The position numbers and the translations under genes are program-made. Below the pieces are notes generated by a model that did not search any database, was not told where the DNA came from, and saw nothing but the letters and a program-made list of their open reading frames with translations. Positions 1 to 64,000 of a stretch of DNA of 64,000 nucleotides are shown in pieces. How positions within the stretch are numbered: the first letter of the stretch is position 1; every line of letters begins with the position of its first letter. This DNA comes from Carpediemonas membranifera BICM (taxonomy: Eukaryota > Protista > Fornicata), in the NCBI GenBank assembly GCA_019828565.1, contig JAHDYR010000025.1, forward strand, positions 434,001-498,000, read 5' to 3'.

Positions 1-465
1 AGTTTGCGTGACTTGGTGCAGAGAGCTAAAAACGTCGGGTCGGATGAGTGCTCAAGTCGTGTCAACAGATTTACACGAATGCCCAAATCTGCTCCCTGGA
101 AGGGTCCCGACACAGATTTACAACAGTGTATTCTTCTTTGCAGGCTGAATTGGTTTGAACTAGGGTCCCCCAACCGTGTATTGAACAAGACTCTTGAACA
201 GAACATGGCGGGAAGCCGGGTCAGCAGTGTAGATATCAGGTCGAGGAGGGACCATATCAAATGTGCCTCTGTGCGCATGCTTGGAAGTCAGAAGTCGGCT
301 TTAAGTCCTGACGCATGGCCAGCCTCGTCACAGGTGAAATTGGGCGCCCGTCATGAAGCCATAGCCGGCACTAGGACCAATTACTCAAACACCATCATCT
401 GCCAGACGATTTACGTGATTTATGTTGTGCTTTGCATCTGCCTTTGCGACGCTCTGCAGTGGCCC

Positions 466-1798
466 ATGGACATCAGCGAGCACCCTATATGCCTTAATAA
501 CGGACATCCGAACGCTACTGTATCATGTATACGCGTTGAGCCATCCGAAGGCCAGCTAGTATGCACTGGAGGTCAGTTCTTCTTCATTCCCCTCTTATTC
601 AGCCAGCGACGGAAGCTTATGCCTTTGGAACTATGCTGGGTTATGCCTATTCAAAACATCTGGCCATAAGCGGCCAAGGACACCCGTTGGCTGTGGCATT
701 ACCGACATGGCATGGACGAAAGTCGCCATGATGGGCAAAACACCACTCACGCTCATGATCCTGGCCACCGCGAGTGATGATGGCACAGTGAAGCTGTGGG
801 CTGTCCAGCACATTGCCTCCGGTGGGTTTGAACAGACCCCCTCGACGCCCCCGTCGCTCGTGCTCGTCCACACCGTTCAGGTGACGCCCACCGCCGACGC
901 CGTGACGACAGTGGCGCTGGCAGACATGGTCAGCGAGAACAAGAAGATCCGCATTATCGCTGGCACTGCGGGCGGCGTGGTTGCCCTCCTTAGCTGCACC
1001 ATCGACGCCAACCCTTCCGCCATCTCCGGGTTCAGCGCATTCCTCGAGCCACACGGCACCGTGCACGCGCACGCTGGCATAGTGTCCTCAGTGTCGTTCG
1101 TAGGGTGTCTGGATCTGGCGATGTCGTCCGGCCACGACGGCACGATCAGGACTTGGGCTACTCTGGCCGGCAGGGGGCCCAACGCCAAGCGGGAACTCGT
1201 GGAGCGGGCGGAGGTGATATGCCCCAGACGGTGCCCGCCGGTGTCCTCCATGCTGGTGCCGCACAACGGGCTGACGATGCTCGTGTCCACGATGGACCGG
1301 CCGGCAACCCTCCGCTTGTTCAACCGGGCGAATATGAGGAAAGGAGATGACTCAAGCAGGCCACAGGACATCCCGGCGCAGGGCATGGCGGTGTGGCGCC
1401 AGCTCCCCCGCCGAATGTACACGGGCCACGTCATGGACGTCTTCCCCTGCCGGGCCGTGGCGTGTGGCATCGGAGACCTGAAGCTCATCGCTGTAGGGAC
1501 GGATGACGGACACGTGGTGTTCTACTCCGCATCACAGGGGGCGCCGACGACCCCAGTCAAGACGTTGACCGTTGTTGACCCTGAGTCATTGACTCAAACC
1601 GAGAGAGCGGAGGCTGAGAAGGCGTCTGACCGGGCTGGAGCCTTGATGATGACGGCTGTGACCTCTCTGGACATGATAGAGGCCGACCGGATGGTGGTGA
1701 ACCGGCCTCTGAAGCGGCTCGTGCTGGCTGTGGCCAACCCGAGGCTGGTCAACGGGTGCGGACAGGCGCTCCTTTATTTCATTCAGAAGGCGGAGTAG
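466..1798 (+). CDS. WD40-repeat protein (2 exons; intron 572-602)
   Basis: ATG 466 (MDISEHP..GHPNATVSCI..VCTG) splices into A-SDGSLCLWN and joins ORF 707-1798. WD motifs ATASDDGTVKLW and SSGHDGTIRTW. Confidence 0.8.
572..602 (+). other. spliceosomal intron, 31 nt
   Basis: GTCAGT...CTTATTCAG; removal restores the WD repeat CTGASDGSLCLW. Confidence 0.85.
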
Positions 1799-1900
1799 AG
1801 TGGTATACGCTTGCTAACATGCTTTACAACGTAAACCAATCCCGTTATTATAATGATTGCTTTGCGTCTTATTCTGCGTGTTGACGCCGGAGACGTGAGA

Positions 1901-2599
1901 ATGAACTCGCGAAACCTCTCCAAAGATGATCTTGATGGTCTTTCCCGCGAGAATCTTATACAACTAGTGTTCGAATTGCATGCACAAGTTCGCCAGCTAG
2001 CCGAGAGTCAGAAGGAAACAGTGGAATACCACCGAGTGCTTTCCAATTCAATGATGTGGATAGCTGAGAAGATCAAATCGGCCAATGAAGCAGGAATACA
2101 ACGTCCTATGACGCCATCTCCTCGCCAAACCCCATCACCTCTCAAGCGCAAGGCCAAGGCTGCTCCGCCGCCCCCGCCCGCCAAGCGGGACACCTCATTC
2201 AGCATGCACGACACCTTCAACGATGTGGTCCTCACATATAAGCGCAACACCCGCCACCCCGAACTCACCGCCCGCCTCAAGAACATCACGAGCGATGAGT
2301 TCGAGGAGCTCCTGCCCGACGGCATGGTCGTCGTCCTCTCGGTCATCATCGATTGGCTCTGGGACCCGTTCCTCGTGATCAACGCGCTGGTCTACCTGTG
2401 CGAGACGATGGCCAAGTATCCCCAGGTGTTTGAGACAGTCACGGCACTCGACCCGGACTGGGGCACACAGTGCCACGGTCAACTCAAGAGGCTCGTGAGC
2501 GATGTCAGGTTCGTCGATCGGCTGACTGAGGCAGGGCTGACGGCGGAGGAGGTAGCCAGGGTGGCAGTTCATATTGAGCAGGTGATGGACGCAGAGTAG
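1901..2599 (+). CDS. hypothetical protein (N-terminal coiled coil, Pro-rich linker, helical C-terminus)
   Basis: Long ORF with host-like GC3 bias; AGTAAA at the stop. Start could be 1853. Confidence 0.7.
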   Translation: MNSRNLSKDDLDGLSRENLIQLVFELHAQVRQLAESQKETVEYHRVLSNSMMWIAEKIKSANEAGIQRPMTPSPRQTPSPLKRKAKAAPPPPPAKRDTSFSMHDTFNDVVLTYKRNTRHPELTARLKNITSDEFEELLPDGMVVVLSVIIDWLWDPFLVINALVYLCETMAKYPQVFETVTALDPDWGTQCHGQLKRLVSDVRFVDRLTEAGLTAEEVARVAVHIEQVMDAE

Positions 2600-2702
2600 T
2601 AAAGAAAGCAGTGTGTTGTGGTGATTGATGGTGCTTAATACTGCTCATTTACATTGTTACATGAGTCACGAAGTATGTCGCTCTAGAAGAGGAAAAGAGA
2701 CA

Positions 2703-4379
2703 ATGGACCACTTAACAAAGGGCTCTTGCGAGTTTGGGAGCCAACTAGATGAATGGGATGAATATCAAGCGATGCATGACGAGACCAGCGTGCTCGATAG
2801 TCCTTCTGTTGCCCGTGTCCGCCAAGTCGTGGATAAAACCAAGACCGAGGGGCATTGCGGCCTCAACAACCTCGGAAACACGTGCTACATGAACAGTGCT
2901 CTTCAGTGCTTGAGCAACACCCCTCTCTTCCGCAAGGCGTTGCTTAATTACGAGCCAACCGAACTTGAGGGTGTCACGAAGCACCTTCGCGAACTTCTCG
3001 CCACCATGTGGATGCCCGGTGCATGCGCGACCACTCCTTCGTCGTTCAAACAAGCTCTCGGCGCTCTGAACCCCCGCTTCGGTGGCTTCTCCCAGGAGGA
3101 TTCTTCCGAGATGCTGAACTTCCTGTTCGAGGGCATTCACGACACTTTCGTCCCCAAGTGCAAGGATGCCGTGCCAGAGATCGACTCTACGCTCCCCCAG
3201 GAAGAGCAGGTCCGCGAGGCATGGAAGGCACACCAGGCCCGGGGCGACTCGCTTATTTCCCGTTTGTTCACCGGCCTGTATAAGAGCACCGTCGCCTGTG
3301 ACTTCTGCAAGGCCGAGTCGGCCACCTATGAGCCGTTCCAGATGCTTTCCTTGCCCGTCCCCCGACCCGACACCCGTGTGACGTTCATCATCATCCCCAT
3401 GTTCGCCGAGCCTGTGACAAAGCACGGCTGCATCCGTCAGTCCTCCCCTGAGACCATCAAGGAGGCTCTCGAAGCGCTGAACATGCCGTTCTCGGTCAAC
3501 AGAGCCGTCGTCATCACGTCTGGCTCCTTTGCCCCCCGCCGGGTGCCCCTCGAGAAGCCCATGATGCACTTTGGCATACACTCGAACACAGCCACCGTCA
3601 TCGTCGCGGAGGTGGCGCATGAGGCCGACAATCTTGTCGAGATCACCCTCGGCGGCCAGCCCTGGATGGTGCGGCCCACCCTCAACGTCCAGAAGCTCAA
3701 GGAGTCCGCCGATGAGCTCATTCGCATGCTTCTTGACGCCTACGGCCTCCCCGACGACGTCAACCTCTCCGAACTTCATTTCCGCCAGAACAACATCACC
3801 GTCACCTCCGACACGCTCGACCCCTCCCACCATGGCGTCACCGTGATCTCCCTGGAGCTCCCCCGGGCCATCCGCACCCTCGTAGAGTGCCCAAGGTCGG
3901 TCAACATGACGCCCAAGCCCGAGCCCGCGCTGACCCTCGCCGACTGCTTCCAGGCGGAGTTTGACAGGGACATGCTCGACGGGGTCAACATGTGGCGCTG
4001 CCCCAGCTGCAAGGAGCCCCGCAAGGCCTCCAAGCAGCTTACCGTCGCCCGCACGCCCCCGGTCCTAATCATTCACCTCAGACGGTTCGACGCCACGTCC
4101 GGCTACGGCTCGAAGGTCGACACGCTGGTCGATTTCCCTGAGCACCTCGACCTCGCCGACGTCATGCCCCAACTCCCGGTCGACTCACCCAGCCGCTACA
4201 CCCTGAACGCCGTCAGCCACCACAGCGGGTCGCTGTCGTTCGGCCACTACACTGCCTCGGGGCGGGGTGCGGACGGTAAGTGGCTGTATTTCAACGACAG
4301 CCGCGTATCCCGGGCCAGCTTCGAGTCCGCAAGGGCATCGACGGCGTTCCTTCTCTTTTACTCGGCTGATGACGAATGA
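2703..4379 (+). CDS. ubiquitin carboxyl-terminal hydrolase (USP/C19, USP4/8/15-like)
   Basis: Cys box GLNNLGNTCYMNSALQCL, QEDSSE, zinc ribbon CxxC...CPSC, His box HHSGSLSFGHY, FNDS. Confidence 0.95.
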   Translation: MDHLTKGSCEFGSQLDEWDEYQAMHDETSVLDSPSVARVRQVVDKTKTEGHCGLNNLGNTCYMNSALQCLSNTPLFRKALLNYEPTELEGVTKHLRELLATMWMPGACATTPSSFKQALGALNPRFGGFSQEDSSEMLNFLFEGIHDTFVPKCKDAVPEIDSTLPQEEQVREAWKAHQARGDSLISRLFTGLYKSTVACDFCKAESATYEPFQMLSLPVPRPDTRVTFIIIPMFAEPVTKHGCIRQSSPETIKEALEALNMPFSVNRAVVITSGSFAPRRVPLEKPMMHFGIHSNTATVIVAEVAHEADNLVEITLGGQPWMVRPTLNVQKLKESADELIRMLLDAYGLPDDVNLSELHFRQNNITVTSDTLDPSHHGVTVISLELPRAIRTLVECPRSVNMTPKPEPALTLADCFQAEFDRDMLDGVNMWRCPSCKEPRKASKQLTVARTPPVLIIHLRRFDATSGYGSKVDTLVDFPEHLDLADVMPQLPVDSPSRYTLNAVSHHSGSLSFGHYTASGRGADGKWLYFNDSRVSRASFESARASTAFLLFYSADDE

Positions 4380-4483
4380 GTGCATAAATTCCTCGATTGA
4401 GCTGCGCTGTGGGGCAGAGATGGGCTGGTTCATTGATGCTGTGGTGTTGATGCGCAGATCTGACAATTCATCAGAGCGAAGTC

Positions 4484-5271
4484 ATGGCGCAGGACCTGTT
4501 CGTTCCCGGCGAGGAAGTGGCAGATATATCTGACCAACTGCGGTATGTACTCCTATATCTGCTCACACAGGGGCCATGGCATCACTACAAACGACACACA
4601 CCTTGTTTCTTCATTATGCGGCATTTCTTCACAGCTACACAAGCTGACGTTCATGACAAGCTTTAAGACGTGGTATCAACCTCGTGTGGGCGACATAGTG
4701 ATCGGGCGCATCGTCTCTATCGAGGGACGCAAGTGGAAGGTCGACGTCGGTGCCCCACAGCACGGCCGGCTCATGATATCGTCCGTGAACCTCCCAGGTG
4801 GTGAATTGGTACGTCTCCAACCCTCATCTTACCCAGCGTCGGCGAGACCAGACGGATGAGCTCAACATGCGATCCTTCTTCATCGAGGGCGACGTCCTCT
4901 CCGCCGAGGTCCAGCAGACCAACCAGGACGGGTCATTCACCCTCCACACGAGGTCTGAGAGGTATGGCAAGCTCGAGCACGGCTACTTTGCCCGTACCGA
5001 GTCCTACCTGGTTAAGAGGGCGAACCGGCACATCCACACGCTCGACAACGGCGTGGGACTTATCATTGGCGTTAACGGGCGGTGTTGGATCAGTGGACCA
5101 AGGCCCATGGCGGCAGGGCAGGGCGAGAGCACCAAGGACATGGCCGATGCCGTTCTCAGCGTCGACAGGCTGCGGGGAGTGGCGCGCACCGCCCGGGCTA
5201 TCGAGGAGCTCACGGCAGAGAGGAAATTTGTGACGCTGGAGAGCATCACGGCAAGACTGGCGGACATGTGA
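4484..5271 (+). CDS. RRP4: exosome complex component RRP4 (3 exons)
   Basis: After splicing 4543-4570 and 4809-4836: FVPGE..LRGHG..YQPRVGDIVIGRI..SVNLPGGELRRRDQTDELNMRSFF..HTRSERYGKL..IIGVNGRCW. Confidence 0.93.
4543..4570 (+). other. spliceosomal intron, 28 nt
   Basis: GTATGT...CTCACACAG; restores the conserved RGHG of RRP4. Confidence 0.9.
4809..4836 (+). other. spliceosomal intron, 28 nt
   Basis: GTACGT...CTTACCCAG; restores the conserved LPGGELRRR. Confidence 0.92.
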
Positions 5272-5428
5272 GTGTCGTCCGGTAAACATGCGGCTCAGTG
5301 TGATGGGTGTGGAGTTATTGGCGGCGAGTAGGCGTCGGCACGGTGAAGCTAGGATTGGGGGTGCACGCATCAGTGTAGCTGGGTACGATCATGGCGGGTC
5401 CGGCCGATTTATGTGAGGATGGCTTCGA

Positions 5429-8400
5429 ATGTTATTCCTCAATCGAAGGCGAAAAGCAAAATCGCGAAGAATGAACGCTACATCCGGTATCAAGAAGGCC
5501 GGTGAGGCGAATATTGCTGTGAGTGTTCGTGTGCGTCCTCTCAATCGTCAAGAGGAGGTCGATGGGCGGAAGGCAGTCGTCAAAGCGGAACCTTTGAAGA
5601 ATATCCTCGTACAGCGCATCCAAGGCGCCGTCAATCCGTCCAACCGCGAGGTACAGGAGCGCTTCTCCTTCAACTCCACCTTCGGCCCCGAAACATCCCA
5701 GGAGGATCTCTACAACTCCGTTGCTCGCCCACTCGTCATCGAAACTCTGCACGGCTACAACTCCACCATATTCTGCTACGGCCAGACGGGCACGGGCAAG
5801 ACTTTCACCATGGAGGGCGTGGACTTCAACAACTGGGTGCATTCATCCGGCGAAGGCATCCTCCCCGAGTCTGCCGGCCTCATTCCCCGCGCCGTGGACG
5901 ACATCTTCAAGCATATCAACGAGTCCGGCGTTGAGTCGACCGTGCGTATCTCACACCTTGAGATCTACAACGAGAAGCTGCAGGACCTTCTCGCGCCCCT
6001 CGACAACGCCCCCGAGCCGAAGATCTTCAACGGCAAGGGCAAGGATCACATGCTCATCTCCGGACTGGAGGAGTTCGTTGTGAAGGACACCGCGGAGGTG
6101 CTCCGGTTCCTCAAGGTGAGCCTGGAGAAGCGTACTACGGCGCAGACGGGGGCCAACGAGCGCTCGTCTCGCTCCCACTGCATCTTCAGCCTGACAGTCC
6201 ACATGAAGGAGACACTGGCCGACGGGGACGACGTGCTGAAGGTCGGCAAGCTGTACCTGGTCGACCTGGCCGGATCCGAGTCGGCCACGGTGTCGTCCCA
6301 TACCCAGGAGACACGGAACATCAACACCTCGCTTCTGACCCTCGGCAAGGTCATCAAGGAGCTCAACGAGCACCACAGACACGTCTCATACCGCGAGTCT
6401 AAGCTGACCCGGCTGCTGCAGGAGAGTCTTGGTGGTAAGGCCAAGACGGCGATGGTCGCCACCGTCGCCCCGACGGACGCGGCAGTAGACCAGACACTTA
6501 ACACGCTGAGGTACGCCCAGCAGGCCATGAACGTCAAGAACAAGCCCGAGGCCAACGAGCGGCGGTCCCGCAAGAACATCGTCCGCGAGTACCTCTCGGA
6601 GATCGAGCGGCTGCAGCGGGAGCTGGCCGCCATCCGGTCGACCGAGGGCGTGGTCCACCTCCCCGTCGAGCGGTTCAACGCCCTCGAGGAGCAGGCGAAG
6701 GGCGGGCAGACCGCTGCGGAGAAGACCGCAGAGATCGAGGCCCAACTCGTCGCCGTCGGCAAGGAGTTCGACGCTGCCCGCCAGACACTCACCCTGACGG
6801 AGCACGAGCTGGAGAGGGCCCGATCGTCAGTGAGGACGCTGAAGTCCGAGCTCGGCACCGTGTACATCGAGCGGGACGCCCTGCAGCAGAACGAGGCCAG
6901 GGCGCGGAAGACGGCGAAGGAGCTGAACAGCGAGCTGAGCGCGTCGATCGGAGACATCACACGTTTGTTCAACCAGCTCGAATCCCACCAGATCCACGAG
7001 ACGAAGACGGCCGAGAAGGTCAGCAGGTTCCAGGCGAACCTCACGGCCCTCGTAGGCCAGCTCAACGAGTCGCTGGACACCATGGAAGCGCAGTACTCGG
7101 GCGGCATCAGCAGCGGCCTGCAGCTGCTCGGGGAGCGGACGGCCGAGGGCGCTGAGGCCATTGATGAGCTCAAATCTACGCTAGATTCACTCCATGACAA
7201 GTCCGGGTCGACTCTGGTGGAGTCAATCGACTCGTACATCCGGGAGGAGATGGCGACCCAGACGACGGAGGGCTCGGCCGCAGATGACCTCAAGTCAACC
7301 ATCGAAGCGCTCCAGAAGTCGATCGGGGCGACCGAGGCGAACATCAATGGAAACCTGGCCTCTCTACGGGTCTCGATCGACTCGGTCGACTCGACCCTCT
7401 TCCAGACACATGAGGCGGTCAAGCAGAGCACTACCAAGGCGACCAAGGCCGTAGACGGCTGCCGGACCACTCTCAAGCGGACCCTGCACGGCCTGGCCGA
7501 GTCACACTCGGACGCGATCGCCCAGCTCCAGCAGAGGATGGGGTCCGACGTGGAGACGACCATGGCGTCCAAGGTCGGGCTCAGACGCATGGCCACAGAC
7601 CTCAGCTCGGCGTTCACAGCCCAGATCCAGTCGATGGCGGCCGAGATGATGTCAGAGTTCACTAAGCGGGTCGAGGCGGCCATAGACGAGAGCGTCGGCC
7701 GCACGAGAGGGTACGCTGGCGAGCTCGACGCATTCAACCGGGCGACCAGCAAGGCCGTCCAGGAGAGCGCGGCGAGTGTGTCAGATGCTCTCAAGGCCGT
7801 TACGGAGTCGTCCGTGGCGACTGAGGCCGCGGTGGGCGGGTTGGACACGCTGTCGCGGTCGCTGTCGTCGCTGATGCCGACTAAGGCGCAGTTTGACTCG
7901 ATCCGTGACGGTCTGGGCGTCACGGCGAACAAGGTAGCCGCCCTCCGGCAGATTAGGGTCGACGCCGGCACTGACGCGGCCCGCAAGCTGCGGAACAATA
8001 TCGCCCAGTCGATGTCTGCCGACCGCACGGCTATATCTGACATCACCAAGTCACTGGAGTCGATCCGGGCCCGTCTCGATGCCGTGGCGGGTGATGTGGA
8101 GTCTGAGATGACGACTGGGACAACCGAGGGCGCGCTAGCTGTTCACACGGCCCGCCAGAGCGCCACGGCCATCGCCAAGCTCAGCGGCGTGCTCGATGTT
8201 GAACCGATTCGCCCCGCGGGGACGCCCATCGCGCCACGGACGATGCCCGCCGTGAGCATCCCCTCGCCCGTCAAGCGGACGGCGCTGATCAACAGATACA
8301 GGACCACCCACGGGACACCGTCCGTGGCCGCCGACCGTGGCAGGCAGGGCCGGGCGCTGTGGGCGTCGACGCTCACCCCCGTCCAGAGCACCCCGACCAC

Positions 8401-8491
8401 GCCTGTCGGGCACCAGAGGGAGACTGGGTTCAGCCCCAGGCCGAGCAGTATGAGCCGGCCCGGCCCCATCGACGTGCCGGGCACGCCGTAA
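5429..8491 (+). CDS. kinesin-5 (BimC/Eg5-like) motor
   Basis: VRVRP, YGQTGTGKTFTM P-loop, SSRSH, LVDLAGSE, HVSYRESKLTRLLQESLGG, IVREYLSEIERLQRELAA neck, long coiled coil. Start may be 5471. Confidence 0.93.
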   Translation: MLFLNRRRKAKSRRMNATSGIKKAGEANIAVSVRVRPLNRQEEVDGRKAVVKAEPLKNILVQRIQGAVNPSNREVQERFSFNSTFGPETSQEDLYNSVARPLVIETLHGYNSTIFCYGQTGTGKTFTMEGVDFNNWVHSSGEGILPESAGLIPRAVDDIFKHINESGVESTVRISHLEIYNEKLQDLLAPLDNAPEPKIFNGKGKDHMLISGLEEFVVKDTAEVLRFLKVSLEKRTTAQTGANERSSRSHCIFSLTVHMKETLADGDDVLKVGKLYLVDLAGSESATVSSHTQETRNINTSLLTLGKVIKELNEHHRHVSYRESKLTRLLQESLGGKAKTAMVATVAPTDAAVDQTLNTLRYAQQAMNVKNKPEANERRSRKNIVREYLSEIERLQRELAAIRSTEGVVHLPVERFNALEEQAKGGQTAAEKTAEIEAQLVAVGKEFDAARQTLTLTEHELERARSSVRTLKSELGTVYIERDALQQNEARARKTAKELNSELSASIGDITRLFNQLESHQIHETKTAEKVSRFQANLTALVGQLNESLDTMEAQYSGGISSGLQLLGERTAEGAEAIDELKSTLDSLHDKSGSTLVESIDSYIREEMATQTTEGSAADDLKSTIEALQKSIGATEANINGNLASLRVSIDSVDSTLFQTHEAVKQSTTKATKAVDGCRTTLKRTLHGLAESHSDAIAQLQQRMGSDVETTMASKVGLRRMATDLSSAFTAQIQSMAAEMMSEFTKRVEAAIDESVGRTRGYAGELDAFNRATSKAVQESAASVSDALKAVTESSVATEAAVGGLDTLSRSLSSLMPTKAQFDSIRDGLGVTANKVAALRQIRVDAGTDAARKLRNNIAQSMSADRTAISDITKSLESIRARLDAVAGDVESEMTTGTTEGALAVHTARQSATAIAKLSGVLDVEPIRPAGTPIAPRTMPAVSIPSPVKRTALINRYRTTHGTPSVAADRGRQGRALWASTLTPVQSTPTTPVGHQRETGFSPRPSSMSRPGPIDVPGTP

Positions 8492-8833
8492 TGTACAGTA
8501 AACTCGCGTTCGTCCTGGAAAGGTGGGTGTGAGGAGGAATAGCTACGATTGGTCATTAATAGTATGCTGAATAAGGCCAATGTGGCGGGGGTTGATTTTG
8601 GATCGCGAGATACATTCCCGCACTCAGCATGTCAGCCTAATTTCTCGAGATCCAGGCGCTCTTCATCTCCAAAACTCACACACCACATACACAGGGATAC
8701 CAGCACTACTCTCCCTTATTTACTCCTCATATACTGCTCCTACCTGCATGAAAATGAGTTTAAACCATTTCTACCGCGACATGGTTACTCCTGCGACTTG
8801 GCGACTCAAAGCGCTTCGTTTGTTGTATCTGCA

Positions 8834-10156
8834 ATGGGCAAGGAGAAGGCTCACGTTAACCTCGTTGTTATCGGTCACGTCGATGTCGGCAAGTCCACCA
8901 CCACTGGTCACCTTATCTACAAGTGCGGTGGTATCGACAAGCGTACCATCGAGAAGTTCGAGAAGGAGGCCTCCGAGATGGGCAAGGGCTCTTTCAAGTA
9001 CGCCTGGGTTCTTGACAAGCTCAAGGCCGAGCGTGAGCGTGGTATCACCATCGATATCGCCCTCTGGAAGTTCGAGACTGGCAAGTACCACTTCACCATC
9101 ATCGATGCTCCCGGCCACCGTGATTTCATCAAGAACATGATCACCGGCACCTCCCAGGCCGATGTCGCTCTCCTCATCGTCGCCGCTGGCCAGGGTGAGT
9201 TCGAGGCTGGCATCTCCAAGGACGGCCAGACCCGCGAGCACGCTCTTCTCGCCTCCACCCTTGGCGTTAAGCAGATGATCATCGGCATCAACAAGATGGA
9301 TTCCGAGTCCGTCAAGTTCGCCGAGTCCCGCTACAAGGAGATCTCCAAGGAGGTTTCTTCCTTCATCAAGCGCGTTGGCTACAAGCCCGAGGACACTCCC
9401 TTCGTCCCCATCTCCGGCTGGAACGGCGACAACATGCTCGAGCGCTCCTCCAACATGCCCTGGTACAAGGGCCCCACCCTTATCGAGGCCCTCGACCTCG
9501 TCAAGCCCCCGGTGCGCCCCGTTGACAAGCCCCTCCGCCTCCCCCTCCAGGACGTCTACAAGATCGGTGGCATCGGCACTGTGCCCGTTGGCCGTGTTGA
9601 GACCGGTGTCATCAAGCCCGGCATGACCATCTGCTTCGCCCCCGCTATGGTCCGCACTGAGTGCAAGTCCGTCGAGATGCATCACGAGCAGCTCGCCGAG
9701 GCCGTCCCCGGTGACAACGTTGGCTTCAACGTCAAGAACGTCTCCGTCAAGGATGTCAAGCGCGGCATGGTTGCTTCCAACGACAAGGACCACCCCGCCT
9801 GCGAGTGCGCCACCTTCGACGCCCAGGTCATGATCATGAACCACCCCGGCCAGATCCACGCCGGCTACACCCCCGTTCTTGATTGCCACACTGCTCACAT
9901 CGCCGTCAAGTTCTCTGAGCTTCTTCAGAAGATCGACCGCCGTACCGGTAAGGTCCAGGAGGAGAACCCCAAGATGGTCAAGACCGGTGACTCCGTCATC
10001 GCCCGCATGCTCCCCTCCAAGCCCATGTGCGTCGAGTCCTTCACTGAGTACCCCCCTCTCGGCCGTTTCGCCGTCCGTGATATGCGCCAGACCGTCGCTG
10101 TCGGTGTCATCAAGGCCGTCGAGTTCAAGGCTGAGGGCAAGAAGGCCAAGAAGTAA
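8834..10156 (+). CDS. EEF1A: translation elongation factor 1-alpha
   Basis: [48 protein letters not shown]; extreme codon bias. Confidence 0.99.
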
Positions 10157-10299
10157 GTAGTGCAGATAAACGATGAGATAATGCTTTCATAATCCGACTG
10201 GGCCCAAGTTACAATATCGACTTGTTTGAGGCTGGTCAGCTGGCCGCTTGACATTTATTGCCACAGAAGTATTAATAATGTAATAAACCGCGTGATTTA

Positions 10300-11628
10300 T
10301 CAGCCCTTCTTACCCAGCCCGAGCTTCTTCTTGAGGTTGACCATCTTCTTGCTGTTAGCGATGTCCGCATCCATCGCTGCCTGCGCCTTGCCCCACCGCG
10401 CGTCTGCCAGCTTCGCCCTGCGCTGCTGGAACTCCTCCTTCGCGAGGGCCGCGCCAACGACCTCCTGCCGCAGCTGGCGACCGACGCGCTTCTCCTGCTT
10501 GCGGAGATGCTTCTTGAGCGTCCTGTTGTCCATCTCGGCCTTCGACCCGAATGTCTGGTCGATCGTCGGCGCCATGGCCACGACGGCCTCGCCCCGCATT
10601 GCCTTCTGCCACTGCAGCGGCGTCCGGGTAGAAGCGACCTGCTCGACGGCCTGCTGCACGGCGGGCCCCGCCCCGGCCACGAGCACCGGCAGGGCGGGCA
10701 CAGGCGTCCGCAGGGCGACCTCCGTCTCGGACAGGTGACGGAACTCGGCGACATCCCGGGTGGGGTCGAAGCGGGTCCCGGCGTTGGCGGGCTTGCCGGC
10801 CGAGTAGACCGTGACAACCCTGTCCAGCGCTGCGGTGAGCATCGCACGCTGGTCGTCCGCGAGGGCAGACCGGGCGAGCAGCACGACGAGGGCGGTGGCC
10901 AGCTCGGGGATGAGGACGCTGGTGCCGACAGCGGCGCCGGTCAGTCCGGCGAGCAGCAGGCGTACGGTGGTCCACGCGCCGCCGCTGGGGGCCCGCTTGG
11001 ATGGCAGCTTGGCGACGGCTCGACTCAGTGCCCAGGCGGCGCCGGCGATGGCTGCGGCGTTGTGGGGGCAGAGGCGGACGCCCAGGGCCAGCAGCGCCGC
11101 GTCAGCCGTGGAGGGGGCCTCACGGGTCGCTGTCGCCTCCGTAGCGATGGAGGTCAGCACGTCGGTCCCGGCAGCCTTGTCCTCGTCGAGGCACGCCGTC
11201 AGACGCTCGAGGAGGTCGGCCACAGCGGAACGGACGGGAGCGTCACCGGCCGCGAACAGGGCCTTGTACTCATCGAGAAGGGCCGTAAACCGCGCCTCAT
11301 ACGAGTCCACAGGGGCGGCGGCGACGGGCTCGGGCTCATCCTCGCTCTCGTCGTCCTCGAACATGTTGAGCGTCTCGCCGAAGAGCGACTTGCCACCGTT
11401 CTCGTATTCATCGGCCTCCAGGAGACCCTGAAGACCACCAGTGGTGTGCAGCATCTTGTTTAGCTCCACGAACTGCTCGTTAAGGTTGGCGACGCCGTCG
11501 TTCACCTCAGCAGCGACCTCCTTCCGTTGCTCGCGGTACATATGGGCTTTTGCGATCACATCAAGCTCCTTGGCCTTTCTCTGGTCCAATAGCGGCTGCT
11601 TTCTCTTCACACCGCCACGCTTAGGCAT
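10300..11628 (-). CDS. Nop14-like nucleolar protein (shortened)
   Basis: C-terminal PLQW...KKHLRKQEKRVGRQLRQE resembles the Nop14 C-terminus; basic N-terminus and acidic tract. Confidence 0.6.
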   Translation of the reverse strand: MPKRGGVKRKQPLLDQRKAKELDVIAKAHMYREQRKEVAAEVNDGVANLNEQFVELNKMLHTTGGLQGLLEADEYENGGKSLFGETLNMFEDDESEDEPEPVAAAPVDSYEARFTALLDEYKALFAAGDAPVRSAVADLLERLTACLDEDKAAGTDVLTSIATEATATREAPSTADAALLALGVRLCPHNAAAIAGAAWALSRAVAKLPSKRAPSGGAWTTVRLLLAGLTGAAVGTSVLIPELATALVVLLARSALADDQRAMLTAALDRVVTVYSAGKPANAGTRFDPTRDVAEFRHLSETEVALRTPVPALPVLVAGAGPAVQQAVEQVASTRTPLQWQKAMRGEAVVAMAPTIDQTFGSKAEMDNRTLKKHLRKQEKRVGRQLRQEVVGAALAKEEFQQRRAKLADARWGKAQAAMDADIANSKKMVNLKKKLGLGKKG

Positions 11629-11711
11629 TCTGACTCCGCGACTCACAGACCCCAGCAAGTATCGCCCAGATTCCCGTAAAGATGCTATTTACACCCGTAT
11701 CCGCTAATATT

Positions 11712-13100
11712 TCACCCCCTGTCGGCCACATAAAGCACGTACCTCGCAGCAAAGAAGAGCGCTGCCTCTGTTGTCCATGCGACGATCATGGCCGTCGCGA
11801 GCGTCGATACGTGCTGCCCCATAGCCCCTATCGTCGCAGACTCCGAGTAGACCTGCCGCCAGGCCGAGTACTGCCCCAGCGCTGGAATGACGAGCAGCAG
11901 CGCGAGGATGGCGCCGAGGATGGCGACTTGGGTGGATGTCACCCGACCGGGGCTGAGGGCCGCAGGGTTGGCGATGACGCGGCCGAACACGAGAACGAGG
12001 AAAGCGGGCGCCACGCCGACTGCAGCGACGATACAGTGAGTGAGTGTCCACGCCTGCCCGGGTGGCGTGAAGAGGGGAATGAAGGTGAATGCGCTCATCC
12101 AGGCGATGCCGACGGGCACGAGGAATATCACGAGGACTACGAAGGCGCTCGGCCGGCCCAGCGCTGTCGTTAGGGCGAACGACAGGCGCTGAGAGTACGC
12201 GGCGATCGATATGCCGCTGTTTCGGAGGAAAAGACGCGTCCCCAGGAAAATGGCGACGGCGTCGACGACAGCGATGATAACCACGCCGAGCCAGAGCACC
12301 GTGAGCTTGAACACGGGTGTCATACCCGACACGTCCGCCGCGACGTCCCACCAGAACTTGCCGAGGTCCATGACGGCCATCGACTTCCAGTCCCACGGCT
12401 TGTCGGACCCCGCGTAGTGGAGCAGCGCCCAAGGTTCAGTGACAAACGAGCCCATGCGGTAGAGTTGCTTGGCCAGGCCGTTGTACCTGATCGAGAGCCT
12501 CTGGCTGGGTGCGGCGTTTGCCCAGTCGAAGTAGGAGTAAAAGAAGCCCTGATCCGCCCCATCCCACGAGTCGGGAATGCGGTTGGTCTGCAGGGCGTCT
12601 ACAATGTCCGCAAACACCTCTGCGCTGGGGACGAGGGAGAACACTCCGGCGTTGAGGTAGTCGAACGGGCAGCAGTCAGGGATGGCGCAAAAGTGGTGTG
12701 GACAGGCGAACAGAGGCTCGACCGAGTCCCGGATGATCGCGTCGCTGTCGATGTACACTACACGGTCGTAGTCGGGCATGTCCCAGCAGTACAGCTTCGT
12801 GAACACGATGGATTTCATCCGTGCTCTCGGGTCGTCCTGGGAGACGTAGGGATTGGGCAGTAGGTCCACGGGGCGGAGAATCATCCCGTCATCGGTCATC
12901 CGCTTCTGTTCAGCGGCTGGAACATCATGCGTGATGAACACGACGAAATCACGTGCCTTGTCGATGCGACGAACGGAAGCGTGAAGCACACGCGCTGGAT
13001 CAGAGAAGCCAGAGCCTGAAACGACAGTTGCATATGCCTCCTTACCGCATGCAACGTGCAGTAGGACGGTGCATGCGAGCAAAAGATTGAGGAGCCTCAT
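11712..13100 (-). CDS. glycosyltransferase family 8, IPUT1/PGSIP6-like (signal peptide + GT8 + C-terminal TM helices)
   Basis: Signal peptide; EAYATVV; FTKLYCW; DxD motif YIDSD; NAGV; DGADQGFF; LHYAGSDKPWDW; about 5 C-terminal hydrophobic segments. Confidence 0.8.
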   Translation of the reverse strand: MRLLNLLLACTVLLHVACGKEAYATVVSGSGFSDPARVLHASVRRIDKARDFVVFITHDVPAAEQKRMTDDGMILRPVDLLPNPYVSQDDPRARMKSIVFTKLYCWDMPDYDRVVYIDSDAIIRDSVEPLFACPHHFCAIPDCCPFDYLNAGVFSLVPSAEVFADIVDALQTNRIPDSWDGADQGFFYSYFDWANAAPSQRLSIRYNGLAKQLYRMGSFVTEPWALLHYAGSDKPWDWKSMAVMDLGKFWWDVAADVSGMTPVFKLTVLWLGVVIIAVVDAVAIFLGTRLFLRNSGISIAAYSQRLSFALTTALGRPSAFVVLVIFLVPVGIAWMSAFTFIPLFTPPGQAWTLTHCIVAAVGVAPAFLVLVFGRVIANPAALSPGRVTSTQVAILGAILALLLVIPALGQYSAWRQVYSESATIGAMGQHVSTLATAMIVAWTTEAALFFAARYVLYVADRG

Positions 13101-13241
13101 TCTGGGCCGAAAAGTGCGTCTGGAATTCGGAAGCCAGCAGGGAGGGCCACGTGGCAGCTATAGTCTCCCATGCGGCTTTCAGGGCCCGTCGTGTCGTCTG
13201 GGAGTGACCTTAAAGTGCTCGGGCAGACAAAGCGAAGCAGA

Positions 13242-14135
13242 ATGTCCTCATGGATGGATTCCGATGAGAACGAGGACGCATCAATGGACGAAGATATCAC
13301 GATGTTTGAGTTCCTAGGAGGCGATGAAGGGTCATGTGCTGCCCCCTTGACCGATCCCAGCCGTCTTGACGTCAAGATGCAGCTCAAGGCCATGATCCAC
13401 GCCTCTCTAGAGCACAGACAGTACACAAACACATTATTGAAGTTCGCTAAGGACGATGCGATCACGAACGCGGTCAATCTGAGGTCTGCTGTCGCCGCGT
13501 CCATCTCGAATGGCGAAGCAGAGGATGCGCTGGCGACCATCATCGCCGTCGAGCCATCATTAGCAGACAACATCGAGATCGGCATGGCGTTACGCATCCA
13601 GCACTTCCAGGAGATCCTCAAGACAGGCCAGACCAACGTTGCCTTGGAATTTGCCCGGACCGAGCTCCACAGCCAGGCCCTCAGCGCCCACAATGGCCTG
13701 AAGGACTCATTCAACGACGCCCTGATGCTTCTAGGCGAGACGTCCCTGGAGCGCGTGACCGAGGCCGTGGAGAAGGCCCGTGTCGAGTGCACGGCCACGG
13801 TGTCCTCCGCCTTGCTGGCCCACTTCGGGCTGGGGAGCCACGACATCATGTCCACGCTGCTCAAGCAGGCGCTGCTGGTGTCCAAGGCCCTCCCCACCGA
13901 CGACCCCGCCGCACCCCATCACAGGACGCCCGTTCTCGCCGACATGGTGGCGAGCGACACATCCCTCGCGTCCGCAGTCGCCGAGGTGGAGCTACACGAC
14001 CCGGTGAGGGCGAGACGGGTCCGCATCGGTCCCATGCCCGGCCGAGAGGTGCGACAGGTCCGGGGTCCCGACGGCGGCCCGTCCTTTTTGTCCCGGATGT
14101 TGAGGCGTGTTGTCGCCGAGGAGATGCTCGACTGA
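13242..14135 (+). CDS. CTLH/CRA-domain protein (GID/CTLH E3 complex subunit-like)
   Basis: LisH-like MIHASLEHRQYTNTLLKF, CTLH-like RSAVAASISNGEAEDAL, LRIQHFQEIL..ALEFARTEL. Start could be 13170. Confidence 0.7.
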   Translation: MSSWMDSDENEDASMDEDITMFEFLGGDEGSCAAPLTDPSRLDVKMQLKAMIHASLEHRQYTNTLLKFAKDDAITNAVNLRSAVAASISNGEAEDALATIIAVEPSLADNIEIGMALRIQHFQEILKTGQTNVALEFARTELHSQALSAHNGLKDSFNDALMLLGETSLERVTEAVEKARVECTATVSSALLAHFGLGSHDIMSTLLKQALLVSKALPTDDPAAPHHRTPVLADMVASDTSLASAVAEVELHDPVRARRVRIGPMPGREVRQVRGPDGGPSFLSRMLRRVVAEEMLD

Positions 14136-14242
14136 GACGACTGGGACTGCCGAGACACGAGTACTACCATAAACAAACATCGCTCAGTTAGTATTGATAT
14201 GTGCCGAAGACCATACATTACAGTTTAAGTGAACATCGTACA

Positions 14243-16573
14243 TTAGATCCCCAGCTCAGGCGGCACTGCACCCTCCCCGAGGAAGACATCGGCATACTTG
14301 ACGAACATATCAAGCTGCTCCCTCATCTTCGTCTCCTGCCGATCCCGCACCGTGATCTCGGCCTGGAGCTCGCGGATCTTGCCCGAAGCCTCAGCCTCGA
14401 GTGCCCCTGCTTCCCTGAGCTGCGACTGGACCGCCCTCAGCTCCGCTCTGAGATCGGACAGCTTGCCCTGGGCGGCGGTGGCCTGGCCCTCGAGCGAACC
14501 GATGGCCTGCTCCTTGGCCGCCACCTGGGCCTCGAGGTCGGTCACGCGCTTATGGAGCTCCGCCTCGCGTTTGGCTGCGTCAATGAGCTTTTGCTGGAGG
14601 GCATCGGCACGCTCCTCGGCGACAACACCGGCGTCGACGCCCTTGGAAACGGCGTTGACCTCTTCTTCTAGATGGACAACGCGCTCGCCGGCATCACGAG
14701 CCTCTTGGCGCACCTTGGCGTGGTCAGTGTTGAGGGCATCGAGGTCCTGCAGCAGCGCAGTGATGCGTGCCTCCCTGGTCTTGAGCTGGCCCTGCAGCGT
14801 GCCCAGCTCTGCCTTCTGCTCCATGATAGTCACTCTGCGTGCGTCTCCCTCGGACAAGGCGGCCTCGAGCTCGCCCTGAAGCATCTTTTCGCTCGCCTCG
14901 AGAGTGGCGATGCGCTCTCTCAGGGTCGCTTCGAGGGCAGGCTGGTCCCGGTCGCGGATGGTCACCTCCCGGTCGAGATCGCCCACACGCGTGTTAGCAG
15001 ACCTGAGCTGGTTCTGGAGCGACGCCAGGTCCGCACTGAGCTCGGCCACAGTTTGCTTGGTAGCCTCGTGGGCCTGTGTGGAGCGAGACAGCTTAGCCTC
15101 GCCCGCATTGACCTCGTCCTCAAGCCCACCGACCCTCGCCGTGAGAGTGTTCCTCTCCGTCTCGGTCTGGTGCAGCGTAGTGCGGACCATCTCAAGCTGG
15201 GACGTCAGCGTCTTGATCTCTTCCAGAAGCATCATCGACCGGTCGCCCTGGGCCTGCGCTGTCAGCTCCTTCTCGAGCGTCTTGATCTTGGCCGAGGCGT
15301 CGCTGTTCTGGCTTGTGAGGAGGTCGACCTTTTCAGTCAGCTGTCGCGTGTCCTGGCTGAGTGCGGTCACACGGGCCTCGAGGCGCTGCTTCTCCTTCTC
15401 TAGCGTCTGGTTGGCGGTCTCCGCGGCGTCCCTCTGCCTCACGGCGAGCTCCATGTCAGTTACCGCCTGGATCCGCTGGGCCTTGTACTTCTGCACTGCC
15501 GAGGCGAAGACGCGGATCTGCTCGGTGTATGTGTTGTCGCGGTCGTCCGTGTTGGCATCCCGGGCAGCGAGCTCAGCCTCGAGGACGGCAACGCGCTCGT
15601 TCGACGCGGGTCTCGCCTGGGGTTGGGCCCGAACCATCTCGAGCTCAAGCTCAGCCTTGCGGGCGCGCTCTTCCGCCCGAACGAGGTCCTGGTCCTTCGC
15701 CTTGGCCGGGTGGGTGGCTGTGGCGAGGTTGACGACACCCTGCCACACAGCAGCCCTGACCTTGGCGTCCTCGGCCTCGGCAAGAGCGTGGTAAGCCTGG
15801 ACGAGGTTATTCCTGAACGACTCAGTCGCCCAGGACTGCTGGACGAGGATGTTGGCCACGGCGATGGCGTACCGGACGACGCGGGTGTCCTCGTGCTCGA
15901 GGAGTCGGAGCATCGCCGTGTCGAGGCCCACGAGGGAGGCAGACTCGCTGGGGACATTCTGGAGCAAGTGAAGGAGACCACCTAGGCCGTAGATGAGGGA
16001 ATCGAGGTCGTCTGTGACCTTGATGACGGCGAGAACAAGGGGACCAATGTCTGTCAGGAACGCGCGGTCCGGGTCGATGGACGCGAGGTTACAGACGCAG
16101 CGGAGAGCATAGCGGACCAGGGCCTGGTTGTTGTCGGCTGTTTGGAAGACGTTGACGATGGCCTTCAACCCGCCAGCCGAGCGGAAGGCCGTGGCCGAGA
16201 CCCGGTCGGAGGTCAGGTTGATGACGGCGGCGAGGGCGAAGCACTTGGTCTCGTGGTCGGCGGACTCGAGCGAGCGGAGGATTAGAGTAATGCCGTCTAC
16301 ACGACGGATGTGGGCGCGGTTCTGCTCGTTGACCGAGATGTTGGTGATGACGCGGAGGACACTCTTAAGGTACTGCGGAGTTTCGCTGTCGTTGATTTCA
16401 GACTTCAATATGCGTACAAGAGTCTCCACGTAGTCTTGGTGGTGGGAGATTTCAGCTTTGATGTTGTCGGCGAGCGAAAGGTTCGTGAGAGAATGAAGAG
16501 CAGCTTCATAGCTATCTGCTTGCTTCAGCTGCTTGAAGAGCGGCTCGAGGGTTTGAAGCTCGGCGGCGCTCAT
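14243..16573 (-). CDS. armadillo-repeat protein with long C-terminal coiled coil
   Basis: ARM-like units (LRVITNISVNEQNRAHIRRVDGITLI; AVINLTSD..AGGLKAIV) followed by about 450 aa of heptad coiled coil. Confidence 0.8.
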   Translation of the reverse strand: MSAAELQTLEPLFKQLKQADSYEAALHSLTNLSLADNIKAEISHHQDYVETLVRILKSEINDSETPQYLKSVLRVITNISVNEQNRAHIRRVDGITLILRSLESADHETKCFALAAVINLTSDRVSATAFRSAGGLKAIVNVFQTADNNQALVRYALRCVCNLASIDPDRAFLTDIGPLVLAVIKVTDDLDSLIYGLGGLLHLLQNVPSESASLVGLDTAMLRLLEHEDTRVVRYAIAVANILVQQSWATESFRNNLVQAYHALAEAEDAKVRAAVWQGVVNLATATHPAKAKDQDLVRAEERARKAELELEMVRAQPQARPASNERVAVLEAELAARDANTDDRDNTYTEQIRVFASAVQKYKAQRIQAVTDMELAVRQRDAAETANQTLEKEKQRLEARVTALSQDTRQLTEKVDLLTSQNSDASAKIKTLEKELTAQAQGDRSMMLLEEIKTLTSQLEMVRTTLHQTETERNTLTARVGGLEDEVNAGEAKLSRSTQAHEATKQTVAELSADLASLQNQLRSANTRVGDLDREVTIRDRDQPALEATLRERIATLEASEKMLQGELEAALSEGDARRVTIMEQKAELGTLQGQLKTREARITALLQDLDALNTDHAKVRQEARDAGERVVHLEEEVNAVSKGVDAGVVAEERADALQQKLIDAAKREAELHKRVTDLEAQVAAKEQAIGSLEGQATAAQGKLSDLRAELRAVQSQLREAGALEAEASGKIRELQAEITVRDRQETKMREQLDMFVKYADVFLGEGAVPPELGI

Positions 16574-17061
16574 CGCTGTTTGGAGGCTCTGTGTCGTGCT
16601 GGAAAAAATGAAGCGCGCTGACACGGGATGCTGCGGGTCAAGGCAGGTCGGCTATCGTGCTCAATAGCATGTGTTTGGTCACCCCTGGCTTTTTATTCGC
16701 GTGTTTGGCCTCGGGCTATTGCATATGCTGAAGCGTGTCCGTCTTCCGAAGGTGACCATAAAAACCCGCACCCACCTCTAATACCATTGGTTACAGCACA
16801 GCTGCAAGCGGACCCAGAATTTGATTCTATCATTTCGCGATTTGCGTTCTCGACCTTTCTCTGGGAAGCCGCCCTTTCTTGCGCAACAGGCTTCATATGT
16901 GAATAGACGCATATCGCCAGGCTCAGTAGATACAGTTTCTCGGGACGGTGGAGTCTGTCTCCTCGAACAAAATGTGGTGCATCCGAGCATATGTATCAGG
17001 TGGAGCATCACCAAACGGAGGAGGCGTCAATTTAAACCTTGTTCTTGCCTATGTGTCCCGT

Positions 17062-17514
17062 TTACTTCTTGACAGTGATCTTAGCCACGTAGGCCTTGAT
17101 GCGCTCGACGTTACGGTTGAGAGACTCCTCAGAACGGTTCTTGCGGCGGGTATCAACGCAGATGCCGATGGTCTTAGCGTAAGCGGGGGCAACACCGGCG
17201 GCCTTGAGCTCAGCAACGGAGAAGCCACGGCCCATGCGCATGCGCATGTTGTAGCGCTGGGTCATGCAGTGAACAGCGGGGCGGAGGGCATCAACGGGGC
17301 GGGGAGCCATCTTGGTGGCCTTCTCCTGGCGGGCGTGGCGACGAGACACCTTGCGGCCAGCCTGATCAAGACGGACACGGTACATGCCGAGCATCTTGGG
17401 GCCGTGCATCTTGGGGCGGTGAGTGGAGAAAACGGTGTTGTTGTGGCAAACCTAGAGTAAGAATAGATGCTGTAGAAGGTTCAAAAGCCCTCCTACGTCG
17501 ATGGTACGTACCAT
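17062..17514 (-). CDS. RPL13: 60S ribosomal protein eL13 (ATG-only first exon; intron 17452-17511)
   Basis: Spliced: MVCHNN..LDQAGRKVSRRHARQEKA..PRP..LRPAVHC.T.RYN.RMRMGRGFSVAELKAAG..GICVDTRRKNRSEESL..NVER. Confidence 0.93.
17452..17511 (-). other. spliceosomal intron, 60 nt, with internal hairpin
   Basis: ATG|GTACGT...TTACTCTAG; GTAGGAGG/CCTTCTAC 8-bp stem (one G-U). Confidence 0.85.
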
Positions 17515-17897
17515 TATACGTGCTCAAGCGATCCTCAGGAGAGGATAACCCTTTGCGTGCAAAAATGGCTAAAACAAAAACAGGCTGCTTTCAGACACCT
17601 CAGGCTAGTCATGCTCGGTATTGAGCCATATGTTCTCGTGCTATTTTGTTGTCAGCGATTCTGCCGCCCAGAATAATTGTTCGGGTGGGATGAAGGTAGC
17701 CGCACCCCACCCCAACCGCAACTCACATCGGATACGAGGAAAGAGTAGGTGGCGAACTGGAATGCGTTCACAAGATTAATAGTGGCCATTATTCACTCTG
17801 AGCAAGATTTGCTTTGCCTCCAAAAACTGCACCGTAATTCCAATCAAGCGCTGTGAGTTCAGGCCAGGCAGCCAGCAGTATGAATAAAAGAGCGAAT

Positions 17898-19061
17898 TTA
17901 CACCTTCTTGATCCTATCAGTGAAGTGCTTAGGGTCGCCAAGCTCACCGAAGCACAGCGTCTTGCCAATAGACCTGACACGCCGGTCCATGCAACCCATG
18001 CACTCAGACGCACTGTCGTCGATGCACGGCTTGTTCTGGTACAGCTGGTACTCTGCTCTGAACGTCTTCGGGGTCAGGATGGGCATGACGACGTTTGCGC
18101 CGCTCTCGAGGGCCCACTCGCGGCCGTCGTCCTTCAGGGCCTGGAGGGCGGTAGTGGCCGCGATGTTGACGTCCGGGTTGCACAGACGGATGGTGGCGAG
18201 CATGCGGATGGTGTCGAGAAGCATCTTCGCCTTGTCGTCCGCAGTGAGTTCAATGGAATCACGGCCGCGCTCAGCCATCCAGGCATCGGCGGTTGGCGTC
18301 TTCACCTGAGGGATGTACGGCCCCAGCCCGATCATGTCGATGCCGAGCTCGTTGAACATCTCAATGTCGTCGGCGAGGTCGTCCTTGGTCTGGCCGGGCA
18401 GCCCGGTCATCACGCCGGTCGCCACCTGGTAGCCCATGCCCACGAGCGACTTGACGCAGTTCAGCCGCTTGAGCCAGTCGTGGTGGCCGTCCTGCGGGTG
18501 CAGTTTAGCGTACAGGGCGGGGTTGGATGTCTCCATGCGGAGGAGGTACCGGTCGGCGCCGGCCTGCAGGAGCTGGTAGTACTGGTCATCGGTCAGCTCG
18601 CCAAGGGAGAGGATATAGCGGACCTTGTCGCCTGTGAGCTTGCGAGCCTTCTTCAGAGTGTCGGCGACGAAGTCCACGCGGTCCTGTGTGCCGACCTCGC
18701 CGGACTGGAGGAGGATGCCGGCGTAGCGCTTCTCGTGGGCCCACTTGATGGTCTCGAGGATGTCGTCCTGGGACATTTCATAGCGTTCAGGGTCGGGATG
18801 ATCGCGGCGGATGCCACAGTAGTTGCAGTTCTTCGCGCAGTGGTTGCTAAACTCAATTATACCACGAAGGAACACTTTGTTGCCATAAACAGACTTTGTT
18901 ACGTCATTTGCGCGCTCGAAAAGAGCCTTATCTTCGGAAATCGGCTTGTCGCCAATGCACTTCAAAATTTCGCTCCGAGACAGGGGCATTTGAGTTGAGA
19001 ACTGTCTAGACAGCGCCCCGAGCGTCGAACTCTGGAAATGGCTGGTAAGTGCGCTCAACAT
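17898..19061 (-). CDS. hydE: [FeFe]-hydrogenase maturase HydE (radical SAM), with MRO-type presequence
   Basis: LRGIIEFSNHCAKNCNYCG, LQSGE, YLLRMET, GANVVMP, YQLYQNKP and C-x7-C-x2-C; N-terminus MLSALTSHFQSSTLGALSRQFS. Confidence 0.93.
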   Translation of the reverse strand: MLSALTSHFQSSTLGALSRQFSTQMPLSRSEILKCIGDKPISEDKALFERANDVTKSVYGNKVFLRGIIEFSNHCAKNCNYCGIRRDHPDPERYEMSQDDILETIKWAHEKRYAGILLQSGEVGTQDRVDFVADTLKKARKLTGDKVRYILSLGELTDDQYYQLLQAGADRYLLRMETSNPALYAKLHPQDGHHDWLKRLNCVKSLVGMGYQVATGVMTGLPGQTKDDLADDIEMFNELGIDMIGLGPYIPQVKTPTADAWMAERGRDSIELTADDKAKMLLDTIRMLATIRLCNPDVNIAATTALQALKDDGREWALESGANVVMPILTPKTFRAEYQLYQNKPCIDDSASECMGCMDRRVRSIGKTLCFGELGDPKHFTDRIKKV

Positions 19062-19146
19062 CGATAGTCAACGGCAAGAGAATCCGATCTCGATTTTCCA
19101 CCGAGTCCATCATGTGCCCTGACCACAATCGAATCTATAATCAGCC

Positions 19147-19980
19147 TCAACCTTCCTTAAACCGTCGCGCCATGACCGTGGCTGACTTGGCCGGTATTCC
19201 GCTGAGCCACCCAGCGAGCACCTGACTCCCGCAGAGCGCGGTCACGCCCGCCGCCCGAGTCTTGTGAATGGCGCCCACGCCACCATCCCCTTGCCGGTCT
19301 GGGTCGATCAACATGAGCTGGATTCGTAGCCGGATGCTCTGGTCTCCGCGGTTCTTCAGCGGCGGGACCGTGCCGGTGACAACATACTCCGGCATGTGGG
19401 CCCGGAGTATCGCGTCCTCCTCGTCTGTCCAGGGCTGCCCCAGGGCCCTGATCTGGGCGACCGTGGCGGGGATGGACCGGTCGAGGTGGTTGTGGGTGAA
19501 CAGCGCCGCCTGCTGGCCCAGTGTCAGATCGCCATTCTGCCGGACGAAGCGCTCGAGCTCGGCAAGCGCGTCGTCATCCCATTCGGGTCCGGGGTGTGCC
19601 AGCTGGTACCGCTTCCTGGCCTCGACGGGGGACAGCTCGGTCACGCGGCCGACCACAGCCCACAATGGGCCAGGCGGAACAGTGTTTTCGCACCCAATAC
19701 GCTTGGCGGCGGTCTCGACGACGGTTTCCAGATCGTCTTGGGGACAATGAATTGCCGGGAACCGCGGGGTATAGTTATCAGTGCCCTGAAAGAAGGAATT
19801 GAAGCTGTACTCGATTGTACGCGACTGGACTTTGAGGGAATCTGCCAGTTTCTCACGTACTTTGCTGTTTCGGAGCCGAGAGGCCTTAACTTTCAGTTCA
19901 AGCTCCGTGAGATACTCCAAATGCTGCACTACCTCTTGAAGGGCATGCTGCGTCCTAACAAGCTCCAATGTGTTGCTCAT
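19147..19980 (-). CDS. Myb-repeat protein, SNAPC4/SNAP190-like
   Basis: N-terminal coiled coil, then W..V..SP.EARKRY..HP, EWDDDAL..L, PWTDEEDAIL, R..QSIRLR..IDP: degenerate tandem Myb repeats spaced like those of SNAP190. Confidence 0.55.
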   Translation of the reverse strand: MSNTLELVRTQHALQEVVQHLEYLTELELKVKASRLRNSKVREKLADSLKVQSRTIEYSFNSFFQGTDNYTPRFPAIHCPQDDLETVVETAAKRIGCENTVPPGPLWAVVGRVTELSPVEARKRYQLAHPGPEWDDDALAELERFVRQNGDLTLGQQAALFTHNHLDRSIPATVAQIRALGQPWTDEEDAILRAHMPEYVVTGTVPPLKNRGDQSIRLRIQLMLIDPDRQGDGGVGAIHKTRAAGVTALCGSQVLAGWLSGIPAKSATVMARRFKEG

Positions 19981-20195
19981 TTGTGCACACACTGACTTGG
20001 TCGGCGTGGTAGAAATCGATCAGCCCTACCCTGCCCGCCCAATCCAAGATCGCCCAAGTATCCCGCAGGCCGCACTGGTATGTCACATTTACTGCTGCTC
20101 AGGCCGGGTTCATCTCGACCAGAGGCGATGCCCTCTGTCATCGTCCAACGAGCGCTATGGCGACTCGCACGAATGTCAGAGCCATCTAGCACCGC

Positions 20196-21497
20196 TCAGA
20201 AGCCCTGGTGGTAGTGAGCAATACTCTGCTGCAGCCGCTGCTCTGCCATCTCGCACAGCACGTCGCTGAGCTCGAACTGCAGCTGCTGGACCTGGAACAT
20301 GGCCATCTCTTCGAGCTCCAGTGTGTGGAGGAAAGACTGCACCCACGAGAGGTCGCAGCTGAGCTCCGTGATCGGGACCATGTCCTCGTGCCGCAGGTGG
20401 CCGACGACCTTCTTGATGACGTCGTCGACCGTGACCTGGGCCCCCTGGGCAACCGACATCAGCTTCTTCAGCTGTCGGGCCTGCTGCCTGCTCAGACGCT
20501 CCTTCTTCTTTCCGTTCTGGGACTGGCGCTTGAGGTACTGCTTCGCCTTGGCCTCTAGAGTTGCCTCGTCGAGGTTCTGGAGGACCACACCAATGAAGAG
20601 GTTAGTGCAGATGAAGTGGCCGATGAAGATGACCAACACGGCGAATATCCGGGGGAGCCAGAGCCCGCTCACCGAACTGGTGTCCTCGAGAATCGCGACA
20701 AAGTTCTGCCACGATTCAGCGGTGATGAAGCCGAAAAGAACAACAAATGCCCCTGCCAGGCTGGCAAAGTGGTTGGTCTCGTCACCAGTGTCGATTTCCC
20801 CGAAGATATAGTAACCTGCGATGGCGAACACGTAGTCCAGGAGCAGGATGAGGAACGCGAGGTTAAGGACGGCGAAGAGGGTGTGCAGGACGGCCTTGAC
20901 CAGGGTCTGGAGGGATGGGATGAACGAGACCGTGCGGAGGGCCCTGAACGCCCTGGCTGCCCGGATGAGTCGGATGTATGTGACGTTCGAGAGGGATCCT
21001 GAATAGAATACCTCGATGGCGAACTGGACGTATGATATAATGAGCACGAAGAAGTCGAACAGGTTAAACCCGCTCTTCCAGTACGCAATGGGGGTCGCGC
21101 CAATCTTGAGAAGGAACTCTACTGTGTAGATGGCAAGATAGATGGCGTCCATCATGTCAAACCACGCGCCATAGTGTATGGTGAGGTATGAGGAGGTTTC
21201 TAGGCTGATTGTGAGGATGTTTAGCATCACCACCCCAAGAACGAAGGAACTGAAAATTCGTGAATACGCGATAGTGTGGAGTGTGCGGTGGAAGGTGCCC
21301 CTAAAGTGATATCCAACCTCGTCTATGTCCTCCATTTGCTCCAGGAGCTGCTTGATCATGGATTCTGTGAAGTCCTTCCGCAATTCGGACGGAAGGCGCT
21401 GGCTGTGGCGTGTAGAGTTCAGGCCAGAGCCCATACTCATTGAGAATGAGTTAAACCCGAAGGAATCGGCGCCAGAAGTATCCGATCCCCAACTCAT
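20196..21497 (-). CDS. single-domain 6TM cation channel, CatSper3-like
   Basis: S4 IRLIRAARAFRALRTV, pore FITAESW, S6 FICTNLFIGVV; C-terminal tail (HLRHEDMV...FLHTLE...QQLQFELSDVL) aligns by eye with CatSper3. Confidence 0.8.
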   Translation of the reverse strand: MSWGSDTSGADSFGFNSFSMSMGSGLNSTRHSQRLPSELRKDFTESMIKQLLEQMEDIDEVGYHFRGTFHRTLHTIAYSRIFSSFVLGVVMLNILTISLETSSYLTIHYGAWFDMMDAIYLAIYTVEFLLKIGATPIAYWKSGFNLFDFFVLIISYVQFAIEVFYSGSLSNVTYIRLIRAARAFRALRTVSFIPSLQTLVKAVLHTLFAVLNLAFLILLLDYVFAIAGYYIFGEIDTGDETNHFASLAGAFVVLFGFITAESWQNFVAILEDTSSVSGLWLPRIFAVLVIFIGHFICTNLFIGVVLQNLDEATLEAKAKQYLKRQSQNGKKKERLSRQQARQLKKLMSVAQGAQVTVDDVIKKVVGHLRHEDMVPITELSCDLSWVQSFLHTLELEEMAMFQVQQLQFELSDVLCEMAEQRLQQSIAHYHQGF

Positions 21498-21568
21498 TTC
21501 CGACGATTCGTTTTTATCGGCTAAACTGCACCCCAGAAAATGACTGCATCAAGACGCCCCGCGCCCCT

Positions 21569-22255
21569 TCACTTCGAGTATTTCTGCACAGTGACCAGGG
21601 CTGCCCTGTTGTCCATGTTTTCCCGGAGATCCTTTGCGAGTGCCGCCACCTGCTTGCTGACATCCCCCCCGTCGGCCAGGCCCTCGGCTAGAGGCATGTA
21701 GCTTTGCCGCACCATCTTCTCCAAGAGCAGAAGAACACGCTTGCGTCTCAAGTCGTCCTTGACGGGCTGCAGGGCGGCCTTGCACTGCGCCTCGATGGCG
21801 GTGAGCGCCTCTTCGACAACGCCCACTCGATCCCCAATCGAGGAGGCGGCGGAGCCGGCAGTTTCCAGTTTGTTGTATGCCTCAACGATGTTCTGCACCT
21901 TCTTGGCGGTCTCTGAGAGCTGTTCCCTGGCGCCGCCAAGCATTGCTTTGAGGCGGATCAGGAGCTCATTGCGGATCGCACGCTGCTCCATCTCGGCACG
22001 GTCACGTAGGAATCGATCTGAGTATTGCGAAAGGGCGGATTGCTTGAACAGGATACGCTCGAGGTCTGAGATGAAGGTGTTCGCGTTGAATTGATCGATT
22101 GGTTGCTCCAATTGTGATAATACCTGCTGCAAGTTGTATGCTTTGTCCTGAGCTATCTTATAGAAGTCAGCTTGCTTCGCTAGATCGTTCAATCTCTTCG
22201 ATGTCTTCACCATTGCGTCATTCCCAGACCGACACATATCGTCATGTAACAGCAT
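21569..22255 (-). CDS. hypothetical coiled-coil protein
   Basis: 228-aa helical ORF with coding-like composition filling the intergenic space. Confidence 0.65.
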   Translation of the reverse strand: MLLHDDMCRSGNDAMVKTSKRLNDLAKQADFYKIAQDKAYNLQQVLSQLEQPIDQFNANTFISDLERILFKQSALSQYSDRFLRDRAEMEQRAIRNELLIRLKAMLGGAREQLSETAKKVQNIVEAYNKLETAGSAASSIGDRVGVVEEALTAIEAQCKAALQPVKDDLRRKRVLLLLEKMVRQSYMPLAEGLADGGDVSKQVAALAKDLRENMDNRAALVTVQKYSK

Positions 22256-22283
22256 AAATCAGCCAACCCGTCAATAAGATGGT

Positions 22284-22919
22284 TTATTCGGCGCTATCTA
22301 CATCCTCCGCCTCTTCCTCCCCCTTCTTCAACCTCGCGTCCGCCTCCTTCACAAGCATTCCCATGAACGCCAGCATCGACGGTTGCTCCGCCTCCACCTC
22401 CTCCAGAGAGTCCCCTATAGTCACAAGCTCAGCCCCCGGCGTCTTATTCCCGTCCATGAACCGGACATTCCACCCCAGCTCCGTCCTGGTGAACCTCATT
22501 CGAAGCCCTTCATCTACGATCCAGTCGACGGCGTCGGGGCGGGATTTGGACTTGCTATGGACCCGTACCTTCACTGAGTCGGGGTTATCCGCTGCTAAGA
22601 TGCTCCTGACAACGCTGTAGCGGGTCTGGGCGTGAAGGAGGGCGGCTTGGTTTGGCGATTTTGGTGTTGACTTTTCTGCCCGAAGAGACCCGAGGCGCTT
22701 CATAAGCGCGGCCCTTTGCTGTTTCTTCTTTGCTATTTGCTTCTTTTGCTTGTCCAACCTGTCTTTCAAGTCTTCTATCTCGCCCTTGAGCTTTTCGTGT
22801 CCCGCAAGTGCCGACTGTTGCTCCGCCTGGAATTCCGCGATGAAATCACACATCTTTGTCGTTGAGCTAGCCCATTCTGCATACATCTTCCTGCATATTT
22901 CCTCCAACTCATTGTTCAT
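22284..22919 (-). CDS. hypothetical protein (N-terminal coiled coil + small alpha/beta C-terminal domain)
   Basis: 211-aa ORF with heptad N-half and beta-rich C-half; AATAAA overlaps the stop. Confidence 0.7.
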   Translation of the reverse strand: MNNELEEICRKMYAEWASSTTKMCDFIAEFQAEQQSALAGHEKLKGEIEDLKDRLDKQKKQIAKKKQQRAALMKRLGSLRAEKSTPKSPNQAALLHAQTRYSVVRSILAADNPDSVKVRVHSKSKSRPDAVDWIVDEGLRMRFTRTELGWNVRFMDGNKTPGAELVTIGDSLEEVEAEQPSMLAFMGMLVKEADARLKKGEEEAEDVDSAE

Positions 22920-23029
22920 TGCTCTCGGGTTTTGACTTGCAGACCCGTCGCCGAGTCGAGACGTCGCCCTGCCGGCAAGAGGCAGTGGACAGCTCTAGTG
23001 ATACACCCCACCCCATCCGCAAACTTTAT

Positions 23030-24163
23030 CTACAAGTTGAACTCCTCATCGTCTTCCTCCTCATCCTCGTCGGCAGCCTTCTCCGGCTCGGTCTCGGGCA
23101 TCTTCCTGGGCCCTACGACTGCTCCGGACCCGAAGTCGACCTCTTCCTCCTCGGCCTCCCCGGGCGTGGCCTCGATGCCGGCAACCAGGACGCCGCACGT
23201 CATCCGTTTCCTGGCGAACTCGTTCAGGACACTGTCCGCCCGCCACTTGTTGTGCTCGAGAAGGACGTGATGGACAAAAATCCTGCCGCCAATGCCGAAT
23301 GTGAGGATAGTTGCCTCCGCTTCACCGACACTGAGCATTTCGATGCCTGCCACCGCGCCGCTGAGGTCGGGGAGGGCGCACTCCTCCTTGGGCTTAGCCA
23401 CAGTAGTGTTGATCAATGACACGCGGCCCCGAGTCGATCCCGCCAGCACGATGTCGCCGTGCATGGCGAGGCTCGTGACGGGCACGGGGAGCTCCACCTT
23501 CCACTGGGGGCGGCCGTCCGTGTGGGGCAGGGCGTAGTAGAGGACCGCGCCGTCCCTACACCCTAGGAGCACGGCAGCGTCGGTGGCGAGGATGGAGGTC
23601 GGCTGGATGAGGTCGTCGATGCTCAGACGGGCGTCAAGCGAGGGCTTGAGCCGGAAAGCTACTTCCGGCTTGATTGATTTGACCCTATCGTGCACACCGA
23701 ACGAGATGATGCTGGGGATAGGGATGAACGCAGGGCCCATTGCCTTGGTGCAGTAGACGAGGTGCGTGGAGTTCGCACCGATGACGAGAGGGTCAGAGAC
23801 GTTGTTCGTGGGAATGCGGAACTCGCTAACCTGCTCGCATGTGGTGAGGTCGTAGAGGTGGGCGTGCTTGGCCTTGTCCACGATAAGAAGCTTTTCCTCT
23901 AGCACGGCAAGACAGTCGGGTTTGGGGCATACGAAGAGTTGCGCAACAGACATCGTGCTATGACGCAGTTTGAGGACGGATCCGGCCTCGGTGATGCCCA
24001 GAGACGAGTTCTTCTTCGTGGGATGAGGAAGCATTGCTTTCATACCGTCCTTGCCAAATGGAAGAGCCGCTCCTTGCTCCTTTACGACTAGTTTGTCGCC
24101 AATAGTAACATTGAACCGGGTGAATGTGCCACCAACATCACCAGCGAGGAGAACGCGCTGCAT
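23030..24163 (-). CDS. WDR74/Nsa1-like beta-propeller ribosome biogenesis factor
   Basis: RVLLAGDVGG, GRPQW..PVTSL, LAGSTRGRV, LSGAV..FGIGGRIFVH and an acidic tail match Nsa1/WDR74 organisation. Confidence 0.6.
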   Translation of the reverse strand: MQRVLLAGDVGGTFTRFNVTIGDKLVVKEQGAALPFGKDGMKAMLPHPTKKNSSLGITEAGSVLKLRHSTMSVAQLFVCPKPDCLAVLEEKLLIVDKAKHAHLYDLTTCEQVSEFRIPTNNVSDPLVIGANSTHLVYCTKAMGPAFIPIPSIISFGVHDRVKSIKPEVAFRLKPSLDARLSIDDLIQPTSILATDAAVLLGCRDGAVLYYALPHTDGRPQWKVELPVPVTSLAMHGDIVLAGSTRGRVSLINTTVAKPKEECALPDLSGAVAGIEMLSVGEAEATILTFGIGGRIFVHHVLLEHNKWRADSVLNEFARKRMTCGVLVAGIEATPGEAEEEEVDFGSGAVVGPRKMPETEPEKAADEDEEEDDEEFNL

Positions 24164-24311
24164 CGTCTTGGTCCTTATCCTGCATCATTTTCGACTCAAC
24201 TTGATCGCTGGAGACCGTCGTGAGGTGACCGCGACTAGTATCATGCAAGCACTAGCAAACCCGTTCTACCGGCCTCTCCATGAGCCCTGAGCAGTTTAAG
24301 GTAAGATCCAA

Positions 24312-24581
24312 ATGCAGTGGGCCAAGAACTTGCTCAACAAGGAGGAAACGAACGTGGAATTCCAGGATCAGCGTTCAATTCCCGCCGTAGACCGTATTAT
24401 GGAGAAGCTGTCTATCGCCACCGGCCCTATGAAGAAGGGCGTCGATACCGCCAAGGAATACGGCAAGAAGTCCCTCGGCTTCGGTGGAAAGCTCGCCTGG
24501 ATTGGTGCTACTACCACGCTCGTCGTTGGTGTCCCTCTCATCTACGAGATCGAGAGATCCCGCCAGATGAGCAAGCGCTAG
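24312..24581 (+). CDS. TOM22: mitochondrial outer-membrane import receptor Tom22 (short, Tom9-type)
   Basis: GKLAWIGATTTLVVGVPLIYEIER matches the Tom22 TM signature (G-K-x-A-W..T..L...P...E.E/DR). Confidence 0.8.
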   Translation: MQWAKNLLNKEETNVEFQDQRSIPAVDRIMEKLSIATGPMKKGVDTAKEYGKKSLGFGGKLAWIGATTTLVVGVPLIYEIERSRQMSKR

Positions 24582-24661
24582 ACTTCGGGAGAACTGAGGC
24601 CCCACAGCGCATTAGACTGAAGATAAACCATCTATTCCCACCAGCCGTCATCCGCATTGAT

Positions 24662-26733
24662 TTAGTGGTACCCCTCGTCTGGGTTGCGCCGAACAGGGGT
24701 CGACACGCGCCCGGAACGCGTCGTCATCGGTGTGCCCGGCGCCGACCCAGTAGCACCAGGCGCCTTCCGCTTACGGGGCGTGCCGTCGACCCGGGACCGG
24801 AGGACACGAGCCAGGTGCTTCTGTACGTCCTGCTGGTCGTCCTTGGGAGTCTTGGCAGCCTTGCCGCGGGGTGCCTTGACAGGCTTGGGTGTCTTGGCGG
24901 GCTCGGGCTGGCCTAGCTTCAGGTCCTTGGCGAGCTTGGCCAGGGCCTTGTTGGACGAAGCGAGCTTCTCGAACTCGGCCTGGCCGTTGACGAAAGCAGC
25001 CTTGATAATAGCCGCGCCGCCCTTCTCCTCGAAGTGGACGGCCGTGTCAGCGTCAATCATGGCCGCGATGGCCTCAAAGACGGCAGGGCCGTGGGGGGTG
25101 GCGAGGACGTCCTTGAGCAGCTTGTTCTGGCCTCTCAGATGGAGTCTGAATGCTGGCTGGAAGTCTCGGTCCCCGGCGACATGCTCGTCCTCGCTGAACT
25201 CGCCCATGAAGCAGGCGGCGATCTCGCCGGCCAGCTCCTCGTCGGGCTCGATGTAGCCGAGACAGACAGTAAACAGACGCGCCCAGTAGCGGTTGAGCTC
25301 CCCGAGGAGGGCGGGGTGGGCCACCATCCAGTCGGCGATGAACCGCGCGAGGGGCGTCTTGTCGGGGCCTGTCGTCGCCGTGGCAAGCTCCCGGGCGCGG
25401 GTGGCGGAATCCTTCTTGCTCTGGCCGGGGAAGCCGTCAGCGAGGTCGGCCTCGGGTGTATCCTGGATGGCCGGCCAGGTGGAGGTGAGCATGGCCTTGC
25501 GCTGGAACTCGTCGAGGAGGGGGAAGCGCTTCTTGTCGGTCGGGTCCTCGAGGGCGCAGACGAGGGTACGCACGCCGGTGGGGTCGGCGAGGACGGCGTC
25601 CGCCTGGGCCATGAGGTGGCGCATAAACTGCTCGTTGAGGAGCTTAGTGTCGTCGACCATCGTCAGAAGGGCGATGATGAGCATCGCGCCATTCTTGTCA
25701 CAGGCGAGGTCGGCGGCCATGGTCTCGTGCTCGGCGCTGGGCCGGATGCCGTGGACGACCTTCTTCCGCTGGGCGCGAGAGGCGAGGCCAATGACGAGAG
25801 CGGCAAGCTCGGCGCCCTCGGCCGTCTCGACTATAGAGAGTAGGGGCAGGCCGATGTCTGCCTCCTTGTCGATTTCGCCCTTGGCGTTCCGGACCTCTCC
25901 ACAGAGGTGGCCCGCGACGGCCGATACGAAGGCCGTGTCGGAGTCGGACGTGCTGGCCGCCCGGAGGACCTCGGTGAAGAAGGCCATGTTGAGGGTGGAC
26001 GTCCACAGGCCCTTGTCGAGCAGCTTGATGGTCATCTCGCGGTTGGCGTTCCACACGTCGGCGCGCTTGATTGAGGCGAGGTGGTCGCGGAGGGCGACCT
26101 TGCCGGGCTTAGCGAGGAGGAGCTCCTTGGTCGCCTTAGCCTCACGGCCATAGAAGTCGTAGAGGAGTCCGAGCCTGCTCTTGCGGTCGACTGATCTGTA
26201 GAGGAAGTCGAGGGCGACGCTCGAGTAGACCTTGGACGCCAGCTCGGGCACACGGCCGTACACCTGCTTGAGGATGGGTGCGAAGGCGGCGCCCTTGTAG
26301 TGGTGGCGCATGAGGGACTGGCAGACGTGGGTGCCGTAGGCGTCCTTCATCAGGGCCGTGAAGACCGTGTCCCTGCCGTCGTCCTTGGAACCGGCGTCGA
26401 CAATGGCGGTGGCGATCTTCTGGCGCTGCTCGGTGCTGCCGTACTTGATCATGGCCTGGATCACCAGAGAGGATTGCTTCACAGTGCAGAACTCGCTAAT
26501 ATCGTTGCTCTTCGTGTATTCCTTGAGCAGTTGATCAACAATCTTCAGCTTCTTCTCTGTGGGCGTCTCCTTCATCTTGAGAGTTTGGTACAGCTCTTGG
26601 CTCCCGAACACCTTCTCGTATTTGGTGTTCTTCTTCTTCTTGATCTCTCTGCGGTGCTCCTGTGTAATCTAAAGGGGAACCAACATACCTTCTTCTGCTT
26701 CTTAGTGAGAAGAGGCTTTCCGGTCGGCGGCAT
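24662..26733 (-). CDS. Puf6/PUM3-like pumilio-repeat nucleolar protein (intron 26660-26688)
   Basis: SLVIQAMIKYGSTEQR, KDAYGTHV, RAQRKKVV, VDDTKL, SKKDSATRAREL are Puf6/CPL-like motifs. Confidence 0.85.
26660..26688 (-). other. spliceosomal intron, 29 nt
   Basis: GTATGT...ATTACACAG; removes an in-frame TAG and joins MPPTGKPLLTKKQKK to the main ORF. Confidence 0.8.
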
Positions 26734-26948
26734 GGCGTCTGCACTTCGATCGAACCTAAAAGTGCGAGTCATGCTGACTCGCCGCGTTTGTCGATGGATT
26801 CTCCTGCATTCTGTGTATCCCCACAGACGCCTCATCTCATTCATTGGCCGCCTCCCCACTTTTCCGCATTTGGTGGAATCTTACTCAGCGTCACGCGAAA
26901 ACCGCAAATTTATCAGCCGTGTCAGAAAATGTGTAGCAGTGGCCAAAA

Positions 26949-27941
26949 TCACCTTCCAAACCTGCTGTAAACCAGGGAGTTCACTCCCCCTTCCTCGTCG
27001 TCGTCCCGCGGCGCCCAGAGCAGCTGCTCCGGCACTACCCGCCGACTGATGGCCGAGCCGTGCATGTCATCGTCACTGTCGCTGCTGTTGTCGTCGCCCA
27101 TGAGAGCCATGGCGGCCACAGCCTCCTCGTCCATGGCGCTGTCGTCGTTCTCGTTCTCCGAGTCGTCCAGCCACTCCGCCGCGGGAGTAAGCTGCTCGTC
27201 AGCCTCCAGTGGCGGGGCGCCGAGGTATGCGGCGGCCATGGACCTGGCCCACAGCTTAGACGACCGGGACATTGTGTCGAACGACCCGAGAACAGGGCCG
27301 GTGACCGGGGGCGTCTCGGTAATGATCGTGGTTGCCGTGGGCTCCCTGGAGAGCATGCAGGGGAGCTTTTGGCACGTAAGGGCGGGTCTGGTGGGCATGG
27401 CTGGGTGAGCGTACCGCGGCCTGGTGGGGACGGCGCTCGAGGAGTCTTCGGCCTCGGCGTCGGAAACCATGTTGTTGTTCACAAGATTGGTGTTGGGAAT
27501 CCTCATGCCTTCGCGTACAGGCAAGTGTCGCACGGCCCCACGCTCCTCGTCGAAGAGGGTGACGTGCACGTTGGACGGCTGCTTCGGGATCGCTGTCTCG
27601 GCAAAGGAGGTCCCGAGCTGTGCGATATCCTCTCCAAACTCGTTTGTGCCGTAGCAGTAGACGTTCTTCCCGGATTTGATTGAGAGCTGTGTGAGGAATT
27701 GGACATTGAATGGTGTAACGAACGAAGACGGAACAACCGGTAATACGTGAAATTTCGTATGTCTTCGATATGATGCTCTTCTTTCGCTTTGAAAAAGTGG
27801 TGTTACGGCTGTGTAAGACAAATCGTGGAAGAAAACGAACCGCTTGCGATCGCTGATGAATGAAATGGGGCGTGCTCTGCTCTTTGTTGTTGTTTGGCTT
27901 GATACCTTGCTAATTTCGGAGTTCAAAGCTGACTCTTCCAT
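26949..27941 (-). CDS. hypothetical protein with acidic C-terminus
   Basis: 330-aa ORF; no recognisable domain. Confidence 0.65.
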   Translation of the reverse strand: MEESALNSEISKVSSQTTTKSRARPISFISDRKRFVFFHDLSYTAVTPLFQSERRASYRRHTKFHVLPVVPSSFVTPFNVQFLTQLSIKSGKNVYCYGTNEFGEDIAQLGTSFAETAIPKQPSNVHVTLFDEERGAVRHLPVREGMRIPNTNLVNNNMVSDAEAEDSSSAVPTRPRYAHPAMPTRPALTCQKLPCMLSREPTATTIITETPPVTGPVLGSFDTMSRSSKLWARSMAAAYLGAPPLEADEQLTPAAEWLDDSENENDDSAMDEEAVAAMALMGDDNSSDSDDDMHGSAISRRVVPEQLLWAPRDDDEEGGVNSLVYSRFGR

Positions 27942-28481
27942 GTTTTCCTTGTGATCCGAATATGGCGACGGTGCACCTCGGAAGACTCAAAAATAGCTCG
28001 CGGCAGTCAGACTGTAAGCGACTTTTGCATGTTGGGGCATGCCACTCGTGACAGTATTCCACCGCTAATTCTTGAGTATCGTTGGTCAGCGATCAATTGA
28101 TCTGATGATCTCGATCTTGACAGAATATTTCCTCTTGTGAGCAGTGGCGACCCGAAAGATCGGTCATACGCATGTCGCTACCAGTTACCTAGCTCCCCCG
28201 GAGAAAAGCGGCGAGGTCACGGGCTGTTGACAAAAAATGTTGCCGCCAAACCACTTAGGATGATCTCCGACTCTCAGAGTGACCGGGTGAAAAACAGCAT
28301 TTACGGCTTCTATGAAACTAGAGTTCCCTCAGGAAACTGTTTGGGAGGTCGATCTTCTCCGATATCAGTAAAGCAGAAATTGAGTCTCTGTCTTTTCTGA
28401 AACAATCACTTGGTCCCCAAAAGTCATGGGCACCTCAAATCTCAATTAGAGACCGGATCCGATTGGATACTATGTTTACAC

Positions 28482-29789
28482 TTAACCCTGGATCTGGCGC
28501 TCCTGGCGCATCGTGCCCGCCGTCGCCTCCATCTGCTGCAGGAAGGGGGTCAACCCGGCAGTGTCATGCACAACGTGCCTACTAAAAGCAACAAACGGCA
28601 GTTTCCTCAGCGCCCTGCCGCTGAATCCTTCTGTGTGCTCGACGATATTCCTGAGGGCACCCATCACGGGGCTCTCCGCAGTGAATGAGTCGACCCCGGC
28701 CGGCACCAGCTTGGTCGGTGCGGCCACGTCGAACTTCCCCTCGTACTGCAGCACGCCCTTGGCGATCATCTCGAGTACCATGCCGCGCAGGATAGTGTAT
28801 CTGCACTGCGGCGACGGGTTTCCCACATAAAGACGCATGTCGGCCCTGTCGAGGAAGGCAATGTCGATGGCCTCGGTAATGTTGCTGGTGCACATAATCA
28901 GCACGTTGTGGCGCTTCTTGAGCTGGTCAAGCTGAGTCAGCAGCGCGTTCACCACACGAAGAGAATCCGTGGGCTCGTTGCCGGCCATGGCGGCCTGGCG
29001 AGAGGCAGAGAGGGACTCTACCTCGTCGAGGAGGAGCACGAGGAAGCAGGAGGGGTCGTCTGCGAGCTCAGCGATCTGGTCGAAGAGCTTCATCACCAAC
29101 TTGCCCGACTCGCTGAACCATTTGCTGAACAACGAGTGTGTGTTGATCTCCACAAGCTCGCTGCGGTCGAACCGGGAGCCCATGCGGATGGCCAGCTTGT
29201 GGGCGAGGCTCTTGCATATCGATGTCTTCTGTGTGAGCGTGCTGGCGGGGGATACTAACGCCGGTGCCGGGGGGGCCGTGGAGGAGGACGACACGGTTGT
29301 GAGAGACGATGTTCGGGTCGATGTCCATGTCTGAGAAGAGGACGGAGGCGCGGCAGTAGTTGAGCAGAGTGTCCTTCACCGCATGGTCGAAGATGAGGCT
29401 CTCCCACAAGCCCTCGAGCCCGGCAGACGGGAGGGTGAGGACTGTAGACGCGGGAATGTCGCCTGGTTCGGAATCGTCAAGCTGTTGAGGCTCCTCGTCG
29501 TCGCTGAACGTTCTGAACACGGAAATGTGAATCGACGCCATCCAGGTGAAAACAATGCCGTTGTATTGCTCAATATCGTAGTCATCCACTCTAATGTACT
29601 CCAGAATGTTGCTCAGATCGCTTGTAACTGGGATGTGGACGCGGCCTCTGTGTGAATGGTGTGGTTGCGGACGAACGGGAAAAGAACAGGCACTTGAAGG
29701 CTAATAAACGCACGAACAGACTCGCTTATCTCCTCAATATCGACATTCGCGGTTGATTTCAAGCAAGCTTCAACGAGAACGGGAATCAT
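28482..29789 (-). CDS. PCH2: Pch2/TRIP13 AAA+ ATPase (3 exons)
   Basis: LPS..LEGLWESL, NRVVLLHGPPGTG|KTS, EINTHSLFSKWFSESGKLV, LLDEVESL, EPTDSLRVVNALLTQLD, GFSGRALRKLPF. Confidence 0.95.
29229..29259 (-). other. spliceosomal intron, 31 nt
   Basis: GTTAGT...CTCACACAG; restores Walker A GPPGTGKT. Confidence 0.95.
29648..29676 (-). other. spliceosomal intron, 29 nt
   Basis: GTTCGT...TTCACACAG; joins the MIPVLVEACL exon in frame. Confidence 0.85.
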
Positions 29790-30716
29790 TGTCGCTGCGC
29801 GGTGTCCAGAAATGAAGCCGTCAACCCAAGACCAGTCGGCTTGACACTCCATGCGCTCCGCAAGCGCATTCAAAGTCTCCACTGCAACTAACCTAAGCCG
29901 TCGCACAGCTTCAAGCACTCGATCCGGCGTCCAAACTTCGACTCGCCGTCGCCGGACAGTGAACTTGAGAAGACCGACGTGACTCAGCTGCTGGTCTGGG
30001 AATGCAAGCACGTCTCGGGACGGCCAGCAGAGGCTGAGTCGGAAACGTCACAAATCCACCAACTGACCATCACCCAAGAGTCAGCTCGGTCCCACGTGGA
30101 GCAATGCGCGCGAGATGAGACAACCGTGTGTATGCACAGTAGCAGCTTCGTCAGGAAGGATTCGGGGCTCAACCCAGCGGTGGGTGGGTCAGACAGCCGT
30201 CCCTGCGAATCCCGCTGGCTGACTCAGCTCGATACTCAATAAAGGTTTACGATGCATTTAATCTCTTTGCACACGATCTATTTCTCACCGCACGGGTCGA
30301 CTTCGACTGGGGTAACATCCCTAGACTCCTTCGGTGCATCACTCTCGCCACGACGACCGACCCGCTCTTCCCTGACAGCTCGAGCTTCTGGCCCTCTTGG
30401 TCTCGGAAGAACCGAGCAAACCTTCCCTCGAGCCCGACAGCAGTCGCCTCGAAGTGGATAGCGAACTGCATACTGGGATCGTAGGGTGGTAGGTTTGGTC
30501 GCATGTCGAGCAGTCCGTTCACCAGCGATGACCAAATCTGTTTTTGGCCGCGTCATAGCCAGTCCCATGCCAGCCCGTCTGTAGAGGCAGTCCATGAGAC
30601 AGATCAGGAAACGGGACACGGAGTGTCCAGGAATGTTAAGACACTGGGTCAGTCGGTTTACCAAATGATGCCAAGCCCTTGTCAACCCTAGCGCTATCGA
30701 CTGGGGCCCACCGCCC

Positions 30717-31559
30717 TCACAGATACCCCCGACACTTCTTGGACCCGCACATGCACTTGACCCTCTCCCCTTCAGTCTCGAAGTGGTAGTTGAACGTCAC
30801 CTCCTCCCCTGCCAGGATCAGTCGGCGGGCAGTGACGGCTACCCTAGGTCTGCCCCTGACCTCCCACTTGCCCGTCTCGGCGTTGGGGTCACACGAGTGG
30901 TTGATGAACCTCGCGTCGTTGCCCCGCTCGGCGGAGTCGATCACGATGCCGTCCCCTATCCCCATACCGTAGACGTGGCGGCTGGTGTTGTGCTTGAGGC
31001 GGTCCTGGGCGGCATCCTTGGTAAGGACCTCACCGACATACTCGATTATCAGCTCGCCCGCCTTGATGTCCTCCTTGGCGTAGAAGCCATCGCCCTTACC
31101 ACCAGCGGACCTGATCTCGTACTTGGCGTACTCTTGCCGCTGCAGGCCGCGGTTACCGCAGGAGGGCCCAGCGGTGCAGCTCTTGTCGGTGCACTCCACC
31201 ATGCAGGCCTTGCGGACCTCGCAGTCATCATCAGGGCCGTCATCGGTGCCCATGATGGGCTTGGGGCAGAGGGCCATGGCCTCCTTCGTCCACTTGTTCA
31301 CACGGAGCCACCGGAACGAGGCAGGTTTGGTGGCTTTGGTCGTCTTGGGGTGCTCTGGCTTCTCATGCTTGATCTTGATAACTACGTTTTCAGGCTTGAT
31401 GAGGTCATTCACTGATATCGAGGCCTCCTTGAGCGGCTTCAGAGCCTTCTTCTTGTCCACGACAGGGATTGCCTTTTCCTGCTTAAAGTAGGACTGAATG
31501 GAGTTCTGTTTCAATCTACTGCTTCTTCGCACGTTCTGATCAGCCTGGTTCTCCTTCAT
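30717..31559 (-). CDS. AWS-SET-postSET histone lysine methyltransferase (Set2/ASH1/NSD-like)
   Basis: CGNRGLQR, KGDG, IEYVGEV, ARFINHSCDPN, EEVTFNY, CMCGSKKCRGYL. Confidence 0.93.
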   Translation of the reverse strand: MKENQADQNVRRSSRLKQNSIQSYFKQEKAIPVVDKKKALKPLKEASISVNDLIKPENVVIKIKHEKPEHPKTTKATKPASFRWLRVNKWTKEAMALCPKPIMGTDDGPDDDCEVRKACMVECTDKSCTAGPSCGNRGLQRQEYAKYEIRSAGGKGDGFYAKEDIKAGELIIEYVGEVLTKDAAQDRLKHNTSRHVYGMGIGDGIVIDSAERGNDARFINHSCDPNAETGKWEVRGRPRVAVTARRLILAGEEVTFNYHFETEGERVKCMCGSKKCRGYL

Positions 31560-31747
31560 TGCCAAGAATTTACCCAAATTCTCGCTTCATTCTCACGACT
31601 TGACGACTTGGTGATGAAGTCACAAACCAGCCGGAATCCATAAAGCGATGCGGGACCTCAAGCTCTGCCCTGCCGCACACACTGCATCAACCACACTCAA
31701 CAGCCCTCCTCAATCCTTTATCCGTCGTACAAGCTGTCTCGCCTCTC

Positions 31748-32420
31748 TCAGTCGCGCATAATCCCGACCTTCCGCGAGGTCCGCCCCGAGAGGCTGTAGG
31801 ATGGCCCAGACCGGCCGATCGTCGTGGGTACGAGATATGCTCCAGGGCCAGGGTTGCTCTGCTCGTTGGTGCGGACGCGGTGGCGCCGGCTCATCGAGTA
31901 CTTGGGGCCAGTGCCCACCCCACCGTCGCGGCGACTGTATGCTGCAGGGCCGGGGGAAGCGGTCTGCACGTCCTTGTTGGGGAAGTTGCGGCCCTTCATG
32001 GTCGGCTGGGGGCCGCCGGGGAGTGAGATCTCGTCGCTGCCGTAGTGGCCGGGGCCGGGGAGCACCTCGTGGTTCTCATAGTTGCGGCGGCCAGTGATAG
32101 AGAAGGCTGGGGAGTTCTCACCGACAGAGGAGCCGGCAACACCGTATGCGCCGGGGCCTGGGGATGAGCCGGCCTTGCCAGCGTCGAACGCGGGCTTCCC
32201 GGACATCGAGAAGGCAGGAGTGTTCTTCTGGACGGAGTTTGTGTCGTAGACGTACTGTCCGGGGCCAGGAGTCTGGCCACTACCTGTGTCAAGTGCTAGA
32301 AATCTTGAACAAACGGTTCCTCTGGGCTTGCCGGGAGGCCATGGTGTACGATGGAGTATCAGGCTTGGGAACAAGGCTATATGCGCCAGGTCCGGGACTA
32401 TCAGTAGCGTAGTCGTCCAT
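31748..32420 (-). CDS. SHIPPO-repeat (PGPGxY) ODF3-like axonemal protein (intron 32284-32314)
   Basis: Six PGP(G/A)xY repeats spaced about 30-37 aa, each followed by P(A/S/K)(F/Y)S-like motifs. Confidence 0.88.
32284..32314 (-). other. spliceosomal intron, 31 nt
   Basis: GTTTGT...TTGACACAG; brings an additional PGPGAY repeat exon into frame. Confidence 0.85.
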
Positions 32421-32727
32421 TCAGGAACAAATGATGAGTGTGGTTGTTGATGTGCAAAAAAGTTTTTTTTCACACAGAAATTCAAGAACAGGATGCCTGT
32501 TTGGGCAGTTAGACCATAGATTGATTGTGGAAAATTCTCCAGAGCACACCGGACGCCAGTGGAAAGGGACCGCTGTGTTCTCTTCGCAGTTCTGAGCGAT
32601 GCCCATGGCGCAAATGCAGGCAGAGTCAAATGCATCACAGAAAAGAGTCTCAGAATGGCATAAACCAGCCTCCCAGATTCCCCGCCCACACTCATCCCAT
32701 GCCTTGAATCCTATATTTACAAGCTAG

Positions 32728-34734
32728 TTACCTCGCCCAGGCCTCGACGATGGCCACGGGGTTGAGGTAGACCAACCCACGCATGAACCCAGTCGAACCC
32801 GTCTCGTAGGCGTGCCGCCCGACATCGGCATGACACTGGGTGCAGCGGACGGTCATGTTGTCGTCGGCCCCCTCTTCTGTAAGCGTCGCCCCCGCGTCAA
32901 TCTTGCTGATGTCGAGCCCGATATGGCCACGGGTGCGAGGGATGCCCTGCAGGCACGGAGCCTCATGGGCAAGCTGGGCATGGCACGAGCGGCAGTAAAT
33001 GCAGCCTTTGACGTCTGACACGGACCTCGAGGCCCCGGGCAGCCCGAGCTTGCTCTGCCGCTCCTGCCAGCGCATGTACATGGAGTTCGCTCGGTCAATC
33101 GTCCTTTGTTCGTCTTCGGCCGCAGCTTGCAGTGCTGACTTCCGGACGCGCGCTTTAGCGTCATTGATTGCCTGAGCCTTTTCGACAAGATAAGCCTTCT
33201 GGGCAGACTCCTCGTGCTCTCTCAGCAACTGTGAGTGCTGGATGGCGGCAGCCTCGTAGTCCTGGGCCGCCCGCTCGCGTCTCTCCCTCTCATATGCGGG
33301 GAGGGCATGGTGCCCGGGCTCCTTGATGACATCCGACGGGTCGAGGCCGATGTTCTCGATGAGCTGCACTAGGCCTGCGGGCGTGTACAGGGCGGGCATG
33401 GCAGTGGGTCGGGAGGGCCGGAACTTGCGGCTGTGCTCCTCCAGTAGAGCCGCGGTGGTGGCGATGCGGTCGGCGAGGTAGCCCTGCATGGAAATGACCT
33501 CGGGCATGGCGCGGTGGTGCAGCTGTTTCTTCGCGCTGATCACGGCCTCTGAGGAGGCTGCGAGTGCCTCTCTCAGATCCTCGATCTCGGTGCTGTAGTA
33601 CTGCTTCCTCTCCTCGTGCAGGGCGATCAAATGCCGGTGGATCTGGTCAAAGTGGGAATCAATCGTGGCGTGCAGGCTGTCGCGCGCAGTGAGCAGTGAG
33701 TTCACGGCATCCTCCATGTGCTGGTCATTCATTGCTTCGAACGGCCCAGTTGCCCTCAGCTGGGAGGACGCCCGCTCCCGCCACTCATCCACCTGCGCCA
33801 TGGTCTTCTCCATGGCCTTGACGAGCTTGGGGTGGGCCTGATCGATGGGGACCACCTGCCTCGCCTTCATGCTGGGGACGCCGGCGCATGCGGTGCACAG
33901 CGGAGTCTTCGTCAGCAGCTCGAACATCGTCGCGGCGGCCTGGGGGTGGTGGGCGCACATAAGAGGGTGTTCCACGCAGGGGCGGCCCTCAGGCATAATG
34001 GGGATGCGGATATGGCCCGAGAGAGACGCGTGGCTGTGGATGGCTCGGTCGCAGTCGGCGCAGAGGGAGATGCCCCCGCACTGCTCGCAGCGGAAGCGGC
34101 GCACACTGTCCTGGCACTCGGCGCAGAGGATATCCGGGAACAGGCTTGCCATCGTGCGTGCGGCGGCCACGGCCGAGATCTTATGGCAGACGGGGCAGCA
34201 CAGGGCGTGGTCGTCCCCGCCCTCGGAATCGACCTCGCTGAACGACATTGGCGTGTCGGGAAGGCGAGGAGTTGAACCATAAGGACCCTGGTTCGCAGGA
34301 CGCATGGTGCCGGGCGTCGTGAGGCTCGAGAACGTCATGGGACCTACCGTCGCGGGGGTTGCCAGGATCAGGTCGGCCGCGCTGCGTCCAGTGCCGCGGA
34401 CATGGATTTCCTCGTTCTGGAGATCGGCGCGGAGGGTCTCAACGCACCGACGGCAGATGATGTGGCCACATTCAAGGACGTGAGGGTGTTTCATGAAGCG
34501 GTAGCAGCTTGAGCAGTATAGACGCTCATCGAGGTCCTTTGCAACTTGCTCGGCAGTGTTGTTGAACGTTGTCTGCACCCAACGGCTCTTGGATGACTCA
34601 ACAAAGGGGCGAGGCACATTGGAGGTGGAACGCTGCGGCGAACTGACAGAGAGAGTGCTCTTCTGGACATGGAAGCCATCTCTACGGATAGACATGTGCG
34701 GACTGACAAGTAGAGGCGAGGAGTAGCCGGACAT
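32728..34734 (-). CDS. TRIM-like RING + B-boxes + coiled coil with C-terminal Yippee/Mis18-like zinc domain
   Basis: CSSC..CGHIICRRC...CPVC; B-box CAEC..CEQC..LCADCDRAIH..H; second degenerate B-box; C-terminal YCRSCHAQLA...VRCTQCHADVG. Confidence 0.8.
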   Translation of the reverse strand: MSGYSSPLLVSPHMSIRRDGFHVQKSTLSVSSPQRSTSNVPRPFVESSKSRWVQTTFNNTAEQVAKDLDERLYCSSCYRFMKHPHVLECGHIICRRCVETLRADLQNEEIHVRGTGRSAADLILATPATVGPMTFSSLTTPGTMRPANQGPYGSTPRLPDTPMSFSEVDSEGGDDHALCCPVCHKISAVAAARTMASLFPDILCAECQDSVRRFRCEQCGGISLCADCDRAIHSHASLSGHIRIPIMPEGRPCVEHPLMCAHHPQAAATMFELLTKTPLCTACAGVPSMKARQVVPIDQAHPKLVKAMEKTMAQVDEWRERASSQLRATGPFEAMNDQHMEDAVNSLLTARDSLHATIDSHFDQIHRHLIALHEERKQYYSTEIEDLREALAASSEAVISAKKQLHHRAMPEVISMQGYLADRIATTAALLEEHSRKFRPSRPTAMPALYTPAGLVQLIENIGLDPSDVIKEPGHHALPAYERERRERAAQDYEAAAIQHSQLLREHEESAQKAYLVEKAQAINDAKARVRKSALQAAAEDEQRTIDRANSMYMRWQERQSKLGLPGASRSVSDVKGCIYCRSCHAQLAHEAPCLQGIPRTRGHIGLDISKIDAGATLTEEGADDNMTVRCTQCHADVGRHAYETGSTGFMRGLVYLNPVAIVEAWAR

Positions 34735-34925
34735 GGCGATCGCCAGGAAATTCTGCGGCTATCCTGCCCGGTCAAATCCACGGAAGTCCGGCGGTGTTGA
34801 GACAAAGTAGCACGTTTAGCGGGGTATGGATGCAGCAGATCCAGTTCTTTAAGTCCGAACCAAAGGCAGCCCAACCGAGATGGCTGCCAGGCGAGGTCGA
34901 AAAGCGAGCATTTTACAGGCCCAAC

Positions 34926-35528
34926 CTATTCCGTGGCAATAACCTGGCTGAACAGCGACTCCAGCTCGGCCGAGACCTCCTCGGGGGTGCGGTCGCCCCT
35001 CACTGTGACGACGCGCTCGTGGTAGAGCTCGATCACGGGCATCGTGGTCTCGCGGTACGTGCGGAAGCGCTTGATGATGGACTCCACGTTGTCGTCCGTG
35101 CGGCCGCTGGTCTTGCCGCGCTCCAGGAGGCGGTCCCTCATGACGTCTTCGGGGACGTCGAGGAGGAGGACGAACTTGCACGTCCCGACCATCTTCTCGA
35201 AGCACTCGGCCTGGGCGATGGCACGGGGGAAGCCGTCGATGAGGAAGAGCTTCTTCTCCGGGTTCTTGGCCATGGCATTCTGGAGAAGCTTCACGGTGAC
35301 CTCGGCGCGGACAATGAGGCCGTTTTTGATCATGTGGCTGATCTCCTCACCAAGCTCGCTGTTCTTATCCGCCACCTCCTCGCGGAGAAGATCGCCAGCA
35401 GATAGGTGGCAAAGCTCGGGGAACCGCTGCACGAGGAACGCCGACTGCGTGCCCTTTCCGCTTCCCGGTCCACCAAGCACGAAAATAATGTTTGAGGAAG
35501 CAGCAAACTTGCTGGTATCAACCGTCAT
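34926..35528 (-). CDS. UMP-CMP kinase / adenylate kinase family
   Basis: FVLGGPGSGKGTQ, HLSAGDLLR, FLIDGFPR, GRTDDN. Confidence 0.95.
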   Translation of the reverse strand: MTVDTSKFAASSNIIFVLGGPGSGKGTQSAFLVQRFPELCHLSAGDLLREEVADKNSELGEEISHMIKNGLIVRAEVTVKLLQNAMAKNPEKKLFLIDGFPRAIAQAECFEKMVGTCKFVLLLDVPEDVMRDRLLERGKTSGRTDDNVESIIKRFRTYRETTMPVIELYHERVVTVRGDRTPEEVSAELESLFSQVIATE

Positions 35529-35624
35529 TGCCACCTATCGATCGAGGAAGGTGCAGGTTAATGTCGATTTCGCTGTGCCATTGAAGGGTTCGAAAAAGTG
35601 GTTATACTGCGCAACATTCGCCCC

Positions 35625-37922
35625 TCAAGTCTTGCCATCCACGAACTCACCAACGTCCCAGAGCTTGATGGTGTTGTCGCCGCCACACACCGAGATGACG
35701 CCCTCCCCGTCCACCGTGAACGCCACGTCAATGACTGGCGGCTCGTGCCCCTTGATCCACTTGAGCAGCTCCCCCGACGCAGTGTCCCACAGCTTGAGCC
35801 CATCAACGTAAGTCCCGCATGCGATCATCTTTCCGTTGGGCGAGAAGGCGACGCAGTGGACATGCCAGTTATCGTGCCGCAGCTTCACCCCACTCCGCCA
35901 CTTCTTCGTGTCCCAGAGTCGGATCGACCCGTCATCCGACCCCGAGGCCAGCAGGGCACCGTCAGGCGAGAACACCACGCTGGTCACAGCCTCGCCGTGG
36001 TCGGTGATGACCTTGAGCTGCTTGCCGGACTGGCTGTTCCAGACCCTGATGGTGTAGTCGCTTGACCCGCTGGCGATCGTCTTGCCGTCGGGGGAGAATG
36101 CGACCGTTTTGACGAAATGGGTGTGTTTCTTCATTGTCTTGACGCACTTGCCCCGCTGCACGTCCCACCGCCTCACAGTGTAGTCCTGCGACCCAGATAC
36201 TAGCGCCTTCCCATCAGGAGAGAACGCCAGGCTGCTTACGTTCCCCGTACCCTCGAAGACTCGGACCAGCTGGCCAGTGGCGGCGTCCCACAGCTTGATC
36301 GGGCTGTTCCGCTTCCCGTTGTAAACATCACCGCCTGAGGCGATAAGCTGGCCGTCCGGGGACACTGCGACGGCGTTAACGACGCTGCCGTGCCCTATTG
36401 CGCGCCTGCACGCCCAGTCCTTATCCCACATCCGGACGAAGTAGTTGCTGTGGCCCGAGACCATCGTACCATCGGGGAACAGCGCGATGGCCTCAGGCGA
36501 GGGCGTGTTGATGACGTGGAGGCATGAGCTGGTCGGCTGCCCGTCCGTTGACCCCACCACTGAGACAGCCATGCTCGGCTGGCGGGGGCGGGTCGTCCCC
36601 TCGCCGTTTGAGCTGGGGCCGACGTCTAGGTCTAGGTCTAGCGTGTCGTCTGCCCCTTGCTCCTGCTCTGTCTCATTAACAGGCCCAGTCGCCTTGTCCG
36701 CGGCCTCCAGCTCGTCCTGGGCCATCGCCCCGTCCCTTGGGTCACAGGGGTCGAGCACGAAGCTCTCCTCGTTCACTGGACACTGTGTCTCGGGTGTACC
36801 GGGGCCTTCGGTGTCGACCGAGGGCGGGAGGTCAGGCTCGCTCTCGAGGACAGCACCAGGGGGCTCGGCGTCGTCTGACTCGAATGGAGTCGCGGGGTCG
36901 ACATCGGCTATGCTTTCATGGTCGTCCACGGTGGTGTCGGCGTCGCTCGTGCTCCCGCTCGTCTCCCCGCCCTCCACAGGCACCCTTGACCTCCAGATCC
37001 GGATGGACCCGTCCCGGGACGCCGACCCGAGACCCGCCCCGTCAGCAGTAAATGCCACCCCATAGACCCTGTCGGAGTGCCCTGGCAGGTCCCGGACGCT
37101 CTTGGGCTCAGGCTCCAACCGCCAAATGCGGACTGCAGCGTCGGCCGAACCAGAGACGAGAAGTCCGCAGTCGGGGGAGAATGCCAGGCAACGGACGGCG
37201 ACGTCGCAGCAGCGGATGGTGTGTGTGCACTGGTGACCGTCCCACAGTTTGATGACGCCGCCGCAGTCGCCCGAAGCGATCGTCCCCGCTGCAGAGAACG
37301 CGACACAGATCACTGTGCAGCTATGATCGCCCAATACACCGGTGCATTCGCCACTGGCGACGTCCCACACCCTGACTGTCGCGTCCCGGGAGCATGACGC
37401 AAGCCGGTCCCCGTCCGGGGAGAACGCCACGCCGTTCACCCAACGACCGTCATCGTGGCCTGATAGTGTCTTAATACAGTTCCCGACGGCCGCGTCCCAC
37501 AGCTTGACAGTGCCGTCGGCAGAGGCGGACGCTATCGTGCTCTCACTGGGTGAGAAGGCAACATCCCAGACGATCGAACCATGGCCCTTCAGTGTCTTGA
37601 TGCACCGGCCCGTGCTCATGCTCCACAGCTTCACGGTCCGGTCAAACGAGCTTGACGCGAGCACCGTTTGGGTATGGTTGATGGCTATGCTGAAGACGCT
37701 GCCCCGGTGCCCTTCCATGACGTGAAGCCGTTCCAATGTTGTACTCTCCCATATCTTGATCGAACCTTCGTCAGAGCCTGATGCAACAAGTCCGCTCTTG
37801 GTGAATTCAACGCAATTGGCATCGCAATCGAAAGCGTCCAGCGTCGTGGCTTCAAGCTTATCAATTCTCAGTTGTTCTCCTATTTCTACACTGGAGGATG
37901 GCTCCTCACACCCTAGCTTCAT
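35625..37922 (-). CDS. tandem WD40 protein (two propellers joined by an acidic linker)
   Basis: About 14 regular GH..V..VAFSPDG..ASGS.D..V.LWD repeats in two blocks. Confidence 0.9.
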   Translation of the reverse strand: MKLGCEEPSSSVEIGEQLRIDKLEATTLDAFDCDANCVEFTKSGLVASGSDEGSIKIWESTTLERLHVMEGHRGSVFSIAINHTQTVLASSSFDRTVKLWSMSTGRCIKTLKGHGSIVWDVAFSPSESTIASASADGTVKLWDAAVGNCIKTLSGHDDGRWVNGVAFSPDGDRLASCSRDATVRVWDVASGECTGVLGDHSCTVICVAFSAAGTIASGDCGGVIKLWDGHQCTHTIRCCDVAVRCLAFSPDCGLLVSGSADAAVRIWRLEPEPKSVRDLPGHSDRVYGVAFTADGAGLGSASRDGSIRIWRSRVPVEGGETSGSTSDADTTVDDHESIADVDPATPFESDDAEPPGAVLESEPDLPPSVDTEGPGTPETQCPVNEESFVLDPCDPRDGAMAQDELEAADKATGPVNETEQEQGADDTLDLDLDVGPSSNGEGTTRPRQPSMAVSVVGSTDGQPTSSCLHVINTPSPEAIALFPDGTMVSGHSNYFVRMWDKDWACRRAIGHGSVVNAVAVSPDGQLIASGGDVYNGKRNSPIKLWDAATGQLVRVFEGTGNVSSLAFSPDGKALVSGSQDYTVRRWDVQRGKCVKTMKKHTHFVKTVAFSPDGKTIASGSSDYTIRVWNSQSGKQLKVITDHGEAVTSVVFSPDGALLASGSDDGSIRLWDTKKWRSGVKLRHDNWHVHCVAFSPNGKMIACGTYVDGLKLWDTASGELLKWIKGHEPPVIDVAFTVDGEGVISVCGGDNTIKLWDVGEFVDGKT

Positions 37923-38141
37923 TATTTGTGGTTTCGTTCTTTCTTCCAACGATTCGTCCGCCCGAGATCAAGTCAAGCTCGGTCCGCCAAGACACTCACT
38001 CACGAACCCAATACTGGGCGATACGATATCCCTTAGCGTCCTCAGTCCGGGACCCAGGTTCATCATCATCGTTTCTCCTTCTGTCACGGTGTCTTCGACC
38101 CAGACAAGATCATACGGCATCAACAAGTCGAGTTAATAACT

Positions 38142-38585
38142 TTATAGCATGCTAGTCGTCTCATCTATCCCCCTCTCCGTGTCCCGCCTCAGCCCCCTCA
38201 GCATCTTCAGCGCCGTTCTCATGGTCGGCCGGTCCTGGGGTGACTGTGCCCACATCGCCTCGATGATACGCTGCAGGGCGTGCTGGTCCCGGAGTGGCCC
38301 TAGTGGCTCGGGTCTCACGCCGTCGTTGATCATCTTCATCGCGGTAAAGGACGACTCCTGCGCGAAGGGGAGCTCCTCGGCGAAGAGAGCGTAGATGGTC
38401 ATGGCGAAGGAGAAGACGTCTGCCTTCTGATCGTAGTCGCCCCGCTGGAGAAGCTCGGGGGCGGCGAAGCCAATGGTGCCGATGTTGGTCATCGTCTTGG
38501 TCGTGTTGTTGACGGCGAGACCGAGATCGCCGACCTTGACCCGGATCCTGTTCTTACGAACCTTCTCCTCGACTGATACGAAGAA

Positions 38586-38618
<33 letters not shown>

Positions 38619-41480
38619 TCTCGAGTGGATGAAGGCGAGACCGTCGGCCGCCTCGATGACGAGGTCGAGCAGGTCCTCGGACGTCAGCTCACCCCGCTTG
38701 CGCTTCTTCTCGACATACCCGGTGAGCGAGCCAAGGGCGCAGAGCTCGGTCACGATGTAGATGGCCGGCAGACGCACGGTGGCGCCCAGGAACTTGAGCA
38801 CGTTGGGGTGGGACAGCTCGACGAGGGTCTTGGCCTCCCGGGCAAACTCGTTCATGCTCGTGGCATCCGCCTGGAACGCCTCATGCAGCTTCTTGATGCA
38901 GACCACCTGATCCTTGTACACAGCACGCGATACAGACCCGAACCCGCCTGCCGCGATGACCTCCGTCTCCGTGACCATGTCGGGCGGGATAAAGAAGTCC
39001 CAGATGGCACTGTAGAGCTTGTTACTGGAGTCAACCCCGAGTTTGGTGAGCTCGGCCTTGGCGAACTTGCGGAGACGTTGTCTGACGATGGCTGCCCGAA
39101 GTCTCTTGAGGCCCGTGACACCGAGGAATACGACGACCACGGACCCTGCGAGCTGGACGCAGCAGACGCCTGTAGCACAGGACGCAGCGAGCATCATGGC
39201 CACGCTGACGCCTGCGATGGCGAGGTAAAGGCCGAGCTTGTTGGGCAGGGGCTCGTTGGGGACGAACGCCTGGACGCCGTAAGACCCGCTGCTGACGATG
39301 AGGACGCCTTCAGAGACGGAGAAGGTGGTGATCGGGTGTCTCGCGTTGAACGCGGCCTTCCACTGCCACTGGCCCGCCGAGAGACGCTGGAAGCGGTGGA
39401 CAACGCCCCCGTTCTCAGCCATGCCGAGTCCGACAGTGACCGTGTCGCCGTGGTAGTCGAGCCCGACGATCGTCCGCGAGACACCACACCCGGCAGCCCC
39501 GGCATCGACCTGGAGCAGCGTCTGGACGACCCAAGCGTCCGGGCCTGGCGAGTATATGGCAGCAACGGTGCACTTGCCCGTCTCGGTCGGGGCTGAGTAG
39601 GAGACAGCCGCCTCCTGCCCGTCGTCGGAGAGAGACACGTAGTAGCCGAACAGCCCAATGCCCTCATCAGGGCGGGCCGTCTGGGTCCACGGACCGGCTG
39701 TCCAGTCGTCCTGCAGCTCCGTGGTGAAGAAGCTGCCGGAGACCGCGCCGACTATGAGCCTGCGATCGACCAGATCAGCGTCAGTGCCGAAGAAGAAGAT
39801 GCTGGACGAGCTGGTGCCTGTGGGACTGAGGCTAACACTTCCCATGCGGCAGACGCCCTTGGTGATGGGGAATACGAAGAGCTTGTTGCTCTCAGATCCG
39901 ACGAGAACAATGCCCGTCCGGGTGTCGTCCAGCTGCATCTCCAGCACGTGGCTGCCGAAGAGGACGGACCCGCCGCTCGCCATCAGCACGGACGGCACGC
40001 CCGTCTGCCAGTCGAACACGGGTTCAAACACTCCGTCAATGTTGATGAAGAAAACGACGACGCCGACGTCTCCCACAGCCCCGGGTGCTGACACCGCCAT
40101 CAGATCTTGAGATATGGCGGATCTGGTCCCAACCTTGTTCATGATCGTGTTTGTCACGGTGTCCAACCGCTGGAGGGTCTCGGCGCCGCTGGAGTCCACG
40201 TGGATCATGAAGCTCGTGCCGAAGATGCGGGCCTGCGCGTCTCCCGGGGCGCCGATGAGGGCGGTGGCACCGTACGCCCGGACGAAATTACCAAATCTGG
40301 AATATTGCGTTGATACACTCGTGATCTCGCCAATATTAAGGATCGACCAACCCCCCCCTGCCCTCGCAAGATTCGAGAACCTGAGCGACATAACAGCGGT
40401 CACGTTCCCCGCTGATGTCTGGTAGGTCTGGACCATGTGCTCGGTCGTCAGCACAGTTTGCCTCGGCATCCCCGGCAAGTGTCCGTGGTACTGGAGGAGC
40501 AAGAGATACGGCCCAGTCGCGGGCGTGTAGTAGAAGGCGTACGTGCCGCTAAGCTCAGCCCCGATGATGTTCACGAAAACCCAGTCCCATTTCGCGTGGC
40601 AGGCGGCTACCTTGAGCCCTGGTCGGACGAAGTGCAGATTACTGTGGTCCGGGTCAAGCTGGGGCGCCCTTGACAACACATGAACCCAGCCCGTGGTGGC
40701 GTCCTTGTACTTGAAGGCGGTGAGGTACCCGTCACCGTCGTCCGTCATGTCTGTAACAAAGACGGTGTCGGGGGCGATGGCGAAGTCCATAAAGTGCCGC
40801 CCGGATGACGGGGAGGGGGCCTTGAGCACACCGTCGAGGACGTAGCTGTCGGTATCGCTGCTGAAGTGGAATGTCTTGACCGCCCAGTCGGGCCCGGCAG
40901 CAGTGACGATGCCGATGAATGAGCAGTCGTCCGAGGCGAGCATGCCCACGGCATCATCATTGGACACCAGGCCCGTGGCGTTCAGAGTATGCGCGTCATC
41001 GTCAATGAAGAACACGTGGACGGGCTTCGGGTCCGACAAGCAGGCGACGTAGACGCGGCCATCAAGGACCTGGGCCTTGTGCTTGGTGCACCCCTCGATG
41101 CGGGTAGAGTCGTAGGTCCATATACCATCGGACACCGTGCCAAATGAGACAAAACTGGTGCCGATCGCGACGTACTGGCCGTTCAAGACGACCTGGGGCG
41201 CGGCGAGGTCGTGAGCGTCAGCCGAGGGTACGACGAGCTTGCCGAGCGGCTCCCAACTCGTGGACAGGTTCGTGTAGAGCATCACATACGCGTTGATCGT
41301 GTTTCCGTTGTCCTTGTACGGCTGCGAGGCGATGGCCAAGAGGTTACGGCTCATCGCGACTTCAGCACCGAAGTTATGCTGGTCTGTTTGCCTAGGAATG
41401 AGCTCAATGGACGAGGAGTTGAAGTCCACGAAGCATAGAGCGTATGCAAAGAGGAGGGTGATTGTGAGAGCTCGTCGCAT
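38142..41480 (-). CDS. receptor-like TKL protein kinase with FG-GAP-like ectodomain
   Basis: Signal peptide; FG..A...IGAP-type repeats; TM segment; GGFGSV, VCIK, HRDIKPDN, DLG, GTIGFAAPE, DVFSF. Confidence 0.9.
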
Positions 41481-41593
41481 CGCTGGATCCAGTTGTCGAA
41501 TCTATACATACCGCATGTAACACGTAATGACCCAGTCGTCCACAGCATCGGCAGAGACCCCTGGCTTTACTACAGCTATCATACACACCTAAC

Positions 41594-42298
41594 TCACTCT
41601 GCTTCGCCCTTGATGGCCGCCAGCCGGGTTCTCGCGGCCTCGATGTCGCCCTGCCATGTCTCCAGTGTCTCTTGAAGCTCGACTATCTTGTCATCAATAC
41701 TCGCCCGGGCGCCTTCAATGACGCTAACCTGCTCGGCGAGGTCCTCGGTGAACTGGTCGAGTGCCTCCTGCCGGGCGGCGGCCTTTTGCTCAGACTCCTC
41801 CATGATGTCGTCAAATTCAGCAATAATCGCCTGAATATTCTCTGGGAGATCGCCTACGTTATCAGACAGGCGGCCAGACGGCATTGGACCGGGAGTTGAT
41901 ACTGGCCTGGCCGGACGGGGCTTCGACGCTGGTTTCCCGACAACCGGGCGCACCATCGGCTTGCGACTTGGTGGCTCGTCCTTGTCTACGACAGGCTTCT
42001 GACTCCGCTGCACTGGTGGCTTCTTGGATGCTGTCAGCGGCCGCAGAGATTCCGACGGGGCTCGCTGGGGAGGAATGAAGGGGACCAGGTAGTTCCGGGG
42101 GCAGAAGCCCTTCTCACTCATCACCGTGTCCAGACGACCCTTCGCTTGCTTGCATCGGGCGACGAGCACCCAGTCTGAGTTATTGTTGGGGCTATTCAGC
42201 ATCTCAAGCACATCATCAACCTTGACGGTGATGGAAGAGCTGTTCTCCGCAACATAGTCATATATTGCTTTGAAATACTTCCCGCTTCTCTCGTTCAT
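41594..42298 (-). CDS. SH3-domain protein with Pro-rich linker and C-terminal coiled coil
   Basis: KAIYDYVAE..ITVKVDDVL..DW..GFCPRNYL. Confidence 0.85.
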   Translation of the reverse strand: MNERSGKYFKAIYDYVAENSSSITVKVDDVLEMLNSPNNNSDWVLVARCKQAKGRLDTVMSEKGFCPRNYLVPFIPPQRAPSESLRPLTASKKPPVQRSQKPVVDKDEPPSRKPMVRPVVGKPASKPRPARPVSTPGPMPSGRLSDNVGDLPENIQAIIAEFDDIMEESEQKAAARQEALDQFTEDLAEQVSVIEGARASIDDKIVELQETLETWQGDIEAARTRLAAIKGEAE

Positions 42299-42718
42299 CG
42301 ACAGAAGTGTCGCTTCAAGGTGCAGTTTATGTCACCGCCAGTGTAGCGTTTAGAGGTGTTTACTGGGGGTTCATGTGAAGAAGGCTTAGGCTTTAGACTC
42401 AAGTATTCTTATCCTGCGCGGCACACTACCTCCACTCACACACTTCAGCCCTCGTCTGTGCCATCGGTCTGTCGTGCTTTCAGTCGTCGGTCTGCACGAA
42501 AAGATGCGTCGTCTGTCGTCGACAACCACATTGCACACTGAAAAGCGCACAATGAAACAAGGGCAAGGTCTCTTTCGCAGGTCAGGCAGGGCAGAGGGGA
42601 GTTCGACTACTGTCACGGCCACGAAAGAACTCTGGCACGATGGTCTGGGTAAAGGTAATTCCTTATCCTACCTTACCACCAAACGATACACTCAACCCGT
42701 CGAGACATTTGTCACGTA

Positions 42719-43697
42719 TCAGATGTATACACGGCCCGTGACGATGAATTCATTGCCGCAGACCCTACACATCCCCGTCACGTCAGTCTCGCGGATAATA
42801 ACTGACCGGTGACAAAAGGGGCACGTGATGATCTGCTGCAGGTCGAACCCGGCGGGTAGAGGGATCCGCTGGCGGGGTGCCATCTCGCACTCGCCGCCGT
42901 AGTGGGCCACGTGTTCTGCGTGAGAGCCGATGCGGACCAGACAGTTGTGGCAGAAGTCATTGCCACACACGCAGGTCGATATCTTGCAGTTGTCCAGGTC
43001 GCCCTCTCGTGTGGCGATCTCACCGCACCACGGGCAGCGACGGAGGACGGGGACGTTTTTAACAGCGCCCCCGCCCAGTGTAACAAGCTTGCACTCCATC
43101 AGTGTCCTGTTCTGCTCGATAAGGCTCTTAATCTCGCGAGTACGGGTCTTGGCGGCGGGGGATCCAGTAGAAATCGGACACACGTCCAACATGCCATGAG
43201 TGGCTGACCGAGTCGGAGACGGCCCCGGCCATGGCGTCAGGGTCGGGGAGGTCAGGGATGTGTAGGCCACCCTCGCAGTCGGCGAGCACGCGGTGGAAGT
43301 CGTGTAGCGTGACTCGGATCGAGTCGGGCGGAGGGAGCTGGCCGCCGAACACGTGGAAGGCGAAGCGGCGCCTGGTGTCGTCGACTTCGAGCACGGTGCG
43401 GAGGGCGTCCTGCACGCCCTGGCTGTCCGCGGGGAAGGGGCGAGCACGGCGTCGACCGTGAGCGGGTTGGGGCGCACGGGCAGGGCCCGCAGCTGGGCGG
43501 GGGTGAGTGCGGCTAGCGCATTCAATTTTCCCTCGCCAGCTTGCAACACGGCTGCAGTTGGGACATACCGAGAGTTCGGGCTGTGTAAAAGGGACTTTGT
43601 CTTGATACAAGGCTGAAAACCGGCGAATGCAACGAATAATTGCGCCTTTCACCGCTTTGCATCGCAAATAAACAAACCCGGATGGATCCTCCGACAT
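42719..43697 (-). pseudogene. IBR/RING2-type zinc-finger gene with apparent frame disruptions (pseudogene or assembly error)
   Basis: C-terminal RRCPWCG..CK..C.CGNDFCHNCL..H..C; 97-nt intron 43581-43677; the coding-like signal switches frame near 43440 and back near 43200. Confidence 0.5.
43581..43677 (-). other. spliceosomal intron, 97 nt, with long internal hairpin
   Basis: GTTTGT...TTTACACAG, phase-compatible; stems GATGCAA/TTGTATC, TGAAA/TTTCA, GGC/GCC, GCAAT/GTTGC. Confidence 0.75.
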
Positions 43698-43962
43698 CTC
43701 GAAAGGTGAACTTCCGATCTGTTACCCTTACAGTGACGCGTTACACGGTCGAATCAATGCTTTCAGTCCAAAAGCCACTGCCACCATCGGCTCTCCATGT
43801 CAACGCAGCACAGAGAGGAATGTCCCGGGTCCCCCTTCAGGTTCGAGGCAATGCATCATGGCAGGCAGCTTTTAATCGAGTTCTGCGAGCCGTAAAATGA
43901 GGCACTAACAGGCCTAGCGGTGATGAAACGCCAGTTCATGATGCAGTTCTTCATGCCTGGAC

Positions 43963-44246
43963 TCAGTTGTTGTCGAACTCGAAGGGCTGACGGCAGAGGG
44001 GGCACTCGGTCCTGCCATTCTCAAGCCATTTCATGATGCAGTGGATATGGAAGGCGTGAGAACACTTCCCTAGCGCTACCGGGCAGTCATCGCCAGGAAT
44101 AGTGCACTTTGGACAGGCCATTTCGAAAGGCATTTGGCAGATGCCGCAGCTGTCTTCAGACTTGAGCCATTTCCACTTTGCCACAGTATGCCAACTATAT
44201 AAGTACGTTAAACGGGGACGACAAACTCTTTCACCTCAATCTTCAT
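43963..44246 (-). CDS. APC11: anaphase-promoting complex subunit 11 (RING-H2; intron 44195-44226)
   Basis: Spliced [57 protein letters not shown]. Confidence 0.95.
44195..44226 (-). other. spliceosomal intron, 32 nt
   Basis: GTTTGT...CTTATATAG; restores the APC11 N-terminus. Confidence 0.92.
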
Positions 44247-44398
44247 CGGCGAGCTGCGTTTGTCAAAAACTGCGAAAAGACGGAAACAGCTAGAAAGGTC
44301 GGTCATGGAATGAGATACCCGACAGCTCCTGCGAGCATGGAGCCGTTTGAGTTTCGCCGGATTTGACCACCCAGTAGAGTGGCGACGCTTTCAGACGA

Positions 44399-45376
44399 AT
44401 GGGGCAGGTTCTTTCGCACAAATCGTCGTCAGCGCGTAGATATTGCAGCGAAGTGCCACAAAAAGCGCAATCTGCCCTCAAAACTGTTGTTTCCGACGAT
44501 CCTATCACCGCAGTGGGCATGAACGGCACTATCATCGTTGGATGCGCCGATGGCTCACTCTCAGTGTGCTCCATGGACGATCTATCCCTCAAACGGACCG
44601 TTAGGCTGGCCCCGTCCTCTGTCTCGTCCATGGCTGTGGCCCCAGACCATTCCCGCCTCGCCGTCGCCCTCAGAGACGGCTCCATACACATCCTCGACAG
44701 CGACCTGGCCCCCGTAGCGACTATCCCGGATGCACATGAGATGAATATCAGTGCCCTCTGCTTCAAGGATGCCACCACACTCTTCTCCGGCTCCAGGGAC
44801 AACTCGGTCGTCCTCTGGACCCTCACACCCGCCCCGGACAGGATATCGCAGTTTAAGGTCGATAGGAACATCGTGACTGTGCTGTGCATCTCCCCCTCTG
44901 ATGGGACGGTGATCCAGGGCTCCGAGGACCTCACGCTCCATGTATTAGCCCCTGCAACACTCGAGGAGGTCTCCACAGTCGAGCTGGGCAACCACTTTCC
45001 CCACTGTATGGCTAAGCTGGACGAGTCCCGCATCGTCATGGGGCAGACGGGGTTCAATGGCGACGGGTCCGAGCTCCTCGTGTTGAACTGTGACACTATG
45101 GCCATAGAGGCGCGGTGGGCCGGCCACCAGTATGCCGTGAAGGGGGTTGGGTGTGTTGGGCGCCGTGTGGTCTCTGCATCACGTGATATGACCGTCAGAC
45201 TGTGGGACGAGGGGTTCGCTGGGACCAGCGAGGTAGTCCCGCTCGCGTCTGCTGGGGTGGCTCTTGTGACCGGCCCTGACTGTGCCGTCAGTGTGTGTCA
45301 GAATGGGGCTCTGGTGAGGCACGTGGTCAAGGACGGCCGAATGGCGGAGACACACGCGACGGCTTCCTTGATGTGA
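44399..45376 (+). CDS. WDR31-like WD40 protein (possible N-myristoylation)
   Basis: MGQVLS; SGSRDNSVVLW, RNIVTVLC, SEDLTL, GFNGDG motifs resemble WDR31. Confidence 0.7.
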   Translation: MGQVLSHKSSSARRYCSEVPQKAQSALKTVVSDDPITAVGMNGTIIVGCADGSLSVCSMDDLSLKRTVRLAPSSVSSMAVAPDHSRLAVALRDGSIHILDSDLAPVATIPDAHEMNISALCFKDATTLFSGSRDNSVVLWTLTPAPDRISQFKVDRNIVTVLCISPSDGTVIQGSEDLTLHVLAPATLEEVSTVELGNHFPHCMAKLDESRIVMGQTGFNGDGSELLVLNCDTMAIEARWAGHQYAVKGVGCVGRRVVSASRDMTVRLWDEGFAGTSEVVPLASAGVALVTGPDCAVSVCQNGALVRHVVKDGRMAETHATASLM

Positions 45377-45507
45377 GCGGACGGGAATGTATATTGATAT
45401 TAAAACAGGCTCGTCCGGGATGGTATGTGGTTAGAGGTACGGTGTGAGAACTGCTTGCCCTTGGTTTGGGCGATTGAATATATCGCAGTTTATGTCATTT
45501 TTCGAAG

Positions 45508-46326
45508 ATGTCTGAGAGCGAAGCCAGCGATTTGCCGCCTCTTGAGGAAGTTGATGACGTTATCGATGCGTTGGACCTCATGAACCTCGACATGTTTGAA
45601 AATGTGAAGGATAAGGAACCCGACTTCGAGCTTTCAGCTGAAGCCAAGCGTAGAGCCATTGTCCACGCCAACGACGGCGAGGTGAAGAATGCGATCGTCG
45701 ATATATCCGATGCCATATTCCACAACCCGAGGAGTGCTCTCCTCTTCGCATATAGAGCCAAGTACCTCATCCAAGAGGGCTTCCCCTCCGCCGCTCTGAA
45801 GGACTGCAAGGTCGCCATGTCCCGCCAGCCCAACAGCACATGCGCCCTCCTCTACAAGTCCCTGGGCAAGGCCCAACTCGCGATGCAGCAGCGTGCCGAG
45901 GCGATCGCATCACTTAGGACCGCCCAAAACATCGACTTCGACCCAGACATCGCCCAGACGCTCAAGGAGCTAGTAGCGCTAGAAGCAGAGGCTGATCGGC
46001 AGAAGGCCAAGACCAAGGCGGCCACAGACGACATCCTTCGTGGGGATAAGGCGAAGATGAACCACGGCCCCAACCTCCAAGTGCCCGAAGACGAGTTCGC
46101 CTTCAACGCGTTCAAGAACCTCGCAGATCAGGCCAAGCAGCCGAACCCCGCCTTCCTCAGCAATCTTGCCGCGGACCCAGAGCTCATGGCACTGATGATG
46201 GACCCCGAGGTCGGGAGGATGCTCGCTGAGGCTGGTGGAAACCCGCAGAAGGCGGCTGAGTATGCTAATAACCCGAAGTTTCAAAAGGTCATCGCAGCTG
46301 TGCTGGGCAAGGCCGGGAAGCAGTAG
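45508..46326 (+). CDS. Hsp70-interacting protein (Hip/ST13-like; TPR + STI1/DP)
   Basis: DAIFHNPRSALLFAYRA..AALKDC..NPNS-like TPRs, IDFD, DPELMALMMDPEV..NP..YANNPK. Confidence 0.85.
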   Translation: MSESEASDLPPLEEVDDVIDALDLMNLDMFENVKDKEPDFELSAEAKRRAIVHANDGEVKNAIVDISDAIFHNPRSALLFAYRAKYLIQEGFPSAALKDCKVAMSRQPNSTCALLYKSLGKAQLAMQQRAEAIASLRTAQNIDFDPDIAQTLKELVALEAEADRQKAKTKAATDDILRGDKAKMNHGPNLQVPEDEFAFNAFKNLADQAKQPNPAFLSNLAADPELMALMMDPEVGRMLAEAGGNPQKAAEYANNPKFQKVIAAVLGKAGKQ

Positions 46327-46447
46327 TTGGGGACTGGGTCGACTGTAAAATGACACGTTAGAGATGCACAGGTGGAATGGAGTTCGCATCGGGGACATTT
46401 CCTGCAGCATCTTGTTCCCAATGCCGGTTTCACTATTCTGCGCAACA

Positions 46448-47677
46448 ATGCCGTCCGGCCGGGAGTGGGTTGATAAGCGCGGTGCTAGGACTGATGCGGC
46501 TGGTTGCGTCTTCCAAAAAGGCCATTACCCGCGTTGGGATGGCGAGCGCAACTTCACATATGATCTATTGGCGCTACAGGCAGGATGCAAGTTCAAAATG
46601 GGCCGTTTCAACGAGGACGAAGCATATACGGTACGGAAGATCGTTCAGGACACTATGAAAGACTCTGGCTACACCCTAGATGACGTAGTTCCCTGTCTTC
46701 GCGGTGAAAAAGACCTCAGCGTCAACCTCATCTATACGGTGGCAGAGTGCCTCCCCAAGCGCCAGATCAACCAGGTCCGCCGCTACATATACCACAACTA
46801 CGCCGAAGTCACCGGTATGTGGACCGAAGAGGAGCGCGACGACCTCATCCGCCTCTACGGTCACGGCATGACCCTCGCGGAGTTGTCACTGGAGCTTGGG
46901 CGATCAAGGATGAACATCAAGGACATGCTCGACGCCATCCAGCGCCCTGGTGGTGACGGAGGCGACCATCTCATCGACAGAGACCACCATTCGCCCGAGG
47001 AGCGTTGGGCGATCGTTCGGGCAGTCATCCAAGAGTACGGCCGGCCGTCCAAGGTCCCCGACGTCATCTCCCAGGCCGTAATCCGCAGTGTAGCAGCGAA
47101 AGTCGACCTGCGTGAATCCCAGGTGGCGGGAGCTGTGAAGAACGAGTGGTTTCACTACATGATCCGGGAATGCGTGCTGAACGGGGACGACGGAAGCAAC
47201 CTCAACCCCCGCCTCCCCCGCCTCGGTCTGATCCACGTTGTCCGCGTTCTCCTGGCGATCTCCCAGTCGCACTCCCCCACGGAGTACTCGATCACTTGGG
47301 GCAGTTTATGTCCAGATGTCCCCCACTACGTCGCCCAGAAGATGTACAGCGTGGTGAAGAAGGCTACGAAGGTCAAGGAGCATCCGAAGGTGACTCCGGC
47401 CGTCGTGGCGCTCACTGTACTGAAGCAGTGGCAGCGGCGGCCCGAGACCCTGCTCCTTTCCAAGATGTGGAGCCTGGAGCGGAGGAATAAGACTGGTTTC
47501 GCTGCAGCTCGGATGGTCCACGAGCTCCAGCTGCCCAAGCTCAGTAAGTATCTGAGGCGGGCGGATTTGGACACGAAGTTCGAGTCAGCAGCCAAGAGGC
47601 GGCTGAAGCACCTGGCGACGGAGCCGATCTCCGACATGAGGGCGAGGATGTGGCTCCAGGAGCTTGGCAGGGGATGA
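46448..47677 (+). CDS. Reb1/TTF1/DMTF1-like Myb-domain protein
   Basis: KMGRFNEDE, LPKRQINQV, GMWTEEERDDLIRL..LAELSLELGRS. Confidence 0.65.
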   Translation: MPSGREWVDKRGARTDAAGCVFQKGHYPRWDGERNFTYDLLALQAGCKFKMGRFNEDEAYTVRKIVQDTMKDSGYTLDDVVPCLRGEKDLSVNLIYTVAECLPKRQINQVRRYIYHNYAEVTGMWTEEERDDLIRLYGHGMTLAELSLELGRSRMNIKDMLDAIQRPGGDGGDHLIDRDHHSPEERWAIVRAVIQEYGRPSKVPDVISQAVIRSVAAKVDLRESQVAGAVKNEWFHYMIRECVLNGDDGSNLNPRLPRLGLIHVVRVLLAISQSHSPTEYSITWGSLCPDVPHYVAQKMYSVVKKATKVKEHPKVTPAVVALTVLKQWQRRPETLLLSKMWSLERRNKTGFAAARMVHELQLPKLSKYLRRADLDTKFESAAKRRLKHLATEPISDMRARMWLQELGRG

Positions 47678-47978
47678 GGCTGGGTCGGCACAAGGACAAG
47701 GACGGCGCTGATAAATGCGATTGGGAGGGCGATTGGACGCTGTCATGAATCTATTTGCGGGCTGAAGAGTAGAGGGAGTCGGCAGTGATTCTACACATGA
47801 CCTGGTCGACGCGTTCCAACAGTCAATCATGGTCAAGCAAGTCCGGTTCGAACATGGTCGGCCTGTTAACCAGGAGCTCACGACTACCCTTCTCCTCATG
47901 GTCATGAGTTGATTTGACCGACCGAGCCCGCGGCCACTGCCATGTCATGGTGCCACGGAATCTTGAATCAACTTACCA

Positions 47979-48357
47979 ATGCTCTCCTCGCTTTCTCAAT
48001 CTTTCACATTCGGGCGTCTTCTTGGCGTAACCCCCATTACAACTGCACAGCTCAAGCAGAAGGTCACTGACGGCGAAACCATGGTCGTCGACTACTTTGC
48101 GACGGTACGTTGAAATTTGCGCTTTTACACAGTGGTGCGGTCCTTGCAAGGCTCTTAAGCCCACATTCCATCAACTTGCAGACGACAAGAAGTTCGAGAA
48201 GGTCTCTTTCTACACCATCGATATCGACGAGAACTACGACGCAGGGGTTCTCAGCGTTCCCACTGTCCGGTCCTTCCACATGGGCGATCAGATGGACGAG
48301 ATGATCGGCTGGCAAGGTCCTGACCGTCTCGAGGAGCTCGTGAAGCAGGCAATGTAA
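47979..48357 (+). CDS. thioredoxin with MRO-type N-terminal presequence (intron 48105-48132)
   Basis: Spliced MLSSLSQSFTFGRLL..VVDYFAT|WCGPCKAL..SVPT. Confidence 0.92.
48105..48132 (+). other. spliceosomal intron, 28 nt
   Basis: GTACGT...TTTACACAG; restores DYFATWCGPC. Confidence 0.95.
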
Positions 48358-49036
48358 ATTTCGAAAATTTTGTCGGAGGATGAACAGGTGTGGCAGTGTA
48401 CTCGTGCTTAACAAGGTGACGGATTCAGGATGCTGAGGTATCGTCGATTGTTTGCTCTTTGAATTCGTCAAACTAAACTGCGCGTGACTTTGAGCGCAAC
48501 AGGTGTGATCGCGCAATTTCTCCTCGCTGATTCCTTCCTATGCTCTGAATTTAACAACAGTAAGTTAGCTTCCCGGACTTTGTCGTTTGGACTTTCTATT
48601 TGTATACAAGATTGTGTCGTCATGATGAACGTTTTGGGAGTCATGTCTGATGGCCGTGGTGAAGGCCGGGTATACGATATAGGGTGGCCATAGTGCTCGC
48701 AGTCATTCAACTGGCCGCGTGTCTCCATAAGCCCAAAATTACAGCTACTTACGCAGTCAATGTATTTCCCTTCGTAGATCTCCAACGATCGGTCAACTTG
48801 ACCTAGCATTCGGTATATGTTCGGTTAGAGCCCCTACTTTACCATAAATAGCCTTCTTTATTTTTGACCTGTGCGTCAATCATCGCCAAAACGATCAGTG
48901 ACCCCGCAACCGCCGGCTTCACCCCTATGACTACGCAACGATGCCGTTGTATGCCACAAAAGTGGACTCAATACGCTCAGGATTTCGTGGTGACCAGCCA
49001 GGACTCAAAGTCTCAAACAAAAGAGAGGCGACAGAC

Positions 49037-52000
49037 ATGGGCATTTTTGCTCGTTTTGCGCTGCTTGTTCTCTTGTTCAGTGCAGCTTGCACTGCAATAG
49101 ACATTAATCCGGCGTTTTATCGCAAGGCTCTCGCCGAGACCGAGTCTATGTTAGTTTCCTTATAGCTCGCCATTCACGGCTTTGCTTGCCTAAGAACTCA
49201 TTTATACAGGTTCGTGTCATGCCAACAGGACATCCTCGGCATTAGTGGCAACGCTAACCGCATCACCTGCTACTACTTCGGAACTACGATGCCCGACCCC
49301 ACGATCAACCCCGTTGTGACCGTCGACGCCTGCTGGGGCACCTCCATCACCAACTCCTACGTCAAGGCGGGTACCTCCGTCTCTGGCACGACGACATACA
49401 TCCACTCTGCGACGTTTGACGTCCCGGAGCCGACCTACGTTCCCAACTACAACCGGTACAACTGCCTGTGGAAGGTCTCCACCGCTATGAAGGTTCTGTA
49501 CAGCTCTGACCGCGACATCCTTCTCTCGATGACGCACGACACTGTCACGTTCGACACAGACGCCGACTGGGTCTACGTGGCTGGCGACAACTCGGCCGGC
49601 CAGATCGACAGCGACACGTCCAAGGCCAACGTTGACGTCCCCACCAACCTCTGGAGCAACGCGCCCTTCAACTACGAGGCCATCGCCAACGTCGAGATCG
49701 GCGACTCCGCCTTCGTCATCACTGACGAGGGCGAGCTGTGGTCCCTGGGCGGCACCAAGTACCCCGGCCACACTGTCGGCAGCACCGACGTATGGCGCCA
49801 GATCATCCCCGCGGGCACGGACAACATCGTCTTCACGCAGGTGTCGGTCGGCGCCAAGCACGCCATCTTCCTCGGCTACGACAAGGTCACGACACAAAAC
49901 CACGTGTACACTGCCGGTACCGGCCTCGCTGCTGGCGTGGACGCCGGCCTCTACGTGACGCTCAAGGAGATCACGATGTTCATGGGATGGGAGGTCAAGG
50001 AGGTCCAGGCGACCGAGACGGCCTCGTACGTGCTCCTCGACAGCGGTGAGATCCTCGCCGTCGGTGGCAACGACTTCGGTGAGCTCGGAAACGGCGGGAC
50101 GACCAGCTCGTCCACGTTCAACGCCGTCACCCTACCCACTGACTTCGGCAAGGCTGACGAGCTCGGCAACACCCAGGGCGCCTTCATGTTCGCAATCAAC
50201 ACCACCGGCAGCGTCGTGGCCTGGGGAGAGAACAACAAGGGTCAGCTCGGCCTCGGGGTCAACGACAACTTCGTCGCCACCCCCACTGTCGTCGCGTCCC
50301 TCCACGGCATGAAGGCCCAGACGATCGTTGGCGGTCTCGACTTCTCCCTCGTCCTCATCGAGTCCAGCTTCCAGGTCTACGGCGCGGGTGACACCGCCTA
50401 CACCGGCACGGACCCCGCTATTGTCACGGGCAAGACCACCAACGTCTTCGCCAAGTCTACCCTCGTCCCCACCCCCACCGCTGAGATCGCATGCGGCACC
50501 AAGCACGCCGTGGCCCTCACCGTCAGCCACACGAGCACGGACTCCCCCGTCTACACCTGGGGCGACAACTCGGCCGGCCAGCTCGGCCTCGGACACGACG
50601 CGAAGAGCACCGCCACGCCTACTCTGGTCCCCACCCTCTCTGACTCCTCGTTCGAGCGTGTTTTCGCCGGCCAGGAGCACCTCATCGCTATGGAGTCGAC
50701 CATGATCAAGGACGAGGCGTTCTACGAGATCTACCCCGACGGCATGGTTATGGTGGAGTCCCTCGAGGGCACCGTCGGCCGCTCCGTCCTCGGGGCCGTG
50801 TCGCAGTACAACGCCGCCTTCTCGAAGACCGATGTCGCCGTCATTGACCCCGTCCCCGGCGTTTACTGGATCTGGGCCGACGGCGCTTACCCGATCACCG
50901 ACGAGATCCTGCGGTTCACCATCCGCAACGGGGCCCGGGAGAAGTCCTTCCTCTTCCACATCCCGACGCAGGTGTCGATCAAGCCCCTCGCAGACAGCGT
51001 CTCGTGGCGATACACGGGCGACGCCTGGGTCGCCGAGGTGAAGCTCCGTCACGGTATTATCAACGGCCTGATGTCCCAAGTGACTATGGACTGCATGGGG
51101 CTCGTCTCCTCGTCGTTTATGCTCATGGCGATGGACCAGGCCTCGACGTCGTGGGACATCACCGTCCGGTCCATGCACAGCACCATCAAGACCACCCCGA
51201 TCTACCCCTACTACGCCAAGTGCACCCTCGCCATTGACGGCGTCGACCTGTACTCCGGCCCGCTCGGCACCCAGCTGCCGATGGACCTGACGCTCTCCTC
51301 GTTCGAGATCAAGGACCAGACGCCCTACGTCTACTACGGCTCCCAGATGACTGCGTGCATCAAGCCGATGGACATGTTCAACCGCTTCATCCCCATGAGC
51401 ATCGACGAGCTCGACGACAAGGTCAAGTTCGTCGCGGTTTACCCGACCACCGTGTCCAGCGAGCAGACCGAGACCCTCGAGCCCATGGGTGTCCACCAGA
51501 AGTTCTACTTCGACGAGGACGACCAGCGCTTCTGCCAGACGATCGACACGAACTTCCCCGTGTCAGGTCAGATCCAGGCCCTGTACGAGGGCGAGATCAT
51601 CGGCGAAGAGAAGTTCGTCATGATGCGGGCCGACTCTGGCACCTCCAAGGTCTGGGTCAAGAACCCTCCCCGCTGGCCCGCCGCACCTGGCAAGCCGCTC
51701 ACCTTCTGCGCCACGGTGTACAACGTGCTGGGCACTCACAAGATCACCAACGCCCCCCCGCTGTCCTTCGACATCGACATCCGCGGCACGGACGGCATCC
51801 TCAACTACAACCCCATCCTCGACCCCGCCACCGGCGACTACTGCATCACGATCGCCGTCCCGCCCGGCAAGTACTCGTTTACCGCCTTCTTCAACGGCGT
51901 CCAGGAGCTTCAGGGCGGCTCTTCCTTCGAGGTCAAGGCTGCCGGCAAATCTTCTAGCATCAAGTCCACTGCCTCGACTGTCATTGACTTCCTCCTCACC

Positions 52001-52204
52001 GCCCTCGCCGTCGTCATGGGCCCAGTCATTGCTGCCATCGGCCTCGTCGGCGGTATCATCATCGCTGTGGGCGGCATCGTGTTTGGCGTGATCATGACCC
52101 GCAAGGGCGCTGCAGGCGAGCCCAAGAAGAAGGGTCAGTATTCCAGCATCGACGCGGACGACTTCGGCAGTGCCGGCGACCAGTTCACTTACGATGCCAT
52201 CTAA
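49037..52204 (+). CDS. surface membrane protein with RCC1/BLIP-II-like repeats and beta-rich stalk (intron 49150-49209)
   Basis: Signal peptide MGIFARFALLVLLFSAACTA; repeats WGENNKGQLGLG, WGDNSAGQLGLG, GGNDFGELGNG; C-terminal hydrophobic anchor and short tail. Confidence 0.85.
49150..49209 (+). other. spliceosomal intron, 60 nt, with internal hairpin
   Basis: GTTAGT...TTTATACAG; joins the signal-peptide exon; stems AGTT..TTA/TAA..AACT, AGC/GCT, GCC/GGC. Confidence 0.85.
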
Positions 52205-52492
52205 GCACTTAAAATCGTAAATATCGTATATACTGCGCTGGGTTGTGTTATGACTGTTTATCATCTATTCGCGGGTTGTGGCGTTTGAAGGAAATGATCG
52301 CCAAGAAGCTTCGCGGAGGTCATGGGTAAACTGCGGGGTTCACAGGCCCTGGTAGCCTCATAAAGAGCTATGGGGTGCTAGATACGATTTCTCAATTTAG
52401 TCGTGATCGGATTTTGTACCGGATCCGTCCACGTTGGTCTTTCGTTGACCGAACAAGAACAGAACACTGTCTGAATAGACAAAACTTCCAGC

Positions 52493-53966
52493 ATGCCCGC
52501 TACCATCGAGAACCTTATCGAAATTGTCAAGCGCCGCGATCCCGTTCGTCTCCTGCAGTTTCAGCGCTCAGCGACTGCTCCTTCCTTGACATACGCTGCA
52601 CTCTTCGTACAAGCGGCCCATTGAAGGCGTAGCAGAAGCACCAGTGCCCATTCCTGCCTATTACCCACTGACACAGGGCCAGCCCGAGTTCCAGCAGGCC
52701 GCCTTCGAGGTCATCGAGTCTGTCCGCCCCCTCCTTGAGAAGGAGCCCAAGTACATCCCCATCATGGAGCGCATGCTCGAGCCCGAGCGCGTCATCCAGT
52801 TCCGCGTCCCCTGGATCAACGACAAGGGCGAACAGGAGGTCAACCGTGCCTTCCGCGTTGAGTTCAACAGCGCCCTCGGCCCCTACAAGGGCGGCCTCCG
52901 CTTCCACCCCAGCGTGAACCTCTCCATCATCAAGTTCCTCGGCTTCGAGCAGATCCTCAAGAACTCCCTTACCACCCTCCAGATGGGTGCCGGCAAGGGT
53001 GGCTCCGACTTCGACCCCAAGGGCAAGTCCGACAACGAGGTCATGCGCTTCTGCCAGTCCTTCATGACCGAGCTGTCCCGCCACATCGGCGCTAACACTG
53101 ACGTCCCCGCTGGTGACATCGGTGTCGGCGGCAGGGAGATCGGCTACATGTTCGGTCAGTACAAGCGTGTCCGCAACGTCTTCGAGGGTGTCCTTACCGG
53201 CAAGGGCCTCAACTGGGGTGGCTCCCTCATCCGGCCCGAGGCTACCGGCTACGGTGCCGTCTACTACGCCCAGAACATGATGGAGGCCAACGGCATGACC
53301 CTCAAGGGCAAGCGCTGCACTGTCTCCGGCTCTGGCAACGTCGCCCAGTTCGCCATCGAGAAGCTCCTCGACCTCGGCGCCATCCCCGTGACCTGCTCCG
53401 ACTCGTCTGGCTACATCCTCGAGGAGAGCGGCTTCACCCGTGAGCAGCTCGCTGAGATCATGCGCATCAAGAACGTCGCCCGCGCTCGCATCTCCGAGTA
53501 CACCAAGTTCTCCAAGACCGCCAAGTTCTTCCCCGGCAAGCGCCCTTGGGAGGTTGCCTGCGATGCCGCCTTCCCCTGCGCTACCCAAAATGAGGTCGAG
53601 AAGGCTGATGCCGAGGCTCTCGTCAAGGGCGGCTGCAAGTGCATCTCCGAGGGTGCCAACATGCCCACCACCCCCGAGGGTATCGAGGTCTACCTCGCCA
53701 ACGGTGTCCTCTACGGCCCCGCCAAGGCTGCCAATGCCGGCGGTGTCGCTGTCTCTGGCCTCGAGATGGCCCAGAACTCCCAGCGCCTTGCCTGGACCTG
53801 CGAGGATGTTGATGCCAAGCTCGCTAGCATCATGAAGAACATCTTCGACAACTGCGCTAACAACGCCAAGCTCTACGCCGACAAGCCCACCAACTACATG
53901 GTTGGCGCCAACATCGCTGGCTTCGTCAAGGTCGCCGACGCCATGCTCGACCAGGGCTGCGTGTAA
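52493..53966 (+). CDS. gdhA: NADP-dependent glutamate dehydrogenase (GdhA type; intron 52544-52676)
   Basis: KRRDP|[65 protein letters not shown]. Confidence 0.97.
52544..52676 (+). other. spliceosomal intron, 133 nt, folded into a long imperfect hairpin
   Basis: GTTCGT...CTGACACAG; nested stems GCAG/CTGC, GCGCT/AGTGC, CTGCT/AGCAG, CCTTC/GAAGG, CGCT/AGCG. Confidence 0.9.
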
Positions 53967-54502
53967 GCTGTTGTAAACCACTAGCTCTTAAGTTCCTTGA
54001 TTCAAACGGACACCAGGCCGTTTATCACCTCCAACTGCTGTGCTGGAGACATTGCAGGAAGGTACCTGACCGGCCGGCCAGACGACTGGCGAGCCACTCA
54101 GGCTGCAAACGATGACACTGGGCAGACAAGGTGACCCACGGCTTGCTGCACAAATCAGATTACTGGCACGCACCATCGCATTCGGCAGATCTCCAGGTCG
54201 GCGTTATGGTGGAGGCTAAGCAGGTTGGCATTCAAGCACTTTTGAGTCTCATCTCATTTCATTCACACTGACGTCGTCACACAGGTGATCGCGCCGAGAC
54301 AGCCGCGTCAGCTCCTGCAAATCCGACAGGCTCTGCTTTCGAGCCGATTCCCCCGACTCGAATTCGGGAAATTGCCGCTGAGGCTGAATGCGACGTTCCA
54401 GACCTCTGCCACGCCAGGGATCGCGACTTCGGCAGCCATATCGCGATCCCATCCAGCGCACCCCCACTCACTCTGGCATTTATCAGCAGTATGTAACATA
54501 CA

Positions 54503-55465
54503 TCACTCATCGGACCCAACCTCCGCGATCCTCGCCTCAACGTCACCCACGTCGACGGCCGAGGTCTCACTCTCCAGGTCCCCAGGCGGCCCAAGGGTCT
54601 TGTACGCCATGCGGTTCTCGTAGAGGATGAATATAATATGGCCGAACGATATGGCGGCACCACCGATCATGATGAACATCTCGAGGGTGAATGCCACAAT
54701 GTACCGCGGGTTCGAGCCGAAGACCTGGTCGTCGTAGTTGCCTAGCTTCAGAACAGCGCCACCTGAGCTGAACGCCCATCCACAAGTCATGACCGCAAAT
54801 ATCATGGCGGAGACGAAGGCAATCTCCCAATTGTCATCCACAGGGTCCTCCTCGATCTTCGCACGGATTACGGTGACCAGACACGCGACAGCGTTGAACA
54901 GGAAGAGGCAGAAGAAGAACAGCATCACGGTGACGCCATCGAAATTCCAATAGTAGGCACAGCCGAGCACGATGGACGCCAGGAGCGAGAACAGCACGAT
55001 GCTGACGTATTCCCACAGACTGATCCCGAGGAATGGCTTGGATCTGGTCCGCAGCGTCTTTGTTACAGCTCGGGCGGCCCACAGCGCCGTGGACGACATC
55101 GTCATGAGCGTAATTAGCGACGTGAAGATCGAGATGGCCAGCAGGGTAACAATGACGTATGTGATGAACACCTGGATCTTTCCATAGATGGTGTCGGCGC
55201 CGAGGCTGTCGATGGGAGTTCCCAGGACATAGTCGATGATGACAGAGATCAGGAAAACGACGAAGCAGACAAATTCAACTGCACATCCGATGTAAAAAGG
55301 CACAAATGAGAGCTGCAGTGCAAAAAGTCTGCGCTTAAACAGCGTTAGACGGAAATGGCGGTGTGCAGCATAAATCGAGATACTCGCAAGGCAGAACAGG
55401 AGACCAAACAGGCTTAGAACTAATCGCACCGCATAAACACAGATGGTATATGTAGCGAACTCCAT
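54503..55465 (-). CDS. hypothetical multi-pass (about 7 TM) membrane protein
   Basis: About 7 hydrophobic segments and an acidic C-terminal tail. Confidence 0.75.
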   Translation of the reverse strand: MEFATYTICVYAVRLVLSLFGLLFCLASISIYAAHRHFRLTLFKRRLFALQLSFVPFYIGCAVEFVCFVVFLISVIIDYVLGTPIDSLGADTIYGKIQVFITYVIVTLLAISIFTSLITLMTMSSTALWAARAVTKTLRTRSKPFLGISLWEYVSIVLFSLLASIVLGCAYYWNFDGVTVMLFFFCLFLFNAVACLVTVIRAKIEEDPVDDNWEIAFVSAMIFAVMTCGWAFSSGGAVLKLGNYDDQVFGSNPRYIVAFTLEMFIMIGGAAISFGHIIFILYENRMAYKTLGPPGDLESETSAVDVGDVEARIAEVGSDE

Positions 55466-55814
55466 TCACGCACGCAGCAGGCAGAAAAGGAGATCGTTAT
55501 GTCGCAGGATAGTGCAAGTTCATTTCGCAGCTAATCTTGGATCCGGGTTTTGCGTTGAATTCGAGCTGTGACATTGCAGCACCATACATATCGCACCATC
55601 TGCCACGCTAGCCAGTGAATCCAGCCCTTGCCCCGACGACTGTAGCCGGGTCGAGTCCACGAGCTCACCTCTATGCCTCTTGATGGTGGAACGTTTGCGT
55701 TTGCTGAACCACGCTGCTCGTTGACGTTGTGCCTGTGTATCCCGCAGTGATCTGAAATCTCACGATCAGATCCGCATCCAGTCAAGTCAAAGATACAACC
55801 ACTCAATCTACATT

Positions 55815-56333
55815 TTACACAGGCTCGCCCAATCTACGGCCACGCATAGAACCAGGGGCGCGAAGCCTGCCGTCGGCCGTCTCCTGAAGCAAGACGGGGA
55901 TGTCATTGGCGGAGAGGTCCTCGTAGTACTCGCCATCCACGGCCATCACGGGGCCACAGGAGCAAGCGCCAAGGCATTCGACTTCCCTGACGGAGAAGTT
56001 GCCGTCGTCGGAATGCACGGCGTGGTGACCCTTGCACTTCTTGCCAATGTGGTCCCCAACGGCCTTGAGGACGTCGTCGCCGCCTCTAATCATGCAGGAA
56101 GCGCCAGTGCACACGTCGATGCTGTGCTTCATGTCTGGTTCGAAGCGGAACATCGAATAGAACGTCGCAGTGGACTCCACCTGACCCACTTGGAGCTTCA
56201 GGTCCTCAGCAAGCGCCGTCATGGCATCTTTCGAGATGTAACCATCGCGTTCCTGAATTTTGTGGAGCATTGGGATCAGGGCAGCCCGGGCTTGGTCATT
56301 GGGGTAATGGGCGAGGACTTCGGACAGCGACAT
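55815..56333 (-). CDS. nuoE: NADH dehydrogenase 24-kDa subunit (NuoE/NDUFV2, [2Fe-2S])
   Basis: AALIPMLH..Q..GYI, TATFYSMF, VCTGASCMIRG, VECLGACSCGP, YYEDL. Confidence 0.93.
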   Translation of the reverse strand: MSLSEVLAHYPNDQARAALIPMLHKIQERDGYISKDAMTALAEDLKLQVGQVESTATFYSMFRFEPDMKHSIDVCTGASCMIRGGDDVLKAVGDHIGKKCKGHHAVHSDDGNFSVREVECLGACSCGPVMAVDGEYYEDLSANDIPVLLQETADGRLRAPGSMRGRRLGEPV

Positions 56334-56585
56334 CTTTTCGACCCTTAGCCTGCACTTTCCTGATCCGTCGCGTCACATCTCGACCTTGTTGACCGAGGGC
56401 TTGGCGGTCTTAGCCATCGCCCCTGTCTTGGTTCGGCCCAAATCAGCTTCCATCCCAAGGTCCGCCTTCATCATCAGACTGCCACCACACAGGGCTGAAT
56501 TAAAGAGCCTATTTATGCACTGTCGAAGAGCCTACAGTTCCTCCGATAAGTCGAGCATTGTTTGCCTCAGCCGCGCATGTCTGAA

Positions 56586-57107
56586 TTACATCGCGATGCA
56601 CCCGCCCGAGCTCTTGGGCTTGTATGAGCCGGGCTTGTACCCGTAAAGGAACTTGATCTGGTTGTTGTTGAAGCACCCGCGGCGGATCTTGCGGATGAAA
56701 GTGCACGCGTCAAAGGCGCTGATCCCGCTCTCAATGAGCGCAACGGCTACGAGGACGGGCGCGCGACCAAGTCCGCTTTGGCAATGGATTGCGATGGGGC
56801 CAGGAGATGTCCCCTTGAAGTGATCGTGGACGATCTCCATGAATTCGGCGAGAATTTCACGAGGTGGCGCGCTGCCATCATCAAAAAGAAGGTCCTGGGT
56901 GAGTCAAGAAGAAGAACTGGAACTGACGTTGATAGAAATGCCCGCGTTCTCGAAGGGCTGTTTGTTATAGCCGCTGACGATCGAGATCATTCTCTGGACG
57001 TCGTGCTGCTTGAACAACTCAAGGTATTGCTCTGTGTTCTCGTCCTGGGGGCACTCTACTATCAGGAACGCTACTTTGTTCTTCTCAATAAGGCTTGCTC
57101 CGCTCAT
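56586..57107 (-). CDS. PRL/PTP4A prenylated protein tyrosine phosphatase (intron 56895-56927)
   Basis: FLIVECP, FDDGSAPP, HCQSGLGRAPVLVA, IRKIRRG..N..Q, CaaX CIAM. Confidence 0.93.
56895..56927 (-). other. spliceosomal intron, 33 nt
   Basis: GTCAGT...CTCACCCAG; removes an in-frame TGA and restores GISINDLLFDDG. Confidence 0.92.
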
Positions 57108-57378
57108 TCGAACTAAAACAAGCTTCAACACGATCGTGCGCAAGACTGCGGAAGAGTCGAATGCAGCGCATGCCAATTTCGAGGAGCACCCCGGGCCACA
57201 TAGTGTAACAGCAGCCTTGAGGGCGGCCTACATGCCCACTCGCCCACCTGATGAAGGGGGGCCGACATACTCATTCTCCAGCCAGACCGAGATCATATTT
57301 CGCATGGCGTCCGACCTCAACCCGGAGCTATTAGCCTAATGATTTAGTCGCGACTCGAGCCAACTGAATTCCTCTATA

Positions 57379-57983
57379 TTACAACCTCCGTATCTTCTTT
57401 TTGTCCTTCTTGGGCTGAGCGGGTTTTGACCCTTCTTTCGCATGGACACTACTGTGTAAGCAAGATCACAACTAACAACATACGTCCACATTCTCGCCCG
57501 ACTGACATACTCCTCGTAATCCTCCATCTCCAGCTTGGCGGCCTCATCGTTGAGCGCAGACTCGGGGAAGGGCTCGAGCAAGAGGCAGCGGATGATCATC
57601 AGCACATGCCGAAGGGTGGTGTCTGGGGTCCAGTCCCGCTTCAAGACCTGAGTGAGACGGCTGCAGTGGACATACGTTGACGCAGATCTCCCCATCGACG
57701 CTGATGTTGGGGTGAAACACCTTGGTCATGAACCGGCCGAGGGGCGGCGAGTTGGGGTAATCGGAAGGGAACCGGAATCTTGGTGAGAGGCGCAGTGGGG
57801 AACATACTTCACGAGGAACTTGCCTCCTTCGAATGGGGACGCCTCTGGGCCCTCCAACGTGGCGGTGACGTCCTGGATGTTGGTTTCATTAATCGCAATC
57901 GTCCAGCCAGTTGGCTGATCATTAACCATGTCCTTCAGCTGTGCCATGATTTGCTTCATGGCTGAAATGGAGAGATCACTCAT
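57379..57983 (-). CDS. UBE2S: ubiquitin-conjugating enzyme E2 S (4 exons)
   Basis: Spliced: [69 protein letters not shown]. Confidence 0.95.
57452..57483 (-). other. spliceosomal intron, 32 nt
   Basis: GTATGT...CTTACACAG; restores the UBE2S C-terminal KKKIRRL. Confidence 0.92.
57648..57675 (-). other. spliceosomal intron, 28 nt
   Basis: GTATGT...CTCACTCAG; restores ICVNVLKRDW. Confidence 0.95.
57779..57807 (-). other. spliceosomal intron, 29 nt (AAG acceptor)
   Basis: GTATGT...CTCACCAAG; restores KFRFPSDYP. Confidence 0.9.
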
Positions 57984-58237
57984 TGTTTGTTGTGTCGCGA
58001 AAATTGCCACTTTTGGCGACCATATCACGCAGCCCGGCCGGATAGCGCCACACCAGCCTGCGATGAGCGGGGGCAACACGTTGCCGAGTATGTTAAGTCG
58101 CGTCTGGCCTCTGCAAGGCCTCAGAGAGAGTGACCCTGGATCAGTTCACAGCAGCTTAAATGCACCAGCCGCACCACACTCGCATCAGAACCGATTTATA
58201 GGGAAGGGAGAGCACAGATGGGCCATGATACAAATCT

Positions 58238-58879
58238 TCAATTCAGCTCGCACGCACGTCGGGGGTGGGCACCCCAGGCGTCGTCCTTCGTCTTCGTCCG
58301 CGACTTGGTGCTGCCGGTCTTAGACCCCGTCGGGCTAACCAGCCGAGCCTTGACCTCCGCCTTGGGCTTGAGCAGGCGTGGAAACTCCTCGCCGATCAGG
58401 GCTTGCTGGCACATCTCCTGGGTAGACTCGGGCAGCTTTGAAAGAAAGAACTCGCCGACTCGGGCCATGCGGTTGGTGCCGCGGGGGAACTTCAGGCCAT
58501 CGGGCAGCAGTCTGCGTGCCAATGCGAGGGTGAAGTCGTTGCAGTTGAACGAGAGCACGGAGTAGCTGAGGCCGACGAAGGTGTCGCCGAGGTCTGCGAT
58601 GATTTGGGTAACTTCGGACCAACGGCGGAAGGTTCTGCCAAGGTATATACTGCGTCGGAAGTGGGCGTCGCCGTTCTCGAGCGCACAGGTTCTTGGAGCA
58701 CATTTGAAGATACCGGAGGTGTTGTTGTAGTGGCCAGCGAAGTACCATTCCTCCCCATGGACTTCTAAGCCAGTGTGGTGGATTCCGAGGCCAATTGGCG
58801 CCATTAGCGCATTCATCGGACTTAGATCGTATACATTGAGAAACACATCCCGAGGATCAACTTCTGCTCTGCTAGCCAT
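58238..58879 (-). CDS. PPPDE/DeSI deSUMOylating or deubiquitinating peptidase
   Basis: VFLNVYDLS, GIHHTGLEVHGEEW, YSVLSFNCNDF, NRMA. Confidence 0.92.
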   Translation of the reverse strand: MASRAEVDPRDVFLNVYDLSPMNALMAPIGLGIHHTGLEVHGEEWYFAGHYNNTSGIFKCAPRTCALENGDAHFRRSIYLGRTFRRWSEVTQIIADLGDTFVGLSYSVLSFNCNDFTLALARRLLPDGLKFPRGTNRMARVGEFFLSKLPESTQEMCQQALIGEEFPRLLKPKAEVKARLVSPTGSKTGSTKSRTKTKDDAWGAHPRRACELN

Positions 58880-59092
58880 CGCTTGCATGCTGGTAGTGTG
58901 TTGCCCTGGCAGGTGCCTTCGCAAAACTGCACCGTAGGCAGGCGTGACATCCGGCGTCCACCAGCCTGCGCACTGCCTGAGCACGCTATAGCCTGGTCCT
59001 ACTGCCCACTCCAGTCATTTGCCGGTCACCACCAAGATCAACAACAACAGGACGGCGTTTAAATGTATGTGGTACAGACCATATGGCGGCAT

Positions 59093-59410
59093 TCATTGGT
59101 CGTTCATGGCCTGGACAGCGATGAACTGGTAGCCCGCCTCGGGGATGGCAATGATCTCGTGCTTCTGCGACCGAATGCGGACAAAACGAAGATCGTTTGT
59201 GGGATCAATGTCACGAACTGACGCACGGCTCATGGCAGTGAACTGGGAGACGAGAGTAGCGTATTTGCTGCTGAGCTCCTGGTCTTCGAAGGTTGTGCGC
59301 ACGACATCGCCGTCATTTGAAAGGATTACGACACCGAGAACGCCGGGTTGCGCAGAAATGCGAGAAAGAGTAGCCTCGACTTCGTTTGTAGCCTGTTTTT
59401 CCCCGCTCAT
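59093..59410 (-). CDS. dynein light chain roadblock/LC7
   Basis: EVEATLSRI..GVLG..VRTT..VRDIDPTNDLRFVRIRSQKHEI. Confidence 0.95.
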   Translation of the reverse strand: MSGEKQATNEVEATLSRISAQPGVLGVVILSNDGDVVRTTFEDQELSSKYATLVSQFTAMSRASVRDIDPTNDLRFVRIRSQKHEIIAIPEAGYQFIAVQAMNDQ

Positions 59411-59725
59411 GATCAAGAGCCAAGTTTTGCAATTATGAGCCGTATCCTGCGCTTTGCCGGATGGCCTCACTATGACGCCCGACAGGGCCTCGGTACGACT
59501 GAGAGCCATCTGGGTAGGTAAATCATGCCAACGTTTGCGTGGTAGTGGGATTATGGGGCAATGCGGGGATGGTTGCCAAAGTCGCTCTCTCGATCCCTGT
59601 GACAAGAGGCCCCTGTTGGAATGCCCCATCAGCTGATGACCATCGCGAGGCAAATGCCCCTAATCAGACGACTCCGGGGTAACTTTGACCAAACGCGAAA
59701 TCGCTGATCGCCACACGACGACGCC

Positions 59726-61432
59726 ATGAGAACAGTTTCTTTCATTCTGTTGATCGTGGTACAGCTGCTAATTGCTGTTACCGCAGAGCCTTTGAAGTAT
59801 TGTGCGGAGCCGCTGAAGTCGAAGCCTGGCCAGTTCACCATCTACGAGGGGCATCACCCTCTGTGCTCGTCGTTTCTGACGTACGAGGCCTCGCTCGAGA
59901 AGGATGGCTGGGACCGCGTCCAGATGACCGTCAATCCGGCCGGAAGCTTCTCCGATTTGACGAAGATGGCCGGCCTCGGCTTCCTTGAGGGCAACATTCT
60001 CGCCCCCCGCATCACCGCTCACCGCGAGAACTTCCTCAAGGCGTTCACAGACGACTTCTTCAAGGGCAAGGGCATCCCGTCCGGCGTGATGGACTTCCTG
60101 CAGTCCAACATCGGCTACCTTCGCTACAACTGCAAGGCCACGCCTGACGATCCTTACTGGGCTAACATCAACCTCATCCTCGGTCAGGTCGATGGTATGC
60201 TTGCCGGATACAACGCTGCTATTGCCGCCGGCACTGCGGGCACGACAACTGCCGTGACGATCGAGGACCTCTACCTCCTGATGTCCCAGGGCGACCTCCT
60301 CGACATCGCCAAGATCGTTGACGCCAACAACCGCCCCGACTTCTCCGCGATGACACCCGTCGAAGTTGACGAATATCTGGCCAAGACGAGCCACTGCTCG
60401 GCCCTCATCAGCTTGGACGACGACTACGAGGATCTCGTAGCAGGCCATGCCACGTGGTTCCTGTACTCCGCGATGACCCGCATCCTGAAGGAGGTCGACC
60501 TGACTGGTATCGCCTCTGAGCACGTTAAGGTCAAGTCGAGCGTCTTTTCGTCGTACCCAGCAGTCCTAGCCTCCGTGGACGACTTCTACACGACCAGCGC
60601 CCAGCTCGCGGTCATGGAGACCACCAACAACATCGTCGACCAGGACCTTTATGACGGTCTCACGCCCCAGGCCGTCCTGACCTGGATGCGCGCCATCGTG
60701 ACCAACAGACTCGCCACGACCGGACAGGAATGGGTTGACACGTTCAAGCGCTTCAACTCGGGCACGTACGTCTGCCAATGTTTGTTCATGCGGGGGTTAT
60801 AACTGACCCGCCCTCTTTTTTTTCTTTACACAGGGATGATTGTCGATTACAAGCAGTTCACACCCGGCGAGGAGCCCGAGGAGGACTCCGGCCTGGTCAC
60901 CATCATCGAGACGATCCCGGGCGGGTCTGCTGATGCTGACGTCACCGACGTCCTGCTCGACCAGGGCTTCTGGCCCAGCTACAACATCCCGTACAGTGAG
61001 ATCATCTACGACGACCTGGGCTATGACACGCTCGAGGAGAAGTACGGCGACATCTGGTCATACGCTGAATGCCCTCGGGCTACGATCTTCAAGCGTGACG
61101 CCCCCGCCGTGAACCACATTGGTGACCTCGGCCGTCTCCTCCGCGAGAACAACTGGGAGCACGACGAGTTATCCCTCGGGAACCCCGGGAACGCCATCGC
61201 TGCCCGCTACGACCTCCGCAAGCCCGCCCAGGGCCCCATTGCTATGGGTGCCATCGACGCCAAGGTTGTCGACGTCGCCCACATGAAGGCCGGGCACATC
61301 ATGGCGATCGCCGGCCCAACCTACTCCGGCCAGCCCGCGTGGCAGTTCAGCAAGAGCTCGCTGTTCTCGCCGCACGCGGGCCTACCCGACGGGCCTTGGC
61401 GCTATGGTTGGCAGCAGTTCCCCCAGGAATAA
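59726..61432 (+). CDS. phospholipase B-like (PLBD/Ntn hydrolase; intron 60780-60833)
   Basis: Signal peptide; SHCSALI nucleophile; MTRILK; SSYP..SVDDFY; METT; NSGTYVCQ|WMIVDY; WPSYNIP; AARYDL; GAIDAK. Confidence 0.93.
60780..60833 (+). other. spliceosomal intron, 54 nt, with GC hairpin
   Basis: GTTTGT...TTTACACAG; restores NSGTYxxQWMIVDY; GCGGG/CCCGC stem enclosing 22 nt. Confidence 0.9.
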
Positions 61433-61557
61433 ACTTTATTATTTCCGACGAGTTCAACTCCGCCGTGACGGAGAGCGAAAGACGGTGTTGATCAGCGCTA
61501 CTTTAACACTGTTTTATGGTCGACCTGCGACGCTGTTGCGGTAGACGCAGCCGTGCC

Positions 61558-62784
61558 CTATTCCCAAAATGAATCGTCGAGGTCTTCTATCTCGATCACA
61601 TCGCTGTCTTCCTCGCCCAGCTGATGTGCCGCCCCACGACCAGTCGACCCCGGCCCCGGCTTGACACCCAGCACGTCTGCATGCCCCTCAGCGCGAGACG
61701 CAGGCCCAGTCTGTGGGGGCGGCTCAGGGTGTCCAGTGACTGCTCCCATCCCATCAGCGCTGAACGGCCGCTTCGGCCGGTACTCGCGGCAGTACAGCTG
61801 GCCCCGCTCGGCGTACGCGTCGTAACCGCGGTCCTCCCGCCCATTCGCCCGCTCTCTTGCTGCCGTGGCAAGCTTGTCCACCGCTTCGTTACCCAGAATG
61901 CCCGCGTGCGCCTTGACGTGTGCGAAGACGAGGTCACCCCTGTGGTTGTCGATGTAGTACAGCACCTTGTCCCACAGGTCCGGATTCTTGATCTTCTTGC
62001 CGTCCTTGGGCATCCAGGCCCGGCTCCTCCAGCTCCGTAGCCAGCCCTTGTTGATCGAATCGACGACATACATGGAATCCGTGAGTACGGCAACGTTGCT
62101 GTGCGGGTTGACCCGCTTAAGGCCGTGGATCACCCCTCGAAGCTCCATGCGGTTGTTCGTTGTGAACTTGAACCCCTTGCCCACCTGGATGACCGACTCG
62201 GACATGCTCATGATGATGGTGCCGAAGCCCCCAGGGCCAGGGTTGGGCTTGGATCCCCCATCGGTGAAGATGACATTGTCGAACCCGAAGTCATTGAACA
62301 GCGCCTTCTCGGGAACTTTGCCTCGCTTGGCCGCCTGCTGAACGTACTCAGCCGTCCGGGGCTGCAGGTTGATCCTCTGGGGAGGTGGCGGTTGTAAAGG
62401 AGCGCTCTGCTGCAGCGTGGCGGGGATGTTCGGCACGGTTGGCGCCTCTTGCGCGGCACGAGGCTGGACTTGCTGTTGGGCGGAGGCGTAGGTGTTCCAG
62501 ACATCCGAGATGGGGATGCCTCGAGGAGCAGCGCTGTTTGTAAGCTGTGGCTGCTGCCCATGCCTGCTTTTGTACTCTTGGAGCAGCTTGAGGGCCAAGA
62601 GCTGGTCGGCACGGGAAAGCTGTGCCAGCATGTGATCGACACTGAAACCAGACGATCTACTGTGCATATCATGTTCATCCCTGTTGTGTCTAGGGTTGTT
62701 AGCCCGTTTAGGACGATATCCACCGCGTCCGCCCATGCCTCGGAGCCGCTCTCCCAAACCTGCGGCAAACGTGTCGCGTGACAT
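61558..62784 (-). CDS. ribonuclease HI (bacterial RnhA-like catalytic domain with low-complexity extensions)
   Basis: IFTDGG..NPGPGGFG, TTNNRMEL, TDSMYV, W..W..KNPDLW, HVKAHAG..GNEAVDKLA. Confidence 0.92.
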   Translation of the reverse strand: MSRDTFAAGLGERLRGMGGRGGYRPKRANNPRHNRDEHDMHSRSSGFSVDHMLAQLSRADQLLALKLLQEYKSRHGQQPQLTNSAAPRGIPISDVWNTYASAQQQVQPRAAQEAPTVPNIPATLQQSAPLQPPPPQRINLQPRTAEYVQQAAKRGKVPEKALFNDFGFDNVIFTDGGSKPNPGPGGFGTIIMSMSESVIQVGKGFKFTTNNRMELRGVIHGLKRVNPHSNVAVLTDSMYVVDSINKGWLRSWRSRAWMPKDGKKIKNPDLWDKVLYYIDNHRGDLVFAHVKAHAGILGNEAVDKLATAARERANGREDRGYDAYAERGQLYCREYRPKRPFSADGMGAVTGHPEPPPQTGPASRAEGHADVLGVKPGPGSTGRGAAHQLGEEDSDVIEIEDLDDSFWE

Positions 62785-62843
62785 GGAAGCCGCCAAAAGC
62801 TGTAGCTCAACTGCCGTTCAACTCAAGCTCTTAATTTACCAGC

Positions 62844-63806
62844 TTAGTTGTAGGATGGACACTTGGTGGCGTCCGAGCATGCGATGGGCAGCTTCACCGT
62901 CTTGCCCCCGACGACCGTGCTGCCCAGACCGTACTCGGACCACGAGCCGTCGTACAAAGTGTGCTCCTCCGGCTTCTTGCCCAGCACATCGAGGCAGAGG
63001 GAGATTGTCGCGGCAGTCACACCGCTGCCGCAAGACGTCGTGATGTCGCTATCAAGATCCACACCGGATCCTTGGAAGATCTCCCAGATCTCCTGCATGG
63101 ACTTGAGCCTGCCGTCCCGCAGGACCTCCGTGTGGGGGATGTTGATTGAGCCGGGGATGTGGCCGGATTTCACCTTGGGCCGGGGCTCCTTGGCGACGCC
63201 TGCAAACCGCTCAGCCGACCTGGCATCGATGATCTGCTGGATACGGGGCTCGGATGCAGCGGGGAGATCGCTGAGGAGGGTGCGGGGGAGGAAACCCTTG
63301 GCCACGAGGTGGTGCACCACATCCGTCATGTTCTTGCGCATCCAGTGGTTGTCGGCGAGGACAGACATGTTTCCGGGCTCCACTGGCTTGGAGCCGCCGA
63401 TCTCGGTGGGTCCTCCGATTGCGATCCAGTCGCGGAGAGTTCCGTTCATGACGCTCACGTCGGTAATGCCGAAACGACGGAACATCCACCAGACACGGGG
63501 GCTGCCGAACAGGGAATCGCGATCCATGCAGATCACACGGTCGCCAGCGTTCAGGCCGAGGCTGCGGACCTTTTGCTCGAAGAGGTCGGCGGGAGGGCAC
63601 TGGTGGGGGAGATCGGAGCCCGGCTCAACGACTTGATCGATGTCGAACAGCTGCGCGCCAGCGACGTGCTTTCTCGCAAAGGCCATTTGCGTGAAACCAG
63701 GCTCCATTGCCTTCAAGTTCCATGAGCAATCGAGAAGCCGCAGTTTCTTATCCACAGCCAAGTTTCTTTTGACCCATTCAGGTGTAACAATCGATGTGTA
63801 CTTCAT
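62844..63806 (-). CDS. 3-mercaptopyruvate/thiosulfate sulfurtransferase (tandem rhodanese)
   Basis: LLDCSW, FDID, SPRVWWMF, IDARS..RF.G, GHIPGS.NIP, active-site CGSGVTA, YDGSWSEY. Confidence 0.95.
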   Translation of the reverse strand: MKYTSIVTPEWVKRNLAVDKKLRLLDCSWNLKAMEPGFTQMAFARKHVAGAQLFDIDQVVEPGSDLPHQCPPADLFEQKVRSLGLNAGDRVICMDRDSLFGSPRVWWMFRRFGITDVSVMNGTLRDWIAIGGPTEIGGSKPVEPGNMSVLADNHWMRKNMTDVVHHLVAKGFLPRTLLSDLPAASEPRIQQIIDARSAERFAGVAKEPRPKVKSGHIPGSINIPHTEVLRDGRLKSMQEIWEIFQGSGVDLDSDITTSCGSGVTAATISLCLDVLGKKPEEHTLYDGSWSEYGLGSTVVGGKTVKLPIACSDATKCPSYN

Positions 63807-64000
63807 TGTGGTTCTTCTTTCAAGGATTCTCGGTTCTTTGATTTGTCAAGGCACGACCGCTCCAGACCAGGTCAACGCCGGTCCCGGTGGGCAGTAGACG
63901 ACCGGCATGGGGCCATGCGTCACTAGGCGGCCGTGTGTTGGCTTTATCGCCGCAGCTGGCCGACCCGCCTTGTGCACGTCAGCCAGGGCATGCACGCATT

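Follow-up and report, generated by a model that had tools for sequence, protein, structure and literature searches.

The window, that is, the whole 64-kb stretch of Carpediemonas membranifera DNA analysed, comprises 21 introns, 15 of them 28–33 nt long, one of 37 nt, and five considerably longer. The preliminary description had counted 18 introns (13 of 28–33 nt); the present tally differs in the 15 of 28–33 nt and the 37-nt one. Spliced models were built by a script, and each exon was searched separately for homology. The introns are as follows:

60780..60833, + strand: 54-nt intron of a phospholipase B gene, Pfam PF04916 being contiguous across it
17452..17511, − strand: 60-nt intron of the RPL13 gene, directly after the ATG, with an in-frame stop at the intron end and PF01294 downstream
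49150..49209, + strand: 60-nt intron of an RCC1-repeat gene, absent from RNA contig X1
43581..43677, − strand: 97-nt candidate intron of a frame-broken gene model, structured and with strong signals, unconfirmed
52544..52676, + strand: 133-nt intron of a glutamate dehydrogenase (GDH) gene, supported by homology to the annotated paralogue P0001 and by a stop in the unspliced frame across it
27687..27723, − strand: 37-nt intron inside the SRF/MADS domain of a MADS/SRF gene, the upstream exon corresponding to PF00319 positions 8–34 of 48
27809..27840, − strand: 32-nt intron of the MADS/SRF gene (gene model and Pfam)
44195..44226, − strand: 32-nt intron, absent from RNA contigs X2, X3, and X4
572..602, + strand: 31-nt intron of a WD40 gene (signals and restored frame)
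4543..4836, + strand: three short introns, 4543–4570 (28 nt), 4605–4634 (30 nt), and 4809–4836 (28 nt) (gene model)
26660..26688, − strand: 29-nt intron (gene model)
29229..29676, − strand: two short introns, 29229–29259 (31 nt, within a Walker A motif) and 29648–29676 (29 nt) (gene model)
32284..32314, − strand: 31-nt intron (gene model)
48105..48132, + strand: 28-nt intron just before a thioredoxin WCGPC motif (gene model)
56895..56927, − strand: 33-nt intron (gene model)
57452..57807, − strand: three introns of a ubiquitin-conjugating-enzyme-like gene, 57779–57807 (29 nt), 57648–57675 (28 nt), and 57452–57483 (32 nt) (gene model)

An alternative donor exists for 57452–57483 and would give an intron of 25 nt. 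The candidate 30034–30067 was dropped from the set, and the calls of a self-trained gene finder were discarded, since it predicted an excess of weak-signal long introns (245, 261, and 150 nt) and could not be relied on for a related assembly. A PROCT search found nothing, and a contig search with one window protein gave no match.

All five long introns (strands +, −, +, −, + in the order given above) have GT..AG ends and the consensus signals of this genome, and four of them are well supported. Poly(A)-bearing RNA contigs lack 49150–49209 and the short intron 44195–44226, the two junctions confirmed at the RNA level; the other three are backed by homology. Removal of 52544–52676 restores the GDH N-terminus and gives a model identical to the annotated 446-aa paralogue at 435 positions, while 60780–60833 splits the Phospholip_B domain between model positions 294 and 295. 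The 97-nt intron, by contrast, is unconfirmed: it has neither RNA-contig coverage nor homology, its unspliced frame is open, and two frame switches lie downstream of it.

The 5' signal is GTWYGT. Branch point and 3' site form a single fused motif, YTYAC-H-YAG, whose spacing is near-invariant in the acceptor matrix, with one-base variants at 17452 and 57779. Judging from the consensus (41 of 54 short introns, and CTAAC-N-CAG in a relative), the branch A likely lies at −6. The introns are U2-type spliceosomal ones: GT..AG ends are removed at the two RNA joints, homology spans other junctions, and a full-length U2 snRNA is present (RF00004, six matches scoring 56.8–67.8 bits, above the cut-off of 46). 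Every intron examined is contiguous, i.e., cis-spliced, with no split halves on separate transcripts. Exons of 2–3 nt, including an array of 3-nt micro-exons, occur between standard introns, which fits intron definition.

Intron lengths peak at 28–29 nt (30 of the 54 short introns), and the tail of the distribution is continuous to 41 nt and beyond. The introns had been described as of fixed length, with an empty class between 34 and 53 nt. Neither statement holds, as unstructured introns span 25–41 nt, and the supposedly empty class contains the 37-nt intron of the window and introns of 35–49 nt elsewhere in the genome; genome-wide, 82 pattern matches (about 35 distinct) fall into this bin as compared with 13 in controls. 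At 147–177 nt there is no pattern excess (11 versus 12). Structure is absent up to 41 nt: introns of 34–41 nt show no pairing excess (z −0.22), and no fold was found in 27687–27723.

The preliminary description had also seen inverted repeats in every long intron. They are present in all five of the window, but singly the folds give z of about −0.4 to −1.9, and none clearly beats shuffled sequences. The GDH intron is predicted to form a long interrupted hairpin with arms of 11 and 19 nt (z −0.4 for the whole intron, −1.2 constrained), the phospholipase B intron an 8-bp stem with arms of 12 and 21 nt (z about −1), and the RPL13 intron an 8-bp stem with arms of 15 and 20 nt (z −1.4 to −1.9), the only one of borderline significance among the five (p 0.05). 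The 97-nt candidate scores −0.6 to −1.7, and the weakest hairpin belongs to the RNA-confirmed 49150–49209 (z −0.6).

Collectively the excess of pairing is real. A curated set of 20 introns of 46–133 nt was composed of the five from the window and 15 from outside, the latter drawn by one strong-signal pattern and hand-curated after some stems had already been seen by eye; in this set the interior z has a mean of −1.24 at 22 °C (p 4e-5) and −1.40 at 37 °C, and 19 of the 20 fold better than their shuffles, although single scores are modest (p<0.05 in five of 20). Mean z in controls is −0.12 for intergenic DNA and −0.05 for CDS (Mann–Whitney p about 1e-5 versus long introns). The excess persists in the 15 outside introns, in the ten backed by homology or RNA, and after block shuffling that keeps the composition of arms and middle (z −1.18, p 8e-6); with unsupported candidates added it is −0.90 (n=28, p 1e-4). 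Eight pattern matches with neither frame nor homology support, treated as a separate control class, have a mean z of −0.12. Loci L095 and L092 belong to unrelated organisms. The claim that every long intron is structured is not supported as worded, as there are stemless candidates of 49–62 nt, their splicing unverified: a 49-nt one in a 5'UTR (L032) and TTTCA-expanded copies of a 37-nt intron, 59–62 nt long (L029, L030).

The pairing is located between about nt 11 and nt −19, leaving arms that sum to about 29 nt. With the splice signals forced open, pairing probability is 0.1–0.2 at nt 7–10, 0.6–0.75 from nt 13, and 0.06–0.27 over nt −19 to −10, as against about 0.45 in shuffles. The arm sum has a median of 29.5, only slightly tighter than in block shuffles (27). 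Most predicted stems have 4–12 bp. In one paralogue pair differences occupy two of 30 stem-region columns versus nine of 10 columns of the 3' arm, and a related assembly has introns of 30–32 nt together with a 52-nt one (10-bp stem, arms of 8 and 19 nt). The argument that subtraction of the stem leaves about 30 nt is not supported as evidence: the effective length after folding is 31.6 ± 4.0 (range 22–39) in the real introns and 29.6 ± 5.1 in shuffled ones. Nearly every sequence of such a size, once folded, comes out at about 30 nt, and on its own the value says nothing for the rule.

The long introns probably persist mainly by hairpin compaction under a soft distance limit of the spliceosome, a strong tendency rather than a fixed ruler. 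Introns would be recognised across the intron (intron definition), with efficient pairing of the ends requiring a short effective span. Lengths of 25–41 nt, with the mode at 28–29, would be tolerated without structure, and beyond roughly 45 nt an intron would persist mainly if its extra sequence forms a hairpin whose start lies about 10 nt downstream of the 5' site and whose end leaves about 13 nt to the branch A (19 nt to the end of the intron). Two G-poor single-stranded arms would remain, together about 29 nt, i.e., the standard intron size. Such hairpins would form in vivo, and splicing would depend on them. The earlier observation is in this sense partly confirmed and its interpretation partly supported. 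A stricter version, somewhat doubtful, posits a hard and very short tether between the 5' site and the branch point (about 23 nt, half the modelled minimum of yeast), which would reject unstructured introns above about 45 nt genome-wide and allow strings of 2–3-nt exons, together with an independently evolved trans-spliced split intron. If this were true, one genome would hold every stage from short cis through hairpin cis to trans.

It has to be considered that there is no distance limit, and that selection merely keeps the snRNP-binding ends open while hairpins in the middle hide decoy sites, regulate, or speed turnover. The arms are indeed as G-poor as short introns, acceptor- or donor-like sites lie in the stem region of some long introns, and effective length does not discriminate real from shuffled sequences. 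However, an internal decoy is lacking in most long introns, the excess withstands block shuffling and is confined to introns above about 45 nt, and open ends alone predict that long unstructured introns should be common, whereas few were seen; this explanation is considered unlikely. Still less probable is a mutational by-product, with inverted duplications or small palindromic insertions arising at the DNA level and no selection on the RNA. Scores of the antisense strand are negative as well (−0.61 to −0.74), and G-U pairs make up just 23 of 242 predicted pairs, but the sense strand folds better (paired p 0.015–0.019), intergenic DNA has no such excess, the stems keep a constant distance from both intron ends, and, by inspection, no insert sequence is common to unrelated long introns.

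Hardly any credence is given to the idea that the long introns host small structured RNAs (H/ACA-like guides with a single hairpin, or other guides) that would be set free once the intron is spliced out. Many of these introns end in ACA followed by three bases, and several are in ribosomal-protein or translation genes, but this ending is the ordinary branch point with the acceptor, found also in short introns, and the stems are heterogeneous, often of only 4–8 bp. There are no matches to known snoRNA families; Rfam gave none at the gathering score in the window and 15 loci (110 kb), a search that divergent guides would escape. Introner elements were rejected, since identical introns carry identical exon flanks and are therefore copies of repeated genes. 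Nor are the long introns pairs of short ones around a micro-exon, as none of the 20 has internal signal pairs; one 72-nt call in L078 did consist of two introns around a micro-exon and was split accordingly.

For Giardia, Spironucleus, and Trichomonas the hairpin rule has already been published, as has its link to trans-splicing, including the idea of a cis-to-trans precursor (Hudson et al. 2019, PMC6679479), so neither of these, offered earlier as inferences, is new. There, Giardia lamblia, Spironucleus vortens and S. salmonicida, and Trichomonas vaginalis are described with a uniform short class and a fused branch point and 3' site, both shared by Carpediemonas, and their introns above about 50 nt carry stem-loops that would restore, by prediction, the end spacing of short ones; the long introns here add a collective pairing excess. 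Carpediemonas introns have the metamonad-type fused branch point, narrow short class, and pairing potential of long introns (collective z −1.2 to −1.4, weak individually), with an end spacing after folding close to that of shuffles and a positional profile that fits arms of 10 and 19 nt. Carpediemonas differs in being free-living and deeper-branching, with 21 introns in 64 kb versus 3–65 per parasite genome (PMC5874029, Table 1), in a modal length of 28–29 nt versus 35–45 in Giardia and 40–43 in Spironucleus, and in its probable branch A at −6 and full-length conventional U2 snRNA. A shuffled control was run here, while the MFOLD description in PMC6679479 names none. In the zipper-stem model of yeast (Saccharomyces) introns, at least 20 nt separate the stem from the branch point and the linker has at least 42 nt (Rangan et al. 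2025, PMC12350175). The Carpediemonas hairpins, with about 13 nt to the putative branch A and a linker of about 23 nt, fall outside this geometry but would work alike, in introns ten times shorter; zipper stems occur in only part of yeast introns (PMC12350175). Giardia has trans-spliced split introns (dynein, Hsp90) in which intronic pairing joins the splice sites, as hairpins would here. Split introns were proposed as the end state of a broken hairpin in PMC6679479, which deems stems of 4–12 bp, the size of most in Carpediemonas, too short to hold split halves.

A literature search found no publication on intron length together with the spliceosome in Carpediemonas. What is added here is a test controlled by shuffling, together with the hairpin geometry, in an intron-richer free-living lineage; until now the metamonad hairpin-compaction rule rested on a few dozen parasite introns folded by MFOLD. 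With the far larger number of introns in Carpediemonas, its conventional U2 snRNA, and the RNA-seq data publicly available for it (SRR15678499; PMC8516963), the rule becomes testable genome-wide and datable before parasitism and intron loss, and the 10+19 geometry provides a concrete footprint for comparison with spliceosome structures.

Carpediemonas membranifera is a free-living fornicate related to diplomonads. The window contains 21 introns in total: 15 are 28-33 nt long, a single 37-nt intron lies in a MADS gene, and the other five are long stretches, all five with consensus splice ends:

60780-60833, 54 nt, in phospholipase B, between Pfam positions 294 and 295
17452-17511, 60 nt, in RPL13
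49150-49209, 60 nt
43581-43677, 97 nt, candidate
52544-52676, 133 nt, in the GDH gene

Poly(A)-tailed RNA contigs aligned to 43380-49330 (runs of a single sample, presumed to be RNA) exactly skip 49150-49209 as well as 44195-44226. Removal of the 133-nt intron restores the N-terminus of GDH, whose nearest match is a C. membranifera paralogue, and eliminates a stop. The 60-nt RPL13 intron lies directly after the ATG and has an in-frame stop at its end; the spliced gene models were searched for homology one exon at a time. The 97-nt candidate has strong splice signals and is plausible, but it stays a candidate because its frame is open without splicing, no RNA contig crosses it, and downstream codon scores change frame twice. 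In the gene at 42719-43697 (- strand), with a Cys-rich C-terminal part, codon bias points to two frame changes, one close to 43435 and the other close to 43130, which are compensating indels due to assembly error or decay. A polyadenylated 354-nt transcript at 48498-48851, found in RNA contigs X2-X4 with its tail past 48851, has no + strand ORF of 100 codons and no Rfam match.

Intron sizes were counted genome-wide (24,237,836 bases, 69 contigs) with the exact pattern GTWYGT..TTACACAG.

Table. Pattern matches and matches to the control (reversed pattern) by length; the counts include many repeated-gene copies with identical flanks, and some long matches are nested short introns.
20-33 nt: 164 vs 6
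34-53 nt: 82 vs 13
54-84 nt: 32 vs 7
85-115 nt: 21 vs 5
116-146 nt: 20 vs 11
147-177 nt: 11 vs 12

The 34-53 nt class, empty according to the preliminary description, comprises ~35 distinct sequences (counted by reading), with junctions in HSP90 (37 nt), dynein (37), RPL13a (36), legumain (40), EF1-gamma (46), and H2A (47). These sequences and the MADS intron contradict that claim, and hence the lengths form a sharp mode at 28-29 nt with a tail that runs unbroken to about 135-145 nt rather than two gapped classes. The genes for RPS3, RPS17, and ornithine decarboxylase each have a candidate 5'UTR intron shortly upstream of the start codon, of 66 nt (locus L022), 40 nt (L044), and 49 nt (L032), respectively. 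Three other loci outside the window (L001, L008, and L055) have unrelated 5' parts, a common 3' stretch with an acceptor-like end, and similar downstream DNA; they are likely a repeat-element end, not introns.

Subtraction of the paired region, by which the long introns had been reduced to about 30 nt, is no evidence of a hairpin rule, because the ensemble effective length is 31.6 +/- 4.0 in real long introns and 29.6 +/- 5.1 in shuffles. Folding was assessed in 20 non-redundant introns of 46-133 nt, five from the window and 15 from outside, curated by frame, homology, or 5'UTR position; pattern matches lacking a retrieved locus were excluded from all computations. Their interiors beat dinucleotide shuffles in 19 of 20 cases (mean z of fold energy -1.24 at 22 C, p 4e-5, and -1.40 at 37 C), in a set drawn from one strong-signal pattern, some stems having been spotted by eye before curation. 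The claimed hairpins stand as a collective excess, being individually modest (z -0.9, -1.4, -0.65, -1.7, and -0.4 in the window). The excess is still significant in the 15 outside introns alone, in the 10 best-supported alone, and after adding unsupported candidates, and a shuffle preserving arm and middle composition separately gives z -1.18 (p 8e-6). Length-matched intergenic and coding controls give z -0.12 and -0.05, and introns of 34-41 nt (n=15) have no folding excess.

Pairing is low over 10 bases at the 5' end and 19 at the 3' end, which add up to the modal intron length, and high in between. The profile is partly compositional, as block shuffles yield arm sums of 27 vs 29.5 in real introns; the arms are G-poor, as are entire short introns. 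These data are best read as recognition across the intron under a span limit that is short but soft, a hairpin probably restoring the standard span beyond ~45 nt. Introns up to ~41 nt would require no structure, and those above ~45 nt would be brought back to the standard span by a hairpin located from nt 11 to nt -19 (counted from the 5' and 3' ends). U2 snRNA is conventional, and we infer a branch A at -6. The genome has six full-length U2 matches (G000:C63:801904-803035, C9:97754, C58:4914, C3:144428, C63:415319), two of them forming an inverted pair 0.8 kb apart.

A reading in which the ends are kept accessible and the stems serve other uses is unlikely. That the stems are mutational palindromes is quite improbable; the antisense strand of the 20 introns has z -0.61 (paired p 0.015 vs sense). 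Least credible is the hosting of small RNAs by long introns, against which stands the lack of any Rfam match at gathering score in the window and 15 loci.

The span limit has possible exceptions, and the assertion that every longer intron is hairpinned fails if their putative splicing is real. The 49-nt 5'UTR candidate is unfolded, and in four tandem copies of a repeated gene (L029, L030, G000:C67:776348, 787625) TTTCA repeats lengthen a 37-nt intron to 59-62 nt. The lengthened copies do not fold, and one of them keeps a 515-codon frame; they offer a natural experiment on the length limit.

Micro-exons are compatible with intron definition. In legumain (L031:1501-1572, -), a 30-nt GC-AG intron and a 40-nt intron flank a 2-nt exon that provides the sole residue absent from the Pfam match, between positions 45 and 47. 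A pattern search for tandem 3-nt exons gives 28 occurrences vs 0 in controls. A row of 15 introns, each 28-36 nt long and all phase 2, is predicted between exons of 3, 6, or 9 nt at L078:1218-2240 (G000:C4:171566-172588, +), yielding an open N-terminus containing Cys/His that is absent from the public annotation (J8273_1030, 144 aa). More tandem 3-nt exons are found at G000:C5 (13 copies), C8:509919, C26:321109, C26:400408, C63:301247, C13:965409, and C54:593487; in one such gene family the exon triplets AAA and CTG are retained and intron interiors drift. Two apparent 5'UTR introns flank 3-nt exons at L005:1501-1602 (+) and L009:1562-1564 (-), and L020:1066-1076 (-) is a coding exon of 11 nt.

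Comparisons give hints of an anecdotal kind. One pair of paralogues has differences at 2/30 columns of the folded region and at 9/10 of the 3' arm, and in another pair both regions diverge equally. GCA_002919055.1, a relative with EF1-gamma 52% identical and probably another Carpediemonas, has 30-32-nt introns ending in CTAAC-N-CAG and, in a Spg1/Tem1-like GTPase gene, a 52-nt intron with a 10-bp stem, 8+19 arms, and z -1.7. Its EF1-gamma gene (L091:6577-7803) is without both the 46-nt and 56-nt introns of the C. membranifera gene. A 131-nt candidate at G000:C39:899048-899178 (-), whose first 80 letters listed resemble the window GDH intron, is probably a diverged paralogue and would suit a covariation test.

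The hairpin rule and the trans-splicing precursor idea, initially put forward as inferences, were already proposed: PMC6679479 describes stems bringing the ends of long introns to short-intron spacing in Giardia, Spironucleus, and Trichomonas, suggests a wider occurrence of this property, and puts forward breakage of the hairpin as a path to trans-splicing. Yeast zipper stems work in the same way, with a linker about twice that in Carpediemonas (PMC12350175). No paper on Carpediemonas intron lengths was found in the literature searched. The present analysis adds a test with controls, as well as a measured geometry, for a lineage that is free-living and richer in introns.
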